Assembly (NCBI GenBank): GCA_026770705.1 | Contig: JANJGN010000021.1 | Span: 89,404,001-89,468,000 of the forward strand | Reading direction: 5' to 3' | Source of the DNA: Isurus oxyrinchus | Lineage: Eukaryota | DNA length: 64,000 bases | Shown here: positions 1-64,000 of the stretch, piece after piece | Layout: each line of letters begins with the position of its first letter | Numbering within the stretch: the first letter of the stretch is position 1 | The notes under the pieces: model-generated | What the model was told of the DNA's origin: nothing | Database searches by the model: none | Seen by the model: the letters and a program-made list of their open reading frames with translations, nothing else | Translations under genes and position numbers: made by a program

Positions 1-1106
1 CCCCAAAGTAACCCAGTCATCTAGGCCAACTGCTTATTCTTGCTGTGTGTTCACTGACAGTAATTAGTCACAGACTTTTTGACCTTGGAAGGCATTGCAG
101 CTGAAAACAACCCTGCCTTCGCCTGATTCCCACTTGTGCTTCCAGTAGAGGCCACTGGATTGTCATTAGGAGCAGGAACTAAGGTTGATTTTAACCTCCC
201 CTGCCCCAGCAGCCCAACTCTGTGGCCTCTACTACCAACCATCTAACTCACATTAAAGATTGAACCCAAGGCCTTTCCTGAATTGCTCATACTATACTTA
301 TCAACTCAGTGAACATCAGAACAACTAAGCATGAATAATTTAATACTGCCCTTTCTCAAGCTTTTCTACTATCAAAGTAAAATCTTGATACTGACATTAT
401 CTAGGATTGAGGGGAGGAGAGATACTGACAGGGACTAGCAACAACGGTGAGATTAGTTTTGATGAAAAGAGTCCTTCACCCGATTCGGGCTGATGCTGCC
501 ACAATACAAACCCTACCAATTTACAGCTGTGTTTTGAATTATTCAGTGTCCTGGCCCTATTCGCCCTCCTGGAAACTTTCTGCAGCTGTTGCTGACCCTC
601 TCTAATGTGGTAGTTTGTGTATTTCCTCTGATTCATAAATTGCTATCAGGCTAAATAATTTTGGCGATTTATGGGAATGGATTCATTTCACCCAAGCCCT
701 TCCTGTAAATGCTCAATGTTACAAACCAAATTAGAATCTGGTGATATGATTGCATATAAAATAAATTTGTCTTAATGCAAATCCAGACAGGAAAAACAAA
801 TGAGTTGTTCAGGGCTCAGAGCTATAGTAGAGATAATAAAAAAAAAATGAAGCTTATTTAATTTTATCCTCCCAGAACACCAATTCTCCAGCCTTCCAAT
901 TAAAGGACCACAGTTTTATGAACTCTGCTCTCCAGTTAAAATCAAGGCGTATACTGGAAATACATCCAGTGTTTTGGTGATCAATTCATGGCTTCATAAA
1001 GAAAATTGCTTCCATTTTTGAGATGAGATTTCTTCTTTTAATTGACTCTATGCCCCAATCACTGGGTAGAATCTACACCAATTTCCTTCTGCAACCTCTG
1101 GTGTTT

Positions 1107-1154
1107 GACAGGAAACTTACTTGAGACAGGAAACATGCACAAAAGACAGGAAAC
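1107..1154 (+). promoter_or_regulatory. Three GACAGGAAAC copies (ETS-core GGAA cluster)
   Basis: Exact 10-mers at 1107, 1125 and 1145, upstream of a GAG|GTAAAA donor-like site at 1215/1216 and 2.7 kb before the gene A V exon. Confidence 0.3.
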
Positions 1155-2649
1155 TTACACGAGACCTTGCTGAACTCCCTGACTCCTGGAATTAGCTGTG
1201 TTCCTCTCACAGGAGGTAAAAGAAAAAGGCAGCAGAGTACATTTCAAACTTTCGACCCAGGCATAAAACTAGTGTTGTGGATCAACAATGGGTTGGGGGT
1301 AAATTTGACTCTGTGCAATAGTGTAGCACGGGTGATGGGGAATCAGCAGCAAGTTTTACATCTCTTCCAATATTTATTTTTTGTTAACTTTCCACAAAAC
1401 TGGTTTTACACCCGAGCTGCTGAGTCTATCCCAACGTTCAGAGCAGCAGAGAAATTCCTCATTTGGCCCAAACTTGCAAATCTTACAGCCAGGCATCCAG
1501 GATTGTAAAGGTGTGGGAAGAAAAGGACATTTAAAAGAAAATGAAAAATTTGTGTGAGGCATGGGTTAACAGTGGAGGAGTGGAATGAAGTTAGTAATGC
1601 TTTTAAAAAGTTCACATGGGCATGATGGACTGAATGGCTTCCTTCTGTGATGTAAGACTTTGAGTAAAGTGAGGTATTAAAAGACAAGAGAGTGATACAA
1701 TGCACTGTTTTCACTTGGAGGTGAGGAGAGAGCAGCAGAGCTGGATTGAGGATGGAAAAATCAGAAGAATTTAGCACTAGATTAACATTTTTGTCCGTTT
1801 CCTAGTCAAAGGCAGTCAGATTGAGAGGCTGGCTATTGGGCAATGGGCAAGCAGGCTGGCAGCAGCAAGGAAGTGGAGATATGCAAAGGGGAAAGGAATC
1901 TGAGGGCAGTGGGGTAGGAAGAGGGTGATTTGGAAATAGGACACTGAGAGGGTAGGGTTTGGAGATCAGAAGCCGTGGAGGGCAAGATGGTGGTGGTGCA
2001 GGGGGGGTGGTTGGAGTGCACAGCAGAATTGAAGATGGGGGCTTTGTGTTGGAGGTCGTTGGCAATGGATGGGTGAGAGGATGCCTTTTGGACCAGAAGC
2101 CAGAGGTAGGAGGATGTTGGGGGGAGGGGGGGTGCGCTACCAGAAAGGGTTGAGATTTGAGTCCTCAGGCATGAGATAAGAGGCCTCAGGGAGGGGCCAG
2201 AGCCTTTGTTGGGTGGGTCGGGGAGATTGGAATGGTCAAGGGAGTGTCTGATCTCGAGGGCTTGGTGCGGCATTTATTCTGGGTTTAGCAGTTAAGTGAA
2301 GAGGTACTTGCCTTTTGGTTCTAGCTGCCTTCACATTCTTTCAGCTGCCAAGACCTGGATAATCTGAATGGTCAGGGTTAAATTTAAAATGTAAGGCTGC
2401 CAACTTATTTATATTTAAATTGCCATCCACCTCCTGGGTGCAGGTTCATCACTCTACTCTTACCCTGACCCCATTACTCAAAACTAGAAGTTTGTGCATG
2501 TCATGATTCAGATTTTTAACACTTTAAGCTTCCATTCAACCCAAACCTGATTTCTGAGGTTCAAATGCCTTCCTTTGATTCTACATATAAAAAGGAATGT
2601 ACTTAGGCCATTTGTTCATTCATTATGGCCATGTGTTTTGAGAGTTTAA

Positions 2650-3425
2650 GCTGGAGTGACACTTTCATCTCAAATGAAGGTGGTGGTTTTAAACCCTACT
2701 CCAGGGTGTTGACCACAAAATTTAGGCTGACATTAGATGCACTGCAGGAATTCACCAAGGCTCCTTCGACAGCACCTTCCAAACCCTCTACCATCTAGAA
2801 GGACAAGGGCAGCAGTTAGGTAGGAGCACCACCACGTGGAAGTTCCCCTCCAAGTCACTCGCCATCCTGACTTGGAAATATATCGCCGTTCCTTCACTGT
2901 CGCTGGATCAAAATCCTGGAACTCCCTCTCCAACAGCACTGTGGGTGTACCTACACCACATGGACTGCAGCAGTTCAAGAAGGCAGCTCACCACCACCTT
3001 CTTAAGGGCAACTAGGGATGGGTAATAAATGCTGGCCCAGCCAGTGAAACCCACATCCTGTGAACAATAATAAAAAAAAACTGTTCAGTACTGGGGGTGT
3101 TGCACTATGGTCTTTCTGATGGGACGATGGTTAAAGGCCCTGCCTGTTCTCTCCAGTAATTGTAAAATATGTCCTTTGCATTATTTTGAAGAAGAGTAGT
3201 GGAGTTTTCCCCAGTGTCATGATTAAGTTATCCTTCAACCAACATCATTGAAACAGGTTGTTTGGTCATCATCTCATTGTTGTTTTTTTGTGGGAGCTTA
3301 CTATATGAAAACTGGCTGCTGCATTTCCTACAACAGTGAATACACCTTACAAAGTACTTCATTGGCTATAAAGTGCTTTTGAAGATTGTGAAAGGCACTA
3401 TATAAATGCAAATTTTTATTTCTGT
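2650..3425 (+). mobile_element. Deu-domain SINE (SacSINE1/AmnSINE-like) interrupted by a LINE 3' fragment (2736-3080)
   Basis: gaagaagagtagtggagttttccccagtgtc...cattggctataaagtgc...ggcactatataaatgcaa resembles the Deu domain and tail; the nested LINE fragment ends in an A-rich tail. Confidence 0.7.
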
Positions 3426-3835
3426 TTATGTTTTGCTGTGAATCGATGATTTGGATATAAGAATCATGTGTTAAATTCTCACACTGAAGATTTCTCTAAC
3501 TTTAAGAGCCCTGATTTCTGACTGATGCTATATCTGCGTTTGTGTAACTCTGAGATGTGTTTCCGAATTGGGGTGGGGTATAAACTTAACAGGGGTGTAA
3601 AAAGATCCCAAGTTTCTTCTTCTTGCAATAATCCTGCAGAGGGGGAATATCTGTGGGATCAGGCACACGCTCCCTGCAAAAAGGGACTTTACAAAAGACA
3701 TTGCACCAAGTTATTGGAGAGTATGTTCAGCATCAGTTTAGGAACCACAGCAAAGGAAGGCATGCAGTAAAGCGGCAAGTGCAAACAAACCAGAACTAAA
3801 GACATTCATGGCTTTTCCTTCTGTTTATGTTCCAG

Positions 3836-4162
3836 GTCTGGGACAGGCTGATGGGAATCTGCAGGTGAATGGAATTCTGGGACAGTCAGTTACTTTACCG
3901 GTAAATTTACCATGGACAGACCCTTTGATAATTACCTGGGACTTCAGAAACTTATCCATTCCAAAAAAGATTCAAATATGTACAAAAACTCGAAACAACC
4001 CAGCAGAATGTAACAATGACCTTGGACAGAGGGTCAGGTTAAACCTTACTGACTACAGCCTGGAAATACAGACCCTAATAAAAAGTGACCAAGGTTGGTA
4101 TGAAACTAATGCAAGATCAGGACAGGACGTTCACGAGGAAGTGGTGGAACTGCGAGTTTACG
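3836..4162 (+). CDS. Gene A (CD2/SLAM-family receptor) IgV-like exon
   Basis: tgttccAG acceptor before 3836 and G|GTAATC donor after 4162; 327 nt, phase 1-1. Translates GLGQADGNLQVNGILGQSVTLP...ITWDF...RVRLNLTDYSLEIQTLIKSDQGWYE...VELRVY. Has V-set motifs (G-x-S-V-x-L-P, C-strand W, SL-x-I, D-x-G-x-Y) without the B/F cysteines, as in CD2/SLAM domain 1. Confidence 0.92.
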
Positions 4163-5799
4163 GTAATCTCATTTTAATTAAAGAATGCCTTCTCTGACCT
4201 AACCATCCTTATATGTTTAAAGGTGATTGGAAAGATATTCTTGGACTTGTGCCCAAGTGCCTTGGATCACGTGGATGGAATGAATACTGGAAAATCAGAT
4301 GGGTTGGCATGCATGCCTGCAAAGGAACCTGTGCTGTTTTTAAGTATATGTTAATGTAGGAAAATTAGACTGGTTCCTCTATGCAAGTGACCTCTAACCC
4401 ACCCAGTTTTTTGTTGTGTTTGTGTCAGACCCAGGAGAATATTCCCTGAAATTCTGACTTTTGATGTATATACATAATGCAAGCAGCTGGAATATCATAT
4501 CAAAGCAAATTTTGCCATAAATATCATGGAAGGATGTCATCCTGTTTCATAAATACTTTCTGTGCTTATCAAAGGCAAAAGTAAACCTGAGAGCAGGAAG
4601 ACTTAGACCATCATCCTGCCATCATTCATGCATCAGGAAGGACGAATTTCCTGAAGACATGCTTTATTGTCACAAGTATACCAGGGTTAGACTTCCAACT
4701 GGCCTGATGTCGACTCAATCCCAAATCTTGAGAATGGGCTCATTGGCATAAAAAGGTTCGACACCATGCCATTTACTGTGCGGTGAGGGCATTGGAGCTG
4801 TGCAAGAGCAGAAATATCAGAGCAGTGTCCAGCTGTTCTTCTGAGAACACTGCAGATGGAGATCATATTTTTTAAAAAGGTGCTGCTGTAAATGCTCAAT
4901 TGATCCACATTTCCCAGTTAGGTGCCCACCCACATGAAAGAATATTATACTTTTGCCAAGGCAGGGGTCGAACTAGCATGTTTTCTGCTGACAGAATATC
5001 ATCCAATCAATCTTGCCTCTTTAAAATGTGTCAAAATGGAAGTGAGTGCCTGCTTCTTGCATTGAATTTCAAGTGTTGCAGAACTGGCATGCTCGTTTCC
5101 TCAATCCTACACTTCACATACACAACTTAAGACTTCCTTCTGCCCTTTCGGATGTGCTTTTCAAATGTAATATTTAAAACAACTTCTTAAAAACTATGTG
5201 GCAAAAAGTCCCAAATCATAACAATCCCTCAATAAAATTCACCCTAAAAGGTAGATTCATCTTCAGTTATCTGCTCAAAGGCAGCTCCAACCCACAGTGC
5301 CACAAACCACACAATGGGTAAGGTAGGGACTGAAACCCAAGCTGTTTGGCATCAATCTGATCCACACTGGCCATCCAGCCAACTGAAACAAACAGCCCCC
5401 CGCCCCCCCTAAGGAGCCTGGCTTACATTTTTATATGCATGCTCTAGCCTGGAGCTCTGGATAGTGGTAGTAGAGGTTCCAATTTCTTTCCATCACATGG
5501 GTGACCAGGAATCTCTCCTGGTCTTACAGCTTTCTATTAGCATATGTTCGAAGGATTTACAAGATGATGCTCAACCTTGTCTGGTCACATTATGAACACA
5601 CCTTCCTTGGCCATCAAGCCCTGGGGTTGGACATGAACCCTGGGCTTCTGACTCAGAGGCAGGGCTCTACCACTGTGCCACAAGATCTCCTCATATGTTA
5701 TTTTTTTTAAAAAGAAACTTATCCATTGAGAAGTGGCAGAAAGGACAGGCTAGAAAAGATAAATAACATTAATACCCTGCACCCAGCATCAGAGATATT

Positions 5800-6520
5800 C
5801 AGTACAATGCGGAAAACTCTCCCGCAATACCCTTGCTCGCAATAAATCTCATTCACCCATCAACCCACTGTGCTTGCTGCCTTACACTGGTTCCCAATTG
5901 AGCACTGCCTTGATTTTCAAAATTACATCGTGTTCAAATCCTTCCACGGCCTCACTCTTCTCTATCTCTGTAATCTGTTCCAACCCAAAAACCTTCTAAG
6001 ATATCTGTACTTGTTAGCTCAGTTGGATAGATGGCTATAGATTGATACTAACAGCATAGGTTCAAATCCCTGTACTGGTTGCCATAGTTCATGGAGGCTT
6101 GCCTTGCCCCATGATTGATGTGGAGAGGTGCCCCTCAATCTATATGACCAATTGTATATCACTAATCAAGATGTATGCCTATTGCCATTTGTGGGCTGCA
6201 GCTAATTACTTATTCTAACTCACTCTCTTGTACATGCCTAATTTTAATTGCTACACCCTTGATGAACATTCCTTCAGCTGTCTACCCCCTAAGCTTTGAA
6301 ATTCTCTCCCGAAATCATTCCACTTTTTCCTTCCTTCAAGATGCTCCTTAAAATGTATTTTTTTTTGTTCATTTGAGGGATGTGATCATTGCTGGCAAGG
6401 CCAGCATTTACTGCCTAAACCTAATTTCCCTTCAATTTTTCTTTGATAACGTTCCTGTGAAGTGCCATGAGATGTTTTATTATGTTCAAGGCACAATATA
6501 CATGCAAGCTGTCATTGCTT
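5800..6520 (+). mobile_element. L2-like LINE 3' fragment with nested tRNA-SINE (~6010-6210) and LINE tail (~6355-6425)
   Basis: HINPLCLLALHWFPI-like L2 RT C-terminus; tRNA A/B boxes tagctcagttgg...ggttcaaatccc. Confidence 0.55.
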
Positions 6521-7140
6521 TGGACAAGAAACAGTGTAAACCTCCAAGATTAGATGGACATCAAGAGGGAATGGTGTAGTACAGAACAATATTATTTTTA
6601 ATTCATTCTTAGTGTGGCCATTGCCATTGTCATTTGGACCAAATATTTATCGCCCATCCATAGTTGTCCTTGAGAAAGTGGTGGTTGATGGTCTTTGTGA
6701 CCTCCTGCAGTCCCTGTAGTGAAGGTATTCCCATAGTGCTGTTAGGTTCGGGTTCCAAGATTTTGAATCTACGATGTACAAGGTCTCTTGAGGCAGGTGG
6801 GTTGCCGCTGTTATCTGTGAGTTCCTTCATTTGTCCAAAGTAGTAGCTTCCAGCTTCTGATCACAAGGCTCCTTACTGAGGGAGTCAGAAGCATTAGCTT
6901 CTGTTGCTTTTTCTGTGGGGGATTAAATAAAAGATGGTCAATTGATCTTCTCCTGTATTGTTATTGAAAGGCAAAGAAACTTAGGCCAGATTAGGAAAGA
7001 GGCTCTTGGAAATCCTTCACTGATCCACCAAACTGATCAAACAAGTTCAATTATACCATGTCTGGGAAGCACATTCCCTGATATCCACCTACCTTCTATA
7101 TCTTGTATCATCAATTTTACTTGTGCTTTTCTTTAAACAG

Positions 7141-7428
7141 AACGTTTATCAAATCCAACAATACAGATAAACAATGTCTCCTCTAATGGGATCTGTAATG
7201 TTAGCATGAGCTGTGTCATGGAAAACAACAGTGATCTGAGCTACACCTGGTGGAGAGGAGCAGAGATGATCACATCTGGTGAGCCACACAGTATGCCCAA
7301 CAATTTGTGGAATCTGGAAGTGTCCTTAAATCTACATGATAACAACACAATTTACAAATGCACAGTGAAAAACCCTATTAGTGAGGAGGCGGAGAGCATT
7401 GATCTCGCAATGGAATGTGACATGGAAG
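7141..7428 (+). CDS. Gene A IgC2 exon
   Basis: ctttaaacAG acceptor and G|GTTTGT donor; 288 nt, phase 1-1. ERLSNPTI...GICNVSMSC...YTWW...YKCTVKNPIS...MEC shows the four-Cys C2 pattern with C-x-x-x-N-P-x-S typical of CD2/SLAM domain 2. Confidence 0.92.
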
Positions 7429-8794
7429 GTTTGTGCTATATCTTTTTAATGCTGCAGTTTCCAGAAGCAGTGAAAGATATCTTTTCCCAGTTTTCTTCCC
7501 TTCTATTCTGATAGCACTGAATCTTGCTGGGGACAGTTTCATGGATACTGGATGGACTGTTGCTTGCAAAGAGGCATTTGGAGTATAAGTGTGAATCTTA
7601 CTTTGCTTTTTCCATTTCGCTCCTGGAAGTGGATTTACTCAAAATTATAGCTTTATTAAATTCAATAGCAGTTCTATGTAAGACTGCAAGACTGCTGCCC
7701 CCATCAGTTACTCAAGTTGCTGGTAAGCATCGGGACCATAAAGAAATCCTGATAAGCACACAAGCGCTGTAATTGTCAGGGAAGTTTAAACTTTTGATGA
7801 GTCAATTTGTGTTGCCCAGAACACCAGGATAATGTCTCTTGCACTGATTTCTTGGGTTGGTTATGCGCTGCTTACCCTAGAAATTATACACTATTTAATA
7901 TCTTGTATAACTCATTGATTAACAGTGCAATTCAATCCACACCTAATCCCAACCCCCAACCTGACTACCCACACCCCTGACCCAACAAACCCCCTCCCCC
8001 ACCAACCTGACACAAGTACCCAGCCCCTATCCAACCCCGACTACCCACTCTTATCCCATGACCCACACACCCACTAAAGTACTTGAGACTTTTAAAAACT
8101 TATCTGAATATGCAGATAATGTTGTAAAACAGAGGATTCCCCTTGGCGCTGCTCCTCTTCGTCACTTTTATCCTAGATTGCTGCGCCATAGCTTTTTTCC
8201 AGCCAGGATCGGGAGTCCTGGCTGAAAGTGTCCACAAAGGTAAGCAGAGAATGATCTCCGCAGGCAGCGGCAATATGCACAGTATCGCCGCTGATTGGAA
8301 GATCTGACCCATGCATTTTCCTTGATACCTCCAATAAATGTTTAATTGAGTTTCACAGACAAGCAAGATGCCAGGGTGATGGGAAGGGCACTATAAACGG
8401 ATTGTATCAGTAGACTAAGGAGAGGGAATAAACTAGCAAGTGCTCCCACTCCTCACCATTTTCTGGTGATACCCTGCCGGAAAATGCACACCTGTATGAA
8501 CATTTGGTGATAGCCAAGAGTCAAATAGCTTGTTCATACTTGTGGTGGGGCAGTGAATGAAATTTTAACTTAACCTGACCTCGGCAAACTGAAGAGATCC
8601 GGTGCACCCTGCCCAACTTTACTTTCCATTGATGTCATTGGGCATGGTGTAAAACTGGAGATTCACCCGATCCCATGAATCTCCCAAGTGCCGGGTTAGG
8701 ATATGATTACCCCTCCCTGTCTAGATGGCTTTGCAACCAGAATGTGGCTGACATCTATGGAACCGTACTTCTACGAGTCGGTGTAGTTCTTAAA

Positions 8795-9590
8795 ATTTAT
8801 TATTTCACAGGATGTGGGAAGTCAATTGGCTAGGCCAGCATTTATTGCCTATCCCTAATTGCCCTTGAGAAGGTGGGGGTGAGCTGCCTTCTTGAACTGC
8901 TATAGTACATGAGGTGTAGGTACACCCACAGTGCTTCTAGAGAAGTGGTTCCAAGATTTTGACCCAGTGATAGTGAAGGAACAGTGTCCCTTCCAAGTTA
9001 CAGGTCAAGTTGGTGTATGGCTTGGGTGGGGGAGGGGCAGGGGCTTAGAGGTGGTAATGTTCTCATGCATCTGCTGCCCTTGTCCTTGTTGGTGGGTTTG
9101 GAAGCTGCTTTCGAAAGAGACTTGGTGAGTTCCTGCAGTGCATTTTGTATATAGTACACTTTGCTGCCACTGTGTCGGTGGTGGAGGAAGTGACTGTTAA
9201 GGTGGTGGATGGCGTGCAAATCAAGTGGGCTGCTTTCTCCTGGATGGTGTCGAACCTCTTGAGTGTTGTTGGAGTCGCACTCATCCAGGCAAGTGGAGAA
9301 TATTCCTTCAAACTCCTGACTTGTGCCTTATAGATGGTGAACAGGCTTTGGGGAGTCAAGGGGTGAGTTAATTGCTGCAGAATTCCCAGCCTCTGACCTG
9401 CTCTTGTAGCCACAGGTCCAGTTAAGTTTCTGGTCAATGGTAACACCTCAGGATGTTGATGGAAGATTCAGCAATGGTAATGACATTGAATCTCAAGGGG
9501 AGATGTTTAGATTCCTGCTTGTTGGAGATGGTTATTGCCTGGCACCTGTGTGGCGCGAATGTTACTTGCCATTTATCGGCTCAAGCCTTC
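8795..9590 (-). mobile_element. CR1-group LINE family 1, 3' fragment
   Basis: RT C-terminus IYKAQVRSLKEYSPLAWMSA; 3' tail gggcaattagggataggcaataaatgctggcctagcc. Confidence 0.85.
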
Positions 9591-10149
9591 GCCTTCAGAA
9601 GATTAAAATTATTCTTCAGTCAAACTCAATAAGCTGGCAATGGAAACTTGTCAGAATAGGCCATAAGAAGGGTGCCATGCCAAACCAATTACCACCTCTC
9701 TGCCCTTATCTAACTCCCTATACTCCCTGCTTTAAAATTAATGCCTTTAACTTTGCCTGAGTCAGAACTACAAGAATCGGATTATCAATAGCTGTAACTG
9801 GTCCATTATCATTTACATCTGCTTAAGCCTTCAGCTTTGGCATTTCATTTTTTCCCGAATTTGGGCTAAACTACCATATGAAATTAGTTGCAAGCAAGCT
9901 TTTCGGAATTATTTGAGTCAGAAGAAAGATATTCGGGGTCAGAACATTATGGCTTTAATTGGAAAAATCACAAGTCAAAAACAAGCAGAGAACGAGAGAA
10001 TCATTGAGCAGGAATCTATGCTGTGTGCCATTGACTGCTGTACTTACTGATGACCAGGCTGTCCTTTTATCTTACCATTTTTGTCTTGAAGAGGCTTGCA
10101 TTTAGGATTAATCTTGGATTTTGGAATTAAGGCAAACAATCATTCATTA

Positions 10150-10400
10150 TCAGGCAACATGAAAAAAAACCTTTTCATGCAGCGAGTGGTTAGGGTCTGG
10201 AATGCATTGCCTTGAGGATCTGCTGGAAGTAGATTCAATCATGGCTTTCCAAAGGGTATTGGATAATTATCTGAAGAGGAAAATGTTTCCACGGTTATGA
10301 GCAAAAGGGAGGGAAATTGGACTGGCTTGAGTTGCTCTTAGAAAATCAGCATGGGCATAGGTCAATTGGCCTCCTTCTGTGGTTGTAAACATTCTATGAT
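10150..10400 (+). mobile_element. CR1 LINE 3' end
   Basis: FFMQRVVRVWNAL; ggcctccttctgtg...attctatga tail. Confidence 0.7.
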
Positions 10401-10680
10401 AGGTTGAACACTAATATCAGAGGACAACTTGTGTTTATTGTGTTGAAATTTTCAACACTAGGCCTGGACCATGATGCTTCCTTCAGCCATTTTTATTCCC
10501 AAAGATTAGTTCTCAGGCCATCCCATGAACATGGAATTCTGGGGTCTTTTATTAGTTCTCTTCACAAATTTGCATTTCCTCCACAATTTCTATTTTAATG
10601 TTTTTAAGGTATACTTATTTAACATTCCTATGTGTTAACACATGAATAGAGTCACAGTGAAAATGTTGTCATCTTTTCAG

Positions 10681-10806
10681 GTAACAAGGCACGAAGCAAA
10701 CAACAACTCCACATCGGCCTAATAATTGCTGGGATTACTATATTTATTTTCATCCTGATTAACATATTCTTTGTGTTGAGGAAGAAACATCTCAAGCCCA
10801 ATGAAG
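10681..10806 (+). CDS. Gene A transmembrane exon
   Basis: atcttttcAG acceptor; phase-1 frame GNKARSKQQLH-IGLIIAGITIFIFILINIFFVL-RKKHLKPNE is a hydrophobic helix plus basic stop-transfer. The 3' end is either 10806 (GC donor, phase 1) or 10810 (GT donor, phase 2). Confidence 0.85.
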
Positions 10807-10884
10807 GCAGGTACTCTTGATTGTTCATCTTTTTGTGTCACAGTTTAATTCCAGTGGTTAATAGCTGCTAAGCAGGGCACATAA

Positions 10885-11565
10885 GGTGGAATTTAATGCC
10901 CTTCCCGCACCCCCAAGGCAAGTTTGGAGGCAGGGAAGGGGATTTAATTGGGCAGGAGGGTGCTGGGTGGGGAACATGCAGCCTTTCCACCTCTACCCCA
11001 ATTAAGTCTGGGGCGGCAGCTTGTGGAAGGCCTTTCCACCCTACTGCCAACTGAGAACGTTAGGTAGGCAATTAATGCACACTTAAGGGTTTCAATCCGC
11101 CACTACTGGTATTCACCCAGTGTGAGCAGGGCACTCGTCATACTATGAGCCCAAAAAGCAAATCTTGCTTGCAGGCTCTCGGAGGTTGGGGTTGTCCCTT
11201 GTTGTCCGGCAGTCACTGCCTAATTGAGGGACCTGGCATTGGAAGGGTACAGCACTGAAAGCCACCCTGCCTGCCCTTGCTGCTGAACTTCCTCCCCTGC
11301 GAGTCCCTGCCTTGCAACCCCTTACCTCCTTCAGTCATCTGGGTCCTTCAGCGGCCCTGGGTCTCTCTGGTGGGTACATTACTGACAGCTGCCATCCCAC
11401 CAGCAGGCACAGCCTACAATGCTCAGCGGCCGGCCTCTGATTGGCCGGCAGCTCTCTGTGAGTGGGACTTCCATCCCCAGAGACCTAGATCCCAGGATCC
11501 CGCTGTCCATTTAAGTGTCTGATTGGAACTTCATATGGCTAGGATGCATTAAATACCGCCCACAG
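10885..11565. mobile_element. GC-rich MITE-like element
   Basis: Starts ggtggaatttaatg; shares ctgattggccggcagctctc with the element at ~32387-33465. Confidence 0.5.
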
Positions 11566-13045
11566 TTTTCCTCACACAAGATCACAGCATTCATTCATAG
11601 CTGGATCACTGGTTTTAATTACCATCTAGTCCTTCTGACTGTTGGTAAGAGCTGCTGGAGTGAGACCACATAATCTCCTGAGCAGAATTTCAACATGAAT
11701 CCTAGAAGTGAATGGACTGTGTCTTAGCACACTTTGGTACTTGATCCATAATGATTGTGTTTGAAATCAAGTTCCAGAAGTGAAAGGACAGTTATTAATG
11801 CACCATGTGACTTTATCCCATACCATCCAGATTTGAGATGAAAGGACAAAGTCCAATGCTCATGACACCTAGTTCCTTGGCAGATGCTATGCCATTGCAT
11901 CAAGCAAGTGGCTGCTGGTTTGAGAAGAAGTTTGATTTGATGATTTTAAAAAGGTTTAATGGGTGCTGTTCAACCTGTGTACTGATTGTATCAAATTAAT
12001 TTATTTTAAAGCTCTTAAATTGAAACTAGTCACCTAACAGCAGAAGAATGCAACTCATTGTGGTACTGACATAACAACTGATAAAGGTCATAACTGATTT
12101 GACCAATGTACTATAGAATATGGACTTATTATCAACTACAAAAGATTAGAAATATACTGGGTAGGATTTCTGTTCTGTGGTTGGGACACCAATGTCAGGG
12201 CCATTTCCAAGTTCTGATCCTGCATGGCATTGTGACACATATGCTGTGATTTCTGAATGAAAGGCCATTTAATGGCCAGAGGATGCACTTATCATCCAAC
12301 AAGGATGGTGGACAGCTCCCAGTCCTGGAGGGCCAACCTGGTAAACCCACAAGTAAAAAAGGGAGAGGGCACCTCAAGATGGTTTAAATTCCATCCTGAA
12401 GTCTACCACTGCTCCACATCCACCTCTCCCACCTTGTTCTGCCATCGGGAGATCATCTCCTTTCACTGGCTGTGTTTTGGCCACTGTGGGGAGCCTGCCT
12501 GTTGACTACAAGATTCCAGTTGGTGTGAGAGAGCCTTAATAAACTCCTTAGTTGCTTCAATTGACTACCCACCACTTGGAGTGAGGGGGATGGGGGTGTT
12601 GTCTTTGCACCTCCTACCTGGCCTCCTTGAAAATGACCCAGAGGCAACTCTCCCATGATGATTTTTCTACTCAGCAGCCTCCAGTCCCACCTTCATGGCC
12701 ATTTGAAAATCTGGCTCATTATCTGTGTGCCACTAACTCTAACTATCTATAAAATATCAACCAACAACTTAGACATTTCTTGGATCCTGTGGAATGAGGC
12801 CCTTCTCCCACCTTCATGTATAAACAATCAGTAGCCATAATATAAGCACCTTAGCAGATTCTGTTTACTGTAGGTATGCAGATTGTACTAACTGACAGTG
12901 AATTAATGGCACACTGGCACCCAAAATGAGATCTTGAAGGAGGATGAGAGGACAGGAGTGGGGGTGGGGGGGAAAGGTTGCATCGAGTTTTTAACGTGTT
13001 CCTACAAAAAAATTGGAAAGGAACCAAGATGTCAAACACCACTTG

Positions 13046-13725
13046 GGGTGGAATTTTTCACTTAGAGTGCAGGCACGCGCCCGACATGCCCAAGCGGAAA
13101 TAGCGCATGATGATGTCAGGTGAGCGTCCTGGCATCATTGTGCACTTGCGTGATATTTCAGTTGGCGAGCGTGTGTGAGAGTCAGCAGCGCACCTGCCGA
13201 CAATTAAGAGGCCTATTATGACCATTAACATATTAATCAACCATAATTTTTGCTGCCCGTTCATTGTTATGTTTGGCTGGTGGGTGAATTGGCCAGGTGG
13301 CCTTTGCCTTTTTGAGGAAACCACATCCAAGGGTGGGATGAGGTTTCCGATATTAATTTTTTTTTTAAATTAAAATGTTTGCTCAGAATATATGTTCTGG
13401 TGACTGATTCTGATACATCGGCATTTTCCCCCAGTTTTACAATCTTTATTTGTGGCATTTAAATTCTTCAGCTCCCTGACCCTCTCTGCGTTCAGGGAGT
13501 TTTCTGTGAGCACTCCCCTGTGCCTGCGCTGACTTCATCGTTCGCCCTGCTCCCGCCCCAACCCCGGCAGCGCTGAGCCTTTCAGCGCACTTTTCATGCA
13601 AGCTGGCTGCTAATTGGCCAGCCAGTGTGAAATCACAGTTGGGGTCTGATCGTGGTCGGGGATCCATTCCTTGGCTGCTCGAGCCTGCCGATCGCGGGCA
13701 CCCACCGAACTAAAAATCATACCCT
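13046..13725. mobile_element. GC-rich Harbinger-type MITE
   Basis: Ends ggggtggaattttt...aaaaatcataccc; homologous to 21231-21914 and 52553-53174. Confidence 0.65.
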
Positions 13726-14099
13726 AGAATATTGATGCAGTATTGCTATACGCCAGTGTATTTGATAAACACTTTATCGCAGCAGAATTACAGTCTGCTG
13801 GACAACCAAGGGCTCCATTACTGCACAAGATCTGCAGCTACCTTTATCGCACCACTGAACACTAGAAAAGAAAAACTTGCTTGATAGGTGAACCCTCTTA
13901 CTTCTAGATCTGATTTCTCTTTTTTTTTCTACTTGAATCACATTATTGCAGTCCGTGCTTTTCCTGTTCTTGAAATCTCCAAATATTCTCTCAGCCTCTT
14001 TTTCCTATGCTCCTCCAGTAAAATGATTGATATGGAAGAGTAGAAGATTCAGGAGAGGAAACTTATGTGCACAAGACATTAAAATCAGCACCTCAAAGT

Positions 14100-14885
14100 A
14101 AATTAGGATGCATGAAAAACTAATGGAATACCAGGCTTTTGTGGCAAGAGGCACAGAATTAAAAGTTGAGATGTAATGGCGAATATATATAAAGCATCAA
14201 TGAGACCAGTTAAGAGTACTGTGCAGAATTTTAGTTCTACAGTCACTAAAGATGAAGAGGCAATAGAGTGAATACAACGCAAATTAACCATGGTGCTGTG
14301 TGGAGTGAGGAAATACCAAAACAAAAGACTTAAGGTTGAGATGTTTTTGTTAGAGCTGGAGATTTGTGTGTTTAAAGTTATCAAGGAATGGGAGAGTACA
14401 TAGAGGCAGATATTTGCAGCACTGTGTCCAATGACTCAAGGGTCTGGAATAAGGGGATATAAGATTAAAAGTAAGATACTTGAGACAGAGAGTAGGAAAA
14501 GCAATTGTCCACAGAGAGTAGTGAGACTATGAAATGTACTTCCAGAATTAGTGACTGAGTGAATGAAGCAGGGACCATAGAATGAATGTCATCAGGGCTG
14601 TGATGTCCACATATTATAATTTAGTCACATAGCTCTACGTGACTGAATATTGGTGGAGATGAAAGCCATAACTTTGATGGAGATTCAGTGGAAACAACGT
14701 TCTGCTGAAGTTGATTCCAAGGAAATTTAATCCCCATGCCAGCTTTTAGGAATAGGATAGAAAGATGTTTCAAGGGTAAAACAAGGATAGATACAGGAAC
14801 AGGGCGAGCATGTGGGATTAGGACTGCTGCTCATTCAGATAAACATTGATATGAATTGGTTTGACTGAATGGCGTATTTTGTCAC
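14100..14885 (+). mobile_element. Degraded CR1 LINE 3' fragment
   Basis: YKASMRPVKxYCAEF-like and VRLxNVLP-like motifs; CR1-type 3' end. Confidence 0.6.
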
Positions 14886-15851
14886 TGGTTCATAGAATTT
14901 CACACAAATCACAAAGGTTCAGTATGTTGTCTCCAAGTCTTAAATCACTCTTTTCCAGGACCTGAATAGCTCCTTCAGATTTCTCCTCCTCCTATAATGC
15001 CTACAACGTTGGTATCATCAAAATATTGCTTTCTGATATATCAAATCTTCTCCCCTTTCAACTTTGGTGCTGTCCTGAAATGCTTTCCTTGATGCTTCAT
15101 CTAGGTCTCTCAACAAAAATACTGCATTAACCCTTTCTCTACTTTAGCTTAGTACTGCGCTTGTGAAGTTTGTCTGAATTGAATGCTAATCTTAGGAAAT
15201 TTAGATCCAAACGTTGTGCTTTTTTTTTTGGAGTAGTGGAGCTGCAACATGTGACGAGGCCAAACAATTTTTTTTCCTTTAAAAAAAAAACTGGGTAACT
15301 AATGTCATGAGCATATCTTTTCTCCCAAATACAGCAGACACGGGTTACTACCTGGGTTGTATCAGTTCAAAAATGTAATCATTGTATCCAGTCCAAATTT
15401 TGCTTTACTTTGAATAATGGAGGACTCTCAAATCTCACAAATTAGCATTATTTTTTTGCAGAGATAAGGCTTAGGACTCTCTTTAATGATCACCAACATC
15501 CAGTCACATAGAATTATGTGACTAAATAAGCATAACTGGATTTTACACCCCTGATGACAGCATATGAATGAGCCTACATGCCACTATCACTGGGTGAGAC
15601 ATTGAAGTGACATGACAACATTTGTAGGGGTTTCCAATGGGAGCACAATCAGATTCAGCTAAGATGTTGTGTGGTTGCATTGCTAGAAAACACTCAGGTC
15701 TGGTAGTACAAAAAGTAGGCTCACTTGGATCAGCTTTTGATTGCCGGTTGTCTTCAGCACAGGAAAGATGGAAGGAAATTGGACAGAATTAATTTTTGTT
15801 TTTCAAAGTGCTTCCAAACATGGTTCCAACAGCAATTATTTTTATTCAAAG

Positions 15852-15925
15852 CTCCTAACACTGAAAGGACAAGTGAACCAGCACAGTACGCTGTAATCAG
15901 GAAACCGATCTGTGCCAGGGTCCAG
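15852..15925 (+). CDS. Gene A cytoplasmic exon with ITSM-like AQYAVI
   Basis: ttattcaaAG acceptor (phase 1) and CAG|GTTAGT donor (phase 0). Encodes (A)PNTERTSEPAQYAVIRKPICARVQ; its phase matches the terminal exon. Confidence 0.65.
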
Positions 15926-17787
15926 GTTAGTACAAGCAGCAAAGCCATGTTGGGTCTATCGCTATTATTTTTTTTGGTTCAAACTGGTTTATTTTCAAGA
16001 CAACTCCTCAGTGCTACTTCTAAGTAGCTTCCACACAAAGTGTTCCAGCTGTGTTATTCTCTACAGCCTTCGCTATGCTAACAATTGACTTCATCTGGCT
16101 ATTTTAATAGGGAAAAGCAACATTACTTAAAGCTGCAGATCACATTCAATTCAACTAACTCAAACATTTAGTAATGGAAGTGCCAATAGGATGTATCATG
16201 CAACAACTCCAAAGACACTGTGGGTTTCTAAAAGTAACACAAAGCTGTTGCTTCTTAATTTGCTTCCTTTTTCACAAGCATGAACTCTGTTCCCATACCT
16301 TGAGGGGTGGGGAGCGGGGGGGTTGTCTTTGAACACTCATCTCATACCTCATATTAGAAAAAAAGTATTTTATCTGACTACCAACATATAACTTCAACTT
16401 TTCCTGTCCCTTCCTATTTTATCTATGTTACTGTGGTGAGTTGCCCTCTGAACTTTCATCTTTTTCCTCCTAAGCTCCAATGAACTGGTCTTCCTCCTCC
16501 CTTTATCCTCACACTGTTATAATTCACACTCTTCTACTCTTAGCATTCTTTTTCAGAACCTGAATACTATGGAGCTCCCTTCATCACTCAGCCTTCATTT
16601 CCTCCTACAACCTATGTGAGAATAAAAACCAAAGATTGACATTATCTACCCAATACTTGCTGATGTACCTTGTCTTCCCTACTGCTCCTTTCAGTCATTG
16701 TGGGTTCTGGTCCTACATCTGGATTTCTTAGTGAACAATAACAAGATGGTACAAATGGCTTAAATCGCCTTTGTTTTTTTCAAACTCTTATTTTTCAGCC
16801 AGATTCTCCTCTGTCCTCAGTAAGACATTCAGCAGCCCAAGCATAGGTGGATAAGCTTCTCCCAGCTTCCGTCAACGTCACTTTAAAGTTCCTCCAGGTC
16901 ATACCTGAGAACTACCCACAATTAATATTCCATCTCATTTTCTTCCTTTCTGTCCTCTGAGGAAGAGTTTGTCCGTATCTCCTTGGGAAAGTTCTGCATC
17001 TCAATGTCAGTTGGTTGAAGGCTGGAGCCAGATTTTGCCAACTGTATGATACACTGTGCAAATTTTGACAATGGATTTCAGGTGCAACTCTTAACAAGAA
17101 TAATTATGGATCCACCATGCGTGGATTGAAGCACTCTCTAACAAACGGCAACCCTGCCGTGCATGCAGCTTTAAATATGACTGTGCTTTAAATATTTGCA
17201 GTGTCCTAAAGACATGCTTGTGTTCAGCTGAGAATTGTTCTCTGGCACCTATATCTGCTTTGCATTAACTCCAAAGTAAATTTTGGCAGTGCATTGTACA
17301 AACACTGTGCATACAAAGCAGTATTCTTCCTCAAATTCTGATGTGCACCTGGAGTTGCAGGAGCAATTAAAGATCAACTTTAGTGAGATATAAAGGGTGG
17401 AACTGGTAACTTGAGGTCTGCAGAAATGTTAGAACTGTCAAGTAAGCTGTTGTCTGCACAACAGAGACTGCTAGTGACAGGTGGGACGTCTCTGGTTCAT
17501 TCCATTTTCAAGGACAGTGCTAAATTCTACAGAATCTGTCTTGAACAACAGTTGTGTCACTGAGAAGGGAAAATTTATCTGACAGTCCACACTAAGCGCA
17601 CAGATTATTACTGATCTAACTACTTCCTATCATGATGAGGCCCTGATTCTTTTCAGTGCTGCCTCAACTCAGAATGCCTATTGTAAATTTGGCAAGATTT
17701 TACCATCCTACACTTCCCCCACCCATTTGGAGAGTTTTGGCTTAGAATCACTCTCAAGCAAGGGGGAGATTTAACATTCAAGATTTG

Positions 17788-17928
17788 TTCTTCCAAAGAG
17801 GAGTCATACTGGACTCAAAACATTAACTCTGCTTCCCTCTCCACAGATGCTGCCAGGCCTGCTCAGTTTTTCCTGCATTTTCTGTTTTTATTTCAGATCT
17901 CCAGCATCTGCAGTATTTTGCTTTTATA
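17788..17928 (+). mobile_element. Degenerate Penelope pseudo-LTR
   Basis: gagtcatactggactcaaaacattaactct...gatgctgccaggcctgct...gcagtattttgctttt, homologous to 35475-35611. Confidence 0.72.
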
Positions 17929-18649
17929 TTCTTTATCCTTTATCATAGGGTTGTTATTGTACTAATACTGATGTTGACACCTTCCATTGCTTCCCATCAT
18001 TTTGCAAGCTTCTACTATTGTCTTCTGAGTCAGAGGGTTTCCACTGCATTAACACTTATTTGCCAAATGCTATTGTCACATTCTTCTGATTTTTTCTTGT
18101 CTCTCCAGGCAATATCATCTTATTACTGCACCAATATTTTGGTAGTGCACCTTGACCAAGGTCTGCCTTTAACCAGGGCCAGTTCAAGAGATTTAAGTAC
18201 TGTTTGCATGATCTCCTGTATTAGCCCTGTACTTTGTTGCAGCAGCCAAGGACTGAAGGAACACTGGAACAAGAGTGAGCCATTCAGCCCTTCGAGCATG
18301 TTCTGCCATTCAGTTAAATCATGACAGATCTGTAATCTGAGCTGTTCTGCTCATGAAAAAAAACTGATGTCTAAAATGTTATACTTTGCCTTTACCTATT
18401 CCTTTACACGTGAAGTCTGATGGGTCATCACTTCAGTTATTTCGTTTTGGACCAATGAGTTCAATAAGAGTCTCTTTCTGTTACTCTTATACTGTAGGAG
18501 CAATATTAACCTGACCCACCTGTACGGAAATTGGCTAGACCAGTTGGAATGCTGGCAGACAGTTGAAGTCAGTGCAGAGTAATATTGAGCAGGGTGCAAA
18601 ACAAATGTTCCATTTGATTCCATGGGATTTCCCCTGGGGTATTAAGTTT

Positions 18650-18930
18650 AAATTCCCCTTATGTCTCTATTATTCTCTTGATGTCTGTTACTCCCCCTTT
18701 TCTGTCTTATTTTCAATTTTGTCTTCTGTGTTTTTTGCTGCTTTAATTATCTTGTGTCTGTTCTTCTTATTTGTTCTTTCTGGGGTTCTCTCTCTTACTC
18801 TCTCACTGTGCTCTGTTACTATCCTAATGATTTTTTTCTCTTGTTATTTTTCCACTTGTTTCTGTTATTTCTCGCCTATGGCTGTCCTGGTCATCCTCTG
18901 TCTGTCGCTCTCTCTTGCTGTCTGCTAAAG
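18650..18930 (+). repeat. TC-rich low-complexity tract
   Basis: Pyrimidine-rich sequence that produces spurious hydrophobic ORFs. Confidence 0.6.
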
Positions 18931-19780
18931 TCTAACTACTTCTATTTTTAATTCTGCTACTCGTTATTTTGCAAATCTAACTACACCAATATCAGAAAAT
19001 TGAGGCTTTACTTGAGTGAGAAACCACAAAGAAGCTTCTCATGTCAAGAGAAGGTAAATTTGAAGCGAAGCTATAAAGAATTCAAGCACATTTCATAATT
19101 GGTTCCTGTCAGCTTGGGTCTGGGCATGGGCTCTGCAGCACACTGTGGTCTGCCCCTTGGCTGTAGGATCAGCAGTGTGCTAGCACCATTTGATCTCACA
19201 ACAAGCGTGTTGGGTCTGACTAATAATATGTGACTGATCTGATAAGAACAAGAAAAGGTGAGAACAGTCAGTGCTTTTATAATTTATAAAACCACATTTT
19301 GATTAAGACACATTGAGAGGCCTTGTGGTTACTTCCTGTGTTCAAGCTATTCTAAATTTATTTCATTAGTATTTTTCCAAATTAAAATTAAATGTCACGT
19401 TGGTGAGCAATAAGGAAAAATTGGAGCTCCACCTACATCAGCCTGACATTTCAGAGTTCTCTCCATTAATACTTTGATGTTATGGAGATATATCTATGTA
19501 TATATATCCACAATGCAAAACTCCCTTTAAATTACCCTGCACTGCAGAGCTTCCTCTATATTCCTCACAGTACAGAGTTCCGCTGTAATACCATAGAGTG
19601 CAGAAAACCCTCTCCATGACCTTGACATTACCGAGCTCTCCTATATTGCGCCTCTGAGAGAACAATACGCTCCATTATCCTGATGCATTTATAAGATGTA
19701 TTCCAATTGTGAATCACGTAACTAAAAGTTCAACCTCTGATGTTAAACAACATATCGCACTGAAATTATTTTCTTTCAAG

Positions 19781-19963
19781 TCCCAGGGACATATATACCA
19801 ATTGGATGCAAACAAAAGGCAGCAAAGTCAAGGAGTTCAACTCACCACGATATATGATGAGATAAAATTCAACCCTGATGTGTCGACACCCAAGATGGTG
19901 ATGCAGAAAGGAGAGGAAGAAGTGCCAACGCCTGACTGTTATCTACAGCTACATAAAAGATAA
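19781..19963 (+). CDS. Gene A terminal coding exon with ITSM TIYDEI
   Basis: ttctttcaAG acceptor, phase 0 (alternative in-frame AG 6 nt downstream). Encodes SQGHIYQLDANKRQQSQGVQLTTIYDEIKF...DCYLQLHKR*; T-x-Y-x-x-I is the ITSM of SLAM-family tails. Confidence 0.8.
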   Translation, partial: SQGHIYQLDANKRQQSQGVQLTTIYDEIKFNPDVSTPKMVMQKGEEEVPTPDCYLQLHKR

Positions 19964-20527
19964 CAGCGGGCATGAACTGTGCCCAACAATTCCAGTAGTT
20001 GCTGCTCGTCGTGCTCTTGGTCTTACAGCTGACTTGGATTGGCTTGCTTGTGTGCAAAGGCGGCTCAATATTTGGGACTGAATGCAATGAGGGAAATACA
20101 AACAGAAAATATTGGAAATACACAGCAAGGCGGTCAGAATAAGGAAAGGAGAGAACGCTAGGTAAAACAAGGAGGATAGAGAAAGTGAGAAAATAGGTAA
20201 GGGCATGACTCAGATACAATACCATCTTATATTTAGAAAGCACCTTTTAAAGAAAGTATATATTGCAAGGCACTTCACAGATATACTGGATGATCATGCA
20301 AAGAAGCAGGTGACGAGTTAAACACCCTAGAGACAGAATTCATTAATGAGTCGGAGAGGTGTTATAGGTGAGCTGAAAACTGCTGTGTATTTCCACCATT
20401 TCCTGTGTTTATTTCTAAATTGTCAAAGTAGAGGAAAATACATTCAGTGTCTGCACATCCTGTTGATTACAATGAAGGAAGGGAGGAGCCACGTCATGGG
20501 CTGGGGAAAGTCCTAAGCACTCCATTT

Positions 20528-20533
20528 AATAAA
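20528..20533 (+). terminator. Candidate polyadenylation signal of gene A
   Basis: AATAAA about 565 nt after the stop codon; position only, no transcript evidence. Confidence 0.35.
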
Positions 20534-21230
20534 TAGCTGATGCATTATGTATTTCTCTAACTTGTCGTTGCCTTATGTAAGGAGACACTCTTTCTCTTTG
20601 CAGCTTGAATATGGCCAGGATTTTCCGGCCCCACTGCAGCGGCTCCTGCGGCGAGCCTTTCTAATCACCATTGACTTTGGCAGGACCAGGGCTGGAAAAA
20701 CCTCTCCTACGTTCCCATTGTCTTCCACTGTTTCACTGTGACAACAGTGGCATTTAGAAGCAGCTGCACATTCAACAAAAGAGGCTTTGTTGGTCTGATA
20801 CAGAAAAATTGATCCATAACAATGGTATACCATTAACCATATGTTACAGTACTGCAGAAAATACGCAGGACCGTATAATAGTGCCTTTAACTAGCTTTAA
20901 TTTTCTTTCCCCAACTCATTTGCTGACTGAAACTGAGTCACAACTTTTTAAATTAATATTGCTTCGATTTCAGAGTATCAGTGCCAAGATGGGTGTGTGT
21001 TTAGGTCAGTCATGTCTTTTCTAAGTTTTCCTTTGTTTTGTTTTTAGTATTTATTTTACCTCATCTCTCCTGAGGGCATTAACTCCTGTTGGAGCAGAGT
21101 TCCTGAGGCCCAGGCCATTCTTCAATATCTCACCCAAATGACTAGTTTTATTGTGTGAGACCAAAGAGTGAGTGTGGGTTATTTAGTAATACAGTAAATA
21201 TTAGCTTGTCCTCACTTAATGTTCACAAAT

Positions 21231-21914
21231 AGGCAGAAATTTGCCATCGGTGAGCAGGGGGCGGGGCCCGCTCGCCAACACGTAAAATGAAGTGGGATGA
21301 TGTTGGGCCTCATCCCGCCCCATTTAAATTTTCAGGAAGGCGGGGACGCGGCAAAACCAGCTGCAGGCCTGCCAACCTGTCAATAGCCAATTGAGGCCAT
21401 TGACAGGATCATTTAAACAATTAAAGGACCTGCCCATCTAACCTTAAGGTTGGCGGGCAGGCCAGGAGCCCCGGCAGCAATTAGAAAAAACATGAAACCT
21501 CATCCACCAGCGGGATGAGGTTTCATGCAGGGTTGTAAAAGTTTAATGAAGTTATAGTGTAAATTATGAACATGTCTGATCTCATGTGACATTGTCACAT
21601 GAGGGGGACATGTTAGGGAATTTTTTTTTCTATTTTTAATCTTTTTCAAAGTGGAAGCGATCTCCCGGAGGCTGTACTTTGCCTCAGGGCGATGTGCACT
21701 CTTTCGCACGCATGTGCGAAAGAGCGCACTCTCGCTTTTGGGGAATCCGCACAGGAAGCGCATAGCGCTTCCCGCCGGATGTCAGGCGGGGCAGGCCTTA
21801 ACTGGCCTGCCCACGTAAAATGGCGGTGCGGCCCGCTTCTCTGGCGGGGTTCAGCTCCCCGCCTGCCGGAGATTGGGTTGGGCTCGCCTGCCCGAGAGGC
21901 TAAAAATTCTGCCC
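21231..21914. mobile_element. GC-rich non-autonomous TIR element (Harbinger-type MITE)
   Basis: Ends GGCAGAAATTT...AAAATTCTGCCC; internal homology with 13046-13725 and 52553-53174. Confidence 0.7.
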
Positions 21915-22124
21915 ATGCACTTTTCAGCAGGGATCAGTGGATAGTGATCAGCAGTGGGAATATTAACTGACCTTTCCCTCCCAATTCACAAGTACCCAAG
22001 ATAATTATACCTACTGCTATCAGGCTGAGATTTGTTAAACCCTGATAGAACCAGATTGAACCTAGTCTGTACAGATTAGCAGCACAACAAACTGCGAATT
22101 GAGCCAGACCAAAAAGAAGCTGAC

Positions 22125-22430
22125 ACTGCCTTAACAGTCAATGAAGTAATTCTGAACTCCAGTCACTATTATAATGTAGGAAATACCACAGCTAATTTGC
22201 ACACAGCAACAGTTCTACAACAGCAGTAAGATATTGTGATGACCAATGTGTAATGTTATTTGAGGGGTAAATATTGACCAGGACACCAGGGAGGATTTCC
22301 TGCTCTCTTTTTTACATTCACTTGGGAAAGCAGATATCAGTTTAATGTTACAACTAAATGATGACACCACCAACAGCGCAGCACTCCCTCAGTATTGCAC
22401 TGATGTGTCAGCATAGATTTATATTCAAGT
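22125..22430 (-). mobile_element. Deu-domain SINE
   Basis: Reverse-complement homology to 3085-3400 (gcagcactccctcagtattgcactg; aatattgaccaggacacc). Confidence 0.65.
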
Positions 22431-22789
22431 TACGGTAAACTTTTATAAATCACTGGTTAGTCCTCAACTGGAATAGACCTTCTGGTGTCCAGGTAGTACC
22501 CCTGGAGATGTGTTGGGAAACCCCTCATAAGTCACAACGCAAAAGACTCTGCAGGAATTGCCTGGGAAGTTTCAACTTTCAATGGGCAATTCCCTTGCAT
22601 TCGAAACCTTTCAAAAAAGTCTTCAACTCTGAATTAGAGTTGGAGACTTAGGAGGGTTCCGACTCACTTACCTGCATAGTTATCCAGGAAATGTTACAGG
22701 TGGAAGAAAAAATCTAAGTCCTTGATAACTATACAACTGACCTTCCCCACCAACTCTCCACTCTCCCCTCCGCAACCCTCTGAACCCGC

Positions 22790-23020
22790 TCACCATCTGA
22801 CTCCCCTGTGATCTGACCTCACCACTTTGCCACCCTACTCAGTTGGCACCCTACCTGCCACATACCACGCTGCCACCCATCAACCTATCATCCATCACTT
22901 TGCCACATATCACCCTGTCACTCTATCCACCCTGCCACCTACCACATTGCCACCTGACACTCTAAACAGCTGGCACCCTACCACCCTGTCACCTTACGTC
23001 CTACCCACTTACCTCACTCA
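22790..23020 (+). repeat. Degenerate (ACCCTGCCACC)-like low-complexity tract
   Basis: Repeated accct/gccacc units. Confidence 0.6.
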
Positions 23021-24243
23021 TACTTGTTCACTAACATAGTGTGAAAGTTATCTAAAGGTCCCAAAGCTTTTCACTGTGTTAGTAAATGGAGACTTACAAA
23101 AATACGGCAGCTAGTACTGTAAAATGGGGCATGGCTTGGCTTCCCCTGAAGGTCCTGCCCTATGAGAAAGGACTCCAAGAACAGGCATGCTCTGCATTTC
23201 TGACGAGGCCCAGTTTGGAGGTTCAGGTGAGAAATGCAGAGCTCCAGCACTGTGTTAAAAAAAAAGGAGCAATGAGGGTGATCACCACTCCGATTTGGCC
23301 CACTGTGTTCCACTCCATGCACCTCACTTCAGGAAGGATTTCAAGGCCTTAGGGAGGGTGTAGAGGAGCTATACTAGAATGATATCAGGATTAAAAGATT
23401 TCAGGGAGACAGTAGAGATGCCGGGGTAATTCTCCCTAAAAATGAAAGGGGATTTAATAAGGGTGCTAAAAATTATGAGGGATTTTCATAGAGTACAAAG
23501 GAAGAAATTGTTTAGACTGGGAGGACAGTCTGTAACAAGACAGCACAGATTTAAGGGGCCAAGTTTTTGTCTTTGAGGCAGGAATTGGGAGACAGGAATT
23601 TTCCCAACTCCGCAATCCCACCTCTGTCCTGGCAGAGCCCAGCTAGCGTACTTTCATATCGAGGAGACAGGCACGGGTTGCAATCAGGGGTTGCCATCTC
23701 CCGAGGTGACAACAGAGGCAGGTGGATGATGAGGCTGGCAGGTTAGAAATTGCACTCCTGTTTATTGAGACATCAGTTTTTAATATGGTTGTTAGGCCCT
23801 CTACTCCTCACACCTTATCCTCCCCTCATATATCCCATGCCCTTCCATATCTCCTATGCTGCCTCCATATCTCCCATGCCTCTGATACCACACATGACTC
23901 CCCATGCCCAATCACCCAGTATGCACTAGGTACAAAACCAATGAACCATTTTACACTGGCAAGTCTTTGAAATGCTCATGAAATTAAAAAAAAATCAAAC
24001 GTTCAAAAATCCCTTCCAAAAACATAACCCATCTTACGTACTCATAAAACTGTCTACCAAACATAGGCTGTGAAAGTCTCATCCTCTTAACTTGTACAAA
24101 TAAACACACAGGCATTGAAAAACCTCTTCAAAGAAAGATTAAATCATTACAAGCTAATAGAATCATTGATTAAACAAAGCTAGCAGTCCCCTTAATGTTT
24201 TATAAACAGCACCCCACAGGGCTGAGTCCCTTCACCAGTCTTG

Positions 24244-24324
24244 GAGCTCAGCCAAGCATTCCTAATGAGGCCATCTGTTGACACATTTGTCAGATAGCCT
24301 CATTAATAATGCTTGGCTGAGCTC
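24244..24324. repeat. 81-nt imperfect palindrome / hairpin
   Basis: GAGCTCAGCCAAGCATT/AATGCTTGGCTGAGCTC (17 bp perfect), TAATGAGGC/GCCTCATTA, TGACA/TGTCA. Confidence 0.85.
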
Positions 24325-25439
24325 TAAGTTGGCTCATTTCCCAATTCTCAAGCCCGTGCTGCAGAGAAATGGCTTCCCAAAAATTTTTCCTTGTTTTTTA
24401 CTCCCTGTGCGCAATACTTTGGGAGATCTTTTACTGTGTGTGTAAAATATAAAAGGCTACATTAATGCAAGCTATTCCTTCTCAGGTTGTAAAATAGAAT
24501 GCCAGAGATAGCCACAATCACTTGCCTATGGAAGCTGTTTATTTTAACAAAGGATTCATTGAGAACAGATTTTCTTTGGTTCAAAGAAACTTAAGGAGTG
24601 AGTATTAAAATACAAATAAAGATGACAAGGTGTTAGCACCTGATTAAACACTGATCATCTATCCCAAGGCACATCTCTGCAGTCAGCAGCCAGAGTCCAG
24701 CACAACCATAAAAAGGAAAAGTGTTAAAAATGCATGAACTGCAGCGTAGGAGTCCTCCGCCAAGATCTGTGAGTCAGGAGGATCAGTTCTCCAACCCCTT
24801 CAGGGTTATCATTTGATGCTATTGTGCGATCAAGAGATCAGGTGTAGCACTGGATAATCACACAACGAGATTATCTCTATACGTAGTAATCCTGTGTGGC
24901 AATAAATGAAGTTTTGTTCTGTACACAGACTTTGAGGATTGCAAAGACAGTGGGTGGAATTTAATAGCTGTGGCGATGGCCCATACTGTTTTGAGTTACA
25001 TTTCATAACTCAGGGTTTTTTCTAATTAAAAACTGAAACCCAGTGACGTATGTAAGTAGTAGTTATGATGAGGTCGCAGTGGGACATGCACTTTACATGA
25101 TTTACGTGGCATCATAAGTCTGGGAAAAATTGAAGTATGCAAAATTGCTTTCAATTAACATTTTTTGAAGAAAGAATTGAACTCTAATGTTATATATATA
25201 GTTCCTAGAGGAGAGCCTAATGCAATGACCCTACTAGGAAATGGAAATGGGGAAAGTTCTAAAACAAGTAGCCAACCTGCAAAGCTGCTGGATGTGATAT
25301 GTGAGACCACTGGGTTTCAGGTTTTGCAAATGGTGGTTTACATCTAGATTATTAAACTGAAGTGAAGCAATGGTTGTTAATTGTATGCTAATAGAGTGTT
25401 TAATTGTATTCAAGTAGTGGTAATTCACGTGCTTTTTAA

Positions 25440-26430
25440 AAATTCATTCATGGGCTGGTGGTGGCGCTGGCTAGGCCAGCATTCATTGCCCATCTCTAAT
25501 TGCCCTCGAGAAGATGGTGGTGAACTGCCTTCTTGAAACACTGCAGTCCATGTGGTGTAGCTACACCCACAGTGCTATTAGGGAGGGAATTCCAGGATTT
25601 TGACACAGCAACAGTGAAGGAATGGCAATATATTTCCAAGTCAGGATAATGAGTGGCTTGGAGGGAAACTTCCAAGGGGTGGTGTTCCCATCTGTCTGCT
25701 GCCCTTGAAATTCTAGATGGTAGCGATTGTGGCTTTGGACAGTGCTGGCTAAGCCTCCTTAGTGAATTCTGGCAGTGCATTTTGTAGATAGTACACACTG
25801 CTGCCTCTGTGCATTGGTGGTGGGGGGAGTGAACGTTTGTGGATAGGGTGCCAATCAAGCAGCCTGCTTTGTCCTGTCAAGTTTCTTGAGTGTTGTTGGA
25901 GCTGCACTCATCCAGGCAAGTGGAGAGTATTCCATCAACTCCTGACTTGTGCCTTGTAGATGATGGACGAGCTTTGGGGAGTCAGGAGGTGAGTTACTTG
26001 CCACAGGATTCCTAGCCTCTGACCTGCTCTTGGAGCCATAGTACTTGTATGGCTTGTCCAGTTCAGTTTCTGGTCAATGGTAACTTCCAGGATGTCGATA
26101 ATTGGGGGATTCAGCGATGGTAATGCCATTGAATGTCTGGGGCAATGGTTAGATTCTCTGTTGCTGGAGATGGTCATTGCCTGGCGTTGTGCAGTGCAAA
26201 TGTTACTTACCACTTGTCAGCCCAGGCCTGAATATTGTCCAGGTTTTGCTGCACTTGGACATGGAATGTTTCAGTATCTGAGGAGTCATGAATGGTACTG
26301 AACGCTGTGCAACCATCAGTGAACATCCCCACTTCCGATCTTATGATGGAAGGAAGGTCATTGGTGAAGCAGCTGAAGATGGTTGGGCCTAGGATACTAC
26401 CCTGAGGAACTCCTGCTGTTATGCCCTGGA
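25440..26430 (-). mobile_element. CR1-group LINE family 1, 3' fragment
   Basis: ILEVTIDQKLNWTSH...IYKAQVRS; same 3' tail. Confidence 0.85.
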
Positions 26431-26605
26431 ACTCCTATAGAAACAGACTCAAACTATGTTTGTAATGTGTATCTCTGTAAATAAAAGCCTATGAGCATGT
26501 AAAGACTAGGCTCCAGATCTATCCTTCATTGCTTGACTCTCTAGAATGTGTAAAGAGTTTGCCATTCTCAATGACTACACATCAGAACAGGCTAAAAAAG
26601 GCATA

Positions 26606-26821
26606 AAAACAAAGAAAACTGCGGATGCTGGAAATCCAAAACAAAAACAGAATTACCTGGAAAAACTCAGCAGGTCTGGCAGCATCGGCGGAGAAGAAAA
26701 GAGTTGACGTTTCGAGTCCTCATGACCCTTCGACAGAACCAAGTTCTCGAAACGTCAACTCTTTTCTTCTCCGCCGATGCTGCCAGACCTGCTGAGTTTT
26801 TCCAGGTAATTCTGTTTTTTT
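26606..26821. mobile_element. Palindromic Penelope pseudo-LTR mini-element
   Basis: Perfect 74-bp inverted repeat (26643-26716 / 26746-26819) of the pseudo-LTR seen at 57840-57940; 13-bp TSD TAAAAAAGGCATA at 26593-26605 and 26822-26834. Confidence 0.88.
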
Positions 26822-27278
26822 TAAAAAAGGCATATACCAATGAGCAGAGTCAATGATTGCTTAATTTCCTTTCTATCCAACCTAAGTCATGAATAATGCT
26901 CAGACAATGGTCAACTCTCAGCCAGACTGGAATAGCACTCAAGCAGACTGAAACAATAGAAGGCATTTCCAAAAATTTACAAGACTGTAATATCACCTTG
27001 GGATGAAACGTACGCACAGAACTTTACTACCACATGTCTGGTAATGCAGGTGCAAAACAGTGACAGTCTAAGGAACAGTGTAATAATCTCTTTATTTCTG
27101 TTGGACTATTGTAAAGAACATATAATTTATTTTCTTGAACTATGACTTTAAAACTACCAGGGCTACAATTAAAAGACATGTTCCCTGGAACAGGATATGG
27201 AATATACAAGTTGCTATTTCCTGGAACAAAGGGTGCCAGGTTGGGCAGCATGGTGTTGGAAAGGGGAACTGCCTAGCA

Positions 27279-27360
27279 TAAGGACTCGAAACGTCAACTC
27301 TTCTCTTCTCCGCCGATGCTGCCAGACCTGCTGAGATTTTCCAGGTAATTGTTTTTGTTT
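27279..27360 (+). mobile_element. Penelope pseudo-LTR fragment
   Basis: ggactcgaaacgtcaactc...ccaggtaatt with 9-bp TSD TGCCTAGCA at 27270 and 27361. Confidence 0.78.
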
Positions 27361-27411
27361 TGCCTAGCAACAATGTTTTAATTGGCTCCTGATCAGGTGA
27401 CTAAGATTTTA

Positions 27412-28094
27412 TGTGATAGCAGTGAGCAGAGAGATCCTAGCCTGCAAAGAGAACACACCTAAGTCCTCTCTCTCCAGTGTGTATAAGATTAAATAAATCT
27501 TCAAAGCTAGCTAGCTGGCTGTTTCTTCATATCTCTGCAACCTGATCTCTCTGAAAATACCCCCTGTTAAGGGGAAAAGGGGGAAAATCACCAGTAGAGA
27601 AATTGAAAAGCAAGTTTTCAAACAGTGAACTACAGATTGACTGAAAGTGCTGGAAGACCATCTCGTGTCATCAACAACGAACTGCAAGGAATTTCGGAAG
27701 GCATCAATCAAAATCAACCCATCTAATCCCATAATCCAGATTGGTTCTATTCAACTGCTTTACCTCACCCTTAAAATCCATGTTTTGTATGTCTTATGTG
27801 TTTGAGTGTCTGTGTTTGTGTGTGTATGGGTTAAGAAGGAACAGAGTTTAATTTATAAAGTTAAAAGTTAGCAGTTCATATTTCTTTCTTTTGCCACTGG
27901 TTAAGCATAGTTTGTTTAATAAACAGTTATTTACTTAAGTTTACAAACCTAGTGCTCATATTCTGTTAGCCTAGATTAAACAGTTAGGCAGAATTGGGCA
28001 ATTTGGTGGCCTAGTCAAACTTTTCGCATTTGTCTCAGCTCGGGGATCAGTGGGGCTTGATATTACAGTGCACTATCCGCAGTGAGTCATGACA
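27412..28094 (+). mobile_element. Possible solo LTR
   Basis: TG...CA ends, TG-rich tract and internal AATAAA; no TSD found. Confidence 0.3.
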
Positions 28095-28733
28095 ACAGTG
28101 AAAGATTAAGATGACAAACTGCAAAAGTGAACTTCAAGTGAGTTAGTTATTGGTGTTCCCCAAACTAAAGTTTATGAAACAGCAATGTTTATAAAATAAT
28201 CATTTTGCATTTGTATCTTTGTTGTCTAAAAAGATAGTTAAATTGCTTCTTGTTGCAGCAATTACTTATATAAATTCAAAGACTGAACTCGCACAAAACA
28301 GGAGCACAATTTTTCTAATGTAAAGCTGCCTCTCAATAAACAGTAAGAGGGCCCAATGATCTGTCAAAGTAGATCCGAATCTGAGCTGAGACGCGCCAAG
28401 TCTCTGCCAAGCTGTTTACCTCATTCAGTGTTTTACTGCACGGCAGGAAGTAACAGTAATAAGAAATTGCAGTCTCTTGCTTTACCAATAATTGAGAAAC
28501 CACTAATCTGTGTGGACTGTAGCTCCTAATTACCACAATCAAATATGTAAGACCCCGTTTCTAACTTTGCAATGCTTTCATCATTGTTACCACTATTTAA
28601 TTGTCCAAATGCCTATGTTTTTCAAATCGTATAATTTGAGAGCACAAATGCAAATATTTCATCTTGTGATAGTCTTCTGAACTATTTTTTTCTACACCCC
28701 TCTTCTGTGGTTACTCTAGGCTGTTTTAGAGTA

Positions 28734-29239
28734 CACGCGATCCTTGACTTTACGACTTTTGAGTTATGACAAATGGCACTTCCGACATTTATAAATTGAC
28801 ACTCTGTTTTAACTTTCCCATGTCGGTTTTGACTTTACGATTCCACGACAGCAAACAAGTTCAAACGTTGGTACTTGCATACTGACGTTCTGTGTCGCCC
28901 ATCTTCCTGACTCAAGACACTTAGTTGCTATTCCAACACCATTAGTACAGTACAGTACTATATTTCTACACGTATTTTTAGCTTATTATGTAATTTTTCA
29001 ATGTTAATATGATTGCTATTTACAACATAAATACATTAACGTTGCCATATTAGTCATCTATAATTGATTGAGTACAAATTTCTGGATTATTTTGGTGAAA
29101 ATAGGGTATCAGGCCTTGGTTCAGAAACCAATCCCCCACTTATATCATTGTTCTTTTGGGAAAATCAGTCCTGACTTATGATGTTTCAGCTTAAGTCAGT
29201 TTTCGGAACCAATCGTGTCACAAGTCTGAGGACTGCCTA
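28734..29239. mobile_element. Tigger/pogo-like MITE
   Basis: Degenerate TIRs cacgcgatccttgactttacgac / gtcacaagtctgaggactgcct, with TA at the left end. Confidence 0.6.
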
Positions 29240-29587
29240 CATTAATTGTCAGTGCATGTAACTTAATAATTCTGAATCAGATAACCAGATAAATGGGGAA
29301 AATTCCCAGCCAGTTTATAAGGGCTAAATTAGATAGGGCCAATACTTGGGCAAGGGGGACCCAATACACAGCCTACCAATGTGTTCGTGGTGCAAGTGGG
29401 AAGAACAGAAATTTTAGCCTGAAACCAAGCGCCTCCCAAGCTACTGGCTGCCTCTGCACTCAGCAGGGGCAAGGAGCAGTGTTGTACTTGGTGCATGTGA
29501 TGATCTTCTTTTCTTGAAGGCAGTCTGCCCCTTTTACAGTTAACTTACAGTGAATGACAGGAGACTGCTGAATATTATTGCAGCTTT

Positions 29588-30038
29588 TTCAATTAATTAA
29601 TGGGATGTGGATGTCACTGGCTAGGCTGGCATTTATTTCCCATCCCTAATTGCCCTTGAGAAGGTGGTGGTGAGCTACCTTCTTGAACCACTGCAGTTCA
29701 TGTGGTCTAACTCCACCCACAGTGTTGTTAGAGAGGGAGTTCCAGGATTTTGACTCAGCGACAGTGAAGGAATGGTGATATATCTCCAAATCAGGATGGT
29801 GAGTGGCTTGGAGGGAACTTCCAGGTGGTGGTGTTCCCCTGTGTCTCCTTTTAGATGGTAGCGCTCGTGAGTTTGGAAGGTGCTGTCTGATGAGGCTTGG
29901 TAAGTTCCTGCAGTACAACTTGTAGATGCTGCACACTGCTGACACTGTGTGTTGGTGGTGCACAACTTGACTGTTTGTTGATGGGGTACCAATAAAGTGG
30001 GCTGTTTTGTCCTGAATAGTATCAAGCTTCTTGAGTGT
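29588..30038 (-). mobile_element. CR1-group LINE family 1, 3' fragment
   Basis: LKKLDTIQDK...SKSWNSL...KKVAHHHLLKGN plus tail. Confidence 0.85.
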
Positions 30039-30880
30039 GAAGCAGTCCGTGTCCAAATGCAGAAAGACCTGGACAATATCTAGGCTTGGGCTGGCAAGTG
30101 GCAAGTAACATTCCTGTCAAACTGGTGCCAGGCAATGACCATCTCTAACAAGAGAAAACCTAACCAATGCCCCATGACATTCAATAGCATTACAATCGCT
30201 GAATTCCCCCACTATCTACATCCTGGGGGTTACCATTGACCAGAAACTGAACTGGACTAGCCATATAAATACTGCGGCTACAAGAGCAGATTAGGGGCTA
30301 GGAATTCTACAGAGAGTAACCCACCTTCTGACTCCTCAAAGCCTGTGTACCATCTACAAGGCACAAGTCAGGAGTGTGATGGAATATTCTCCACTCGCCT
30401 GGATGGGTGGAACTCCAATAATGCTCAAGAAGCTCAACGCCATCCAGGACAAAACAGCCTCCACCACCTTCAACATTTACTCCATCCACAACTGATCACA
30501 GTTGCAGCAGTGTGTACCATCTAGAAGATGCGCTGCAACAACTCATCAAGTCTCTTTCAACAGCACCTTCCAAACCTGTGGCTTTTACAACCTGGAAGGA
30601 CAAGGGCAGCAGATACATGGGAACACCACCATATGCAAGATCCCCTCCAAGTCACACACCATCCTAACTTGGAACTGTAGTGCCATTTCTTCACTGTTGC
30701 TGGGTCTAATCCCTGGAACTCCCTTCCTAACAGCACTGTGGGTATTCCTACAACACATGGACTGTAGCAGTTCAAGAAAGCAGCTCACACCACCTTCTCA
30801 TGGGAAATTAGGGATGGACAATAAATGCTGGCCTAGCTTGTGATGCTATATCCCATAAACGATTGTACACATTAAAAAAA
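30039..30880 (+). mobile_element. CR1-group LINE family 1, 3' fragment
   Basis: QKDLDNI*AWAGKWQVTF...IYKAQVRSVMEYSPLAW; A-rich tail; abuts the previous copy head-to-head. Confidence 0.85.
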
Positions 30881-31509
30881 AGCAAGTTAGGTGCCTGGGC
30901 TTTCAGTAATGCTAGTGCATTAGTTAGTGCACCTTGCAGCTGAAGACCTGCTCTTTGCTAAGTGATGTACGAATTTGTATAATGGGCTTCCGTGGTCTAA
31001 ATTTGTGCAATGGCACCAAACCAACCAATCTGACTGCGGGACTTCAGGACTGCACTGGTTCAGCTGCTTTTGGTGAATGCAGGGAACACCCAACCATGCG
31101 TCTTTCTCAAGACGGCTCAACTTATGGATCGTGCCAGCAGCAGCTGCTGGTGTTAAGCACATCCCCAGAGGCGAATCTACTTCCATAGTGGCATGGCAGT
31201 CTGCTTTCACTATACAAAAGGTATTTTGAAGGACTCAATATACTTCCTCTCACTCTTCACCTCCTGATGCATCATTTCAGAAGAAAACTTAAATCAAATA
31301 ATGGAAATTATTTAAAAACAATGTTCATGTGCCTTCCAGTGGTATCGCTGCAGGTTCCTGAAAATCTCCCTTCTTTTGTAATTTACACACAAGAGGGAGT
31401 GAATATCAGCAATTTTCATATCTCAAGCAGTACTTTTCCAGACTTCCTGCTTTTTTAACTCTTAAAACACAAGGTCACATATTACCACCGGCAACAACAT
31501 TGGATGGGG

Positions 31510-31885
31510 AATGGTAGTCCAGTGGTTATATTACTAGACTAGTAATAGAGGATGTATTAATAATTCAGTGAACTCAAATTCAGTTTCCCCCATAAATTCA
31601 GTTTTCTAAAAGCTGGAAAAAAAAGATGGTATCAGTAAAATGACCATGAAACCTTCTGATTGTCGTACAAACCCAACTGGTGAGCTTACTAATGCTCTTC
31701 AGGGAAGAAAATCCTGCGGTCCTTATCTGGTCTGGTCTATATCTGACTCCCATCCCACATCAATGCAATTGACTCTGCTCTCTGAAGTGGCCTAACAGGT
31801 CACTCAGTTAAGAGAAACTTGGGCTGGACAATGAATTTTGGCTTTGCTGGTCTTGTCAGCGATGCCCATATCCTAAAAATTATTA
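31510..31885 (+). mobile_element. tRNA-derived SINE, same family as 58250-58600
   Basis: Shared core ccttatctggtctggtcta and LINE-like tail. Confidence 0.7.
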
Positions 31886-32891
31886 AAATCAATAGCGACT
31901 GCTTAACACACGATTTGATAATCTCACAGAGACATTAAACATTTAAATTAAACCCTGACCTCATTGGTTCAGAAGTCTACCATCTGACTGATAAAACAGG
32001 CAAACTCCATTACTGATGAAAATTAAGTTGGAAGGGAAGAGAAACTGACAAGCTTAACATGGATCTTACTTAGCACTGGTTAGATGTAAAGTGTATTGCA
32101 CTCTACATCAAACTCACGCTATCTGTACCTGATCTGGGAGAGCTGACTGGAAAAGTCTGGGGGGGAATTACTAGGGTCTAGGGTTTGGATAATATCCAAT
32201 TTGGCATCCAATCCTAGTGTCAGAAGTTCCCAGGTAGCTGAGGGACAATATAAAGGGAGCTTTACCCTGCATTCTATGTTAGCTGAGTGCCAACAATGGC
32301 CAGCAAGATTAGCCTACCATTAAGTATGACAAAACGAAGCTCAACCTTGATGTGACGACAGTAATGATAAGGATGAAAAGCATATGGGCCAGAATTTTTC
32401 AGATGGCGGTGTTTCTCTGCCCACCATCCAAAGAGTCATCAGAGAACACATCCCCGCCAATACTGCCTGCTCTGCAGCCACTTAATGCTCCAAGAAGTGT
32501 CAATTAGCTTGAGGAACGTCTTCTGCTCCTCACTTCAGAGAAAGTCCCATTTCAGAGAGCTGACGGCTAACCTAATTGGGTGGCAGCTCTCTAGTCTGTG
32601 CAACACCAGAAGCTGCAGTGGATAGGACTAGGACTGCAAGTAGTCTCCAGAGCGTAACTCCCAGGAGTCCAGGAACAGATAAGCTTTGGTGGTCTCAGGG
32701 TGGGGAAGGTAGGTGAGGCCTGGGAGGTGGACAGAGGGAGTTGAGGTGTCGGTTAAGAGGCCGCGGGGAAGAGCCTCTGCAGCAGTCAGATCTTTTTGAG
32801 GGGAGCCCGATGTTAAATGGAGGCTTCTGATGGAGGCACCCTCCCCCGCACCCCCTTTCGCACCCGTGGTCTGAACAGGGTTACACACATA

Positions 32892-33192
32892 CATATGAAT
32901 TAGGAGCAGGAGTAGGCCACTCAGCCCCTCGAGCCTGCTCTGCCATTCAATAAGATCATGGCTGATCTGACTGTAACCTCAACCCAACAATCCAGTCTAG
33001 CCTCAATAATCTTTCATCCCCTTGTTAATCAAGAATTTATCTAGCTCTGCCTTAAAAATATTCAAGGACTCTGCTTCCACCACCTTTTGAGGAAAAGAGT
33101 TCCAAAGACTTACCACCCTCTCACAGAAAAAAATTCTACTCATCTGACTTAAATGAGCGAACCCTTTTTTTAAAACGGTGACCCCTAGTTCG
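32892..33192 (-). mobile_element. CR1 LINE 3' end nested in a GC-rich MITE
   Basis: FFCERVVSLWNSFPQKVVEAESLNIFKAELDKFL. Confidence 0.8.
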
Positions 33193-33779
33193 AGTTCTAA
33201 TTTTTGGGCTTCCACCTTGCCCCTGAGCTCCTCCCGACAGCCTGAAAATTGAGCCTGGTGGAAAACAGCCCTAAAGTGGTTAGTAATTGGCCTCAATTGG
33301 GGCAGGGCTTCAGGCCTTGCCCGTCCCAGCATAAAATTGTGGATCGCTCTATGCAGGCGGGATCCTGTCCGGAGGCCATTTGACAAATTTTAGTTCACTC
33401 CCCTCCCCGACACCCCCGCGTACGAACCTGCCAGTGTGGATACATATAATTACTTTCCATTCCAGAATTTTAAGTGCCAAAAAATTATCTGCACCGTGAA
33501 AGACACCAATACACCCTGACCTGCATGTGAAGCTTCCCAGTCGTCACTGTGGTGTATGCCTGTCAGCGTTGAAACGAATCAATGCAGTCAAGTGAAAAAA
33601 TTCCATGGAGTATTGCTACAGTCGATTTCACCTTAAGCAGGCTGATTGTTGGACCCTGGATGTGACGGAGCAGGTTTACTGTGGAAATAAAAACAAAACT
33701 ATTGGAAGCACATTAACACAAAGTTGGTAAACTCATTTTCTACGGCAGACCTACCAAATATCTTTGCAATTGGCATGGG

Positions 33780-34470
33780 TCACATTCAGCAAAAGAGAGG
33801 TAGAGAAGCAGAGTGATTAAGGAAAGAAATCACAGACTCAAGGCCTAAGCAAGTGAAGGCAAAGCACTAATGATGAAGTAATTAAAATCAGTGATGCATA
33901 AGAGGTCTTAAGCAGAGGAATACAGCTATCTGAGAGAGTTGTGGGGTTGGAAGAGATTACAGAGATAGGGAGGGATGAGGCCATGAAGGGACATGAAAAC
34001 AAGGATGGGAATTTTAAAATAGAGGCCGGATTCCAACCAGGAGTGCATTGGAGTAGTCAAGTCTATTGATAACAAAGGCATGGATGAGGGTTTCAGCAGC
34101 AGTTGAGCTGAGGGAGGAGTCATGCTATGTTACAGACATCGAAATAGACAATCTTGGTTATCATGCGGATATGTGATCAAATATGACACCAAGTTGTGAC
34201 CAGTCTCGTCCAGCCTCAGACAGCTGTCAGAGAGAGGCATGGAGTAAGTGGCAATGCAGCGGCTTTTGTGGTGGGAGATGAAAACAATGGCTTCTGTCTT
34301 CCCAATATTTAGTTGGAAGAAATTTCTACTCAGCCAGTACTGGATTTCATTCAAGCTGTCAGACAATTTAGTGACAGGGAGGGTGTCGGGAGAGGTGCTA
34401 GTGAGGTAAAGCTGGCTGTCATCAGTGTGCATTTGAAACAATAATATGAAGAGCACAAGAAGTTTCAGAG
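33780..34470 (-). mobile_element. L2 LINE fragment
   Basis: FQMHTDDSQLYL...WLSRNFFQLNIGKTEAIVF; paralogous copy at 44515-45375. Confidence 0.8.
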
Positions 34471-35421
34471 GGATTGCGCAAGAAGAATGAATCTTTGATT
34501 GAAGGAACGGAAAATGCAAATGAGAGTTTGGGGCTATGATGGGGAGGTGTGTACTTAACTCAGCTGAGTGCAGGAGGAAGGAGTTGGTGGTTTGTGAAGG
34601 AGTAGCCAGCTGGGAAAGATCCCAGAGGTCCAAAAAGACGGGCTTAGAAAGTTCCCCTGCTCCTGAGTCAACCGTGAAGGTTTGGGTGGAGGCACTTGGG
34701 CGAATTTTCTAATAGCCAATCTGAGCCCTGCGCCTTCAGGCTGGATCCAGCCTGCCTGCTATATGTTTCATATCCCTGATGACACAAAAAAACTGCAACA
34801 TTGTGGGTAGAAAACTTTTATTGCAAATTCAAACAGATAACAGGAAACTCTGAAATCTGCAATGTGTCTCGGTTTGTTTTCACTTTGTTAAACACTCAGG
34901 ATGTTGTCAATTAACACTCTAAAACAGTTGCACAAGCATTGACTTGTGGCACAATGCCGCAATACACTGGGACTAGATGGTACTGCTGTTGAGATCACAC
35001 AAGCTCCACCTGCAACCAGGCTGTGGTTCAAGAGCAAACTGTGATACACAGACTCCATCGATGGGGGCGTAACCTCCTTGAAGCCTGGTTCTCTGGGAGC
35101 TTCTAGCCATTGCCACTAGGGTGGACAAAGTCTCCAGATAACAACCTCATCTTGCTGCTATAAGACCAGCTTTGAACTAATTCTGCAAATCCTGCTTTCA
35201 GCTAGCTGAACCACCTGAACTTCAACACTTACATGAAGGAACCCTCACTGGACTCTAACAGTCACATGAATTAATATTCCTATTTCTTTTCATCGTTCCA
35301 AATTAGTCCTAGTTGTAAAACAATTTTTTCATATCCCCTTGTGTGTTGCAATGACCATCCCCTGGGTTTGAACATGTGAATAAACAACACATCTGACTTA
35401 ATCCTAATGACAGTTTGCTGC

Positions 35422-35611
35422 GTGGAGAGATAAACAGAGTTAACGTTTCGAGTTGGTAAGACTCTTCTTCAGAGTGAAGAAGAGTCATACCGACTTGAAA
35501 CGTTAACTCTATTTTATCACTCCACAGATGCTGTTAGACCTGCTGAGTTTTCCCAGCATTTTCTGGTTTTTTTTTTCAGATTTCCAACATTCACAGTATT
35601 TTGCTTTTATC
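35422..35611. mobile_element. Penelope pseudo-LTR mini-element (second subfamily, inverted arrangement)
   Basis: Inverted pLTR halves meet near 35472; 14-bp TSD TGA(C/G)AGTTTGCTGC at 35408 and 35612; the minus strand reads CUGAAGA...GAAACGUU. Confidence 0.8.
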
Positions 35612-37561
35612 TGAGAGTTTGCTGCAAGTCATTTCAAAATATTCAAAAAGCAAAACACCTCTGTTTACGGACAGATGGCAAGAAAAATAAAGGAGTTCAG
35701 TTTGCCTCCCTCCCCTATCCATAACAGGATTGTTTCTTTTCTTATTATATATAAATGACCTGGGCTTGGAAATGGCTTCTTTTTGTGCTGTAAAATTCTA
35801 TGCTTTTAAAGAAATGGAGTTTAAGGATGCCACTTCCATCTTTATCCTTACAGAGTGGTATATAATAATACCAGACAGTGAAAAGAGAATATTCCCATTG
35901 CCAAACAATTTTAAAAATTGTTTCTGAAAGTCAAAGAGGGATGTTCTGGAGAGGGGTGTATGCTAGGGAGGAGATAATGGGGGAGCGCAGATGCACAAGG
36001 TTACTGAAAGACTTATTCGCACAACTGTGGAGTGCATAAAAAATTGCCATTATGCTTCAATGTCCAATTTATTGAGCATAACATGGGATTAATATCTGTA
36101 CATAGCACAATAAAAAGTAACTGTCTTTCAGTGAAATAGTGTTGTTATAGATGATAGGTGAACATGGAAACAAAATTTAATGAATCGTAGGAAAAATATC
36201 TAGAAGACATTTCATGACATGAAAATTAGGAAAAGTCAATGACTGATAGGCATAATGGAGTACCAATACATTATAGAGCAGTCGCTCCCAATGCGATGTG
36301 GGTTCATAGGACTATACATGGAAAGCACACACTGTCAAAAGCACACCTATCAACTCACACATCAATCAATTCGTCCACACAGAGGTTCGACAGTGTCATG
36401 TGGCCACCCATCAGACGATCAATCGAGTGCACCTACTATACATAGTGAAGATTAGTGTATTTTCCATTCTGGCCAGGTAAGTCAATTTAAGTTTTAGATA
36501 ATCTCTACCAACCACGTCAATCTTCGTAGGCAGCAGAAATTTTAAAAATCAGCAAGTCTCCCAACTTTAACATGTCATCAAAGAATGTTCCAACTGACAA
36601 TGTAAAGCATAGCAATGGAGGAAAGCCCAAGGTGACAACAACATCTTGTATTCAAATAGTGCCTTGAATGTAATATCTCAAGGCATTTCACAGGAGAGTT
36701 GTAACTTAAAATTTGACACTGAGTCACATGATTGTATGGAAGAGTGCAAGAGCACGTTTTCTCTCACTTGCTCACAAAGATTGTGATAGAATCAGCAAAA
36801 AATTATGTGCTTTAGCTTAAAACAGCTAACAAGAGTGTTATTGCGGGTTCTGGTTCCTCATTCTGCAATGCACTGACTAGCCTGAGAGCTGAATTCTGAT
36901 GCAAACTGCCAAACACATAACAGCTCACTGACCATTTCTGGGAATGGATAAAGTTTAATCTGTAATACTGTATTCTTAGTAGCTGATACTTTATTTGGTC
37001 ATGCTGCTTACAGAATTACAAAGACCACATCCCTGAACTACACGTTCAGTGAACGTTGGATACTGCTAGCTTATGACAATTGTCAATAGTTTGCCTGTGG
37101 CTTCTCGTTTCTTAATTGCACAAGCTGCAAGAAATGACCAGCTTTAATCACTGACTGTTCATTGGAGTGTATAGTTCCAAGCGAACTGAGAGAAATACAA
37201 TCCTGGGGACTACAACGTATTTGCAGTTAAAAGAGATCCACACCTAATCAATGTGGTATTGGAGCTAATTGGAATCATAGCGTGAAGCTTTCTGTTCAAT
37301 ACGACTTCATATCTCACCCTGTTTGGTAAAACAGAATAATCCCTCTGCACCCGTTGTGTATTGAGATATTTCAATACAGCAGCACCCTTTGTAAACTTAA
37401 AACCAGTAGGTAAGACCGTTAATACTTCCTCTGTTTCAATTATTTGAGAAGAATACCTTTGGTTTTAGGTTAAGTTTCTCTGTCGCTGATGAACAGAGGG
37501 CTTGAGGGTAATTGTAACCTAACTCACTGGGCAAGGAAAACAAGTGATTGTGTAGCGAGAG

Positions 37562-38795
37562 ATAGACCAGATAATTACAGGCCAGTCAGTCTAACCTCGG
37601 TAGTGGGCAAATTATTGGAAGTAACAGGGAGGATTGATGAGATTAGTTAGTTGATGTGGTCTACATGGATTATAGCAAGGCTTTTGACAAGTTCCGCATG
37701 GCAGACTGGTTATTAAAATAAAAGCCCATGGAATCCAGGAGAATGCAGCAAGCTGGATACAAAATTGGATCAGTAGCAGGAAACAAAGGGTTTCCAGTGG
37801 GGTTCCGTAGGGCTCAGTACTAGGTCCCTTGCTTTTTGTGGTATATATTAATGAATTGTAAGTAAATGTAGGATGAATAATCAAGAAATTTGCAGATGAC
37901 ACAAAAATTGGCTGTGCAGTTGGTAGCTAGGAGGTTGTTGTAGACTGCAGGAAGACATCAATGGACTGGTCAGGCGGACAGAAAAGTGGCAAATAGAATT
38001 CAACCCAGAGAAGTGAGGTGATGCATTTGGGGAGGTCAACCAAGTCAAAGGATTACACAATAAATAGGAGGATACTGAGAAGTGTAGAGGAAGTGAGGAA
38101 CCTTGGAGTGAATGTCCACAGATCCCTGAAGGTACCAGGACAGATTGGTAACGTGGTTAAGGCTTATGGAATCCTTTCATTTATTAGCTGAGGCATAGAA
38201 TATAAAAGCAGGGAGGTTATGCTGGAAAGTATAAAACATTAGTTAGGTCATACCTTGAGAACAGTACCATACGCAGTTCTGGTCACCTCTTCACAGAAAG
38301 GATGTAATTGCATTAGGGAGGGTATGGAGAATATTTACAAGGATGTTGCCAAGACAGGAAAATTGCAGCCATGAGGAAAGATCAGATAGGCTGGGGTTGT
38401 CCTCTGTGGAACGGAGAAGGCTGAACGGAGATTTGTTTGAGACTAACAAAATTGACAGGGGCATGGATAGAATGGATGGGAAGTGCCTATTTAGCAGAGA
38501 TCAGTGACTAGACGGCATCGATTTAAAGTGATTGGTAGAAGGATTAGAGAGGAGATCGTAAAAAAATGTTTCACCGAGAGGGGTCTGGAACTCACTGCCT
38601 GAAAAGCTAGTAGAGGCAGAAACCCTCAACTCATTTAAAAGGTGTCTGGATATGCACTTCAGGTGCCGTAACCTGCAGGCCTACGGACCAAATGCTGGAA
38701 ATTGGAATTAGGCTGACAGGCTCATTTTTCAGTTGGTGCAGACACATTGGGCCAAGTGGCCTCTTTCTGTGCCACAAAACTTCAACGATTCTAAA
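37562..38795 (+). mobile_element. CR1 LINE RT/3' fragment
   Basis: NYRPVSLTSVVGK, VDVVYMDYSKAFDKVPH-like, KFADDTKIG, WNSLPE motifs with stops. Confidence 0.85.
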
Positions 38796-39103
38796 CAGAA
38801 CTACAGTCAATTGTTTTATACTAAATACTTTCTATCCAGTACATTAAATGTGGTTAATTTTTCATTTTTGTTGCCTGATTTCTTCACACCCAGGTGGTTT
38901 ATTGAAATGCGTATTTGTCTTTGTCATTGTTGGCTGTCCCTCGATTCGAGGGTGACATCTACTCAGGGATGAGTTTCTGCCATGGATCTGCCATGGCATC
39001 AACGAACCCTCCAAAATGTGAATTAGGTGTTGGGAGATCTGTGGTTTCTCAATTCCTTCCCCCAGTCTCTTACTGATAAGTTAATATTCTTTTTTCCTAG
39101 AAT

Positions 39104-39182
39104 ATGTTCTCATTTTACTCATATTCCCCTATTGAGCAGTGCATCCCCTGGTAAATATTGGTCCTGTTCATCACTGACCCAG
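39104..39182 (+). pseudogene. Gene B leader exon with in-frame stop
   Basis: ATG at 39104; MFSFYSYSPIEQCIPW*ILVLFITDP then G|GTAAGA phase-1 donor about 200 nt before the V exon. TAA at 39152-39154, where paralog C has TTA. Confidence 0.75.
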
Positions 39183-39379
39183 GTAAGAAAATGTCTGCTT
39201 AAAATTGAGAGTAACTGGAACAATACATTTAAAGTGTGAATGTTGCATTCTGTAATGAAACGTCAGTGTGCAAGAAGCCTCAGGCAGATTGGATGTTGAT
39301 TGCAACGCACAAGCAGAAATACGGACTGTAATTGTACTCCCGCAGAACCATTCCAACAGTATGATGTTTTGTGTTCCAG

Positions 39380-39706
39380 GTCTGAGACAGGCTGATGGGA
39401 ACCTGCAGGTGAATGGAATTCTGGGACAGTCAGTTACTTTACCGGTAAATTTACCATGGACAGACCCTTTGATAATTACCTGGGACTTCAGAAACTCATT
39501 CACTGCAAAAAAGATTCTTGTAGGTACAAAACCTCGAAACAAGCCAGCAGAATGTAACAATGACCTTTGGCAGAGGGTCAGGTTAAACCTCAGTGACCAC
39601 AGCCTGGAAATATAGACCCTAATAAAAAGTGACCAAGGTCAGTATGAAACTAATGCAAGATCAGAACAGGACGTTCACAAAGAAGTGGTGGAACTGCAAG
39701 TTGATG
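39380..39706 (+). pseudogene. Gene B IgV exon with nonsense codon
   Basis: 327 nt with the same splice sites as the gene A V exon and ~92% nt identity; CAG>TAG at 39613-39615. Confidence 0.9.
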
Positions 39707-40338
39707 GTAATCACCTTTCCTTGTGTCAGATCACTGCCCTGATCCATCAAATCAAGCAGGGTAAAAGTTACAGAAAATAGGAATGTCTGTCTGGAAGTTC
39801 TGGGAATGAAATTAAAGTAAATCTGCGCTTATTTAAGATATCCATTATTAATTACTTTGGGATTAACATTTGGAATTTAAAATCTCCGATGATGAAACTC
39901 AGTTTGCTTATGGGATATTCACAGGAAGGAACATTGACAGGATCACTGAGACTACATATACAATAGTTTGACAGACTGTCAGATTAGTTAATTGGTGTGG
40001 TTTTTTTGCTTTCTTAATAGTGAGACTAGAGAGTGATTCTAAGTCCCTGTATATTATACTGAATCCCCTACCCCACCCACCCACCCACCCACAGAATATG
40101 AATGTTCAGTCAGGACAGATGGGGACCATGATTATGACTTGCAGCTCTATTGCCTAATTAGATTCAGAAGTGTGCTCTGCTTGTCTGGTCTGTTATGTGA
40201 CGAAAAGCCAAGAACTCTGGCAATATCCAGGCCAATATTCCTCCTTAAACCAACATTATCAAAATCATATTAACTTGTCATTTGTCTCATTCGTCAGCTC
40301 CTATGATACCCAGATTAGCTACAGAGTGGCTCCATTTT

Positions 40339-41592
40339 AGGGCAATTTCTCCCTCACTTACCTTGAGAGGCATCCTGCTGCTGTGTTCAAGTTGGAGGCA
40401 TCTTATTGACCCTCCTACTTCCAAAGACTGCCCACATTCTTAATGGCCCGTTGGCAGCAGATGTGCTTGGCAGCGTGAGCAGACAATACAGCGAGAAGGC
40501 AAAAAGTCGGTTTTATGTGAAATCAGGTCGCAACCGTCTGCTCCGCCCGTCAATGGCAGGCCATATTTCCCGTTGCCACATCGGGAACCTAATTTCAATA
40601 CTTTAGCATCTCATTATAAGTTCTGCTCGCTGAATCATCCCCCCGCATGTTAGATCATCCGAGCATGTGGACATGTTCCACAACTGTACATAAGCGATGT
40701 GCACCTGGCGAGCTGCTCTTCACTTGGGACTTTGAGGTTTGCCTCTACCTTGCTTCAGTCAGCACTTGTGGTCATCAGCGCGAACTTCACAGGCAGCACC
40801 ACATCATTTTTAGGGATGGGGCTCATGGGCAGGTCTGTATGTACCAGGCCAGCCATGAGGTGAGGGTGGCATTTCAATAGCTGCAGGACTAGGGCTTACT
40901 TGGGGAAAGGGGTGAAGTGGCCTCAGGCAAGAGAAGAATCTGCAGGGCGAAGACTGTACTGGGGAAGGAGGGGATCTCCGGGTGTGTGTAGGGCACATGT
41001 TCATCTGTGCAAGTGGCCTCAAGATGATGAGGGCTGAGGAGGCAGTCTTTAGAGGAGATGAGGCCAAATGGAGATGTGAGGGTGTGTGTGAGACAGTGAG
41101 TGGCGACGTCCCTTGAGCTGGGAGTGAGTGAGATGTCAGTGAATGTGTGATGGCTTTGTGAGTATGTGAATTTAGACTGATGAGATGGTTACCTTACCCT
41201 GGCAGCAAGGATGAGATCACTCATCCTCTTTCTGCACTACATGCCAGTCTCTTCTGCGCAGCATTGGCACTGACCACCACTGTCACCTCCTCCCAAGCCA
41301 GCATGGTGAGATTGATGGACCTCCTATGGTCAGAATGGGGGTGGAAGACATCATGATGCCCTTCCAAAAGGCATTCCAGTGACAGGACACTGAACTTTTG
41401 GCATTCAGGGCCATGTCTTTACAGGAGCAGTCCTAAAGCTGCAAGCATTGAGAACTGTGTGCACCCAGTGTGAGGAAGCAGTGAGGTAACAATTCAGAGG
41501 ACGCCAGCCAGTGAGACAGTGTGTTTCCTGTGGCTGCCTAATTTTTCACACCCACTACCACACTTAGTGCAATTCTGGACAATTCCACCCAG
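40339..41592 (-). mobile_element. Harbinger-derived element with Myb/SANT-like ORF remnant
   Basis: Minus strand 41300-41210 reads AWEEVTVVVSANAAQKR/(frameshift)*CRKRMSDLI; GGG...CCC ends. Confidence 0.6.
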
Positions 41593-42187
41593 TGAGCTCA
41601 CCCTTTGGTCACTGATTGGCCAAATTGGGGAAAAATCACAGATGAGTGACTGTTTCCCATACAGTGCCAGCTTATGACCCTCATTTGAGGCCAATGGCTG
41701 GTTGATGATGCCTGCAGAGAAAATCCTGACACTTGCATCACATCATTGCTTTTCTCCTTGAAATTGAGGGAGAGTAGAAGTTACAGAGAGTGGGAATCTC
41801 AGTGAGGAAACACTGGGAATGAAAGTCAAGTTGATTTGCAATTATTTAAGTTAAGCATTCTTAATTTAGTAAAACTAAAGGATGGCTCCAATGACTCCAA
41901 GTTCCTCTGCATGACACAGAAACCCTGCCCACCCACATGACATGAATCTGCAGTCAAAACAGATGGAGACCAATGATTATTACTTTGCAGCTCTATTGCC
42001 TAATTAGATTTAATCCAGGGCTCTGACTGCCAGGTCTGGTATTCAGGCAGATGTTGAAGATCACACTGAATTATCTGAAGAAAAGCAACAAGCTCCTGTG
42101 ATATTCTAGCCAATATTATTCCTTAATCCAGCATCATCAAAGTTAAATTAACTCGTCATTTATTCTCATTTGTGGGTTCCTGATGCG

Positions 42188-42410
42188 TGCAGATTAGCTG
42201 CAGTATTCGCCTGCATAACAACAGTGACTGGGCTTCAGAGATATCTTTGGGAGTCAGAGAGAAATTTACAACATTTTTTTACCCAAATGGGCCATGGTTT
42301 TTAAACTGTTTTTCACCTCTGTGAAGCAATCACGTGGCTTTGGGTGGAGTAGAGGGTGTATATATTGGGATGCATACAGTATAATAATTATACAGGATGC
42401 GCTGGATTGA
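42188..42410 (+). repeat. ~220-bp direct repeat, copy 1
   Basis: Matches 43661-43882 (gcataacaacagtgactgggcttcagagatatctttggg exact). Confidence 0.88.
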
Positions 42411-42588
42411 TCAGAAGGCTTTTTCCTGTCCAGCATTACTAGTATCTTTGTAAGTGTTTTCAACATTTCTGAGGAAAGTAACAAGATGCTGGATATGTAC
42501 AAATGATATTTTAAATAGCATTTTAAAAATCTGCTCATCCCACATGTGCACCACTCCACCCTGCTAACAAGATTTTATTCACTTTCAG

Positions 42589-42870
42589 AACGTGTATCAA
42601 ATCCGAGAATACAACTGATCAGCAGCGTCTTCTCTGATGGAATCTGTAATGTTACCCTGAGCTGTTCAGTGGAAAGTGGCAGTGACCTGATGTACAGCTG
42701 GTGGACAGGAGGAGAGTTGGTCACACCTGGTGGGCCATACATTGTGACCGACAGTGGGAGGAAACTCAGCATGTCCATAAATCTACACAAAACCAGCACA
42801 GTTTACAAGTGCATGGTGAGAAACCCTGTTAGTGAGAAGACTGAAAGCGTGGTCCTCACAGGGCCCTACT
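42589..42870 (+). CDS. Gene B IgC2 exon (frame intact)
   Basis: actttcAG acceptor and T|GTAAGC donor; 282 nt, phase 1-1. ERVSNPRIQ...GICNVTLSC...YSWW...YKCMVRNPVS; the fourth Cys codon is split T|GC with the next exon. Confidence 0.85.
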
Positions 42871-43499
42871 GTAAGCAACCAATTAAGCTTATTTCATAGG
42901 AGCTAATGGAGCTGCGACTCCAATTAATAATTGAAATACAGGAATGGTTGTCAAATATAATTTGAGTTGGTAGCTTTTATTAACTCAGAGGGTTGGTTTA
43001 ACATGACCTTGCAAATTAAACATCTACGCAATTTAAAGGAAGTTACAAATTCACCTTGGGTGGTATTACGTTGGCCACCCATTACGCATCCCACTGGATA
43101 TTCAGTTCCACTGAAGCTGACAAAATTGATTACTAAGCAGGGCACATACGGGAGTCCAATGCAATACTATTTGCAAAACTGCCCAGGACTAATTTCTATC
43201 ACCAGCTAAATGATTCCAGATTATTCTGCAACAAAACCTAGCAATCATCAATGGAAAGGATCATTTGACAGGGTGTAAAACAGGCAGGAGATCCACTGGT
43301 GCCAGTTTTCTGCCAGTGATGACAGTTAAAATTATCCTATCTTAGAGTGTCAGCAATTAAAATACTCATTATAGATATTTTCAGTGGATATATTGCCATT
43401 ATACAAAATATTGCAGTAATATTAAACTTGATTATTGATCCCACAGCAAGGGATCAAAATCAAAGAGTAACTTATGGTCCCTTTTGTGTATCTTTCTAG

Positions 43500-43639
43500 G
43501 CAGAGGAAAAGAGAAGGCAGATGGCACTCTGCACTCAGTTCAGATCCTGGGAATACGAGCTGTGATATTCACAATCGCTCTCATCATCACAAACACTGAG
43601 GTCTGTGTCTGGGAGCAAAGAACAGTTGAAGGAAACTAA
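43500..43639 (+). CDS. Gene B terminal TM exon with intramembrane Arg and short tail
   Basis: tctttctAG acceptor; the phase-1 join gives CRGKEKADGTLHSVQILGIRAVIFTIALIITNTEVCVWEQRTVEGN*; Arg codon at 43556-43558; no Tyr in the tail. Confidence 0.72.
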
Positions 43640-43660
43640 AGTAAAAGTTTGTTGTATGTA

Positions 43661-43882
43661 TGCAGATTAACTGCAGTGTTCACCTGCATAACAACAGTGA
43701 CTGGGCTTCAGAGATATCTTTGGGGGTTAGAGAGAAATTTGCAAGAGTTTTTACCCAAAGTGGCCAGGGTTTCTAAACTGTTTTTTGCCTCTGTGAAGTA
43801 GTAACATGGCTTTGGATAGAGTTGAAGATGTATATATTGTGATACATAAGGGATAATAATCATTTAGGATGGGTTGGATGGA
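43661..43882 (+). repeat. ~220-bp direct repeat, copy 2
   Basis: Matches 42188-42410; starts 22 nt after the gene B stop. Confidence 0.88.
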
Positions 43883-44514
43883 TTGTTCGGAAACAATCTA
43901 GTTTGTCAGAGGAATCTCTACACATTGGAAATTTACAGGAAAAATGCAGTAACCTTTGATGGTTAATATTCAAAGATACTGACAATAGGATGAATACAGC
44001 CACAAGCCCAAGTTTATTCTTTATGCTTCAGCTGATCATGACCCTTGAACCTGGAGATCACTTCAACATCATTCCCGTGTGTCGTATGCAGGAGGCACAT
44101 TAGAAAATGGAGAATATAAAAAAATCATGAAAGAAGGATAAAATGTTTAGCTCTTCACAAACCTGGTACAAGATGCCCTCTGATGCTCTCCACCCAATCA
44201 TGCTAATTCCTGTATGGAGGTCCTGCAGACTATCCCCATTCCCTCAACAGACCCTCTAAAATATGCCTGCTCAGAGTCTCTACCTAAACAAATGCAATTT
44301 TTTTTGGGAAGGTTCCATAGGTGAGCCCAGCATAACCATCAAAATTTCATACTTTTTTTCATGGTCATAATACCATCTGTCAGAATCCATGGTGAGATTC
44401 ACCGTTTGTATATAATGGTAATCTGCTGTTATAATTCTACAGGTAGTGAGATATGTTTTACAAATGCATGTAACCTTGGACTGTGCAGAGACAAATGAGT
44501 TTGCTTTCCTTGAA

Positions 44515-45375
44515 ACAACAACTTAGACTTATATTACCCCTTTAATGTCCCAAGGCATTATAAAACAAAATATGACACCGAGCCACATAAAAGATTAGGT
44601 CAGATGACCAAAGAGGTAGATTTATGGAGCGCCTTAAAGAAGAAAGTGAGGTAGAGAGGAGCTGGTGTAGGGAGGGAAATACAGAGCTTGGTTCCTGTGC
44701 AACTGAAAGGTCCGGCCACAAATGGCGAAGCAATTAAAACTGGGGATGCCCAAGAAGCCAGAATTTCAGAGGGTTGTGATCTGGAGGAGATTACAGAGAT
44801 AGAGAGAAACAAGATGATGGAGGGAATTGAAAACAAGGATGATAATTTTAAAATTCCCTGGAAGTCATTGTGGCTCAGTAAACACAGTAGTGATAGGGGA
44901 ATGGGGCTTTGTGCAAGTTAAGACAGGGGCAGCAGTGATTTGGTTGATCTCAAGTTTACAGAGAATAGAACCTGAAAGATCAGCCGGGAATGTTTTAGAA
45001 TAGTTGTGTTGAGACATAAAAAAAATGGATGAGTGCTTCACCAGCAAAAAAGCTGAGGCACAAGTTGGATGATATTACAGAGGTGCAAACAGGCGATCCT
45101 GGCAATGACACAAATATGTGGTCAAATACAATGGCATGCTGTGACCGATTTGGTCCCGGTTCAGACAATTGTCAGGAGGAGCAGGGAGTCAGTGACAGTG
45201 GAATGGATTTTGAGGCTGGGGGCACAAACAATGGCTTCTGTCTTCCCTAGATTTAGTTAGGGGAAATTTTTCTTCCTCCAGTAGTGGACGAGCAGCCTGA
45301 AACACTAGTGACAGGAACGGTATTGAGAGAGATGGTAGTGAGGTAGAGCCAGGTGTCATCAGCAGGCATGTGAAA
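44515..45375 (-). mobile_element. L2 LINE fragment (duplicated copy)
   Basis: Shares the junction flank gatgaatctttgattgaagga with 34490, so it was inherited through the duplication. Confidence 0.75.
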
Positions 45376-46479
45376 CACCGTGTGAAACGCAATTGGTTGG
45401 AGCACAACAGCTTGAGAGAAAGAGCACTGGAAAAGGATGAATCTTTGATTGAAGGAGGAGGCAGTGCAAGGGGCAGTGGGGGTGGTGGGTAGGTTTGTAC
45501 CAACACTGTAGTGTATGGCAGGAAGTGGGTGCTGGTTTATGGGTGTTAACCTGTTGAAGACCTGAGCGCTTGGAAAAAAAGGATTTTTGAAAGTTGCACT
45601 GCTCCTGAGTCAACTGTCAAGGTTTGGCTGCGGACACTTGAGTAAATTTCTAATAGTTAACCCGGGCTATGGTGGTGGTGGTAGGGGGGGAAGTCTGCAG
45701 GCTGGTAAAAGCTGCCTGCCAATGTTTCACATCCCTGATGCAAAAAATAGCAACGTCGTGGGTTGAAACTCTTAGTCACAAATTAAATCCGACAACAACA
45801 GAAACTTTGAAATCTGCAATGATATGCCTCAACAGTTGAAGCACTGACTTGTGGTGCTTCACCGCCACACACAGGAACCAGATGGTACTGCAGCTCAGCT
45901 TACCCAAGCTCCGCTTGCAACCAAGCAGTGGTTCCACAGCAAACTGTAATAAACATACTTCCAGCTCTGGAGTGTACACAGCAGAAATGATCTAATGGTG
46001 AATTTAGGGTCTAATGCAAACCATTTCCCACCTCATTTTTAATTGATTTATTTTTTATTTGTGTACCAGCAAAGAAAACTTAGACAACTTCCTAGATTTT
46101 TTTCAATCTTAACTGGAATGTCTAAGATGCGCAGTTTGTTTCAGTCTGAGAGGCTAGAAGGAGAATCAAATTGGTGCTTGGAGAAGCATAGCTAACAAGG
46201 GATAGATTTGTTAAAGAGAAATTGTGTTCCTTTGAACTTCACTCGGAGGTCAAATTATATTTTACCAACTACCCATTCCCACTCTCTCTCTGTCTGCGTT
46301 AAGTGTCATGGTTCTCACTCATGGGCTGCTTATCTCAGCTAAATGGCCTAAATCTAGGACTTCAAGGGTTGAGTGTAAACCTCTTCAATGCCCAGTGCAA
46401 AATTGAGTCATTGGTAAAAAATAATCTGGAATCTGGGTTTGCTGTGTGAAAGTTAGCGACAATGAAGTTTTCTAAGTTT

Positions 46480-47100
46480 GCAGGTATTCCTAACAACAAA
46501 TGAAATACTGTTGCACAACAGAGTTAAAAGTGAATGCTCACTGGGTTACGCAAACAGCTGGGTCTGCACACTTGGACAAATTTTTCGGCAGTACCCACAT
46601 TGCAAAACTTGTCAATAATTGAGAACAAGAGAACCTCCTGGACATTACAACTGATTGCTGACTCAAGACTGAGCTCCAACAAAAGCAGTTGAATGAGTTT
46701 TGTGTCCAAATTCAAGCAGAGTTCCCCAAAAAGTCAGACAGGCCTTTTAAGAATTCAGCAAGATCTACTACAACTTATCTGTGTGAAAGTAAATTTTCAT
46801 CACTCACTGGAATGAACTCAACGTATCATCTGCACTTGTGTAGAACACAACTTACAACTCAACTATCACTCTAAACAATATGTCTCTAAGCTCAAACAAA
46901 TAAGCTCGTGTGACACATTAATGACGAGCAGTACTGTTTACTGTATCCATTGTTTAAGATTATATGTATGATACTTGGCACATTTTGGACAATTTTTGGG
47001 CATTAAAGGGGTTATTATATTAAATCTATATCCTGATAGGGGTACGTGGACAGGTGTTTGATCTGAAAAAATATATGCAGTAAATAAATTTGAGTCTCTG
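46480..47100 (+). mobile_element. hAT (Charlie/Buster-type) transposase C-terminal remnant
   Basis: EFCVQIQAEFPK...TTYLCESKFSSL matches the hAT dimerization-domain TTYLCExxFS motif. Confidence 0.7.
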
Positions 47101-47254
47101 ATCTACAGTATTCATTTGATTGCTATATTGTTAACAGGTTACATTTATAAAGCATCTCTAATATTGGCAACTGTCTCAAGGCATTTCACAGAGGCCTCAT
47201 CGAATAAAAAAATTGACACAGAGTCCAGTGCTGATGATCTAAAGTTTACTTAAG

Positions 47255-48200
47255 AATATAAAAAAATAGGAGTAGACCATACAACCCCATAAGCCTGTCA
47301 CTGCCTCAAGTCCAATCTCTTGCTCACTCCTCACAGCCCTTGACTCCCGGACAGATCAAAAATCTATCTTTCCAGGATTTGAACATGTTCAGTGATGGAT
47401 CATCCATTACTCTCTGGGATAGAGAATTACAAAAATTCAGAACCCTCCGAGTGAAGAAATTCCTCCTTATCTCAGACCTAAATGATCGACCACCCCACCA
47501 GGGGAAACCAACCTCTGTGTCAAACACGTTAAGTTCCTTCAGAACCTTGCATGTTTCAATGAGATAACATCTTATTCTTCTGAACTGCTGATAAAACAGG
47601 CCTGATTTATTCATCCTCAAGTTAGCGCAATCCACTCATCTCAGGAACTAATCTAGTGATTGTATGCTGTACCACCTCGAAGACAAGTATATCCTTCCTT
47701 AGATATAGAGACCACTCCAGCTGTGGTCTCATGAAGCCCCCATAGAATTGCACCAAGACTCCAGTGCTACTGAAATAAAAGCCAACATGCCATTTGCCTT
47801 CCTAATTGATTGCTGTACCTCTGTTCTTTGTATGAGTACACACAAGCCTCCCTAAATTTCAACATTTAAAAGCTTCACATTTCTATAAAATATTCTGCTC
47901 TGCTATTATTACCAAAGTGAATACTATACACTCCTGCACATCATACTCCATCTGCCAACTTGTTGCCCACTAATGTAACCCATCTATATTTCTTTGCAAA
48001 AATAAAAGCCAACTACTGCCGATGCTGGAAATCTGAAATAAAAATAGAAAATGCTGGAAAAACTCAGCAAGTCTAACAACATCTGTGAAGAGAAAGACAG
48101 AGTTAACGTTTCGAGCCCGTATGGCATTTTCTGTTTTTATATTTCTTTGCAGCCTTATTGTGCCCTCCTCACAGCTCACATACCCATCTAGCGATAGTAC
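47255..48200 (-). mobile_element. CR1 LINE 3' fragment
   Basis: RRNFFTRRVLNFCNSLSQ; split by the pLTR insertion at 47999-48137. Confidence 0.75.
47999..48137 (-). mobile_element. Penelope pseudo-LTR fragment inserted in a CR1
   Basis: pLTR sequence with 14-bp TSD TATATTTCTTTGCA at 47985 and 48138. Confidence 0.8.
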
Positions 48201-50132
48201 CAAAGGCAGTGTTGCTTGCCCAGTGCCAGGGTCCAGGACATCTCCTTGCAGCTGGATAGGAACTTGCAGTGGGAGAGAAGATCAAGTTGGGAGTGGTCTA
48301 CATGGGGACCGCTGACATTGGTAGAACCAAGGAAGAGGTTCTGTTAACCAGGTATGAACAGCTAGGGGCTAAATTAAGCAGAGCCACAAAAGTAATAATC
48401 TTTTGATTACTTCCTGAGCCATGAGAAAATTGGCATAGGGTAAATAAGATCAGAGTTGTATATGTGGTTCAAAGATTGGTGTAAGAGAAATGGGTTTTGT
48501 TCATGAGGCTCTTGCACCAATACTGGGGAAAGAAGCTGCACCGATAGAATGGCCTTAACGTGAACAGCGCTGGCACCAGGGCCCTGGCAAATTGTAAAAT
48601 TGCAGCTACAGGGGGGCTTTAAACTAAGTAGGGTGAGGGGGAATGGAAGAGGAATCCTGTTCTGTCACATATTTCATGTAAAATAACACAGTTTATTAGT
48701 TTTGAATTGGGTTTTATTTTGCTAGAGGGCATTTCAATCCGTCTTCCATGGAACAACATTTCAACAACATCCTCCAACAGAATAGTGATACTCCTAACTT
48801 AAAGGCCTGGGCTGTTTCAGCTTTTCATTTTTACTATGAAAATCCAGGAAAAAAAACTAGTGGGGACAAATGGAATTCAAAAAAGCCCACACACATTTGT
48901 GGGGAAAAAAATCTGTTTTAGTTTCACTATTGCTAAAACTTAAAACCCAATTAAGTACTTAAAATCAGACAGTCAAGCTAACTGACAACACACAATTATT
49001 TCCATTGTAAGACACAATTTTTCTGCTCATATTCAGTTAACAGACTTTTTCTGGGTCTTACTGCTGAACTCCAACTTAGGTAGTTCTTTTTTTAATAAAA
49101 ACTAAAAAGTAAATCTGCAGAATACATGTTTATGGTGCAGCTCCAGTCATTTACCTCCTCAATAACAGTCAGATGTTAAAATTCTTGGCAGCAGTTACAA
49201 AACTTGCTTCCAGCAAAGAATGTCTTTGGTGCATGCCTGAGTCAGCCTTTTATTGATGATCTCAGGTTTCAAGCAGCTTATATTGTGGTTAGCTATCAGT
49301 GTACTTCTGTCTTTTCTCCATATATAATTTGAGAAGAAAGGCTGACATTTCATCCATTATAAAGAACACAATCCTCACAGTAACATGCAAGGCCTCCTTA
49401 CAAACATCCAATTCCACAGCCTTCATTTGTTGCCTCGTTGAAAGTCAGCCCAGTGATGCATGTTCATCATATCAGTGCACACTGCTTGACACAAACAACA
49501 TGAGATTATTCAGCCCTGTCAAGCTAATCTCGCCATTCAATTAGATCATGGCTCATCTGTTCCTTAACTCCATTGTTCTGCCACAGCTCTATGTCCTTTG
49601 ACGTCCTTTGTGCATATTTGTAGATCTTGTTTTTATGTACAAGATGGTGGGAAATTTCTGTTTCATTTTCTTAACAGGGAATCAGTTTTTACAGATCTAA
49701 CAAGCTGACAGAAATAACAGAATTTATCAATGGTACTTGGTAAAAGTCCTTAAAGATTGGCTGCCACATCATCTTCAAACAATGCCATTACATCTTTAAT
49801 TTCCATCTGAAACCCTAGAGGAAGAAGAGAGGATCTCTGTTTAATATCTCATCAAAAGGCAGTACCAATGAACAATGTAAAGCACAGCAGTGAAGTGTGG
49901 CCTAAGATGGCAACAACAGAAAATCGCATCAATGTAGCACCTTCAACATAATAAAAAGTCCCAAGATAAGTTTATAGCAGGGTTATAAAACAAGGTTTGA
50001 CACCAAGTCATAAGATTGAAGAAAGAGCAAGGTTTCTCTTACTTAACAAGGATGACAATAGGATCAGTCAAAAAGAATGTGCTTTGTTTAAAACAGATAA
50101 TATCGCATTGTTTGTGTGGGCTCTGATTCCCC

Positions 50133-50233
50133 AGTTCTGTTGAAGGGTCATGAGGACTCGAAACGTCAACTCTTTTCTTCTCCACCGATGCTGCCAGATC
50201 TGCTGAGTTTTTCCAGGTAATTCTGTTTTTGTT
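50133..50233 (+). mobile_element. Penelope pseudo-LTR fragment with hammerhead motif
   Basis: agttCTGTTGAagggtcatgaggactcGAAAcgtcaact, near-identical to 57838-57940; absent from the paralogous segment near 36.9 kb. Confidence 0.8.
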
Positions 50234-50384
50234 ATGTAAAAGCACAACCAGCTCACTGACCATTTCAGGGAATGGATAAGGTTTAGTCTGTAATATTCTA
50301 CAGTATCTGATATTCTATTCTGAAATTCTCATTACAGAAGGACTAAAAATAAGGCTACTGTGTTCCACTGTGAGTCAAACCCGT

Positions 50385-50665
50385 GACCTTAGCCACCTTA
50401 AAGGACAAGGGCAGCAGATACATGGGAACTTCTACCACCTGGAAGTTCCCCTCCAAGCCACACACCATCCTGACTTGAAACTATATCACTGTCACTGGGT
50501 CAATGTCCTAGAACTCCCTTCTTCACCCTGGGTATACCTCTACCACATGGCCTGCAGCAGATCAAGAAGGTGGCTCACCACTACCTTCTCAAGGGCAATT
50601 AGGGATGGGCAATAAAAGCTGGCCTAGCCAGTGATGCCCACACCCTGTGAAAGAATATTAAAAAA
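50385..50665 (+). mobile_element. CR1-group LINE family 1, 3' end
   Basis: Same tail caagggcaattagggatgggcaataaaagctggcctagcc; absent from the paralogous segment. Confidence 0.8.
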
Positions 50666-51945
50666 TGTTGGGTACTGTTTGATTGTGACAATTACCAATA
50701 GCTTACCCGTGGCTTATCGTTTCTTACTTGCACAAGTTGCAGGAAATCGTTATCTTCAACCCAAAGATCTGCTGCTGGTTAGTGGAGTATATAATTACCA
50801 ACTGCTCAAAGATAAAAACGATCCAGATGGGCTGCGATGACATTGCAGTTAAACCAGAACAACACTCAATCAATGGGGTATTGGAGCTGATTGGGAACAT
50901 AACGTGAAGGCTTCTGTTCAGTATGAGTTCAGGTCTCATCCTGTTAATAAGACAGAATAATCCCTCTGTAGCTGCTGTGTATTGAGGTGTCTGATCGTCT
51001 TCCATTTGATCAAGTTTCTCTGTCATTGATAAAAAGAGGGCTTTGGGGTGATAGTAACCTAACTCACTGGGCAGGGAACCCCAAGTGATCGTGTAGCATG
51101 CTGGTTTCGTACCCTAATCAATTTACTCCCATTGACTTCAATGGACAGTACAATCAGGTGAATGTAACAATTTTGCATCCACTGTCCCCCTCCACTGACC
51201 CTCAATTTCCCAACACGCAGGTTAATTCATCAATGCTTGGTCTTCTCAAGAACATTGGTTCAGTGACCATGAAATATTGCCTCATCCAATCTTCAAGTTA
51301 ATGCACCAGTTGCCAGAACAGATCAGGCAATAACACATGCATCAATCCACCATACTGACTGGCCTTTTTCTCAAAGAAGGCGACAAAAATCTCCCTGCTG
51401 AGGAACTAGGGATGATTGCAATGATTGGGTGCTCCCGGGAAGGATGGGTAACACATCCCATAATATTATGAGAATTGGTATTGGATAGAAAATCCCAAAT
51501 AACTGACCCATGAGTTTCTGATCACAGTTCGTAAACATCACCATCCCTGGCCAAGACTAAGCAGAATTAGCCACAGTTCAAATGCCAGTTAAACAGCAAA
51601 TTGCCAGAAATACTCAAAACAGACTCCACCACCATAACCTGTAATAATGAACAAATTGTTTTATACTAAATCCTTTCTATGCAATATATTAAAGGTGGTT
51701 AATTTTTCATGTTTGTTGTCTGATTTCTTCACACCAAGATGGATTATTACAATGTGCATTTGTCATCATCATTGGCGGCCATCCCTCAATTTGAGGATGA
51801 CATCTACTCAGGGTCATGAATTTCTGCAATGGTTCTGCCATGGCATCAGCAATGCCTCCAAAATGTCTATTGAAGGACAGGAGATCTGTGGTTTCTCAAT
51901 TCCCTCCCAAGTTATTGATGTGTTAATGTTCTTCCCTCCTAGAAT

Positions 51946-52023
51946 ATGTTCTTTTTTATTCACATTCCCTCACTGAGCAGTGCACTTCCTAGTTAATATT
52001 GTTCCTGTTCACCACTGACCCAG
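51946..52023 (+). pseudogene. Gene C leader exon (frameshift and stop)
   Basis: Homologous to 39104-39182 but 1 nt shorter, with TGG>TAG at 51990-51992; CAG|GTACGA donor. Confidence 0.72.
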
Positions 52024-52225
52024 GTACGAAAATGTCTGCTTAAAATCAAGAGTAAGTGGAACAGTATATTTAAAGTGAGATGATGTGTTCTTCGGCTGTA
52101 ATGAAACATCAATGTGCGAGAAGCCCAGACAGATTGGGTATTGCTTGCAATGAACAAGAGCAGGAATAAGGACTGTAATCGTACCCCCATGATCCATAGC
52201 AACATTATGATGGTTTCTGTTCCAG

Positions 52226-52527
52226 GTCTGGAAAAGGCTGATGGGAATCCCGTCTCTTTGCACCTGGTGAATGGCACTCTGGGAGAGTCAGTAATGTTAC
52301 CAGCGAATTTTCCATGGGCAGCACTCCAGACACTCATCCACTGGGAGAATGATTCCAGTGTTTATGAAAACCAAAATGACCCACCAGACTGCCACAATGA
52401 GCTTCGAGAGAGGGTCAGGTTAAAACCCACTGACTATAGTCTGGAAATACAGACCGTAAAAGTATCCAAGGTTAATGCAGGTCAAGACAGACCATTTGCA
52501 AAGAAGTGACAGAATTGTAAGTTTACG
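52226..52527 (+). pseudogene. Gene C IgV exon, degraded
   Basis: tgttccAG acceptor and TAC G|GTAATC donor; GLEKADGN...VNGTLGESVMLP...RVRLKPTDYSLEIQT. 302 nt (frameshifted, with internal deletions) and TAA at 52518-52520. No downstream C2 exon found in the window. Confidence 0.85.
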
Positions 52528-52552
52528 GTAATCACTTGTTCAGTGACACATT

Positions 52553-53174
52553 GGCCAGGATTTGACATTGGTCGGGTGGGCTCAGTGGAGGTGGGCAGGG
52601 GTGGTCGCAGAGCTGAACGCCACCCATGACTGGCTTGGCACCACGATTTCACACGGGTGGGCCAATTAAGGCAAGTGCTACCTGTGCAGGTGGGGGGAGG
52701 AAGGAGAGTCAGGTCCAGTGCTCTTTTACACATGCACGCAAAAGAGCGCTTCAATCTCCCTGAGGCATGGAGCTGCCTCAGGGTGATTGAAGCGCTTTTT
52801 AAAGAAATTATTAAAAACATTAAAAATTTAATGAAACACGTTCGCTCATGTGACTGTGTCGCATGAGACGAGACATGTCTTTAATTTCAAAATAAAGTTC
52901 TTATACAATCAATATCAGCTTCAGGGAAGCTCGTCCCGCTCGTGGATGAGGTTTCCTAAAAAATGTAAAGGCCGCTTGGAGGACGGGCAGTGTAATCTTG
53001 GAGTTAATTAGTACATTAATGGCCTTAATTGGCCTTTCAATTATTGCACACCCATCGTATGAAATATCATGAGACAGCGTGGCGACTTGGGACACACGCT
53101 CAATGTCATCGTGCATCATTTTACGTTCCTGAATGTCATGCCCACCCCTGCACACAGAGTGCAAAATTCTGCCC
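52553..53174. mobile_element. GC-rich Harbinger-type MITE in the gene C V intron
   Basis: ggccaggattttg...caaaattctgccc; absent from the homologous position in gene B. Confidence 0.7.
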
Positions 53175-53544
53175 ATTGATTCCTTAAGTCATGGCCCTGC
53201 TCCATGAATTCAGGGAGAGTAAAAGTTACTGAAAATGGGAATGTCATTGAGGAAACACTGGGAATGAAAGTAAAGTCAATTATTTAAGTTAACCATTAGT
53301 TTTAGGTTTAACATTTGCAATTAAAAGTTACTAATGATGAAACTTACAGGTTGATAATGTAACATTCACAGGAGGAAACATTGACAGGATCATTACGTCT
53401 ACATGTATTGGAGTTTGATCGACTATCAAAATATTCTATCCCTGTGTTTCTTTGCTTTCTTTACCATAAGACTAGAGCATGATTCTAAGTTCCCGTGTAT
53501 TATTTTCACGTTTAGAATACCATCTGACTCAACTCAATTCATAA

Positions 53545-54605
53545 GTTCTGCTATCTTTATTGCAAGTGGGATGGAGTATAGAAGTAGGAAAGTATTGCTA
53601 TAACTGGCTACAGGGCATTGGGTGAGAGCACATTTAAGTACTGTGTACAGTTTTAGTCTCCTAACGTAAGGAGAGATATACTTGCAATGAAAGCAGTTTA
53701 GAGAAGGTTCACTAGGCTGATTCCTGGGATGAAGGGGCTGTCTTAGGAACATAAGAAATAGGGCAGGAATGGGCCATTCAGCCCCTCAAGCCAGCTCCAC
53801 CATTCAATATCATCTCTGATCTGGTTGTGGCCTTAGCTCCACTTTGCTGCCTACCTCCCATAACCCTTGACTACCTTGTCAATTAAAAATCTACCTAAGT
53901 CAGCCTTGAATATATTCGATGACCGAATCTCCAATGCTCGCTGGTGAACAGAATTCCAAACACTAATGACCCTCTGAGAGAAGAAGTTGTTCCTCATCTC
54001 CATCTTAAACATGAGGCCTTTATTTTCAAACTCTGTGTCCTAAATCTAGATTCTCCCATGAGGGGAAACATCCTCTCAGCCTCGACCCTGTCAAGCCCAC
54101 TCAGAATCTTATCATGTTTCAATAAGATCACCTCTCATTCTCCTAATTTCCAATGAGTAGAGGCTATGACGAAAAGTTGAGCAGGTTGGGCCTACAATCA
54201 TTGGAGTTTAGAAGAATGACAGGTCATCTTACTGAACATAAAGAGATCTGAGGAAACTTGACAAGGTAGATACTAAGAGGATGTTTCCACTCGTGGGGGA
54301 ATCGAGAACTACGGAGCACAATGTTACAAAAATGGAGTCTCCCATTTGAGATGGAGATAAAGAGGAATTTCTTCTTCTTGGTGTTAACTTTGGAATTCTC
54401 TTCCCCAGAGAGCAGTAGAGGCTGGGTCATTGAATGTATCAAGGCTGAGTTGCAGATTTTTCATCAACAAGAGTCAATATTTATGGAGTAGAGGTGGCAG
54501 CAGGAAAGTTGATAGAAGGCCACAATCTGATGAGCCATGATTTTGTTGAATCATGTAGCAGGCTTGAAGAGCCAAATGGCCTACTCCAGCTCCTGACTCT
54601 TGCTA
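53545..54605 (+). mobile_element. CR1 LINE 3' fragment with an opposite-strand CR1 nested at ~53745-54162
   Basis: The host frame resumes gctgtcttag|...|ctatgacgaaaagttgagcagg; both copies carry CR1 3' ends. Confidence 0.7.
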
Positions 54606-56822
54606 AATTAGGAGGCATGTAACGAGGGTGATACAGTAACCACAGCCTTTAGTCTTCATATAGACCAAATTGGTAACATTATAAACCTTTTCCTTGAGAC
54701 TATCTTTAATTTCTCCATTAGCTACAGTTGGACCTCTTTTCCCATGGGTGTTTTATTCTTCAATAGTGTGGAAGACAAGCTCATGCAATATATACAGATA
54801 GTTTTCTAAATCAATATGTTGAGAACCAACAAGGGTAAAGACTATTTTAGATTATGTTAAATAGTATTGTGCAATGACAAGGTTAATAAATAACCATGTA
54901 GTGAAGCAGTCTCTGGAGAACAGTGATTCTAATATTATAGAATTTAATATTGAGTCTGAATGTGATTTAGTTAAGCTTAAAATTAGGCTTTAAATCTGAA
55001 TGAAGTAAATTACAAAGGCATGACGGGTGAGCTGGCCGAGATACTCGGGCAGTAAAAAAAATGACGACACATTAGAACAATGGGAACATCTTTATTTTCC
55101 AAGCTAAGGTTCTTTCTCCCTGCCATCTTTTACTACTAGGTCTACCCTCCCCCTGTACTTTATTGGCTGCGAAGTACTTGGGACACTTGGTGCATATGAA
55201 AGGAGCAAGTCTTTCCTTTTTGTTAAGTATCAGTTTTCCTCATACACTTAAACTATCAATATCTTCGTAATTTTATGCTCCCTTCTATGCTATTTATTAA
55301 ATCACTACCTTTGTGTCATTGGCAAACCTGGATATCTGACTCTACATTAACAAATATAGTTCAGACTCCAAAATAGATCCTTGTGGAGCATCATGAGATA
55401 GTTCCTTTCCATTCGAGTACATACTCATTATCTGTCCTCTCTAGCTTCTACCACCAAACAAATTTCCTAAGCAGATCAATAATTTGCTTTCAATTCCATG
55501 AGCTTTAATGTCAGCTAATAGTCTCTAATGTACGCCTTCAGTCTCCATTGAGTGTCCAGGAGAGCAAAATGAATTATCCGAGGTCAGGTTAAACTTTATC
55601 TCAAAGCACTGGAAAGGAACTTGTAAAGGGAATGGGAAGTACCAGCGTCTTGATCCTGGTTGGAAATAACAATGAGGAGGTTATGCTAAGGAAGCACAGG
55701 GAGCAAAGTATATTAAAAAGTAGGACACGGACTGGGAATCGCCAAATGGCTACCCAAGCTATAAGCCCATTGGAATCAAGCTGATCAGATTAGAGAAGTC
55801 ATTGCATGGCTAAACAAGTGATATGAAAGAAGTCTTGGCACCTTCTATAGTTTGCTATAGCTGGATACCTAATAGTGTCTCTGACCCTTACTGCAGGTGT
55901 TACAGACTTAAATTTTCTTCCCTATTGCATCATGTATAAATTCCTAGCCTTCTAGAGGCTCACATCTAGCTCCATATAGCTGTTATGCCTGCTTTATGTA
56001 GTCATAGTCATAGAAATCTACTAGTCACACCCCGAAAAGTGATGTCTGGATACAAGAAGGCATAGACATAAGACCAGTGCTCCTCTCTGTTGAAATTTTC
56101 TGCAGGGCAAAAATCAACTTCTGCCGCACAACTCCAGGCTCCTTCCCCCCCCCAGTTAGGAACTAACCACCCACCCCAACACCACTGTATCATTCTCACC
56201 ATCCAGCCTCACTTAGCAAATGGACATTAAACCAAAGAGTCGCTCTCCCCTTCCATTTTGAGTTTCACACCCCTCATAGCCCCATCTCACCTCTGATATT
56301 CGTACCAGTCAATGCTCCATATGGACTTCCATTCTGTATAAGCCTTATTTCATTTTCCACTTATTTCTGTGCCACCCTTCTCTCCTGTTTATAGTTCCAT
56401 CTGACCTCTATTTCTGATCTCTTAAAACCTGGAACATTAACATATCTGTCCAAAGCTGTACGCTGAAGCCCCTAACCAATGTGCCTGAGGAGTCTTACTT
56501 TGCCTGAGCAACAGTGATTTGCTGCAATCTTGGTGGGTAAGATAACAGTAAAAACAGTATAAACTGGAATTTCCAATATTAATTATACATACGGTAAAGG
56601 GTATTGTCCTTGTTCCTAATATTATCTATAAGGGATCCTAAAATACAGCTACCATACAATGAATATGCACTGAGAGGTGTCAATTTTCAAATGAGACTTG
56701 CCACGTCAATCCTCTCGGATGGATGGGATGAATCCCATGATAATATTTTGAAGAAGAGTAGGAGAGCTCCCCCTAGTGTCCTCACTAATATTTCTCTTTC
56801 ATCCAACATAACTAAAAATAAA

Positions 56823-57940
56823 AACATGATAAGGTCCCCCTTGTCCTCACTTATCACCCCACCAGCCTCCGCATTCAAAGGATCATCCTCCGCCATTTCC
56901 GCCAACTCCAGCATGATGCCACCACCAAACACATCTTCCCTTCACCCCCCTTATCGGCATTCCGTAGGGATCGCTCCCGCCGGGACACCCTGGTCCACTC
57001 CTCCAAGACCCCCTACTCCTCAACCCCCTCCTATGGCACCACCCCATGCCCACGCAAAAGATGTAACACCTGCCCCTTCACTTCCTCTGTCCTCACCGTC
57101 CAAGGGCCCAAACACTCCTTTCAAGTGAAGCAGCATTTCACTTGCATTTCCCCCAACTTAGTCTACTGCATTCGTTGCTCCCAATGGGGTCTCCTCTACA
57201 TTGGAGAGACCAAACGTAAACTGGGCGACCGCTTTGCAGAACACCTGCGGTCTGTCCGCAAGAATGACCCAAACCTCCCTGTCGCTTGCCATTTTAACAC
57301 TCCACCCTGCTCTCTTGCCCACATGTCTGTCCTTGGCTTACTGCATTGTTCCAGTGAAGCCCAACGCAAACTGGAGGAACAACACCTCATCTTCCGACTA
57401 GGCACCTTACAGCCTTCCGGTCTGAATATTGAATTCAACAACTTTAGGTCGTGAGCTCCCTCCCCCATCCCCACCCCCTTTCTGTTTCCCCCTTTTTCCC
57501 TTTTTTTTCCCTACAAATTTTATAGATTTTTCTTTTCCCACCTATTTCCTTTATTTTTAAATATTTTAAAATCTTTGATGCTCCCCCCACCCCCACTAGA
57601 GCTGTACCTTGAGTGCCCTACCATCCATTCTTAATTAGCACATTCGTTTAGATAATATCACCAACTTTAACTTTAACACCTATGTGTTCTTTTGTACCAT
57701 TGTCGCTGACATCTTTTGATGATCTGCTTCTATCTGCTTGTTTGTCTACACAAGCACCTCTCTCTCTATCTCTCCGCCCCCCCACACACACACCTTAAAC
57801 CAGCTTATATTTCAACTCTTTCTTGGACTCGAAATCAAGTTCTGTCGAAGGGTCATGAGGACTCGAAACGTCAACTCTTTTCTTCTCCGCCGATGCTGCC
57901 AGACCTGCTGAGTTTTTCCAGGTAATTCTGTTTTTGTTTT
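56823..57940 (+). mobile_element. 5'-truncated Penelope-like retroelement (GIY-YIG endonuclease, 3' pseudo-LTR)
   Basis: Open frame 56825-57454: VPLVLTYHP...CPRKRCNTC...NLVYCIRC...LYIGETKRKLGDRFAEH...VACHF...LEEQHLIFRLGTLQPSGLN. Exact 15-bp TSD ATAACTAAAAATAAA at 56808-56822 and 57941-57955. Confidence 0.92.
57838..57876 (+). ncRNA. Minimal type I hammerhead ribozyme motif in Penelope pseudo-LTR
   Basis: AGUU-CUGUCGA-A-GGGUC(AUGAG)GACUC-GAAA-CGUC^AACU: stem I AGUU/AACU, stem II GGGUC/GACUC, palindromic ACGU stem III. The core has U at the usual A6 position. Confidence 0.65.
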
Positions 57941-58249
57941 ATAACTAAAAATAAATTACCTACCACATTTCCTACAACAGTGACTCTACTTCAAGCTACT
58001 TCATTGGCTGTAAAGCGATTTGGAATGTCCCGAAAGGTGTTACATAAATGCAAGTCTTTCTTCTCTTTTAAGGCAAACTGATTTACATGGAACATTCAGA
58101 GTAATTTAATAGTTGGCTCCAATGTAATCATAATTAACACATCATTTCTATACAACCTAAATGGAATGAGTTAACCTCTTCTCACTAGCACCAAAGACAA
58201 AGTCAAACACAGATGCATGAACTAGTATTATGAGTATTACTACTGGGGG

Positions 58250-58600
58250 AGATGGTGGTGTAATGGTGATGTCACTGAGACCCAGGTGAATTCTCTTGGG
58301 ACATGGTTTCAAATCCCACCATGGGAGCTGGTGGAATTTAAATTCAATAAATAAAATCTGGAATATAAAGCTAGTCTTTGTGATGATGGCCATGAGCTAT
58401 CATCAATTGTTGCAAAAACCCATCTGGTTCACTAATGTCCTTTAGTGTCCTTATCTGGTCTGGTCTACATGTGACTGCAGATCTTAACTGTTCTTTGAAA
58501 TGGCCTAGCAAGCCACTCAGTTCAAGGGCATATTAGGGATGGGCAACAAATACCAGCCTTGCCAGTGACACCCACATCCCGTGAAAGAATAAATGAAAAG
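58250..58600 (+). mobile_element. tRNA-derived SINE sharing the 3' tail of LINE family 1
   Basis: A box ggtggtgtaatgg, B box ggtttcaaatccc; tail caagggcatattagggatgggcaacaaataccagccttgccagtgacacccacatccc. Second copy at ~31510-31885. Confidence 0.8.
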
Positions 58601-59437
58601 AAACTTTGCTCAATCATTTCAGTTAATAAAATTAGTATTATTGTACAGTGTGCCAATGCATTAATAACAGGTACTGTGGTAGAGATTACTAAGCAAAGGA
58701 GTGTAAAGCATTACAGGAACAGGCATAATTTAAGGGGATTGCACTATTTCAAGATTGGTCAGGTTTGCTTGATTAGTGCTGCAAATAAGGATTAATGTCT
58801 AAATGCCAGATTTCAGGGCTTTTCTGTTTTTTTATTTTGACAGAGTTGGGGGGAGGGGTAGGATATTTTCAATGCTAAGAAAAAAATGTTCTCCAAACTT
58901 TAAAGTACCTTGATGATAGGTGGTTAATATGCTAAAATATAACTTGTTTTTCCGATAGATTAAAAGGTTATGCATTATCATATTCAGGCAATCAAAAAAC
59001 AGCATATACCCATTGCACTGGGAAGCCTTTTAATATGTCTGTCTGGGAGCCAAAAGGAGTCAGGCCTTTTGAAACAGGAAAGTTGTGAGGAAAGTCAAAT
59101 TTCATTCAAGGAAAGATTGAGATCTTTCACTGAGGCAAATAAATCAGAAATGCTGGAGGTGAGTTAACTGCAATCTGCAAGTCAATAACGTCGACACAGC
59201 TGTTGCCCTGCTTGCCATGTTCTTTATTTTGTATTATTACACAAAGGCAAATTTTAGGGATTGACTTAAATAAATCTGATCATAAAGTCTGTACTATATG
59301 CCCATCCTTCTTCAAAGTGACTTAAAATTAACATTTGGCTTTGCCATAGCAAATGTTTGCTCAGCCCACCTTCAGCGAATAACACTAATTTCCAGTTCAG
59401 GTTACAGGGAATACTATTATACCCAATGGGCATCAAT

Positions 59438-59915
59438 TGGAGGCACAGTGGGTAGCTTCCCTTCTCTGAGCAAGAGGTTCTGGGTTCAAGCTCCATTCCA
59501 TGACTTGATGGCCAAGGAAGGTGTGTTCATAATGTGGCCAAAAGGTTGAGTATCAACTTGTAAATCCTTCCAACATAAGCTGATGGCAGGCGGTAAGAGC
59601 AGGAGAGATTCCTGGTCAGCCATGTCATGGAAAGAAATTAAATTTCAATCATCACTTATCCATAGCTTCAAGCTGCAACATGTATGCAAAAGTGTACACT
59701 GCCACAGCAACTCAGGCTCCTTGAGGAAAGGAGGGGGGCACGATTGGCTCACTCATCTGGGCAGATGCTGTGGGTCACATTAGTGCAAATAGCAGGGGGT
59801 TCGATCTCCATTCCAGATGGGGTAGAACTGGGACCTGCCTCCATGCCTGTAGTGGAGGTCGTAGCACTGTGGAGCGGATCTGCTTTTAGACTGAGAACTC
59901 AAAAAGAAGGTATTA
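59438..59915 (+). mobile_element. tRNA-headed SINE-like element
   Basis: ggcacagtgggtag...ggttctgggttcaagctcc A/B boxes; extent of the body uncertain. Confidence 0.5.
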
Positions 59916-60470
59916 ACTAACACAAAATCAAGATGTTCATAATGTAACTAGAACGATTGAACGGCAATATAGCTCCAAGGCAGGATGCTGTGTGGCCTGG
60001 AGAAGAACATGTAGGTGGCTATGTTCCCATGTGTCTGCTGCCCTTGTCTTTCTGGACGTTTCTAGACGTTCTGTCAAAACAGCCTTCTTGTCAAGTTGCT
60101 GCAGTGCATTGTGTAGATGGTACACAATGATGCCATGATGCTCAGGTGGTGGAGGGGGTGAATGTGTGAGGTTCTGGATGGTATGCCAATCAGGCAGGCA
60201 GCTTTGTCCTGGATGGTGCAAAGGTTCTTCAGTATTACTGGAGCAGCATTCATGCAGGCAAGTTAAATGGTGGGCAGGTTTTGGGAAGTCAGGAGTTGAG
60301 TTGCTGCAGAATTCCCAGCCTCTGACCTGCTCTGGTAACCACAATATTTGTATGGCTGGTCCAGTTAGGTTTCTTGTCAGTGGTGTAAGAATCTGTAATA
60401 TTTTTTGACTGATTTAATTGCACTTTTAATTGAAATCTGTAGTTAAAAATTTATGGAAGCTATCCAACCC

Positions 60471-60491
60471 GGGGGGGGGGGGGGGGGGGGG
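60471..60491 (+). repeat. G21 homopolymer
   Basis: 21 consecutive G. Confidence 0.9.
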
Positions 60492-61225
60492 TGCCATCAA
60501 TAGTTTGAATTATATAGAGTGCTGTGGCTGTAACAGCTGCAGGCTGGGTTTGATTCATCACTGATTAAAAAGTGTCACTGGCAACACCTTAAGGCACAAA
60601 AAAGTTGTAAAATGAACCAAAGCTAATAAACACTTGCACAGTGCAAATTTCAAGGCTGAATGCATGTGACCACAGACTGTTTCAGTATCTGAGAAGTCAC
60701 GAGTGGTATGGGACACCATGCAATAAGTGGGCAACCCCACTTCTAATCTTATGTTGGAGGGAAGGCCATTGATGAAGCAGTTGAAGATGGCAGTGCCTAG
60801 AAACTCCTGCAGCGATGTTATGGGGCTGAGATGATCAGCCTCCAATAAACACAACCATTTATTTTTGTGCGAGGTATGAATCCAACCAGGGGACAGTTTT
60901 CCCCGAATCCCATTGATTTCAATTTTGTTAGCACTCCTTGATACCACAATCGATCAAACGCTGCCTTCATGTAAAGGGGAGAAACTCTTACTTCACCTCG
61001 AATTCAGCTCATTTGTCCATGTTTGGACCAAAGCTCGCATGAGGACTGGAGTCAATGGCCCTGGCAGAACTCAAAATGAGCACCAGTGAGCAGGTGATTG
61101 CTAAGTGCCTTTTGATAGCACTGTCAATTACACCTTCCATATCTTGCAGATGATTGACAATAGACTAAGGGGGTGATAGTAGGACAGCTTGAACTTGTTC
61201 TGCTTTTTGTAGCCAGAATGACAGT

Positions 61226-61371
61226 CCTGTAACTCTTTCGAGTACAAACATGTTTCCATCTGTTTCAGATGAAGTTACATTGTTTCATAGTTTGCCATTG
61301 TGAGATTTGAACTCTTGATCTTGGGGTTACAAGCCCAGTACCATAACCACTTGGCTATTTAGGCCAAGCCT
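61226..61371 (-). mobile_element. 146-bp tRNA-derived mini-element with 8-bp TSD
   Basis: TSD ATGACAGT at 61218 and 61372; tRNA-like head 61294-61364 (TAGCCAAGTGG, TGT anticodon loop, GTTCAAAT). Confidence 0.75.
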
Positions 61372-61905
61372 ATGACAGTGCTGTAGTTATACTAGAACAG
61401 CTTGGCTTGAGGTGCAGCTAGTTCTGCAGCACAAGTCTTCAGTACTATAACTGGGAAATTATTCAGGGCTGGTCTTTGCAGTACCCAGTGCCTTCAGCCA
61501 TTTCATGATATCGCTTGGGAGTGAATCAAATTGGCTGAAGATAGGCAACTGTGATGTTAGGGGCCTCAGGAGGAGATCTAAGATAGATCATCTACTCAGT
61601 ACTTCTGACTGAAGGTGGTTGCAAATGTTTCAACTTGTCTTCTGCACTGATGTGCTAAGCTGCATGATCAGAGGATGGGGGTGTTTGCAGATCCTCTTTC
61701 TTCCAGTTAGTTAATTACGCATCATTATTCACAACTGATTGATTGGTTGTGGGATCACTTTGTTCTGTCTAGTGCATTCTGCTTGCCTGATATTATGCTT
61801 ACAGTTTCAACTTTAAATTCTCCCTCCATGGAACTGCATTGAGGTTCCATTACATCCTGTCTAACTTCTGTACATTAACCCCTGTGCAATCATCAGAACT
61901 GAACC

Positions 61906-62765
61906 ATGTTCAGCACCATTTGCAACTACTCAGACACTGAGTCTGTCCATGTCCAAATGCAGCAAGACCTGGACAATATCTAGGCTTGGGCTGACAAATG
62001 GCAAGTAACAAGTGACATTCACACCACACAAGTGCCAGGCAATGACCATCTCCAATAAGAGAGGGTCTAACCATCACCCCTTGATATTCAATGGCATTAC
62101 CATCACTAAATCCCCCACTATCAACATCCTGGAGGTTACCATTGACAAGAAACTGAACTGGACTAGCCATATGAATGCTGTGGCTACAAAAGCAGGTCAG
62201 AGGTTTGGAATTGTGCGGTAACTCACCTCCTCACTCCTCAAAGCCTCTTCACCATCTGCAAGGCACAAGTCAGGAGTGTGATGGAATACCTTCCACTTGC
62301 CTGGATGAGCGCAGCTCCAACAACACTCAAGAAGCTTGACACCATCCAGGAGAAAGCAGCCTGCTGGATTGGGACCCCTTCTACAAACATTCACTCCCTC
62401 CACCACCAACGAGCAGTGACAGCACTGTGCACCATCCACAAGATGCACTGCAGAAACTCACCAAGGCTCCTTAGGCAGCACCTACCATCCAGGAGGAGGA
62501 GAGGGCAACAGGTACTTGGGACACCACCACCTGGAAGCTCCCCTCCAAGTCACTCACCATCTTGACTTGGAAATATATCGCTGTTCCTTTACTGTTGTTG
62601 GGTCAAAATCCTGGAACTCCCTCCCTAACAGCACTGTGGGTGTACCTACATCACATAGACTGCAGCAGTTCAAGAAGGCAGCTCACCACCACCTTCTCAA
62701 GGGCAATTAAGGATGGGCAATAAATGCTGGCCTAGCCAGCTTCCGTAAATGAATTTGAAAAAATC
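61906..62765 (+). mobile_element. CR1-group LINE family 1, 3' fragment
   Basis: ILEVTIDKKLNWTSH, MEYLPLAWMSAAPTTLKKLDTIQ, SKSWNSLPNS; tail present. Confidence 0.88.
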
Positions 62766-62899
62766 ATTAATTGAACATTGAATGCAATTGTATGACAAAT
62801 TATCAAATTATCTTTAGTTTTATCAAATTCATGAATCAAAGCTAGGGATGAAGTTTTAATTCAAAAGGGATAGCAACACAAAAGGGTTCTAATTTTTTT

Positions 62900-63900
62900 C
62901 AGTTAATTAAAATCTGAGGTAACAAAAAGAGCTACCTCCCTATAAAGTAAAGCGATGTCAGTATAAGGGAATGAGCTGATCCGTAAGTAGCTGGTGAGTC
63001 TTTATCTAAATCTTAAACAATTAATTGACTTAACAGTAATAATTTTAATAAATGGAGGCATGACAGAACATTCTGGTCCTCTGGGATGCATATCCTGTTT
63101 CACGTGGGAAGTCCAGGACACTTGTCCCGGACCACACATACAAGAAGTGTCATCAGCCAGAGAAACTTGAACTCCAGGTATCGGAACTTGACCAACAGCT
63201 GGCATCATTGCAGCACATCTACGGGTGAACAGTTTCATGGATAGCATGTTTCTGGAGGTAGTCACTGCACAGCTTAAGGGTGTACAGCAGAGAATAAATG
63301 GGTGACTGCCAGGCAGCCAAGGAAGACCAGGTAGATGGTGCAACAGTCCAAGTCTATCTTGTTGACCAACCGCTTTCCAGTTTTGAATTCTGGTGAAAGT
63401 GACAGATCCTAAGGGGAGTGCATATCGAGTTGCTGCAGAGCACTCGAAGTGGGGTGGGATGGAGGCATGTGGAGGGGGTGAGGCTGAACAGCTGGCATTC
63501 ATGATCCATTTTGGTGCCAACGACATAGGCAGAAAGAAGGATGAGATCCTGCAGGCCAATTTTAGGAAGTAAGAAATGAAACTAGCGGGAGCAGCACCTC
63601 AAAAGGTTGTAATATCCACAATACTCCCAATGCCATGCACCAGTGAATATAGAATAGGATAGAGCATGTGAATGCATTGCTGCAGTGATGGTGTTGGAGG
63701 AAGTGTGTTAGATTCATGAGACATTGGGGCCAGTTCTGGAAGATGGGCCTGTACAGGTTGGGCAGGTTTCAAACAAACTGAACTAGTACCAATGTCCTTG
63801 TGGGGCGGTTTGCTTGGGCTGCCGGGAGGGTTTAAACAAAATCAGTAAGGAGATGGGAACCAGGCTGTAAATCAAAGAGGGAAAACAAGATGCACAAGCA
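62900..63900 (+). mobile_element. CR1 LINE 5' region (ORF1 with SGNH esterase remnant)
   Basis: C-x-x-C-like N-terminus and IHFGANDIGRKKDEIL (GxND block); a similar esterase remnant lies at ~48205-48630. Confidence 0.7.
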
Positions 63901-64000
63901 ACACTACAGTAAGAAATAGTAAGGCATTAGTTGGGTCCAAAGAAAGAGGATATGCTGTCAGCAGCAAATGTCGGAAAGAAATAATCTATGATTGGAGGCT

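What the first reader, a model, noticed from the sequence alone, without database searches (positions are those of the whole stretch)
3836..43639. Candidate paired-receptor system in the CD2/SLAM family: ITSM-tailed gene A beside Arg-TM, tailless gene B with a near-identical V domain
Seen: A splices to V-C2-neutral TM-tail with TIYDEI. B has a V domain ~83% aa identical to A's, its own C2, a TM with Arg and a Tyr-free ~8-aa tail. Known: a shared ligand-binding domain with opposite signalling modules defines paired receptors (LILR, SIRP, CD300, CD200R, Siglec-5/14), whereas mammalian SLAMs signal through ITSM/SAP rather than charged-TM adaptors. Inference: this is an adaptor-coupled activating SLAM-like paralog in a probable shark. 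B is dead in this haplotype, which fits the rapid turnover of activating partners.
Basis: partly seen in the sequence, partly recalled or inferred. Interest (0 to 1): 0.85.

Follow-up and report, generated by a model that had tools for sequence, protein, structure and literature searches.

The report
Shark SLAM-like paired receptor genes
Two neighbouring shark immune-receptor genes share almost the same outer binding domain but carry opposite signalling ends, a pairing kept across several sharks, though the arginine-bearing partner is a transcribed dead gene in this genome.

Summary
Gene A (V 3836-4162, C2 7141-7428, neutral TM 10681-10806, tail exons with TIYDEI at 19847) and gene B (leader 39104-39182, V 39380-39706, C2 42589-42870, Arg-TM exon 43500-43639) lie in tandem on the + strand. 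The V exons are 91.7% (nt) and 83% (aa) identical. The C2 exons are only 76.5% and 50%.

The Arg-TM exon is real. Predicted proteins of Hemiscyllium, two Scyliorhinus species and Mustelus join a B-type C2 to the same segment, and the Arg is kept in 5 of 5 in-frame sequences. An RNA-like contig from this organism uses the 43500 acceptor.

V domains cluster by lineage (4 of 4 B rows) and C2 domains by type. Synonymous divergence is 0.07 in V against 0.37 in C2. This points to recurrent conversion of the V exon, the mark of paired receptors.

B is dead here: two in-frame stops, a decayed TM and aberrant splicing. The V stop is also present in a roughly 98%-identical sister taxon.

Adaptor coupling is inferred, not shown. 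Charged-TM SLAM-like receptors are already known in Xenopus (NxxR type); the shark TM lacks that motif. The scan also noted another disabled SLAM-like V domain elsewhere in this genome.

Verdict: a new member of a known kind, of moderate interest.

The parts
3836..4162 (+). Gene A, V-set exon (phase 1 at both ends), with no canonical B-F disulphide
   Evidence: splice sites; Pfam V-set, 4.4e-7; SLAMF6 6.7e-7; 89% identical to Cetorhinus P0183
7141..7428 (+). Gene A, C2-set exon with four Cys
   Evidence: (93.8% identical to P0183, which fixes the donor at 7428|GT)
10681..10806 (+). Gene A, uncharged TM exon with a basic stop-transfer stretch. The donor is either GC at 10807 (this fits the next exon's phase) or GT at 10811.
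15852..15925 (+). Gene A, cytoplasmic exon with a Tyr motif (AQYAVI)
   Evidence: 92% identical to P0183; splice sites
19781..19963 (+). Gene A, last coding exon. Canonical ITSM TIYDEI at 19847-19864; stop at 19961-63. The family's conserved C-terminal ...SANA-stop lies in another frame at 19921-19935.
39104..39182 (+). Gene B, leader exon (B-type leader) with an in-frame TAA at 39152-54
   Evidence: matches P0167 and P0007 leaders; sequence; X18 record 1 covers it and carries an extra C behind 39125
39380..39706 (+). Gene B, V exon. It is 91.7% nt identical to A's. It has an in-frame TAG at 39613-15. A cryptic donor CAAG|GTCAGT at 39637|39638 is used in RNA.
42589..42870 (+). Gene B, C2 exon of the B type. 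The predicted donor is T|GTAAGC at 42870. The cryptic donor ATG|GTGAGA at 42815|42816 is the one seen in RNA.
43500..43639 (+). Gene B, coding part of the terminal exon: short stalk, TM with Arg (codon 43556-58), about 8-residue Tyr-free tail, stop at 43637-39
   Evidence: E 4e-14 to 1e-9 against four shark proteins; acceptor used in an RNA contig; Arg in 5 of 5
43640..43767 (+). Gene B, 3' untranslated continuation of the terminal exon
   Evidence: X18 record 3 runs unspliced from 43499 to 43767; X19 record 10 covers 43534-43682
51951..52533 (+). Gene C relic: a B-type leader (51951-52025, with an in-frame stop) and a decayed V exon (52225-52533, with a deletion and a stop). No C2 or TM exon was found up to 64000.

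Best explanation
The window holds a tandem pair of CD2/SLAM-family genes from a shark.

Gene A is a conventional SLAM-like receptor: a V domain without the canonical disulphide, a C2 domain, an uncharged TM, and a tail with one canonical ITSM.

Gene B belongs to a second, older lineage found in galeomorph sharks. It has its own C2 exon and a terminal exon that encodes a TM helix with an invariant Arg near its outer end and a tail of about 8 residues with no signalling motif.

The A/B duplication predates the split of Lamniformes and Carcharhiniformes. The V exon of B has nevertheless been overwritten repeatedly from A, or the reverse, by exon-limited gene conversion. Both proteins of a species therefore present nearly the same ligand-binding face. 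This is shown.

By analogy with other paired Ig receptors, an intact B-type protein most likely pairs its Arg with the TM Asp of an ITAM adaptor of the CD3-zeta/FcR-gamma or DAP12 kind. It would then deliver an activating signal on the same ligand that A reads through its ITSM and SAP-type adaptors. This is inferred and was not tested.

In this genome B is a transcribed pseudogene. It has stops in the leader and V exons, has lost conserved V residues, has polar substitutions in the TM, and uses cryptic donors in its RNA. The inactivation predates the split from a roughly 98%-identical sister taxon.
For: Anatomy and splice phases.

Family:
- Pfam V-set.
- PDB hits of the V exon: SLAMF6, CD84, 2B4 and CD150, 5 of 6.
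- A profile of 13 shark proteins hits SLAMF6 over both domains at 6.2e-19.
- NCBI names these proteins SLAM family member 5/9-like or SLAM-like.

The Arg-TM exon is real:
- phmmer of B's C2 exon against 1.84 billion representatives gave 391 hits at E<=0.001. I read 16 of the 150 listed. P0005 (Mustelus) and P0007 (S. torazame) carry the same TM segment after a B-type C2.
- P0167 (S. canicula) and P0168 (Hemiscyllium) carry it too.
- tblastn of these proteins onto the window gives E 4e-14 to 1e-9 at 43487-43636.
- The Arg is invariant in 5 of 5 in-frame sequences.

RNA: X18 record 3 (666 nt) lies on 39467-39635, 42587-42813 and 43499-43767, with GT-AG joints once shared letters are allowed for.

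Conversion of the V exon:
- V tree: 4 of 4 B rows sit in starred clades with A rows of their own lineage.
- C2 tree: B_window sits with the carcharhiniform B rows (82/82). A_window sits with A_Cetorhinus (100/100). The B label needs 2 changes against 5.4 in shuffles, and 0 of 500 shuffles were as low.
- V identity exceeds C2 identity in 6 of 6 A/B pairs.
- dS is 0.073 in V and 0.375 in C2. The flanking introns do not align.

Partners exist in sharks: cd247 and sh2d1a-like are expressed in bamboo shark (passages of PMC11372145).
Against: - No adaptor binding, surface expression or ligand was tested.
- Only 1 of the 5 other-species models (Hemiscyllium) looks complete and unflagged. S. canicula is flagged LOW QUALITY. 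The S. torazame and Mustelus models lack part of the V domain. The Heterodontus model reads the TM exon in another frame.
- The only spliced RNA contig from this organism joins 42815 to 43500, which puts the TM out of frame. The 42870 donor was seen only unspliced, and the runs are only guessed to be RNA.
- The Arg lies near the outer end of the helix and is not in the NxxR context of known FcR-gamma-coupled TMs (0 of 5).
- The C2 exon alone hits CEACAM (7 of 19 hits) and no SLAM or CD2 chain (0 of 19). The profile's top PDB hit is CEA.
- No tree with reference CD2, SLAM and CEACAM proteins was built.
Confidence: 0.6

Rival explanations
1. B-type proteins are tailless SLAMF8/SLAMF9-like or decoy receptors that bind the same ligand as A but couple to no ITAM adaptor. 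The conserved Arg would sit at the outer membrane interface, or serve assembly or retention rather than signalling.
For: NCBI's pipeline names several of them SLAM family member 9-like. The Arg is only about 5-7 residues into the hydrophobic stretch. There is no NxxR motif. No adaptor evidence was obtained.
Against: An Arg at the extracellular end of a type I TM goes against the usual charge distribution, yet it is kept in 5 of 5 sequences across three shark orders. The combination of a shared V domain, a charged TM and a minimal tail is the standard signature of adaptor-coupled partners (established knowledge of the KIR, LILR, SIRP and CD300 families). SLAM-like receptors with an FcR-gamma-type TM exist in Xenopus.
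Confidence: 0.2
2. The B lineage is largely a family of decaying duplicates with no present function in any species. The Arg-TM segment persists by descent, and the gene models that carry it are annotation products.
For: B is dead here and in the sister taxon. Gene C is a further relic. Four of the 5 other-species models are truncated, flagged or frame-shifted. V dN/dS between A and B here is about 1.15.
Against: The Hemiscyllium model is complete, with leader, V, C2, a well-hydrophobic Arg-TM and a tail. The TM segment is about as conserved as the C2 domain between orders: 50-67% against 51-70%. The intact-looking TMs keep high hydrophobicity (2.68-3.08) while the dead one here has dropped to 2.04. 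That contrast is what selection elsewhere plus decay here would give.
Confidence: 0.12
3. The near-identity of the two V exons reflects a recent duplication, or purifying selection on V alone, and not gene conversion.
For: V domains are functionally constrained. The similarity ends within about 12 bases of the exon borders. Selection on coding sequence could produce that pattern as well.
Against: Synonymous divergence is five times lower in V (0.073) than in C2 (0.375) of the same gene pair. V trees follow the lineage and C2 trees follow the gene type. The introns are unalignable, which excludes a recent whole-gene duplication.
Confidence: 0.05
4. 43500-43639 is no TM exon. It is either a chance open frame or the decayed 5' end of a former V exon, whose beginning it faintly resembles.
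For: tblastn aligned it weakly to the start of the V exons (E 0.05-0.5). The best local DNA alignments of all three V exons fall at the same spot.
Against: The DNA scores are within shuffles (z 1.26, 0.71, 0.07). A V-domain HMM scores the five TM segments no better than their shuffles: 13, 306, 129, 187 and 327 of 400 shuffles reach the observed score. The segment is conserved as the C-terminus of proteins of four species, and its acceptor is used in RNA.
Confidence: 0.02

Closest known systems
Xenopus CD2/SLAM-family receptors with NxxR transmembrane segments (Guselnikov et al. 2011, Immunogenetics 63:679). I know this paper only through passages of PMC6557307 and PMC4536121; the paper itself is not held.
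   Same: These are SLAM-like ectodomains joined to a TM carrying an Arg, of the kind that couples to FcR-gamma. A non-mammalian SLAM family with both tyrosine-motif and charged-TM members is therefore already described.
   Different: The shark TM has no Asn three residues before the Arg (0 of 5). It shows no detectable likeness to gene A's TM exon. It occurs as one conserved partner beside an ITSM gene rather than within a family of about 70 genes. Its V exon is homogenised with its neighbour. I could not check whether the Xenopus paper reports such pairs.
CEACAM1/CEACAM3-type paired receptors, with concerted evolution of the N-domain exon (PMC2832619, search listing and abstract; PMC5112662, abstract and two passages)
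   Same: The ligand-binding N-terminal Ig exon is kept alike between an inhibitory or switch-motif gene and an activating neighbour by gene conversion. The activating partners turn over quickly. The C2 exon here is most like CEACAM1 C2 domains.
   Different: CEACAM activating partners carry ITAM-like motifs in their own tails, not a charged TM with a minimal tail. The V exon here hits SLAMF6 and CD84 and no CEACAM chain.
Siglec-5/Siglec-14 (PMC4042635, search listing and abstract), and the KIR, LILR, SIRP and CD300 pairs (recalled)
   Same: Nearly identical ligand-binding domains. One partner has tyrosine motifs. The other has a basic TM residue, a short tail and an ITAM adaptor.
   Different: These are different Ig families and are mammalian. 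Adaptor use is proven there and not here.
Mammalian SLAMF8 and SLAMF9 (NCBI's automatic name for several B-type proteins; their properties are recalled)
   Same: A two-domain SLAM ectodomain with a short tail lacking an ITSM.
   Different: Orthology was not tested. No conserved basic TM residue or V-exon sharing with an ITSM-bearing neighbour is known to me for SLAMF8 or SLAMF9 (recalled, not checked).

Membership tests
CD2/SLAM family | N-terminal V-set Ig domain without the canonical B-F disulphide | tested here: met
   Pfam V-set at 4.4e-7. The translated V exons of A and B have no Cys at the B- and F-strand positions; the only Cys pair lies in the C'-C'' region.
CD2/SLAM family | Membrane-proximal C2-set domain with four Cys | tested here: met
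   The C2 exons of A and B each contain four Cys at conserved alignment columns. Ig-domain Pfam hits at 6e-5 to 1e-4.
CD2/SLAM family | Closest solved relatives are SLAM or CD2 members | tested here: inconclusive
   V exon: 5 of 6 PDB hits are SLAM family, with SLAMF6 best. C2 exon: 0 of 19 hits are SLAM or CD2 and 7 of 19 are CEACAM. The two-domain profile puts CEA first (1.8e-22, two stretches). SLAMF6 is second (6.2e-19) and is the only hit covering both domains. CD2, CD48, CD58, CD84, CD150 and 2B4 follow.
CD2/SLAM family | ITSM (T-x-Y-x-x-V/I) in the cytoplasmic tail | tested here: met
   Gene A has TIYDEI at 19847-19864. The motif is conserved in A-type proteins of other sharks and skates.
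CD2/SLAM family | Groups with CD2/SLAM rather than CEACAM in a tree with reference proteins | not tested
CD2/SLAM family | Tail binds SAP/EAT-2 | not testable with these tools
   The only related evidence is that an sh2d1a-like gene is expressed in bamboo shark T cells (passage of PMC11372145).
Paired activating/inhibitory Ig receptors | Two linked genes with near-identical ligand-binding domains | tested here: met
   The genes are about 35 kb apart on the same strand. V exons are 91.7% nt and 83% aa identical. Within-lineage V identity is 79-96% in 6 of 6 pairs.
Paired activating/inhibitory Ig receptors | One partner has a tyrosine motif tail; the other has a basic TM residue and a short motif-free tail | tested here: met
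   The Arg is present in 5 of 5 B-type TMs, and the tail is about 8 residues without Tyr.
Paired activating/inhibitory Ig receptors | The charged partner associates with an ITAM adaptor and activates | not testable with these tools
   Inference only.
Paired activating/inhibitory Ig receptors | Concerted evolution of the ligand-binding exon | tested here: met
   Trees. dS is 0.073 in V against 0.375 in C2.
NxxR-type FcR-gamma-coupling TM (LRC, FCRL, Xenopus SLAM) | Asn three residues before the TM Arg | tested here: not met
   In the alignment of five B-type TMs, the residue three before the Arg is Leu in all five, so 0 of 5 have Asn. The motif definition is taken from passages of PMC6557307.

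The most novel reading that the evidence does not exclude
SLAM receptors are typically their own ligands. On that basis, the shark B-type gene may be an activating twin that must keep binding the ITSM-bearing A protein on other cells. Recurrent V-exon conversion would then be the device that keeps a self-ligand and its activating reader matched as A diversifies. On this reading the system arose in cartilaginous fish independently of the amphibian NxxR-type SLAMs, with a TM of its own kind. It sits among the slamf genes that a published map places in the elasmobranch MHC. It has been lost in the lamniform lineage of this window.
Probability: 0.25. Interest if true: 0.65.

Novelty: new member of a known kind. 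Interest (0 to 1): 0.5.

Why it matters
Paired receptors are a recurring solution in vertebrate innate immunity, but almost all worked examples are mammalian. The SLAM family is usually presented as signalling only through ITSM and SAP.

This locus shows that sharks carry a conserved SLAM-like pair: an ITSM gene and an Arg-TM tailless gene, with the ligand-binding exon homogenised between them. The duplication predates the split of Lamniformes and Carcharhiniformes. That pushes charged-TM SLAM-like receptors back to cartilaginous fish.

It also gives a clean natural series for studying the turnover of activating partners: apparently intact in Hemiscyllium, damaged or doubtful in several other species, and dead but transcribed here. 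And it offers a simple test bed, with one Arg and one small tail, for asking which ITAM adaptor is the ancestral partner.

The proteins already sit in public databases under automatic names. The gain is therefore in interpretation, not in discovering a new gene.

Tried and rejected
1. Homology between B's TM exon and A's TM exon. The DNA local score was 22 against a shuffle mean of 22.2, and the protein score of 24 was reached by 222 of 1000 shuffles. No detectable likeness.

2. B's TM exon as a relic of a V exon. Not significant, so dropped.

3. A search with the TM part of P0168 alone (residues 229-278). Only the query itself came back, among 2 candidates. This blank says nothing about kin outside the length window.

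4. ESM Atlas on the same part. The feature score was 0.79, below the lead threshold, and the structure hits were unrelated single helices. Discarded.

5. A's leader exon. It was not found in 1-3835 by tblastn with P0183 or by reading three frames. It is either outside the window or diverged.

6. C2 or TM exons for gene C, and further family exons in 20000-39000 and 43700-64000. Nothing turned up beyond the gene C leader and V and a weak tail-exon relic.

7. The alternative A-type tail seen in other species (a D-I/L-Y-V/I-N-W motif) was not found in 10800-20000.

Their adjacency, integrity and fold therefore stay unchecked.

9. Literature. Searches for SLAM together with shark or cartilaginous-fish terms found no description of a charged-TM or paired SLAM gene in cartilaginous fish. 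I found only a figure legend placing slamf in the white shark MHC map (PMC10751288). Supplements are closed and may hold gene lists that bear on this.

Full report
WHAT IS THERE. The region carries two genes of the same family in tandem on the + strand.

Gene A:
- V exon 3836-4162.
- C2 exon 7141-7428.
- TM exon from 10681. It is uncharged and followed by a basic stretch.
- A short cytoplasmic exon, 15852-15925.
- A last coding exon, 19781-19963, with the canonical switch motif TIYDEI at 19847-19864.
- All Ig-exon borders are phase 1, as expected.
- I did not find A's leader exon in the window.

Gene B:
- Leader exon 39104-39182.
- V exon 39380-39706.
- C2 exon 42589-42870.
- After a 629-base intron and a strong pyrimidine-rich acceptor, an open frame 43500-43639. 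It is in the phase set by the T|GTAAGC donor at 42870. It encodes a short stalk, a hydrophobic stretch containing one Arg (codon 43556-58), about eight further residues without Tyr, and a stop.

The V exons are 82.7% identical in protein over 110 residues and 91.7% in DNA over 351 bases. The C2 exons are 50.5% and 76.5% identical. Nothing outside the exons aligns apart from shared transposon copies.

WHICH FAMILY.
- Pfam sees a V-set domain in A's V exon and generic Ig domains in both C2 exons.
- Against solved structures, the V exon hits SLAMF6 (6.7e-7), CD84, 2B4 twice and CD150. That is 5 of 6 hits; the sixth is DSCAM.
- The C2 exon alone hits CEACAM1 and its kin (7 of 19) and no SLAM or CD2 chain.
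- A profile of 13 full-length shark relatives hits CEA first (two stretches). SLAMF6 is second at 6.2e-19 and is the only hit spanning both domains. CD2, CD48, CD58, CD84, CD150 and 2B4 follow.
- The V domains lack the canonical disulphide and the C2 domains have four Cys.
- NCBI's pipeline names the relatives 'SLAM family member 5-like', 'SLAM family member 9-like' or 'signaling lymphocytic activation molecule-like'.

I file the genes under CD2/SLAM, with two caveats. The C2 domain is CEACAM-like by sequence search. No tree with reference proteins could be built here.

The source is a shark. A's exons are 88-94% identical to a Cetorhinus maximus protein, P0183, so it is a lamniform or close to one. 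The sequencing runs are coded and I do not name the species.

IS THE ARG-TM EXON REAL? I searched B's C2 exon alone against 1.84 billion representative proteins. It gave 391 hits at E<=0.001, of which 150 were listed and I read 16.
- Two of those 16 continue from a B-type C2 domain straight into the same segment as window 43500-43639: P0005 of Mustelus asterias and P0007 of Scyliorhinus torazame.
- Word-based searches with P0007 and then P0168 added P0167 of S. canicula and P0168 of Hemiscyllium ocellatum.
- Mapped back by tblastn, these four C-termini hit window 43487-43636 at E 4e-14 to 1e-9.
- In the alignment of the five in-frame segments, the Arg, its flanking I-L-x-I-R-x-x-I-F core and a C-V-W near the inner end are invariant.
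- A sixth model, Heterodontus P0017, matches the same DNA in another reading frame. I left it out of the Arg count.

RNA evidence. One contig of run X18 comes from the window's own organism; the run is only guessed to be RNA. The contig is 666 nt long and lies on 39467-39635, 42587-42813 and 43499-43767. Allowing for letters shared by both sides, its joints are 39637|42589 and 42815|43500, both GT-AG.
- The acceptor at 43500 is therefore used.
- The exon runs on past the stop to at least 43767, as a terminal exon should.
- The GAG|GT at 43599 is not used.
- The donor at 42870 itself was not seen spliced. Contigs of X19 and X20 run through it unspliced.

I tested two rival readings of this exon and dropped both.
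- It shows no likeness to A's TM exon. That is common for paired receptors and proves nothing either way.
- Its faint likeness to the start of the V exons is at chance level.

THE PAIRING IS MAINTAINED BY CONVERSION. I cut V and C2 domains out of 20 database proteins and the window's exons and built separate trees. Exons were never joined.

V tree:
- It has 21 rows. The truncated V domains of S. torazame B and Mustelus B were left out.
- All 4 B rows sit in well-supported clades with A rows of their own lineage.
- Window B sits with window A and Cetorhinus A (98/97).
- S. canicula B sits with the two Scyliorhinus A rows (100/97).
- Heterodontus B sits with Heterodontus A (99/98).
- Hemiscyllium B sits with Chiloscyllium A (98/97).

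C2 tree:
- It has 22 rows. Window B sits with the three carcharhiniform B rows (82/82; those three 99/95).
- Window A sits with Cetorhinus A (100/100), and then with the carcharhiniform A rows (80/78).
- The B label needs 2 changes against 5.4 for shuffled labels, and 0 of 500 shuffles were as low.
- A single B clade is not rejected (AU p 0.159).

Other measures:
- Within-lineage identity is higher in V than in C2 in 6 of 6 pairs: 79-96% against 40-73%.
- In this window, synonymous divergence is 0.073 in V and 0.375 in C2.

Selection on protein cannot explain the fivefold drop at silent sites. Exon-limited gene conversion can. The A/B duplication is therefore older than the lamniform-carcharhiniform split, and the V exon has been re-copied since then in each lineage.

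B IS DEAD HERE, AND NOT ONLY IN ONE HAPLOTYPE.
- The leader has an in-frame TAA at 39152-54, and the V exon has a TAG at 39613-15.
- Relative to A and to the family consensus, B's V domain has lost one Cys of its only Cys pair, the Tyr of the conserved D-Y-S-L-E-I stretch, the aromatic residue before Y-E, and the Tyr at the end of the last strand. dN/dS against A is about 1.15.
- One of these changes, Trp to Gln, created the cryptic donor that the RNA contig uses.
- The TM has acquired Thr, Asn, Thr and Glu. It is the least hydrophobic of the five: 2.04 against 2.68-3.08.
- The second cryptic donor, at 42815, puts the TM exon out of frame.
- The X18 individual carries an extra C in the leader's C run.
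- DNA contigs of a second taxon (X5, which shares about 59% of sampled 31-mers) keep the TAG and add a one-base insertion in the C2 exon behind 42633. They still have the Cys and Tyr codons at 39523 and 39598.

The gene was therefore already dead before these two taxa split, and it has decayed further in this one. A third copy, gene C (leader 51951-52025, V 52225-52533), is a stop-ridden relic with no C2 or TM exon.

HOW IT MOST LIKELY WORKS.
Shown:
- Two linked SLAM-like genes with a shared binding domain and different membrane and tail modules.
- Conservation of the Arg.
- Conversion of the V exon.

Inferred:
- An intact B-type protein pairs its Arg with the acidic TM residue of an ITAM adaptor and activates, while A recruits SH2 adaptors to its ITSM.
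- The Arg's position near the outer end of the helix is more like FcR-gamma/CD3-zeta partners than like the mid-membrane Lys of DAP12 partners. This comparison is recalled knowledge and was not tested.
- The NxxR motif that marks the conserved FcR-gamma-type TM is absent.
- Sharks do express cd247 and an sh2d1a-like gene (passages of PMC11372145).

COMPARISON AND NOVELTY.
- Paired receptors with converted ligand-binding exons are well known from CEACAM1/3 (PMC2832619 listing and abstract; PMC5112662 abstract and passages) and from Siglec-5/14 (PMC4042635 listing and abstract).
- SLAM-like receptors with an Arg-bearing NxxR TM are described for Xenopus. I saw this only as cited in passages of PMC6557307 and PMC4536121; the 2011 paper is not held.
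- For cartilaginous fish, my searches found only a figure legend placing slamf genes in the white shark MHC map (PMC10751288).
- The shark proteins are in public databases under automatic names.

I therefore rate this a new member of a known kind. It is a shark instance with its own TM type, and with unusually clear evidence of V-exon conversion and of loss in one lineage.

LIMITS.
The integrity and neighbourhood of the other species' genes, and any fold comparison, are therefore untested.
- The consecutive accession numbers of the S. torazame pair (GCB63027 and GCB63028) only hint at adjacency.
- The RNA runs are guesses. They are contigs, so they show presence and not levels.
- Paper supplements are closed.

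Noticed in passing
window 51951-52533: A third family member, gene C. It has a B-type leader exon with an in-frame stop. Its V exon is 43-50% identical to family V domains, with an internal deletion of about 8 residues and a stop. No C2 or TM exon follows up to the window's end.
   Followed up: partly
window 19906-19963: Gene A's last codons differ from all relatives. The conserved C-terminal ...SANA-stop is encoded in another frame at 19921-19935, so the assembly carries a one-base frame difference after the ITSM. This gives a 14-residue unrelated end. It could be a real variant or an assembly error.
   Followed up: partly
window 32274-32360: Between A and B lies a weak match (E 0.71, two stops) to the ITSM-bearing tail exon of A-type proteins. 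It may be the relic of a lost A-type copy. It is not significant on its own.
   Followed up: no
window 10803-10812: The phase of A's next exon (15852) and the protein of Cetorhinus require A's TM exon to end at 10806. That makes the intron start with GC rather than GT. A GT donor four bases on (10811) would fit the alternative tail seen in other species.
   Followed up: partly
window 2735-3044, 8827-9588, 25466-26303, 29614-29993, 30526-30843, 50393-50677, 62441-62739: One repeat family is present in at least seven copies in both orientations, at 74-85% identity, with open frames that end alike. It is presumably a retroelement and accounts for most A-versus-B DNA matches outside the exons.
   Followed up: no
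window 40576-41560 and 44516-44900: Summed contig depth in the sister taxon's DNA run is very high here, up to about 300,000 against about 24 elsewhere. There are also many internal joints, so these are high-copy repeats inside B's second intron and downstream of B.
   Followed up: no
proteins P0179, P0180 (Leucoraja and an unnamed contig): Skates have a different short-tailed isoform or gene of the same family. Its TM has an Arg just before the hydrophobic stretch rather than inside it, and its tail is about 17 residues with no Tyr motif. Whether it is the batoid counterpart of the B type is open.
   Followed up: no
proteins P0012, P0185, P0175, P0178, P0034: A-type genes of several sharks and rays have an alternative tail with a D-I/L-Y-V-N-W motif instead of the ITSM exons. 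No such exon was found in window 10800-20000.
   Followed up: partly
window 43472-43624: The start of B's TM exon and the bases just upstream faintly resemble the leader end plus the V start of A-type proteins (E 0.23). This is not significant.
   Followed up: yes

Follow-up and report, generated by a model that had tools for sequence, protein, structure and literature searches.

Evidence for recurrent V-exon conversion between two SLAM-like genes of sharks and for their likely function as paired receptors

Two SLAM-like receptor genes of the shark Isurus oxyrinchus, here called A and B, have nearly identical Ig V exons set between introns that can no longer be aligned, and it is very probable that the V exon was converted between them. 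Comparisons with predicted proteins of other sharks suggest that this has happened repeatedly, and we hold the whole statement, that recurrent V-exon conversion goes with a likely paired-receptor function, to be rather probable. The DNA analyzed, hereafter the window, was a stretch of 64,000 nt (GCA_026770705.1, JANJGN010000021.1:89,404,001-89,468,000, forward strand). Conversion was assessed by site patterns, by a permutation test on identical runs, by dS, and by approximately unbiased (AU) tests on trees.

Genes A, B, and C in the window

Gene A is intact, with a leader, a V exon, a C2 exon, an uncharged TM, and two cytoplasmic exons, the last of which ends in an ITSM. Its leader exon was located by tblastn on neighboring stretches, about 19.8 kb upstream of the window start; its other exons are all on the + strand of the window. 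The V exon (3836..4162), the converted partner of B's, gave a Pfam V-set match above the cut-off, and among solved structures its sequence is closest to SLAMF6 and CD84. The C2 exon (7141..7428) has not been homogenized with that of B and is 98% identical to the A protein of Carcharodon; the A V domain is 96% identical to the Carcharodon protein and 91% identical to the Cetorhinus protein. The TM exon (10681..10806) is followed by a first cytoplasmic exon with the tyrosine motif AQYAVI (15852..15925) and by a last exon with the ITSM TIYDEI (19781..19963), which fits the consensus TxYxxV/I (PMC5112662). The TIYDEI motif is conserved in shark and skate orthologs, and T-x-Y-D-E-I is kept in full-length shark A proteins. 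By its frame with the next exon, the A TM exon likely uses a GC donor, apparent at 10807-10808 and in agreement with the Carcharodon model; a GT donor 4 nt further on would give a stop in the next exon.

Gene B, also on the + strand, is a pseudogene in this genome. The coding part of its leader (39104..39182) has an in-frame stop at 39152, and its V exon (39380..39706), which is 92% identical to that of A and the probable recipient of conversion, has one at 39613. The leader is of the B type found in Scyliorhinus, Hemiscyllium, and Heterodontus and is unlike A leaders. A B-type C2 exon (42589..42870) is followed by a TM and last coding exon (43500..43639) with an arginine near the TM start and a tail of about 8 residues that has no tyrosine motif; B has no ITSM, as in SLAMF8/9. 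The TM of this copy has gained polar residues. Among the sequencing runs listed for this stretch none is of RNA, which says nothing either way about expression. The B locus is also present in contigs of a close relative, which differ from it at 18 of 1,102 positions. Because the site of the V-exon stop is absent among the 9 differences listed, out of the relative's 10, this stop is probably shared with the relative.

The intron between the V and C2 exons of B contains an old internal duplication (39720-40324 versus 41732-42203, 68 to 73% identity), and within it 41743-41859 matches the downstream flank of C (53189-53297) at 81%. This duplication may be what is left of a further V-exon unit, now lost; a tblastn search of it for V remnants gave none. 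A direct duplication of 224 nt (84% identity; 42188-42411 versus 43661-43883), with a repeat-like start, flanks the C2 and TM exons of B.

Fragment C, the third member on the + strand, consists of a B-type leader (51944..52023) with a stop at 51990 and a decayed V exon (52226..52527) whose 5′ form is 12 nt longer. It lies about 13 kb from B, and its V exon is 76 to 79% identical to those of A and B. No C2 or TM exon for C was found in 264 kb (the window plus 100 kb on each side). The C V exon is a relic of the B V exon that predates the latest conversions, and its longer 5′ form is the older one.

Elsewhere the window has young short repeats, 91 to 100% identical and in both orientations (26603-26822, 27277-27362, 50133-50239, and 57838-57944, with an inverted pair at 26637-26822), and a 210-codon open frame (56822-57451), which resembles the C-terminal endonuclease part of a Penelope-type retroelement.

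Extent, template, and direction of the conversion

The first-pass annotation of this DNA had proposed that the V exon was copied between nonsister paralogs 35.5 kb apart, and its main observations were reproduced. A gapless alignment at an offset of 35,544 gave the colinear V exons with the 26 differences in 327 positions and the 94-nt identical run that it had reported. Self-BLAST of the window returned this likeness (3824-4174 versus 39368-39718, 91.7%, gapless) as the only high-identity match outside repeats. The longest identical run (39403-39496), which covers strands A′, B, and C, is longer than expected among 26 scattered differences (P = 0.003 with 100,000 permutations). It may be a second tract, later and possibly shorter; constraint on the back strands of A could also add to it.

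That the likeness stops just past the splice sites was likewise seen: beside the exon 11 of 12 and 10 of 12 positions match, and beyond them only 5 of 30 and 7 of 30, so that some 12 nt past either splice site identity is no higher than chance. The flanks of A (590 to 600 nt) score 25 to 28 against those of B and C, and shuffled sequences average 25 to 26. In contrast, the flanks of B and C score 670 upstream and 310 downstream against each other; the upstream region, the leader, and the first and downstream introns are 78 to 84% identical, which bears out the earlier alignment of B with C. The C2 exons of A and B, said before to be about 48% identical in amino acids, were found to be identical at 50% of 90 aligned residues and at 76% of nucleotides.

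Within the V exon the relationship is reversed. Informative sites group A with B 58 times, B with C 9 times, and A with C 15 times (2 show other patterns), confirming that the B V exon is nearer to that of A than to that of C. The A-like informative sites span positions 7 to 318 of the 327 in the exon, and A and B have in common a 12-nt deletion that is absent in C and in the aligned sharks outside the lamniforms. The topology is thus (A,B),C for the V exon and (B,C) for the leader and introns. As the annotation had expected of a conversion, dS between A and B is far lower in the V exon (0.079; 95% confidence interval [CI], 0.02 to 0.15) than in the C2 exon (0.345; CI, 0.19 to 0.59; Fisher P = 0.0045). 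Topology and dS together support the proposed copying, and neither observation that would have told against it, A-B identity through the introns or equal dS in the two exons, was made. The A-B dN/dS ratio is about 1 in both exons.

Collapse of the two loci during assembly was considered and is ruled out by contigs that join the B exon to B introns. One contig from a sequencing run of the same species spans the B V exon and downstream intron (39467-40605) with 1 difference, and a second from the same-species run reaches from the B leader to the exon start (38939-39432) with 0 differences; the relative's B locus agrees. When the 5-Gb assembly was searched for alternative V-exon donors, all three candidates were A, B, and C themselves. 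The genome search for C2 paralogs (23 matches among 116 candidates) gave only A and B above 40%. Many small scaffolds carry expanded, near-identical SLAM-like C2 exons that are 33 to 39% identical to the B C2 exon; by their sequences, these appear to be a second, far larger SLAM/CD2-like expansion elsewhere in the genome.

For the limits of the tract the annotation had offered two causes, nonhomology of the introns or a cDNA template, and only the first holds up well. Because the introns of A and B have no homology, pairing is confined to the exon and its splice-site margins. A retrotranscribed A mRNA would also give exon limits, and the A-like sites do span nearly the whole exon and halt at its ends, yet a cDNA carries no intron bases, and A and B share 17 of 20 nonconsensus intron bases within 12 nt of the V exon, versus 4 of 20 beside the C2 exon (P = 9e-5). 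Moreover, neither intron of B has been lost, no leader or C2 junction sequence of A type is seen in this gene, and intron nonhomology suffices to explain the limits. Fragment C also has the shared flank bases; they may therefore date from older tracts, which leaves slight room for a cDNA in the latest one. Overall, we regard a cDNA template as very improbable.

Under conversion between DNA copies, the direction was perhaps mostly from A to B. This is weakly favored by the divergence of B from C, which amounts to 75/290 in the V exon against a lower 165/870 in the flanks (P = 0.015), the outcome to be expected with B as recipient; the comparison is confounded by fast evolution of the V exon and by the decay of C. 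Assuming a single rate, the V exons of A and B diverged about 5 times as long ago as this species and the relative did, and the B/C duplication is about another 2.6 times older than that A-B divergence. At all three of the listed exon sites where the relative differs from the window B, the relative has the base of A. At residues 39, 42, and 47, B has the Cetorhinus-like state, and the window A and Carcharodon A share a different residue, so conversion has apparently ceased in this lineage. The last exon-wide conversion here is old, and B died afterwards.

Recurrence among sharks

Protein searches found both gene types in Mustelus asterias, Scyliorhinus canicula, S. torazame, Hemiscyllium ocellatum, and Heterodontus francisci. 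These comparisons rest on predicted proteins rather than on genomic DNA of those species. The same searches gave no B-type protein for Cetorhinus, Carcharodon, Chiloscyllium, Stegostoma, Rhincodon, Pristiophorus, or Heptranchias, which is not proof of absence.

In a tree of V domains (19 rows, built without the two partial B domains of Mustelus and S. torazame and without one skate paralog), each of the four complete B domains groups with the A domains of its own lineage (support, 94/96, 100/97, 90/96, and 97/99), and a clade of B domains is rejected (p-AU, 9.7e-71). The TM and C2+TM trees (20 rows; the same skate paralog and Heterodontus B left out) instead unite five B genes with support of 100/100 and 100/99, and they reject placing the window B with lamniform A (p-AU, 6e-11 for TM and 2e-5 for C2+TM). 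The tree of C2 alone, made without one skate paralog, did not resolve a B clade and did not reject the window B with lamniform A (p-AU, 0.072; a further p-AU was 0.12). Since the V domain groups by lineage and the TM and C2+TM regions group by gene, V-exon conversion has recurred in four shark orders. On these trees, the A/B duplication is older than the four galeomorph orders, and the V exon was homogenized independently at least four times, or five if the short Mustelus piece described below is counted. One consequence is that V-domain trees misassign orthology in this shark family, for which leader and TM exons are preferable.

Pairwise identities agree with the trees. By identity, the best A match of six B V domains is in the same species for four, a tie between the window A and Cetorhinus A for one, and in a congener for one. 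A and B V domains are 79 to 85% identical in the four complete pairs and 56 to 69% identical between orders; over 28 residues, the partial B V domain of Mustelus matches Mustelus A at 96% identity. In Heterodontus the C2 domain of B has its nearest match in A of the same species (72%), and conversion may therefore have extended into C2 in this shark.

V domains can be constrained by ligand binding, and purifying selection, convergence, or assembly collapse might in principle make V exons alike with no transfer at all. However, synonymous sites and the 12-nt deletion are shared by A and B, orthologous A V domains of different orders are just 63 to 69% identical (less than A and B within a species), and the same-species and relative's contigs show the B exon joined to B introns. 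The contigs, the V tree, dS, and the TM and C2+TM trees together refute this explanation, and we give it almost no credence.

In all five B genes whose TM can be read in frame, this segment has the arginine and the tail is short; the four A TMs scanned alongside are uncharged. Of the five other B records, four show apparent defects: that of S. canicula bears the label LOW QUALITY PROTEIN, that of Mustelus begins inside the V domain, that of S. torazame lacks the middle of the V domain, and the tail of Heterodontus B is read in another frame, in which its unusual sequence matches the B TM exon. Hemiscyllium B alone appears whole, as a model. Annotation error may account for part of these defects.

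Among batoids, most skate and ray paralogs stand outside our trees. In skates, several SLAM paralogs are very similar in their V and C2 domains and differ in their tails; one of these paralogs has an arginine just before the TM. A Mobula model carries two V domains in tandem. These features suggest a separate expansion and homogenization of SLAM paralogs in batoids.

Family identity, paired-receptor function, and known systems

By exon structure and Pfam, the ectodomain has one V and one C2 domain with a single TM, as in the SLAM/CD2 family; the C2 matches to Pfam fell mostly under the cut-offs. Only two solved structures matched the V domain by sequence at E ≤ 0.1, SLAMF6 (7e-7) and CD84 (0.003), and profile matches outside sharks were mostly to SLAMF7/2B4-like or unnamed Ig proteins. 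A fold search ranked CAR first and NTB-A second, which reflects the generic IgV fold and cannot separate SLAM from CAR, JAML, or nectin. Database names of the orthologs vary (SLAMF9-like, Ly-9-like, and SLAM-like).

Several properties of A and B are those of paired receptors, and such a function is suggested by sequence comparison. The binding domains are nearly identical within a lineage; the other parts are older and gene specific, as shown by the TM and C2+TM trees (C2 alone did not resolve this); and one partner, A, has a tail with tyrosine motifs while B combines a charged residue in the TM with a short tail. In such a pair both partners should also be intact and expressed, from which the window B, with its two stops, departs. 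Three matches above the cut-off were found in the genome to TM exons of the zeta/FcR-gamma family, one of which resembles CD3-zeta and another FcR-gamma.

On a predicted structure of the V domain (mean pLDDT, 88), 13 of the 19 A-B differences lie on the CC′C″FG face (P = 0.044). A similar excess was found in S. canicula (12/17) and Heterodontus (16/23; P values for the three pairs, 0.044, 0.039, and 0.018) and was not found in the Hemiscyllium pair (6/18; P = 0.95). The three other pairs, when pooled, gave P = 0.07.

A and B are ancient SLAM-like paralogs in which the V exon follows the lineage and the tails follow the gene. We propose that ectopic conversion at the DNA level between the tandem copies has most likely carried the V exon across repeatedly, its tracts presumably ending at the splice sites because the introns are no longer homologous. 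A would signal through its ITSM, and B, by prediction, would activate by way of an adaptor, perhaps of the FcR-gamma type, that its TM arginine binds. Selection might then keep the binding faces of A and B alike, a pathogen that attaches to A being one conceivable cause. The opposite signaling of A and B and the pathogen ligand are suppositions from sequence, and because ITSM receptors may activate or inhibit (PMC6963180), A would not simply be a brake.

Conversion could also sustain itself neutrally, with the V exon alone still alike enough to pair, no selection for matched binding, and B often decaying. This account fits the death of B here, the apparent defects in four of the five other B models, the coincidence of tract limits with homology limits, and the dN/dS ratios of about 1. 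It fits less well with the B-type leader, the C2 domain, and the TM arginine, which have stayed recognizable over four orders and so would have needed long purifying selection on B. Nor does it explain why C, which is as close to B and as similar in its V exon as given above, was not homogenized, or why the C2 exons at 76% identity were not. We therefore judge neutral conversion to be unlikely, with perhaps the best claim among the alternatives.

Another possibility is that conversion was selected for self-recognition rather than for decoying a pathogen, with B a ligand or coreceptor of A in the manner of the tailless SLAMF8/9 or of CD48. Most mammalian SLAM receptors are self-ligands, SLAMF2, -8, and -9 have no ITSM (PMC6963180), and the tail of B has no tyrosine. 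But the conserved TM arginine would be left unexplained, and the A-B differences gather on the presumed binding face in three of the four pairs. This explanation is improbable in our view; if true, it would leave the conversion part of our proposal standing.

Returning to paired receptors, a bolder and more tentative version, which we would not bet on at even terms, is that galeomorph sharks had a dedicated activating decoy for an ITSM-bearing SLAM receptor, a single ortholog kept across four orders, rematched to its partner by independent same-strand V-exon conversions, and repeatedly lost. If so, there would have been a long-running pathogen (or ligand) using shark SLAM, and the sharks would have a paired-receptor solution that the mammalian SLAM family does not have. 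In mammals, SLAMF1 serves as the morbillivirus receptor (PMC6963180). The A/B pair provides a concrete case in which the use of an activating SLAM decoy by sharks can be examined, and Hemiscyllium, where the B model appears whole, is the best place to do so.

The closest relatives in structure are mammalian SLAMF1 to -9, which have the V+C2 ectodomain and ITSM tail of A; no pairing of a TM-arginine member with one that has an ITSM is described in the available text of PMC6963180. An NxxR motif at the start of the TM recruits FcR-gamma in LILRA, PIR-A, NKp46, and Xenopus XFL (PMC2413239). The B TM reads L-G/V-I-R, with the arginine and without the asparagine, so that B may work like these receptors and is not one of them. 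Literature searches, which mostly did not extend to subscription journals, found nothing on conversion in SLAM genes or on the A/B pair. Xenopus CD2/SLAM-like genes reportedly include forms with an NxxR TM that couple to FcR-gamma, so activating SLAM-like forms are probably already known in frogs.

Exon-restricted conversion between paired receptors is itself already established for CEACAM and Siglec genes. The primate SIGLEC5/SIGLEC14 and SIGLEC11/16 pairs resemble A and B: an inhibitory gene lies beside an activating one that couples to an adaptor, ongoing conversion homogenizes the ligand-binding part, and the activating gene is often lost (the SIGLEC14 null allele), like the dead B (PMC4042635). 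They differ in that their tracts cover the first two domains, whereas that of A and B covers one exon, and in that the DAP12 adaptor and a pathogen ligand were demonstrated experimentally for the Siglecs and are only supposed for A and B (PMC4042635). Loss of an activating partner is also described for gibbon CEACAM3 (PMC11646289). The defective B records would fit such frequent loss; they would equally fit neutral conversion into a decaying gene.

For the CEACAM pairs the likeness is in the conversion and the difference is in the arrangement. In Xenopus ceacam pairs such as ceacam301/303, the same exon boundary of conversion is described, and differences are likewise reported on the CC′C″FG face (PMC5112662). 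These genes are of another family, and their activating partner has its own ITAM-like motif; their conversion events are recent, whereas the last broad event here is old and B is dead (PMC5112662). Above all, they lie in opposite orientation, which their authors deem necessary, whereas A and B are a same-strand tandem (PMC5112662). Mammalian CEACAM1/CEACAM3 and relatives are again of another family, with a model that favors inverted orientation (PMC2832619, PMC7042247, and PMC11646289). The palindrome-loop model of CEACAM conversion calls for opposite orientation, and A and B are both on the + strand; the pair is thus a same-strand counterexample to the claim that conversion requires inverted genes. 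What sets this pair apart is the SLAM-like family, the depth of the recurrence, and the same-strand tandem arrangement, which extend exon-restricted concerted evolution of paired immune receptors from the CEACAM and Siglec genes to a SLAM-like family and to sharks.
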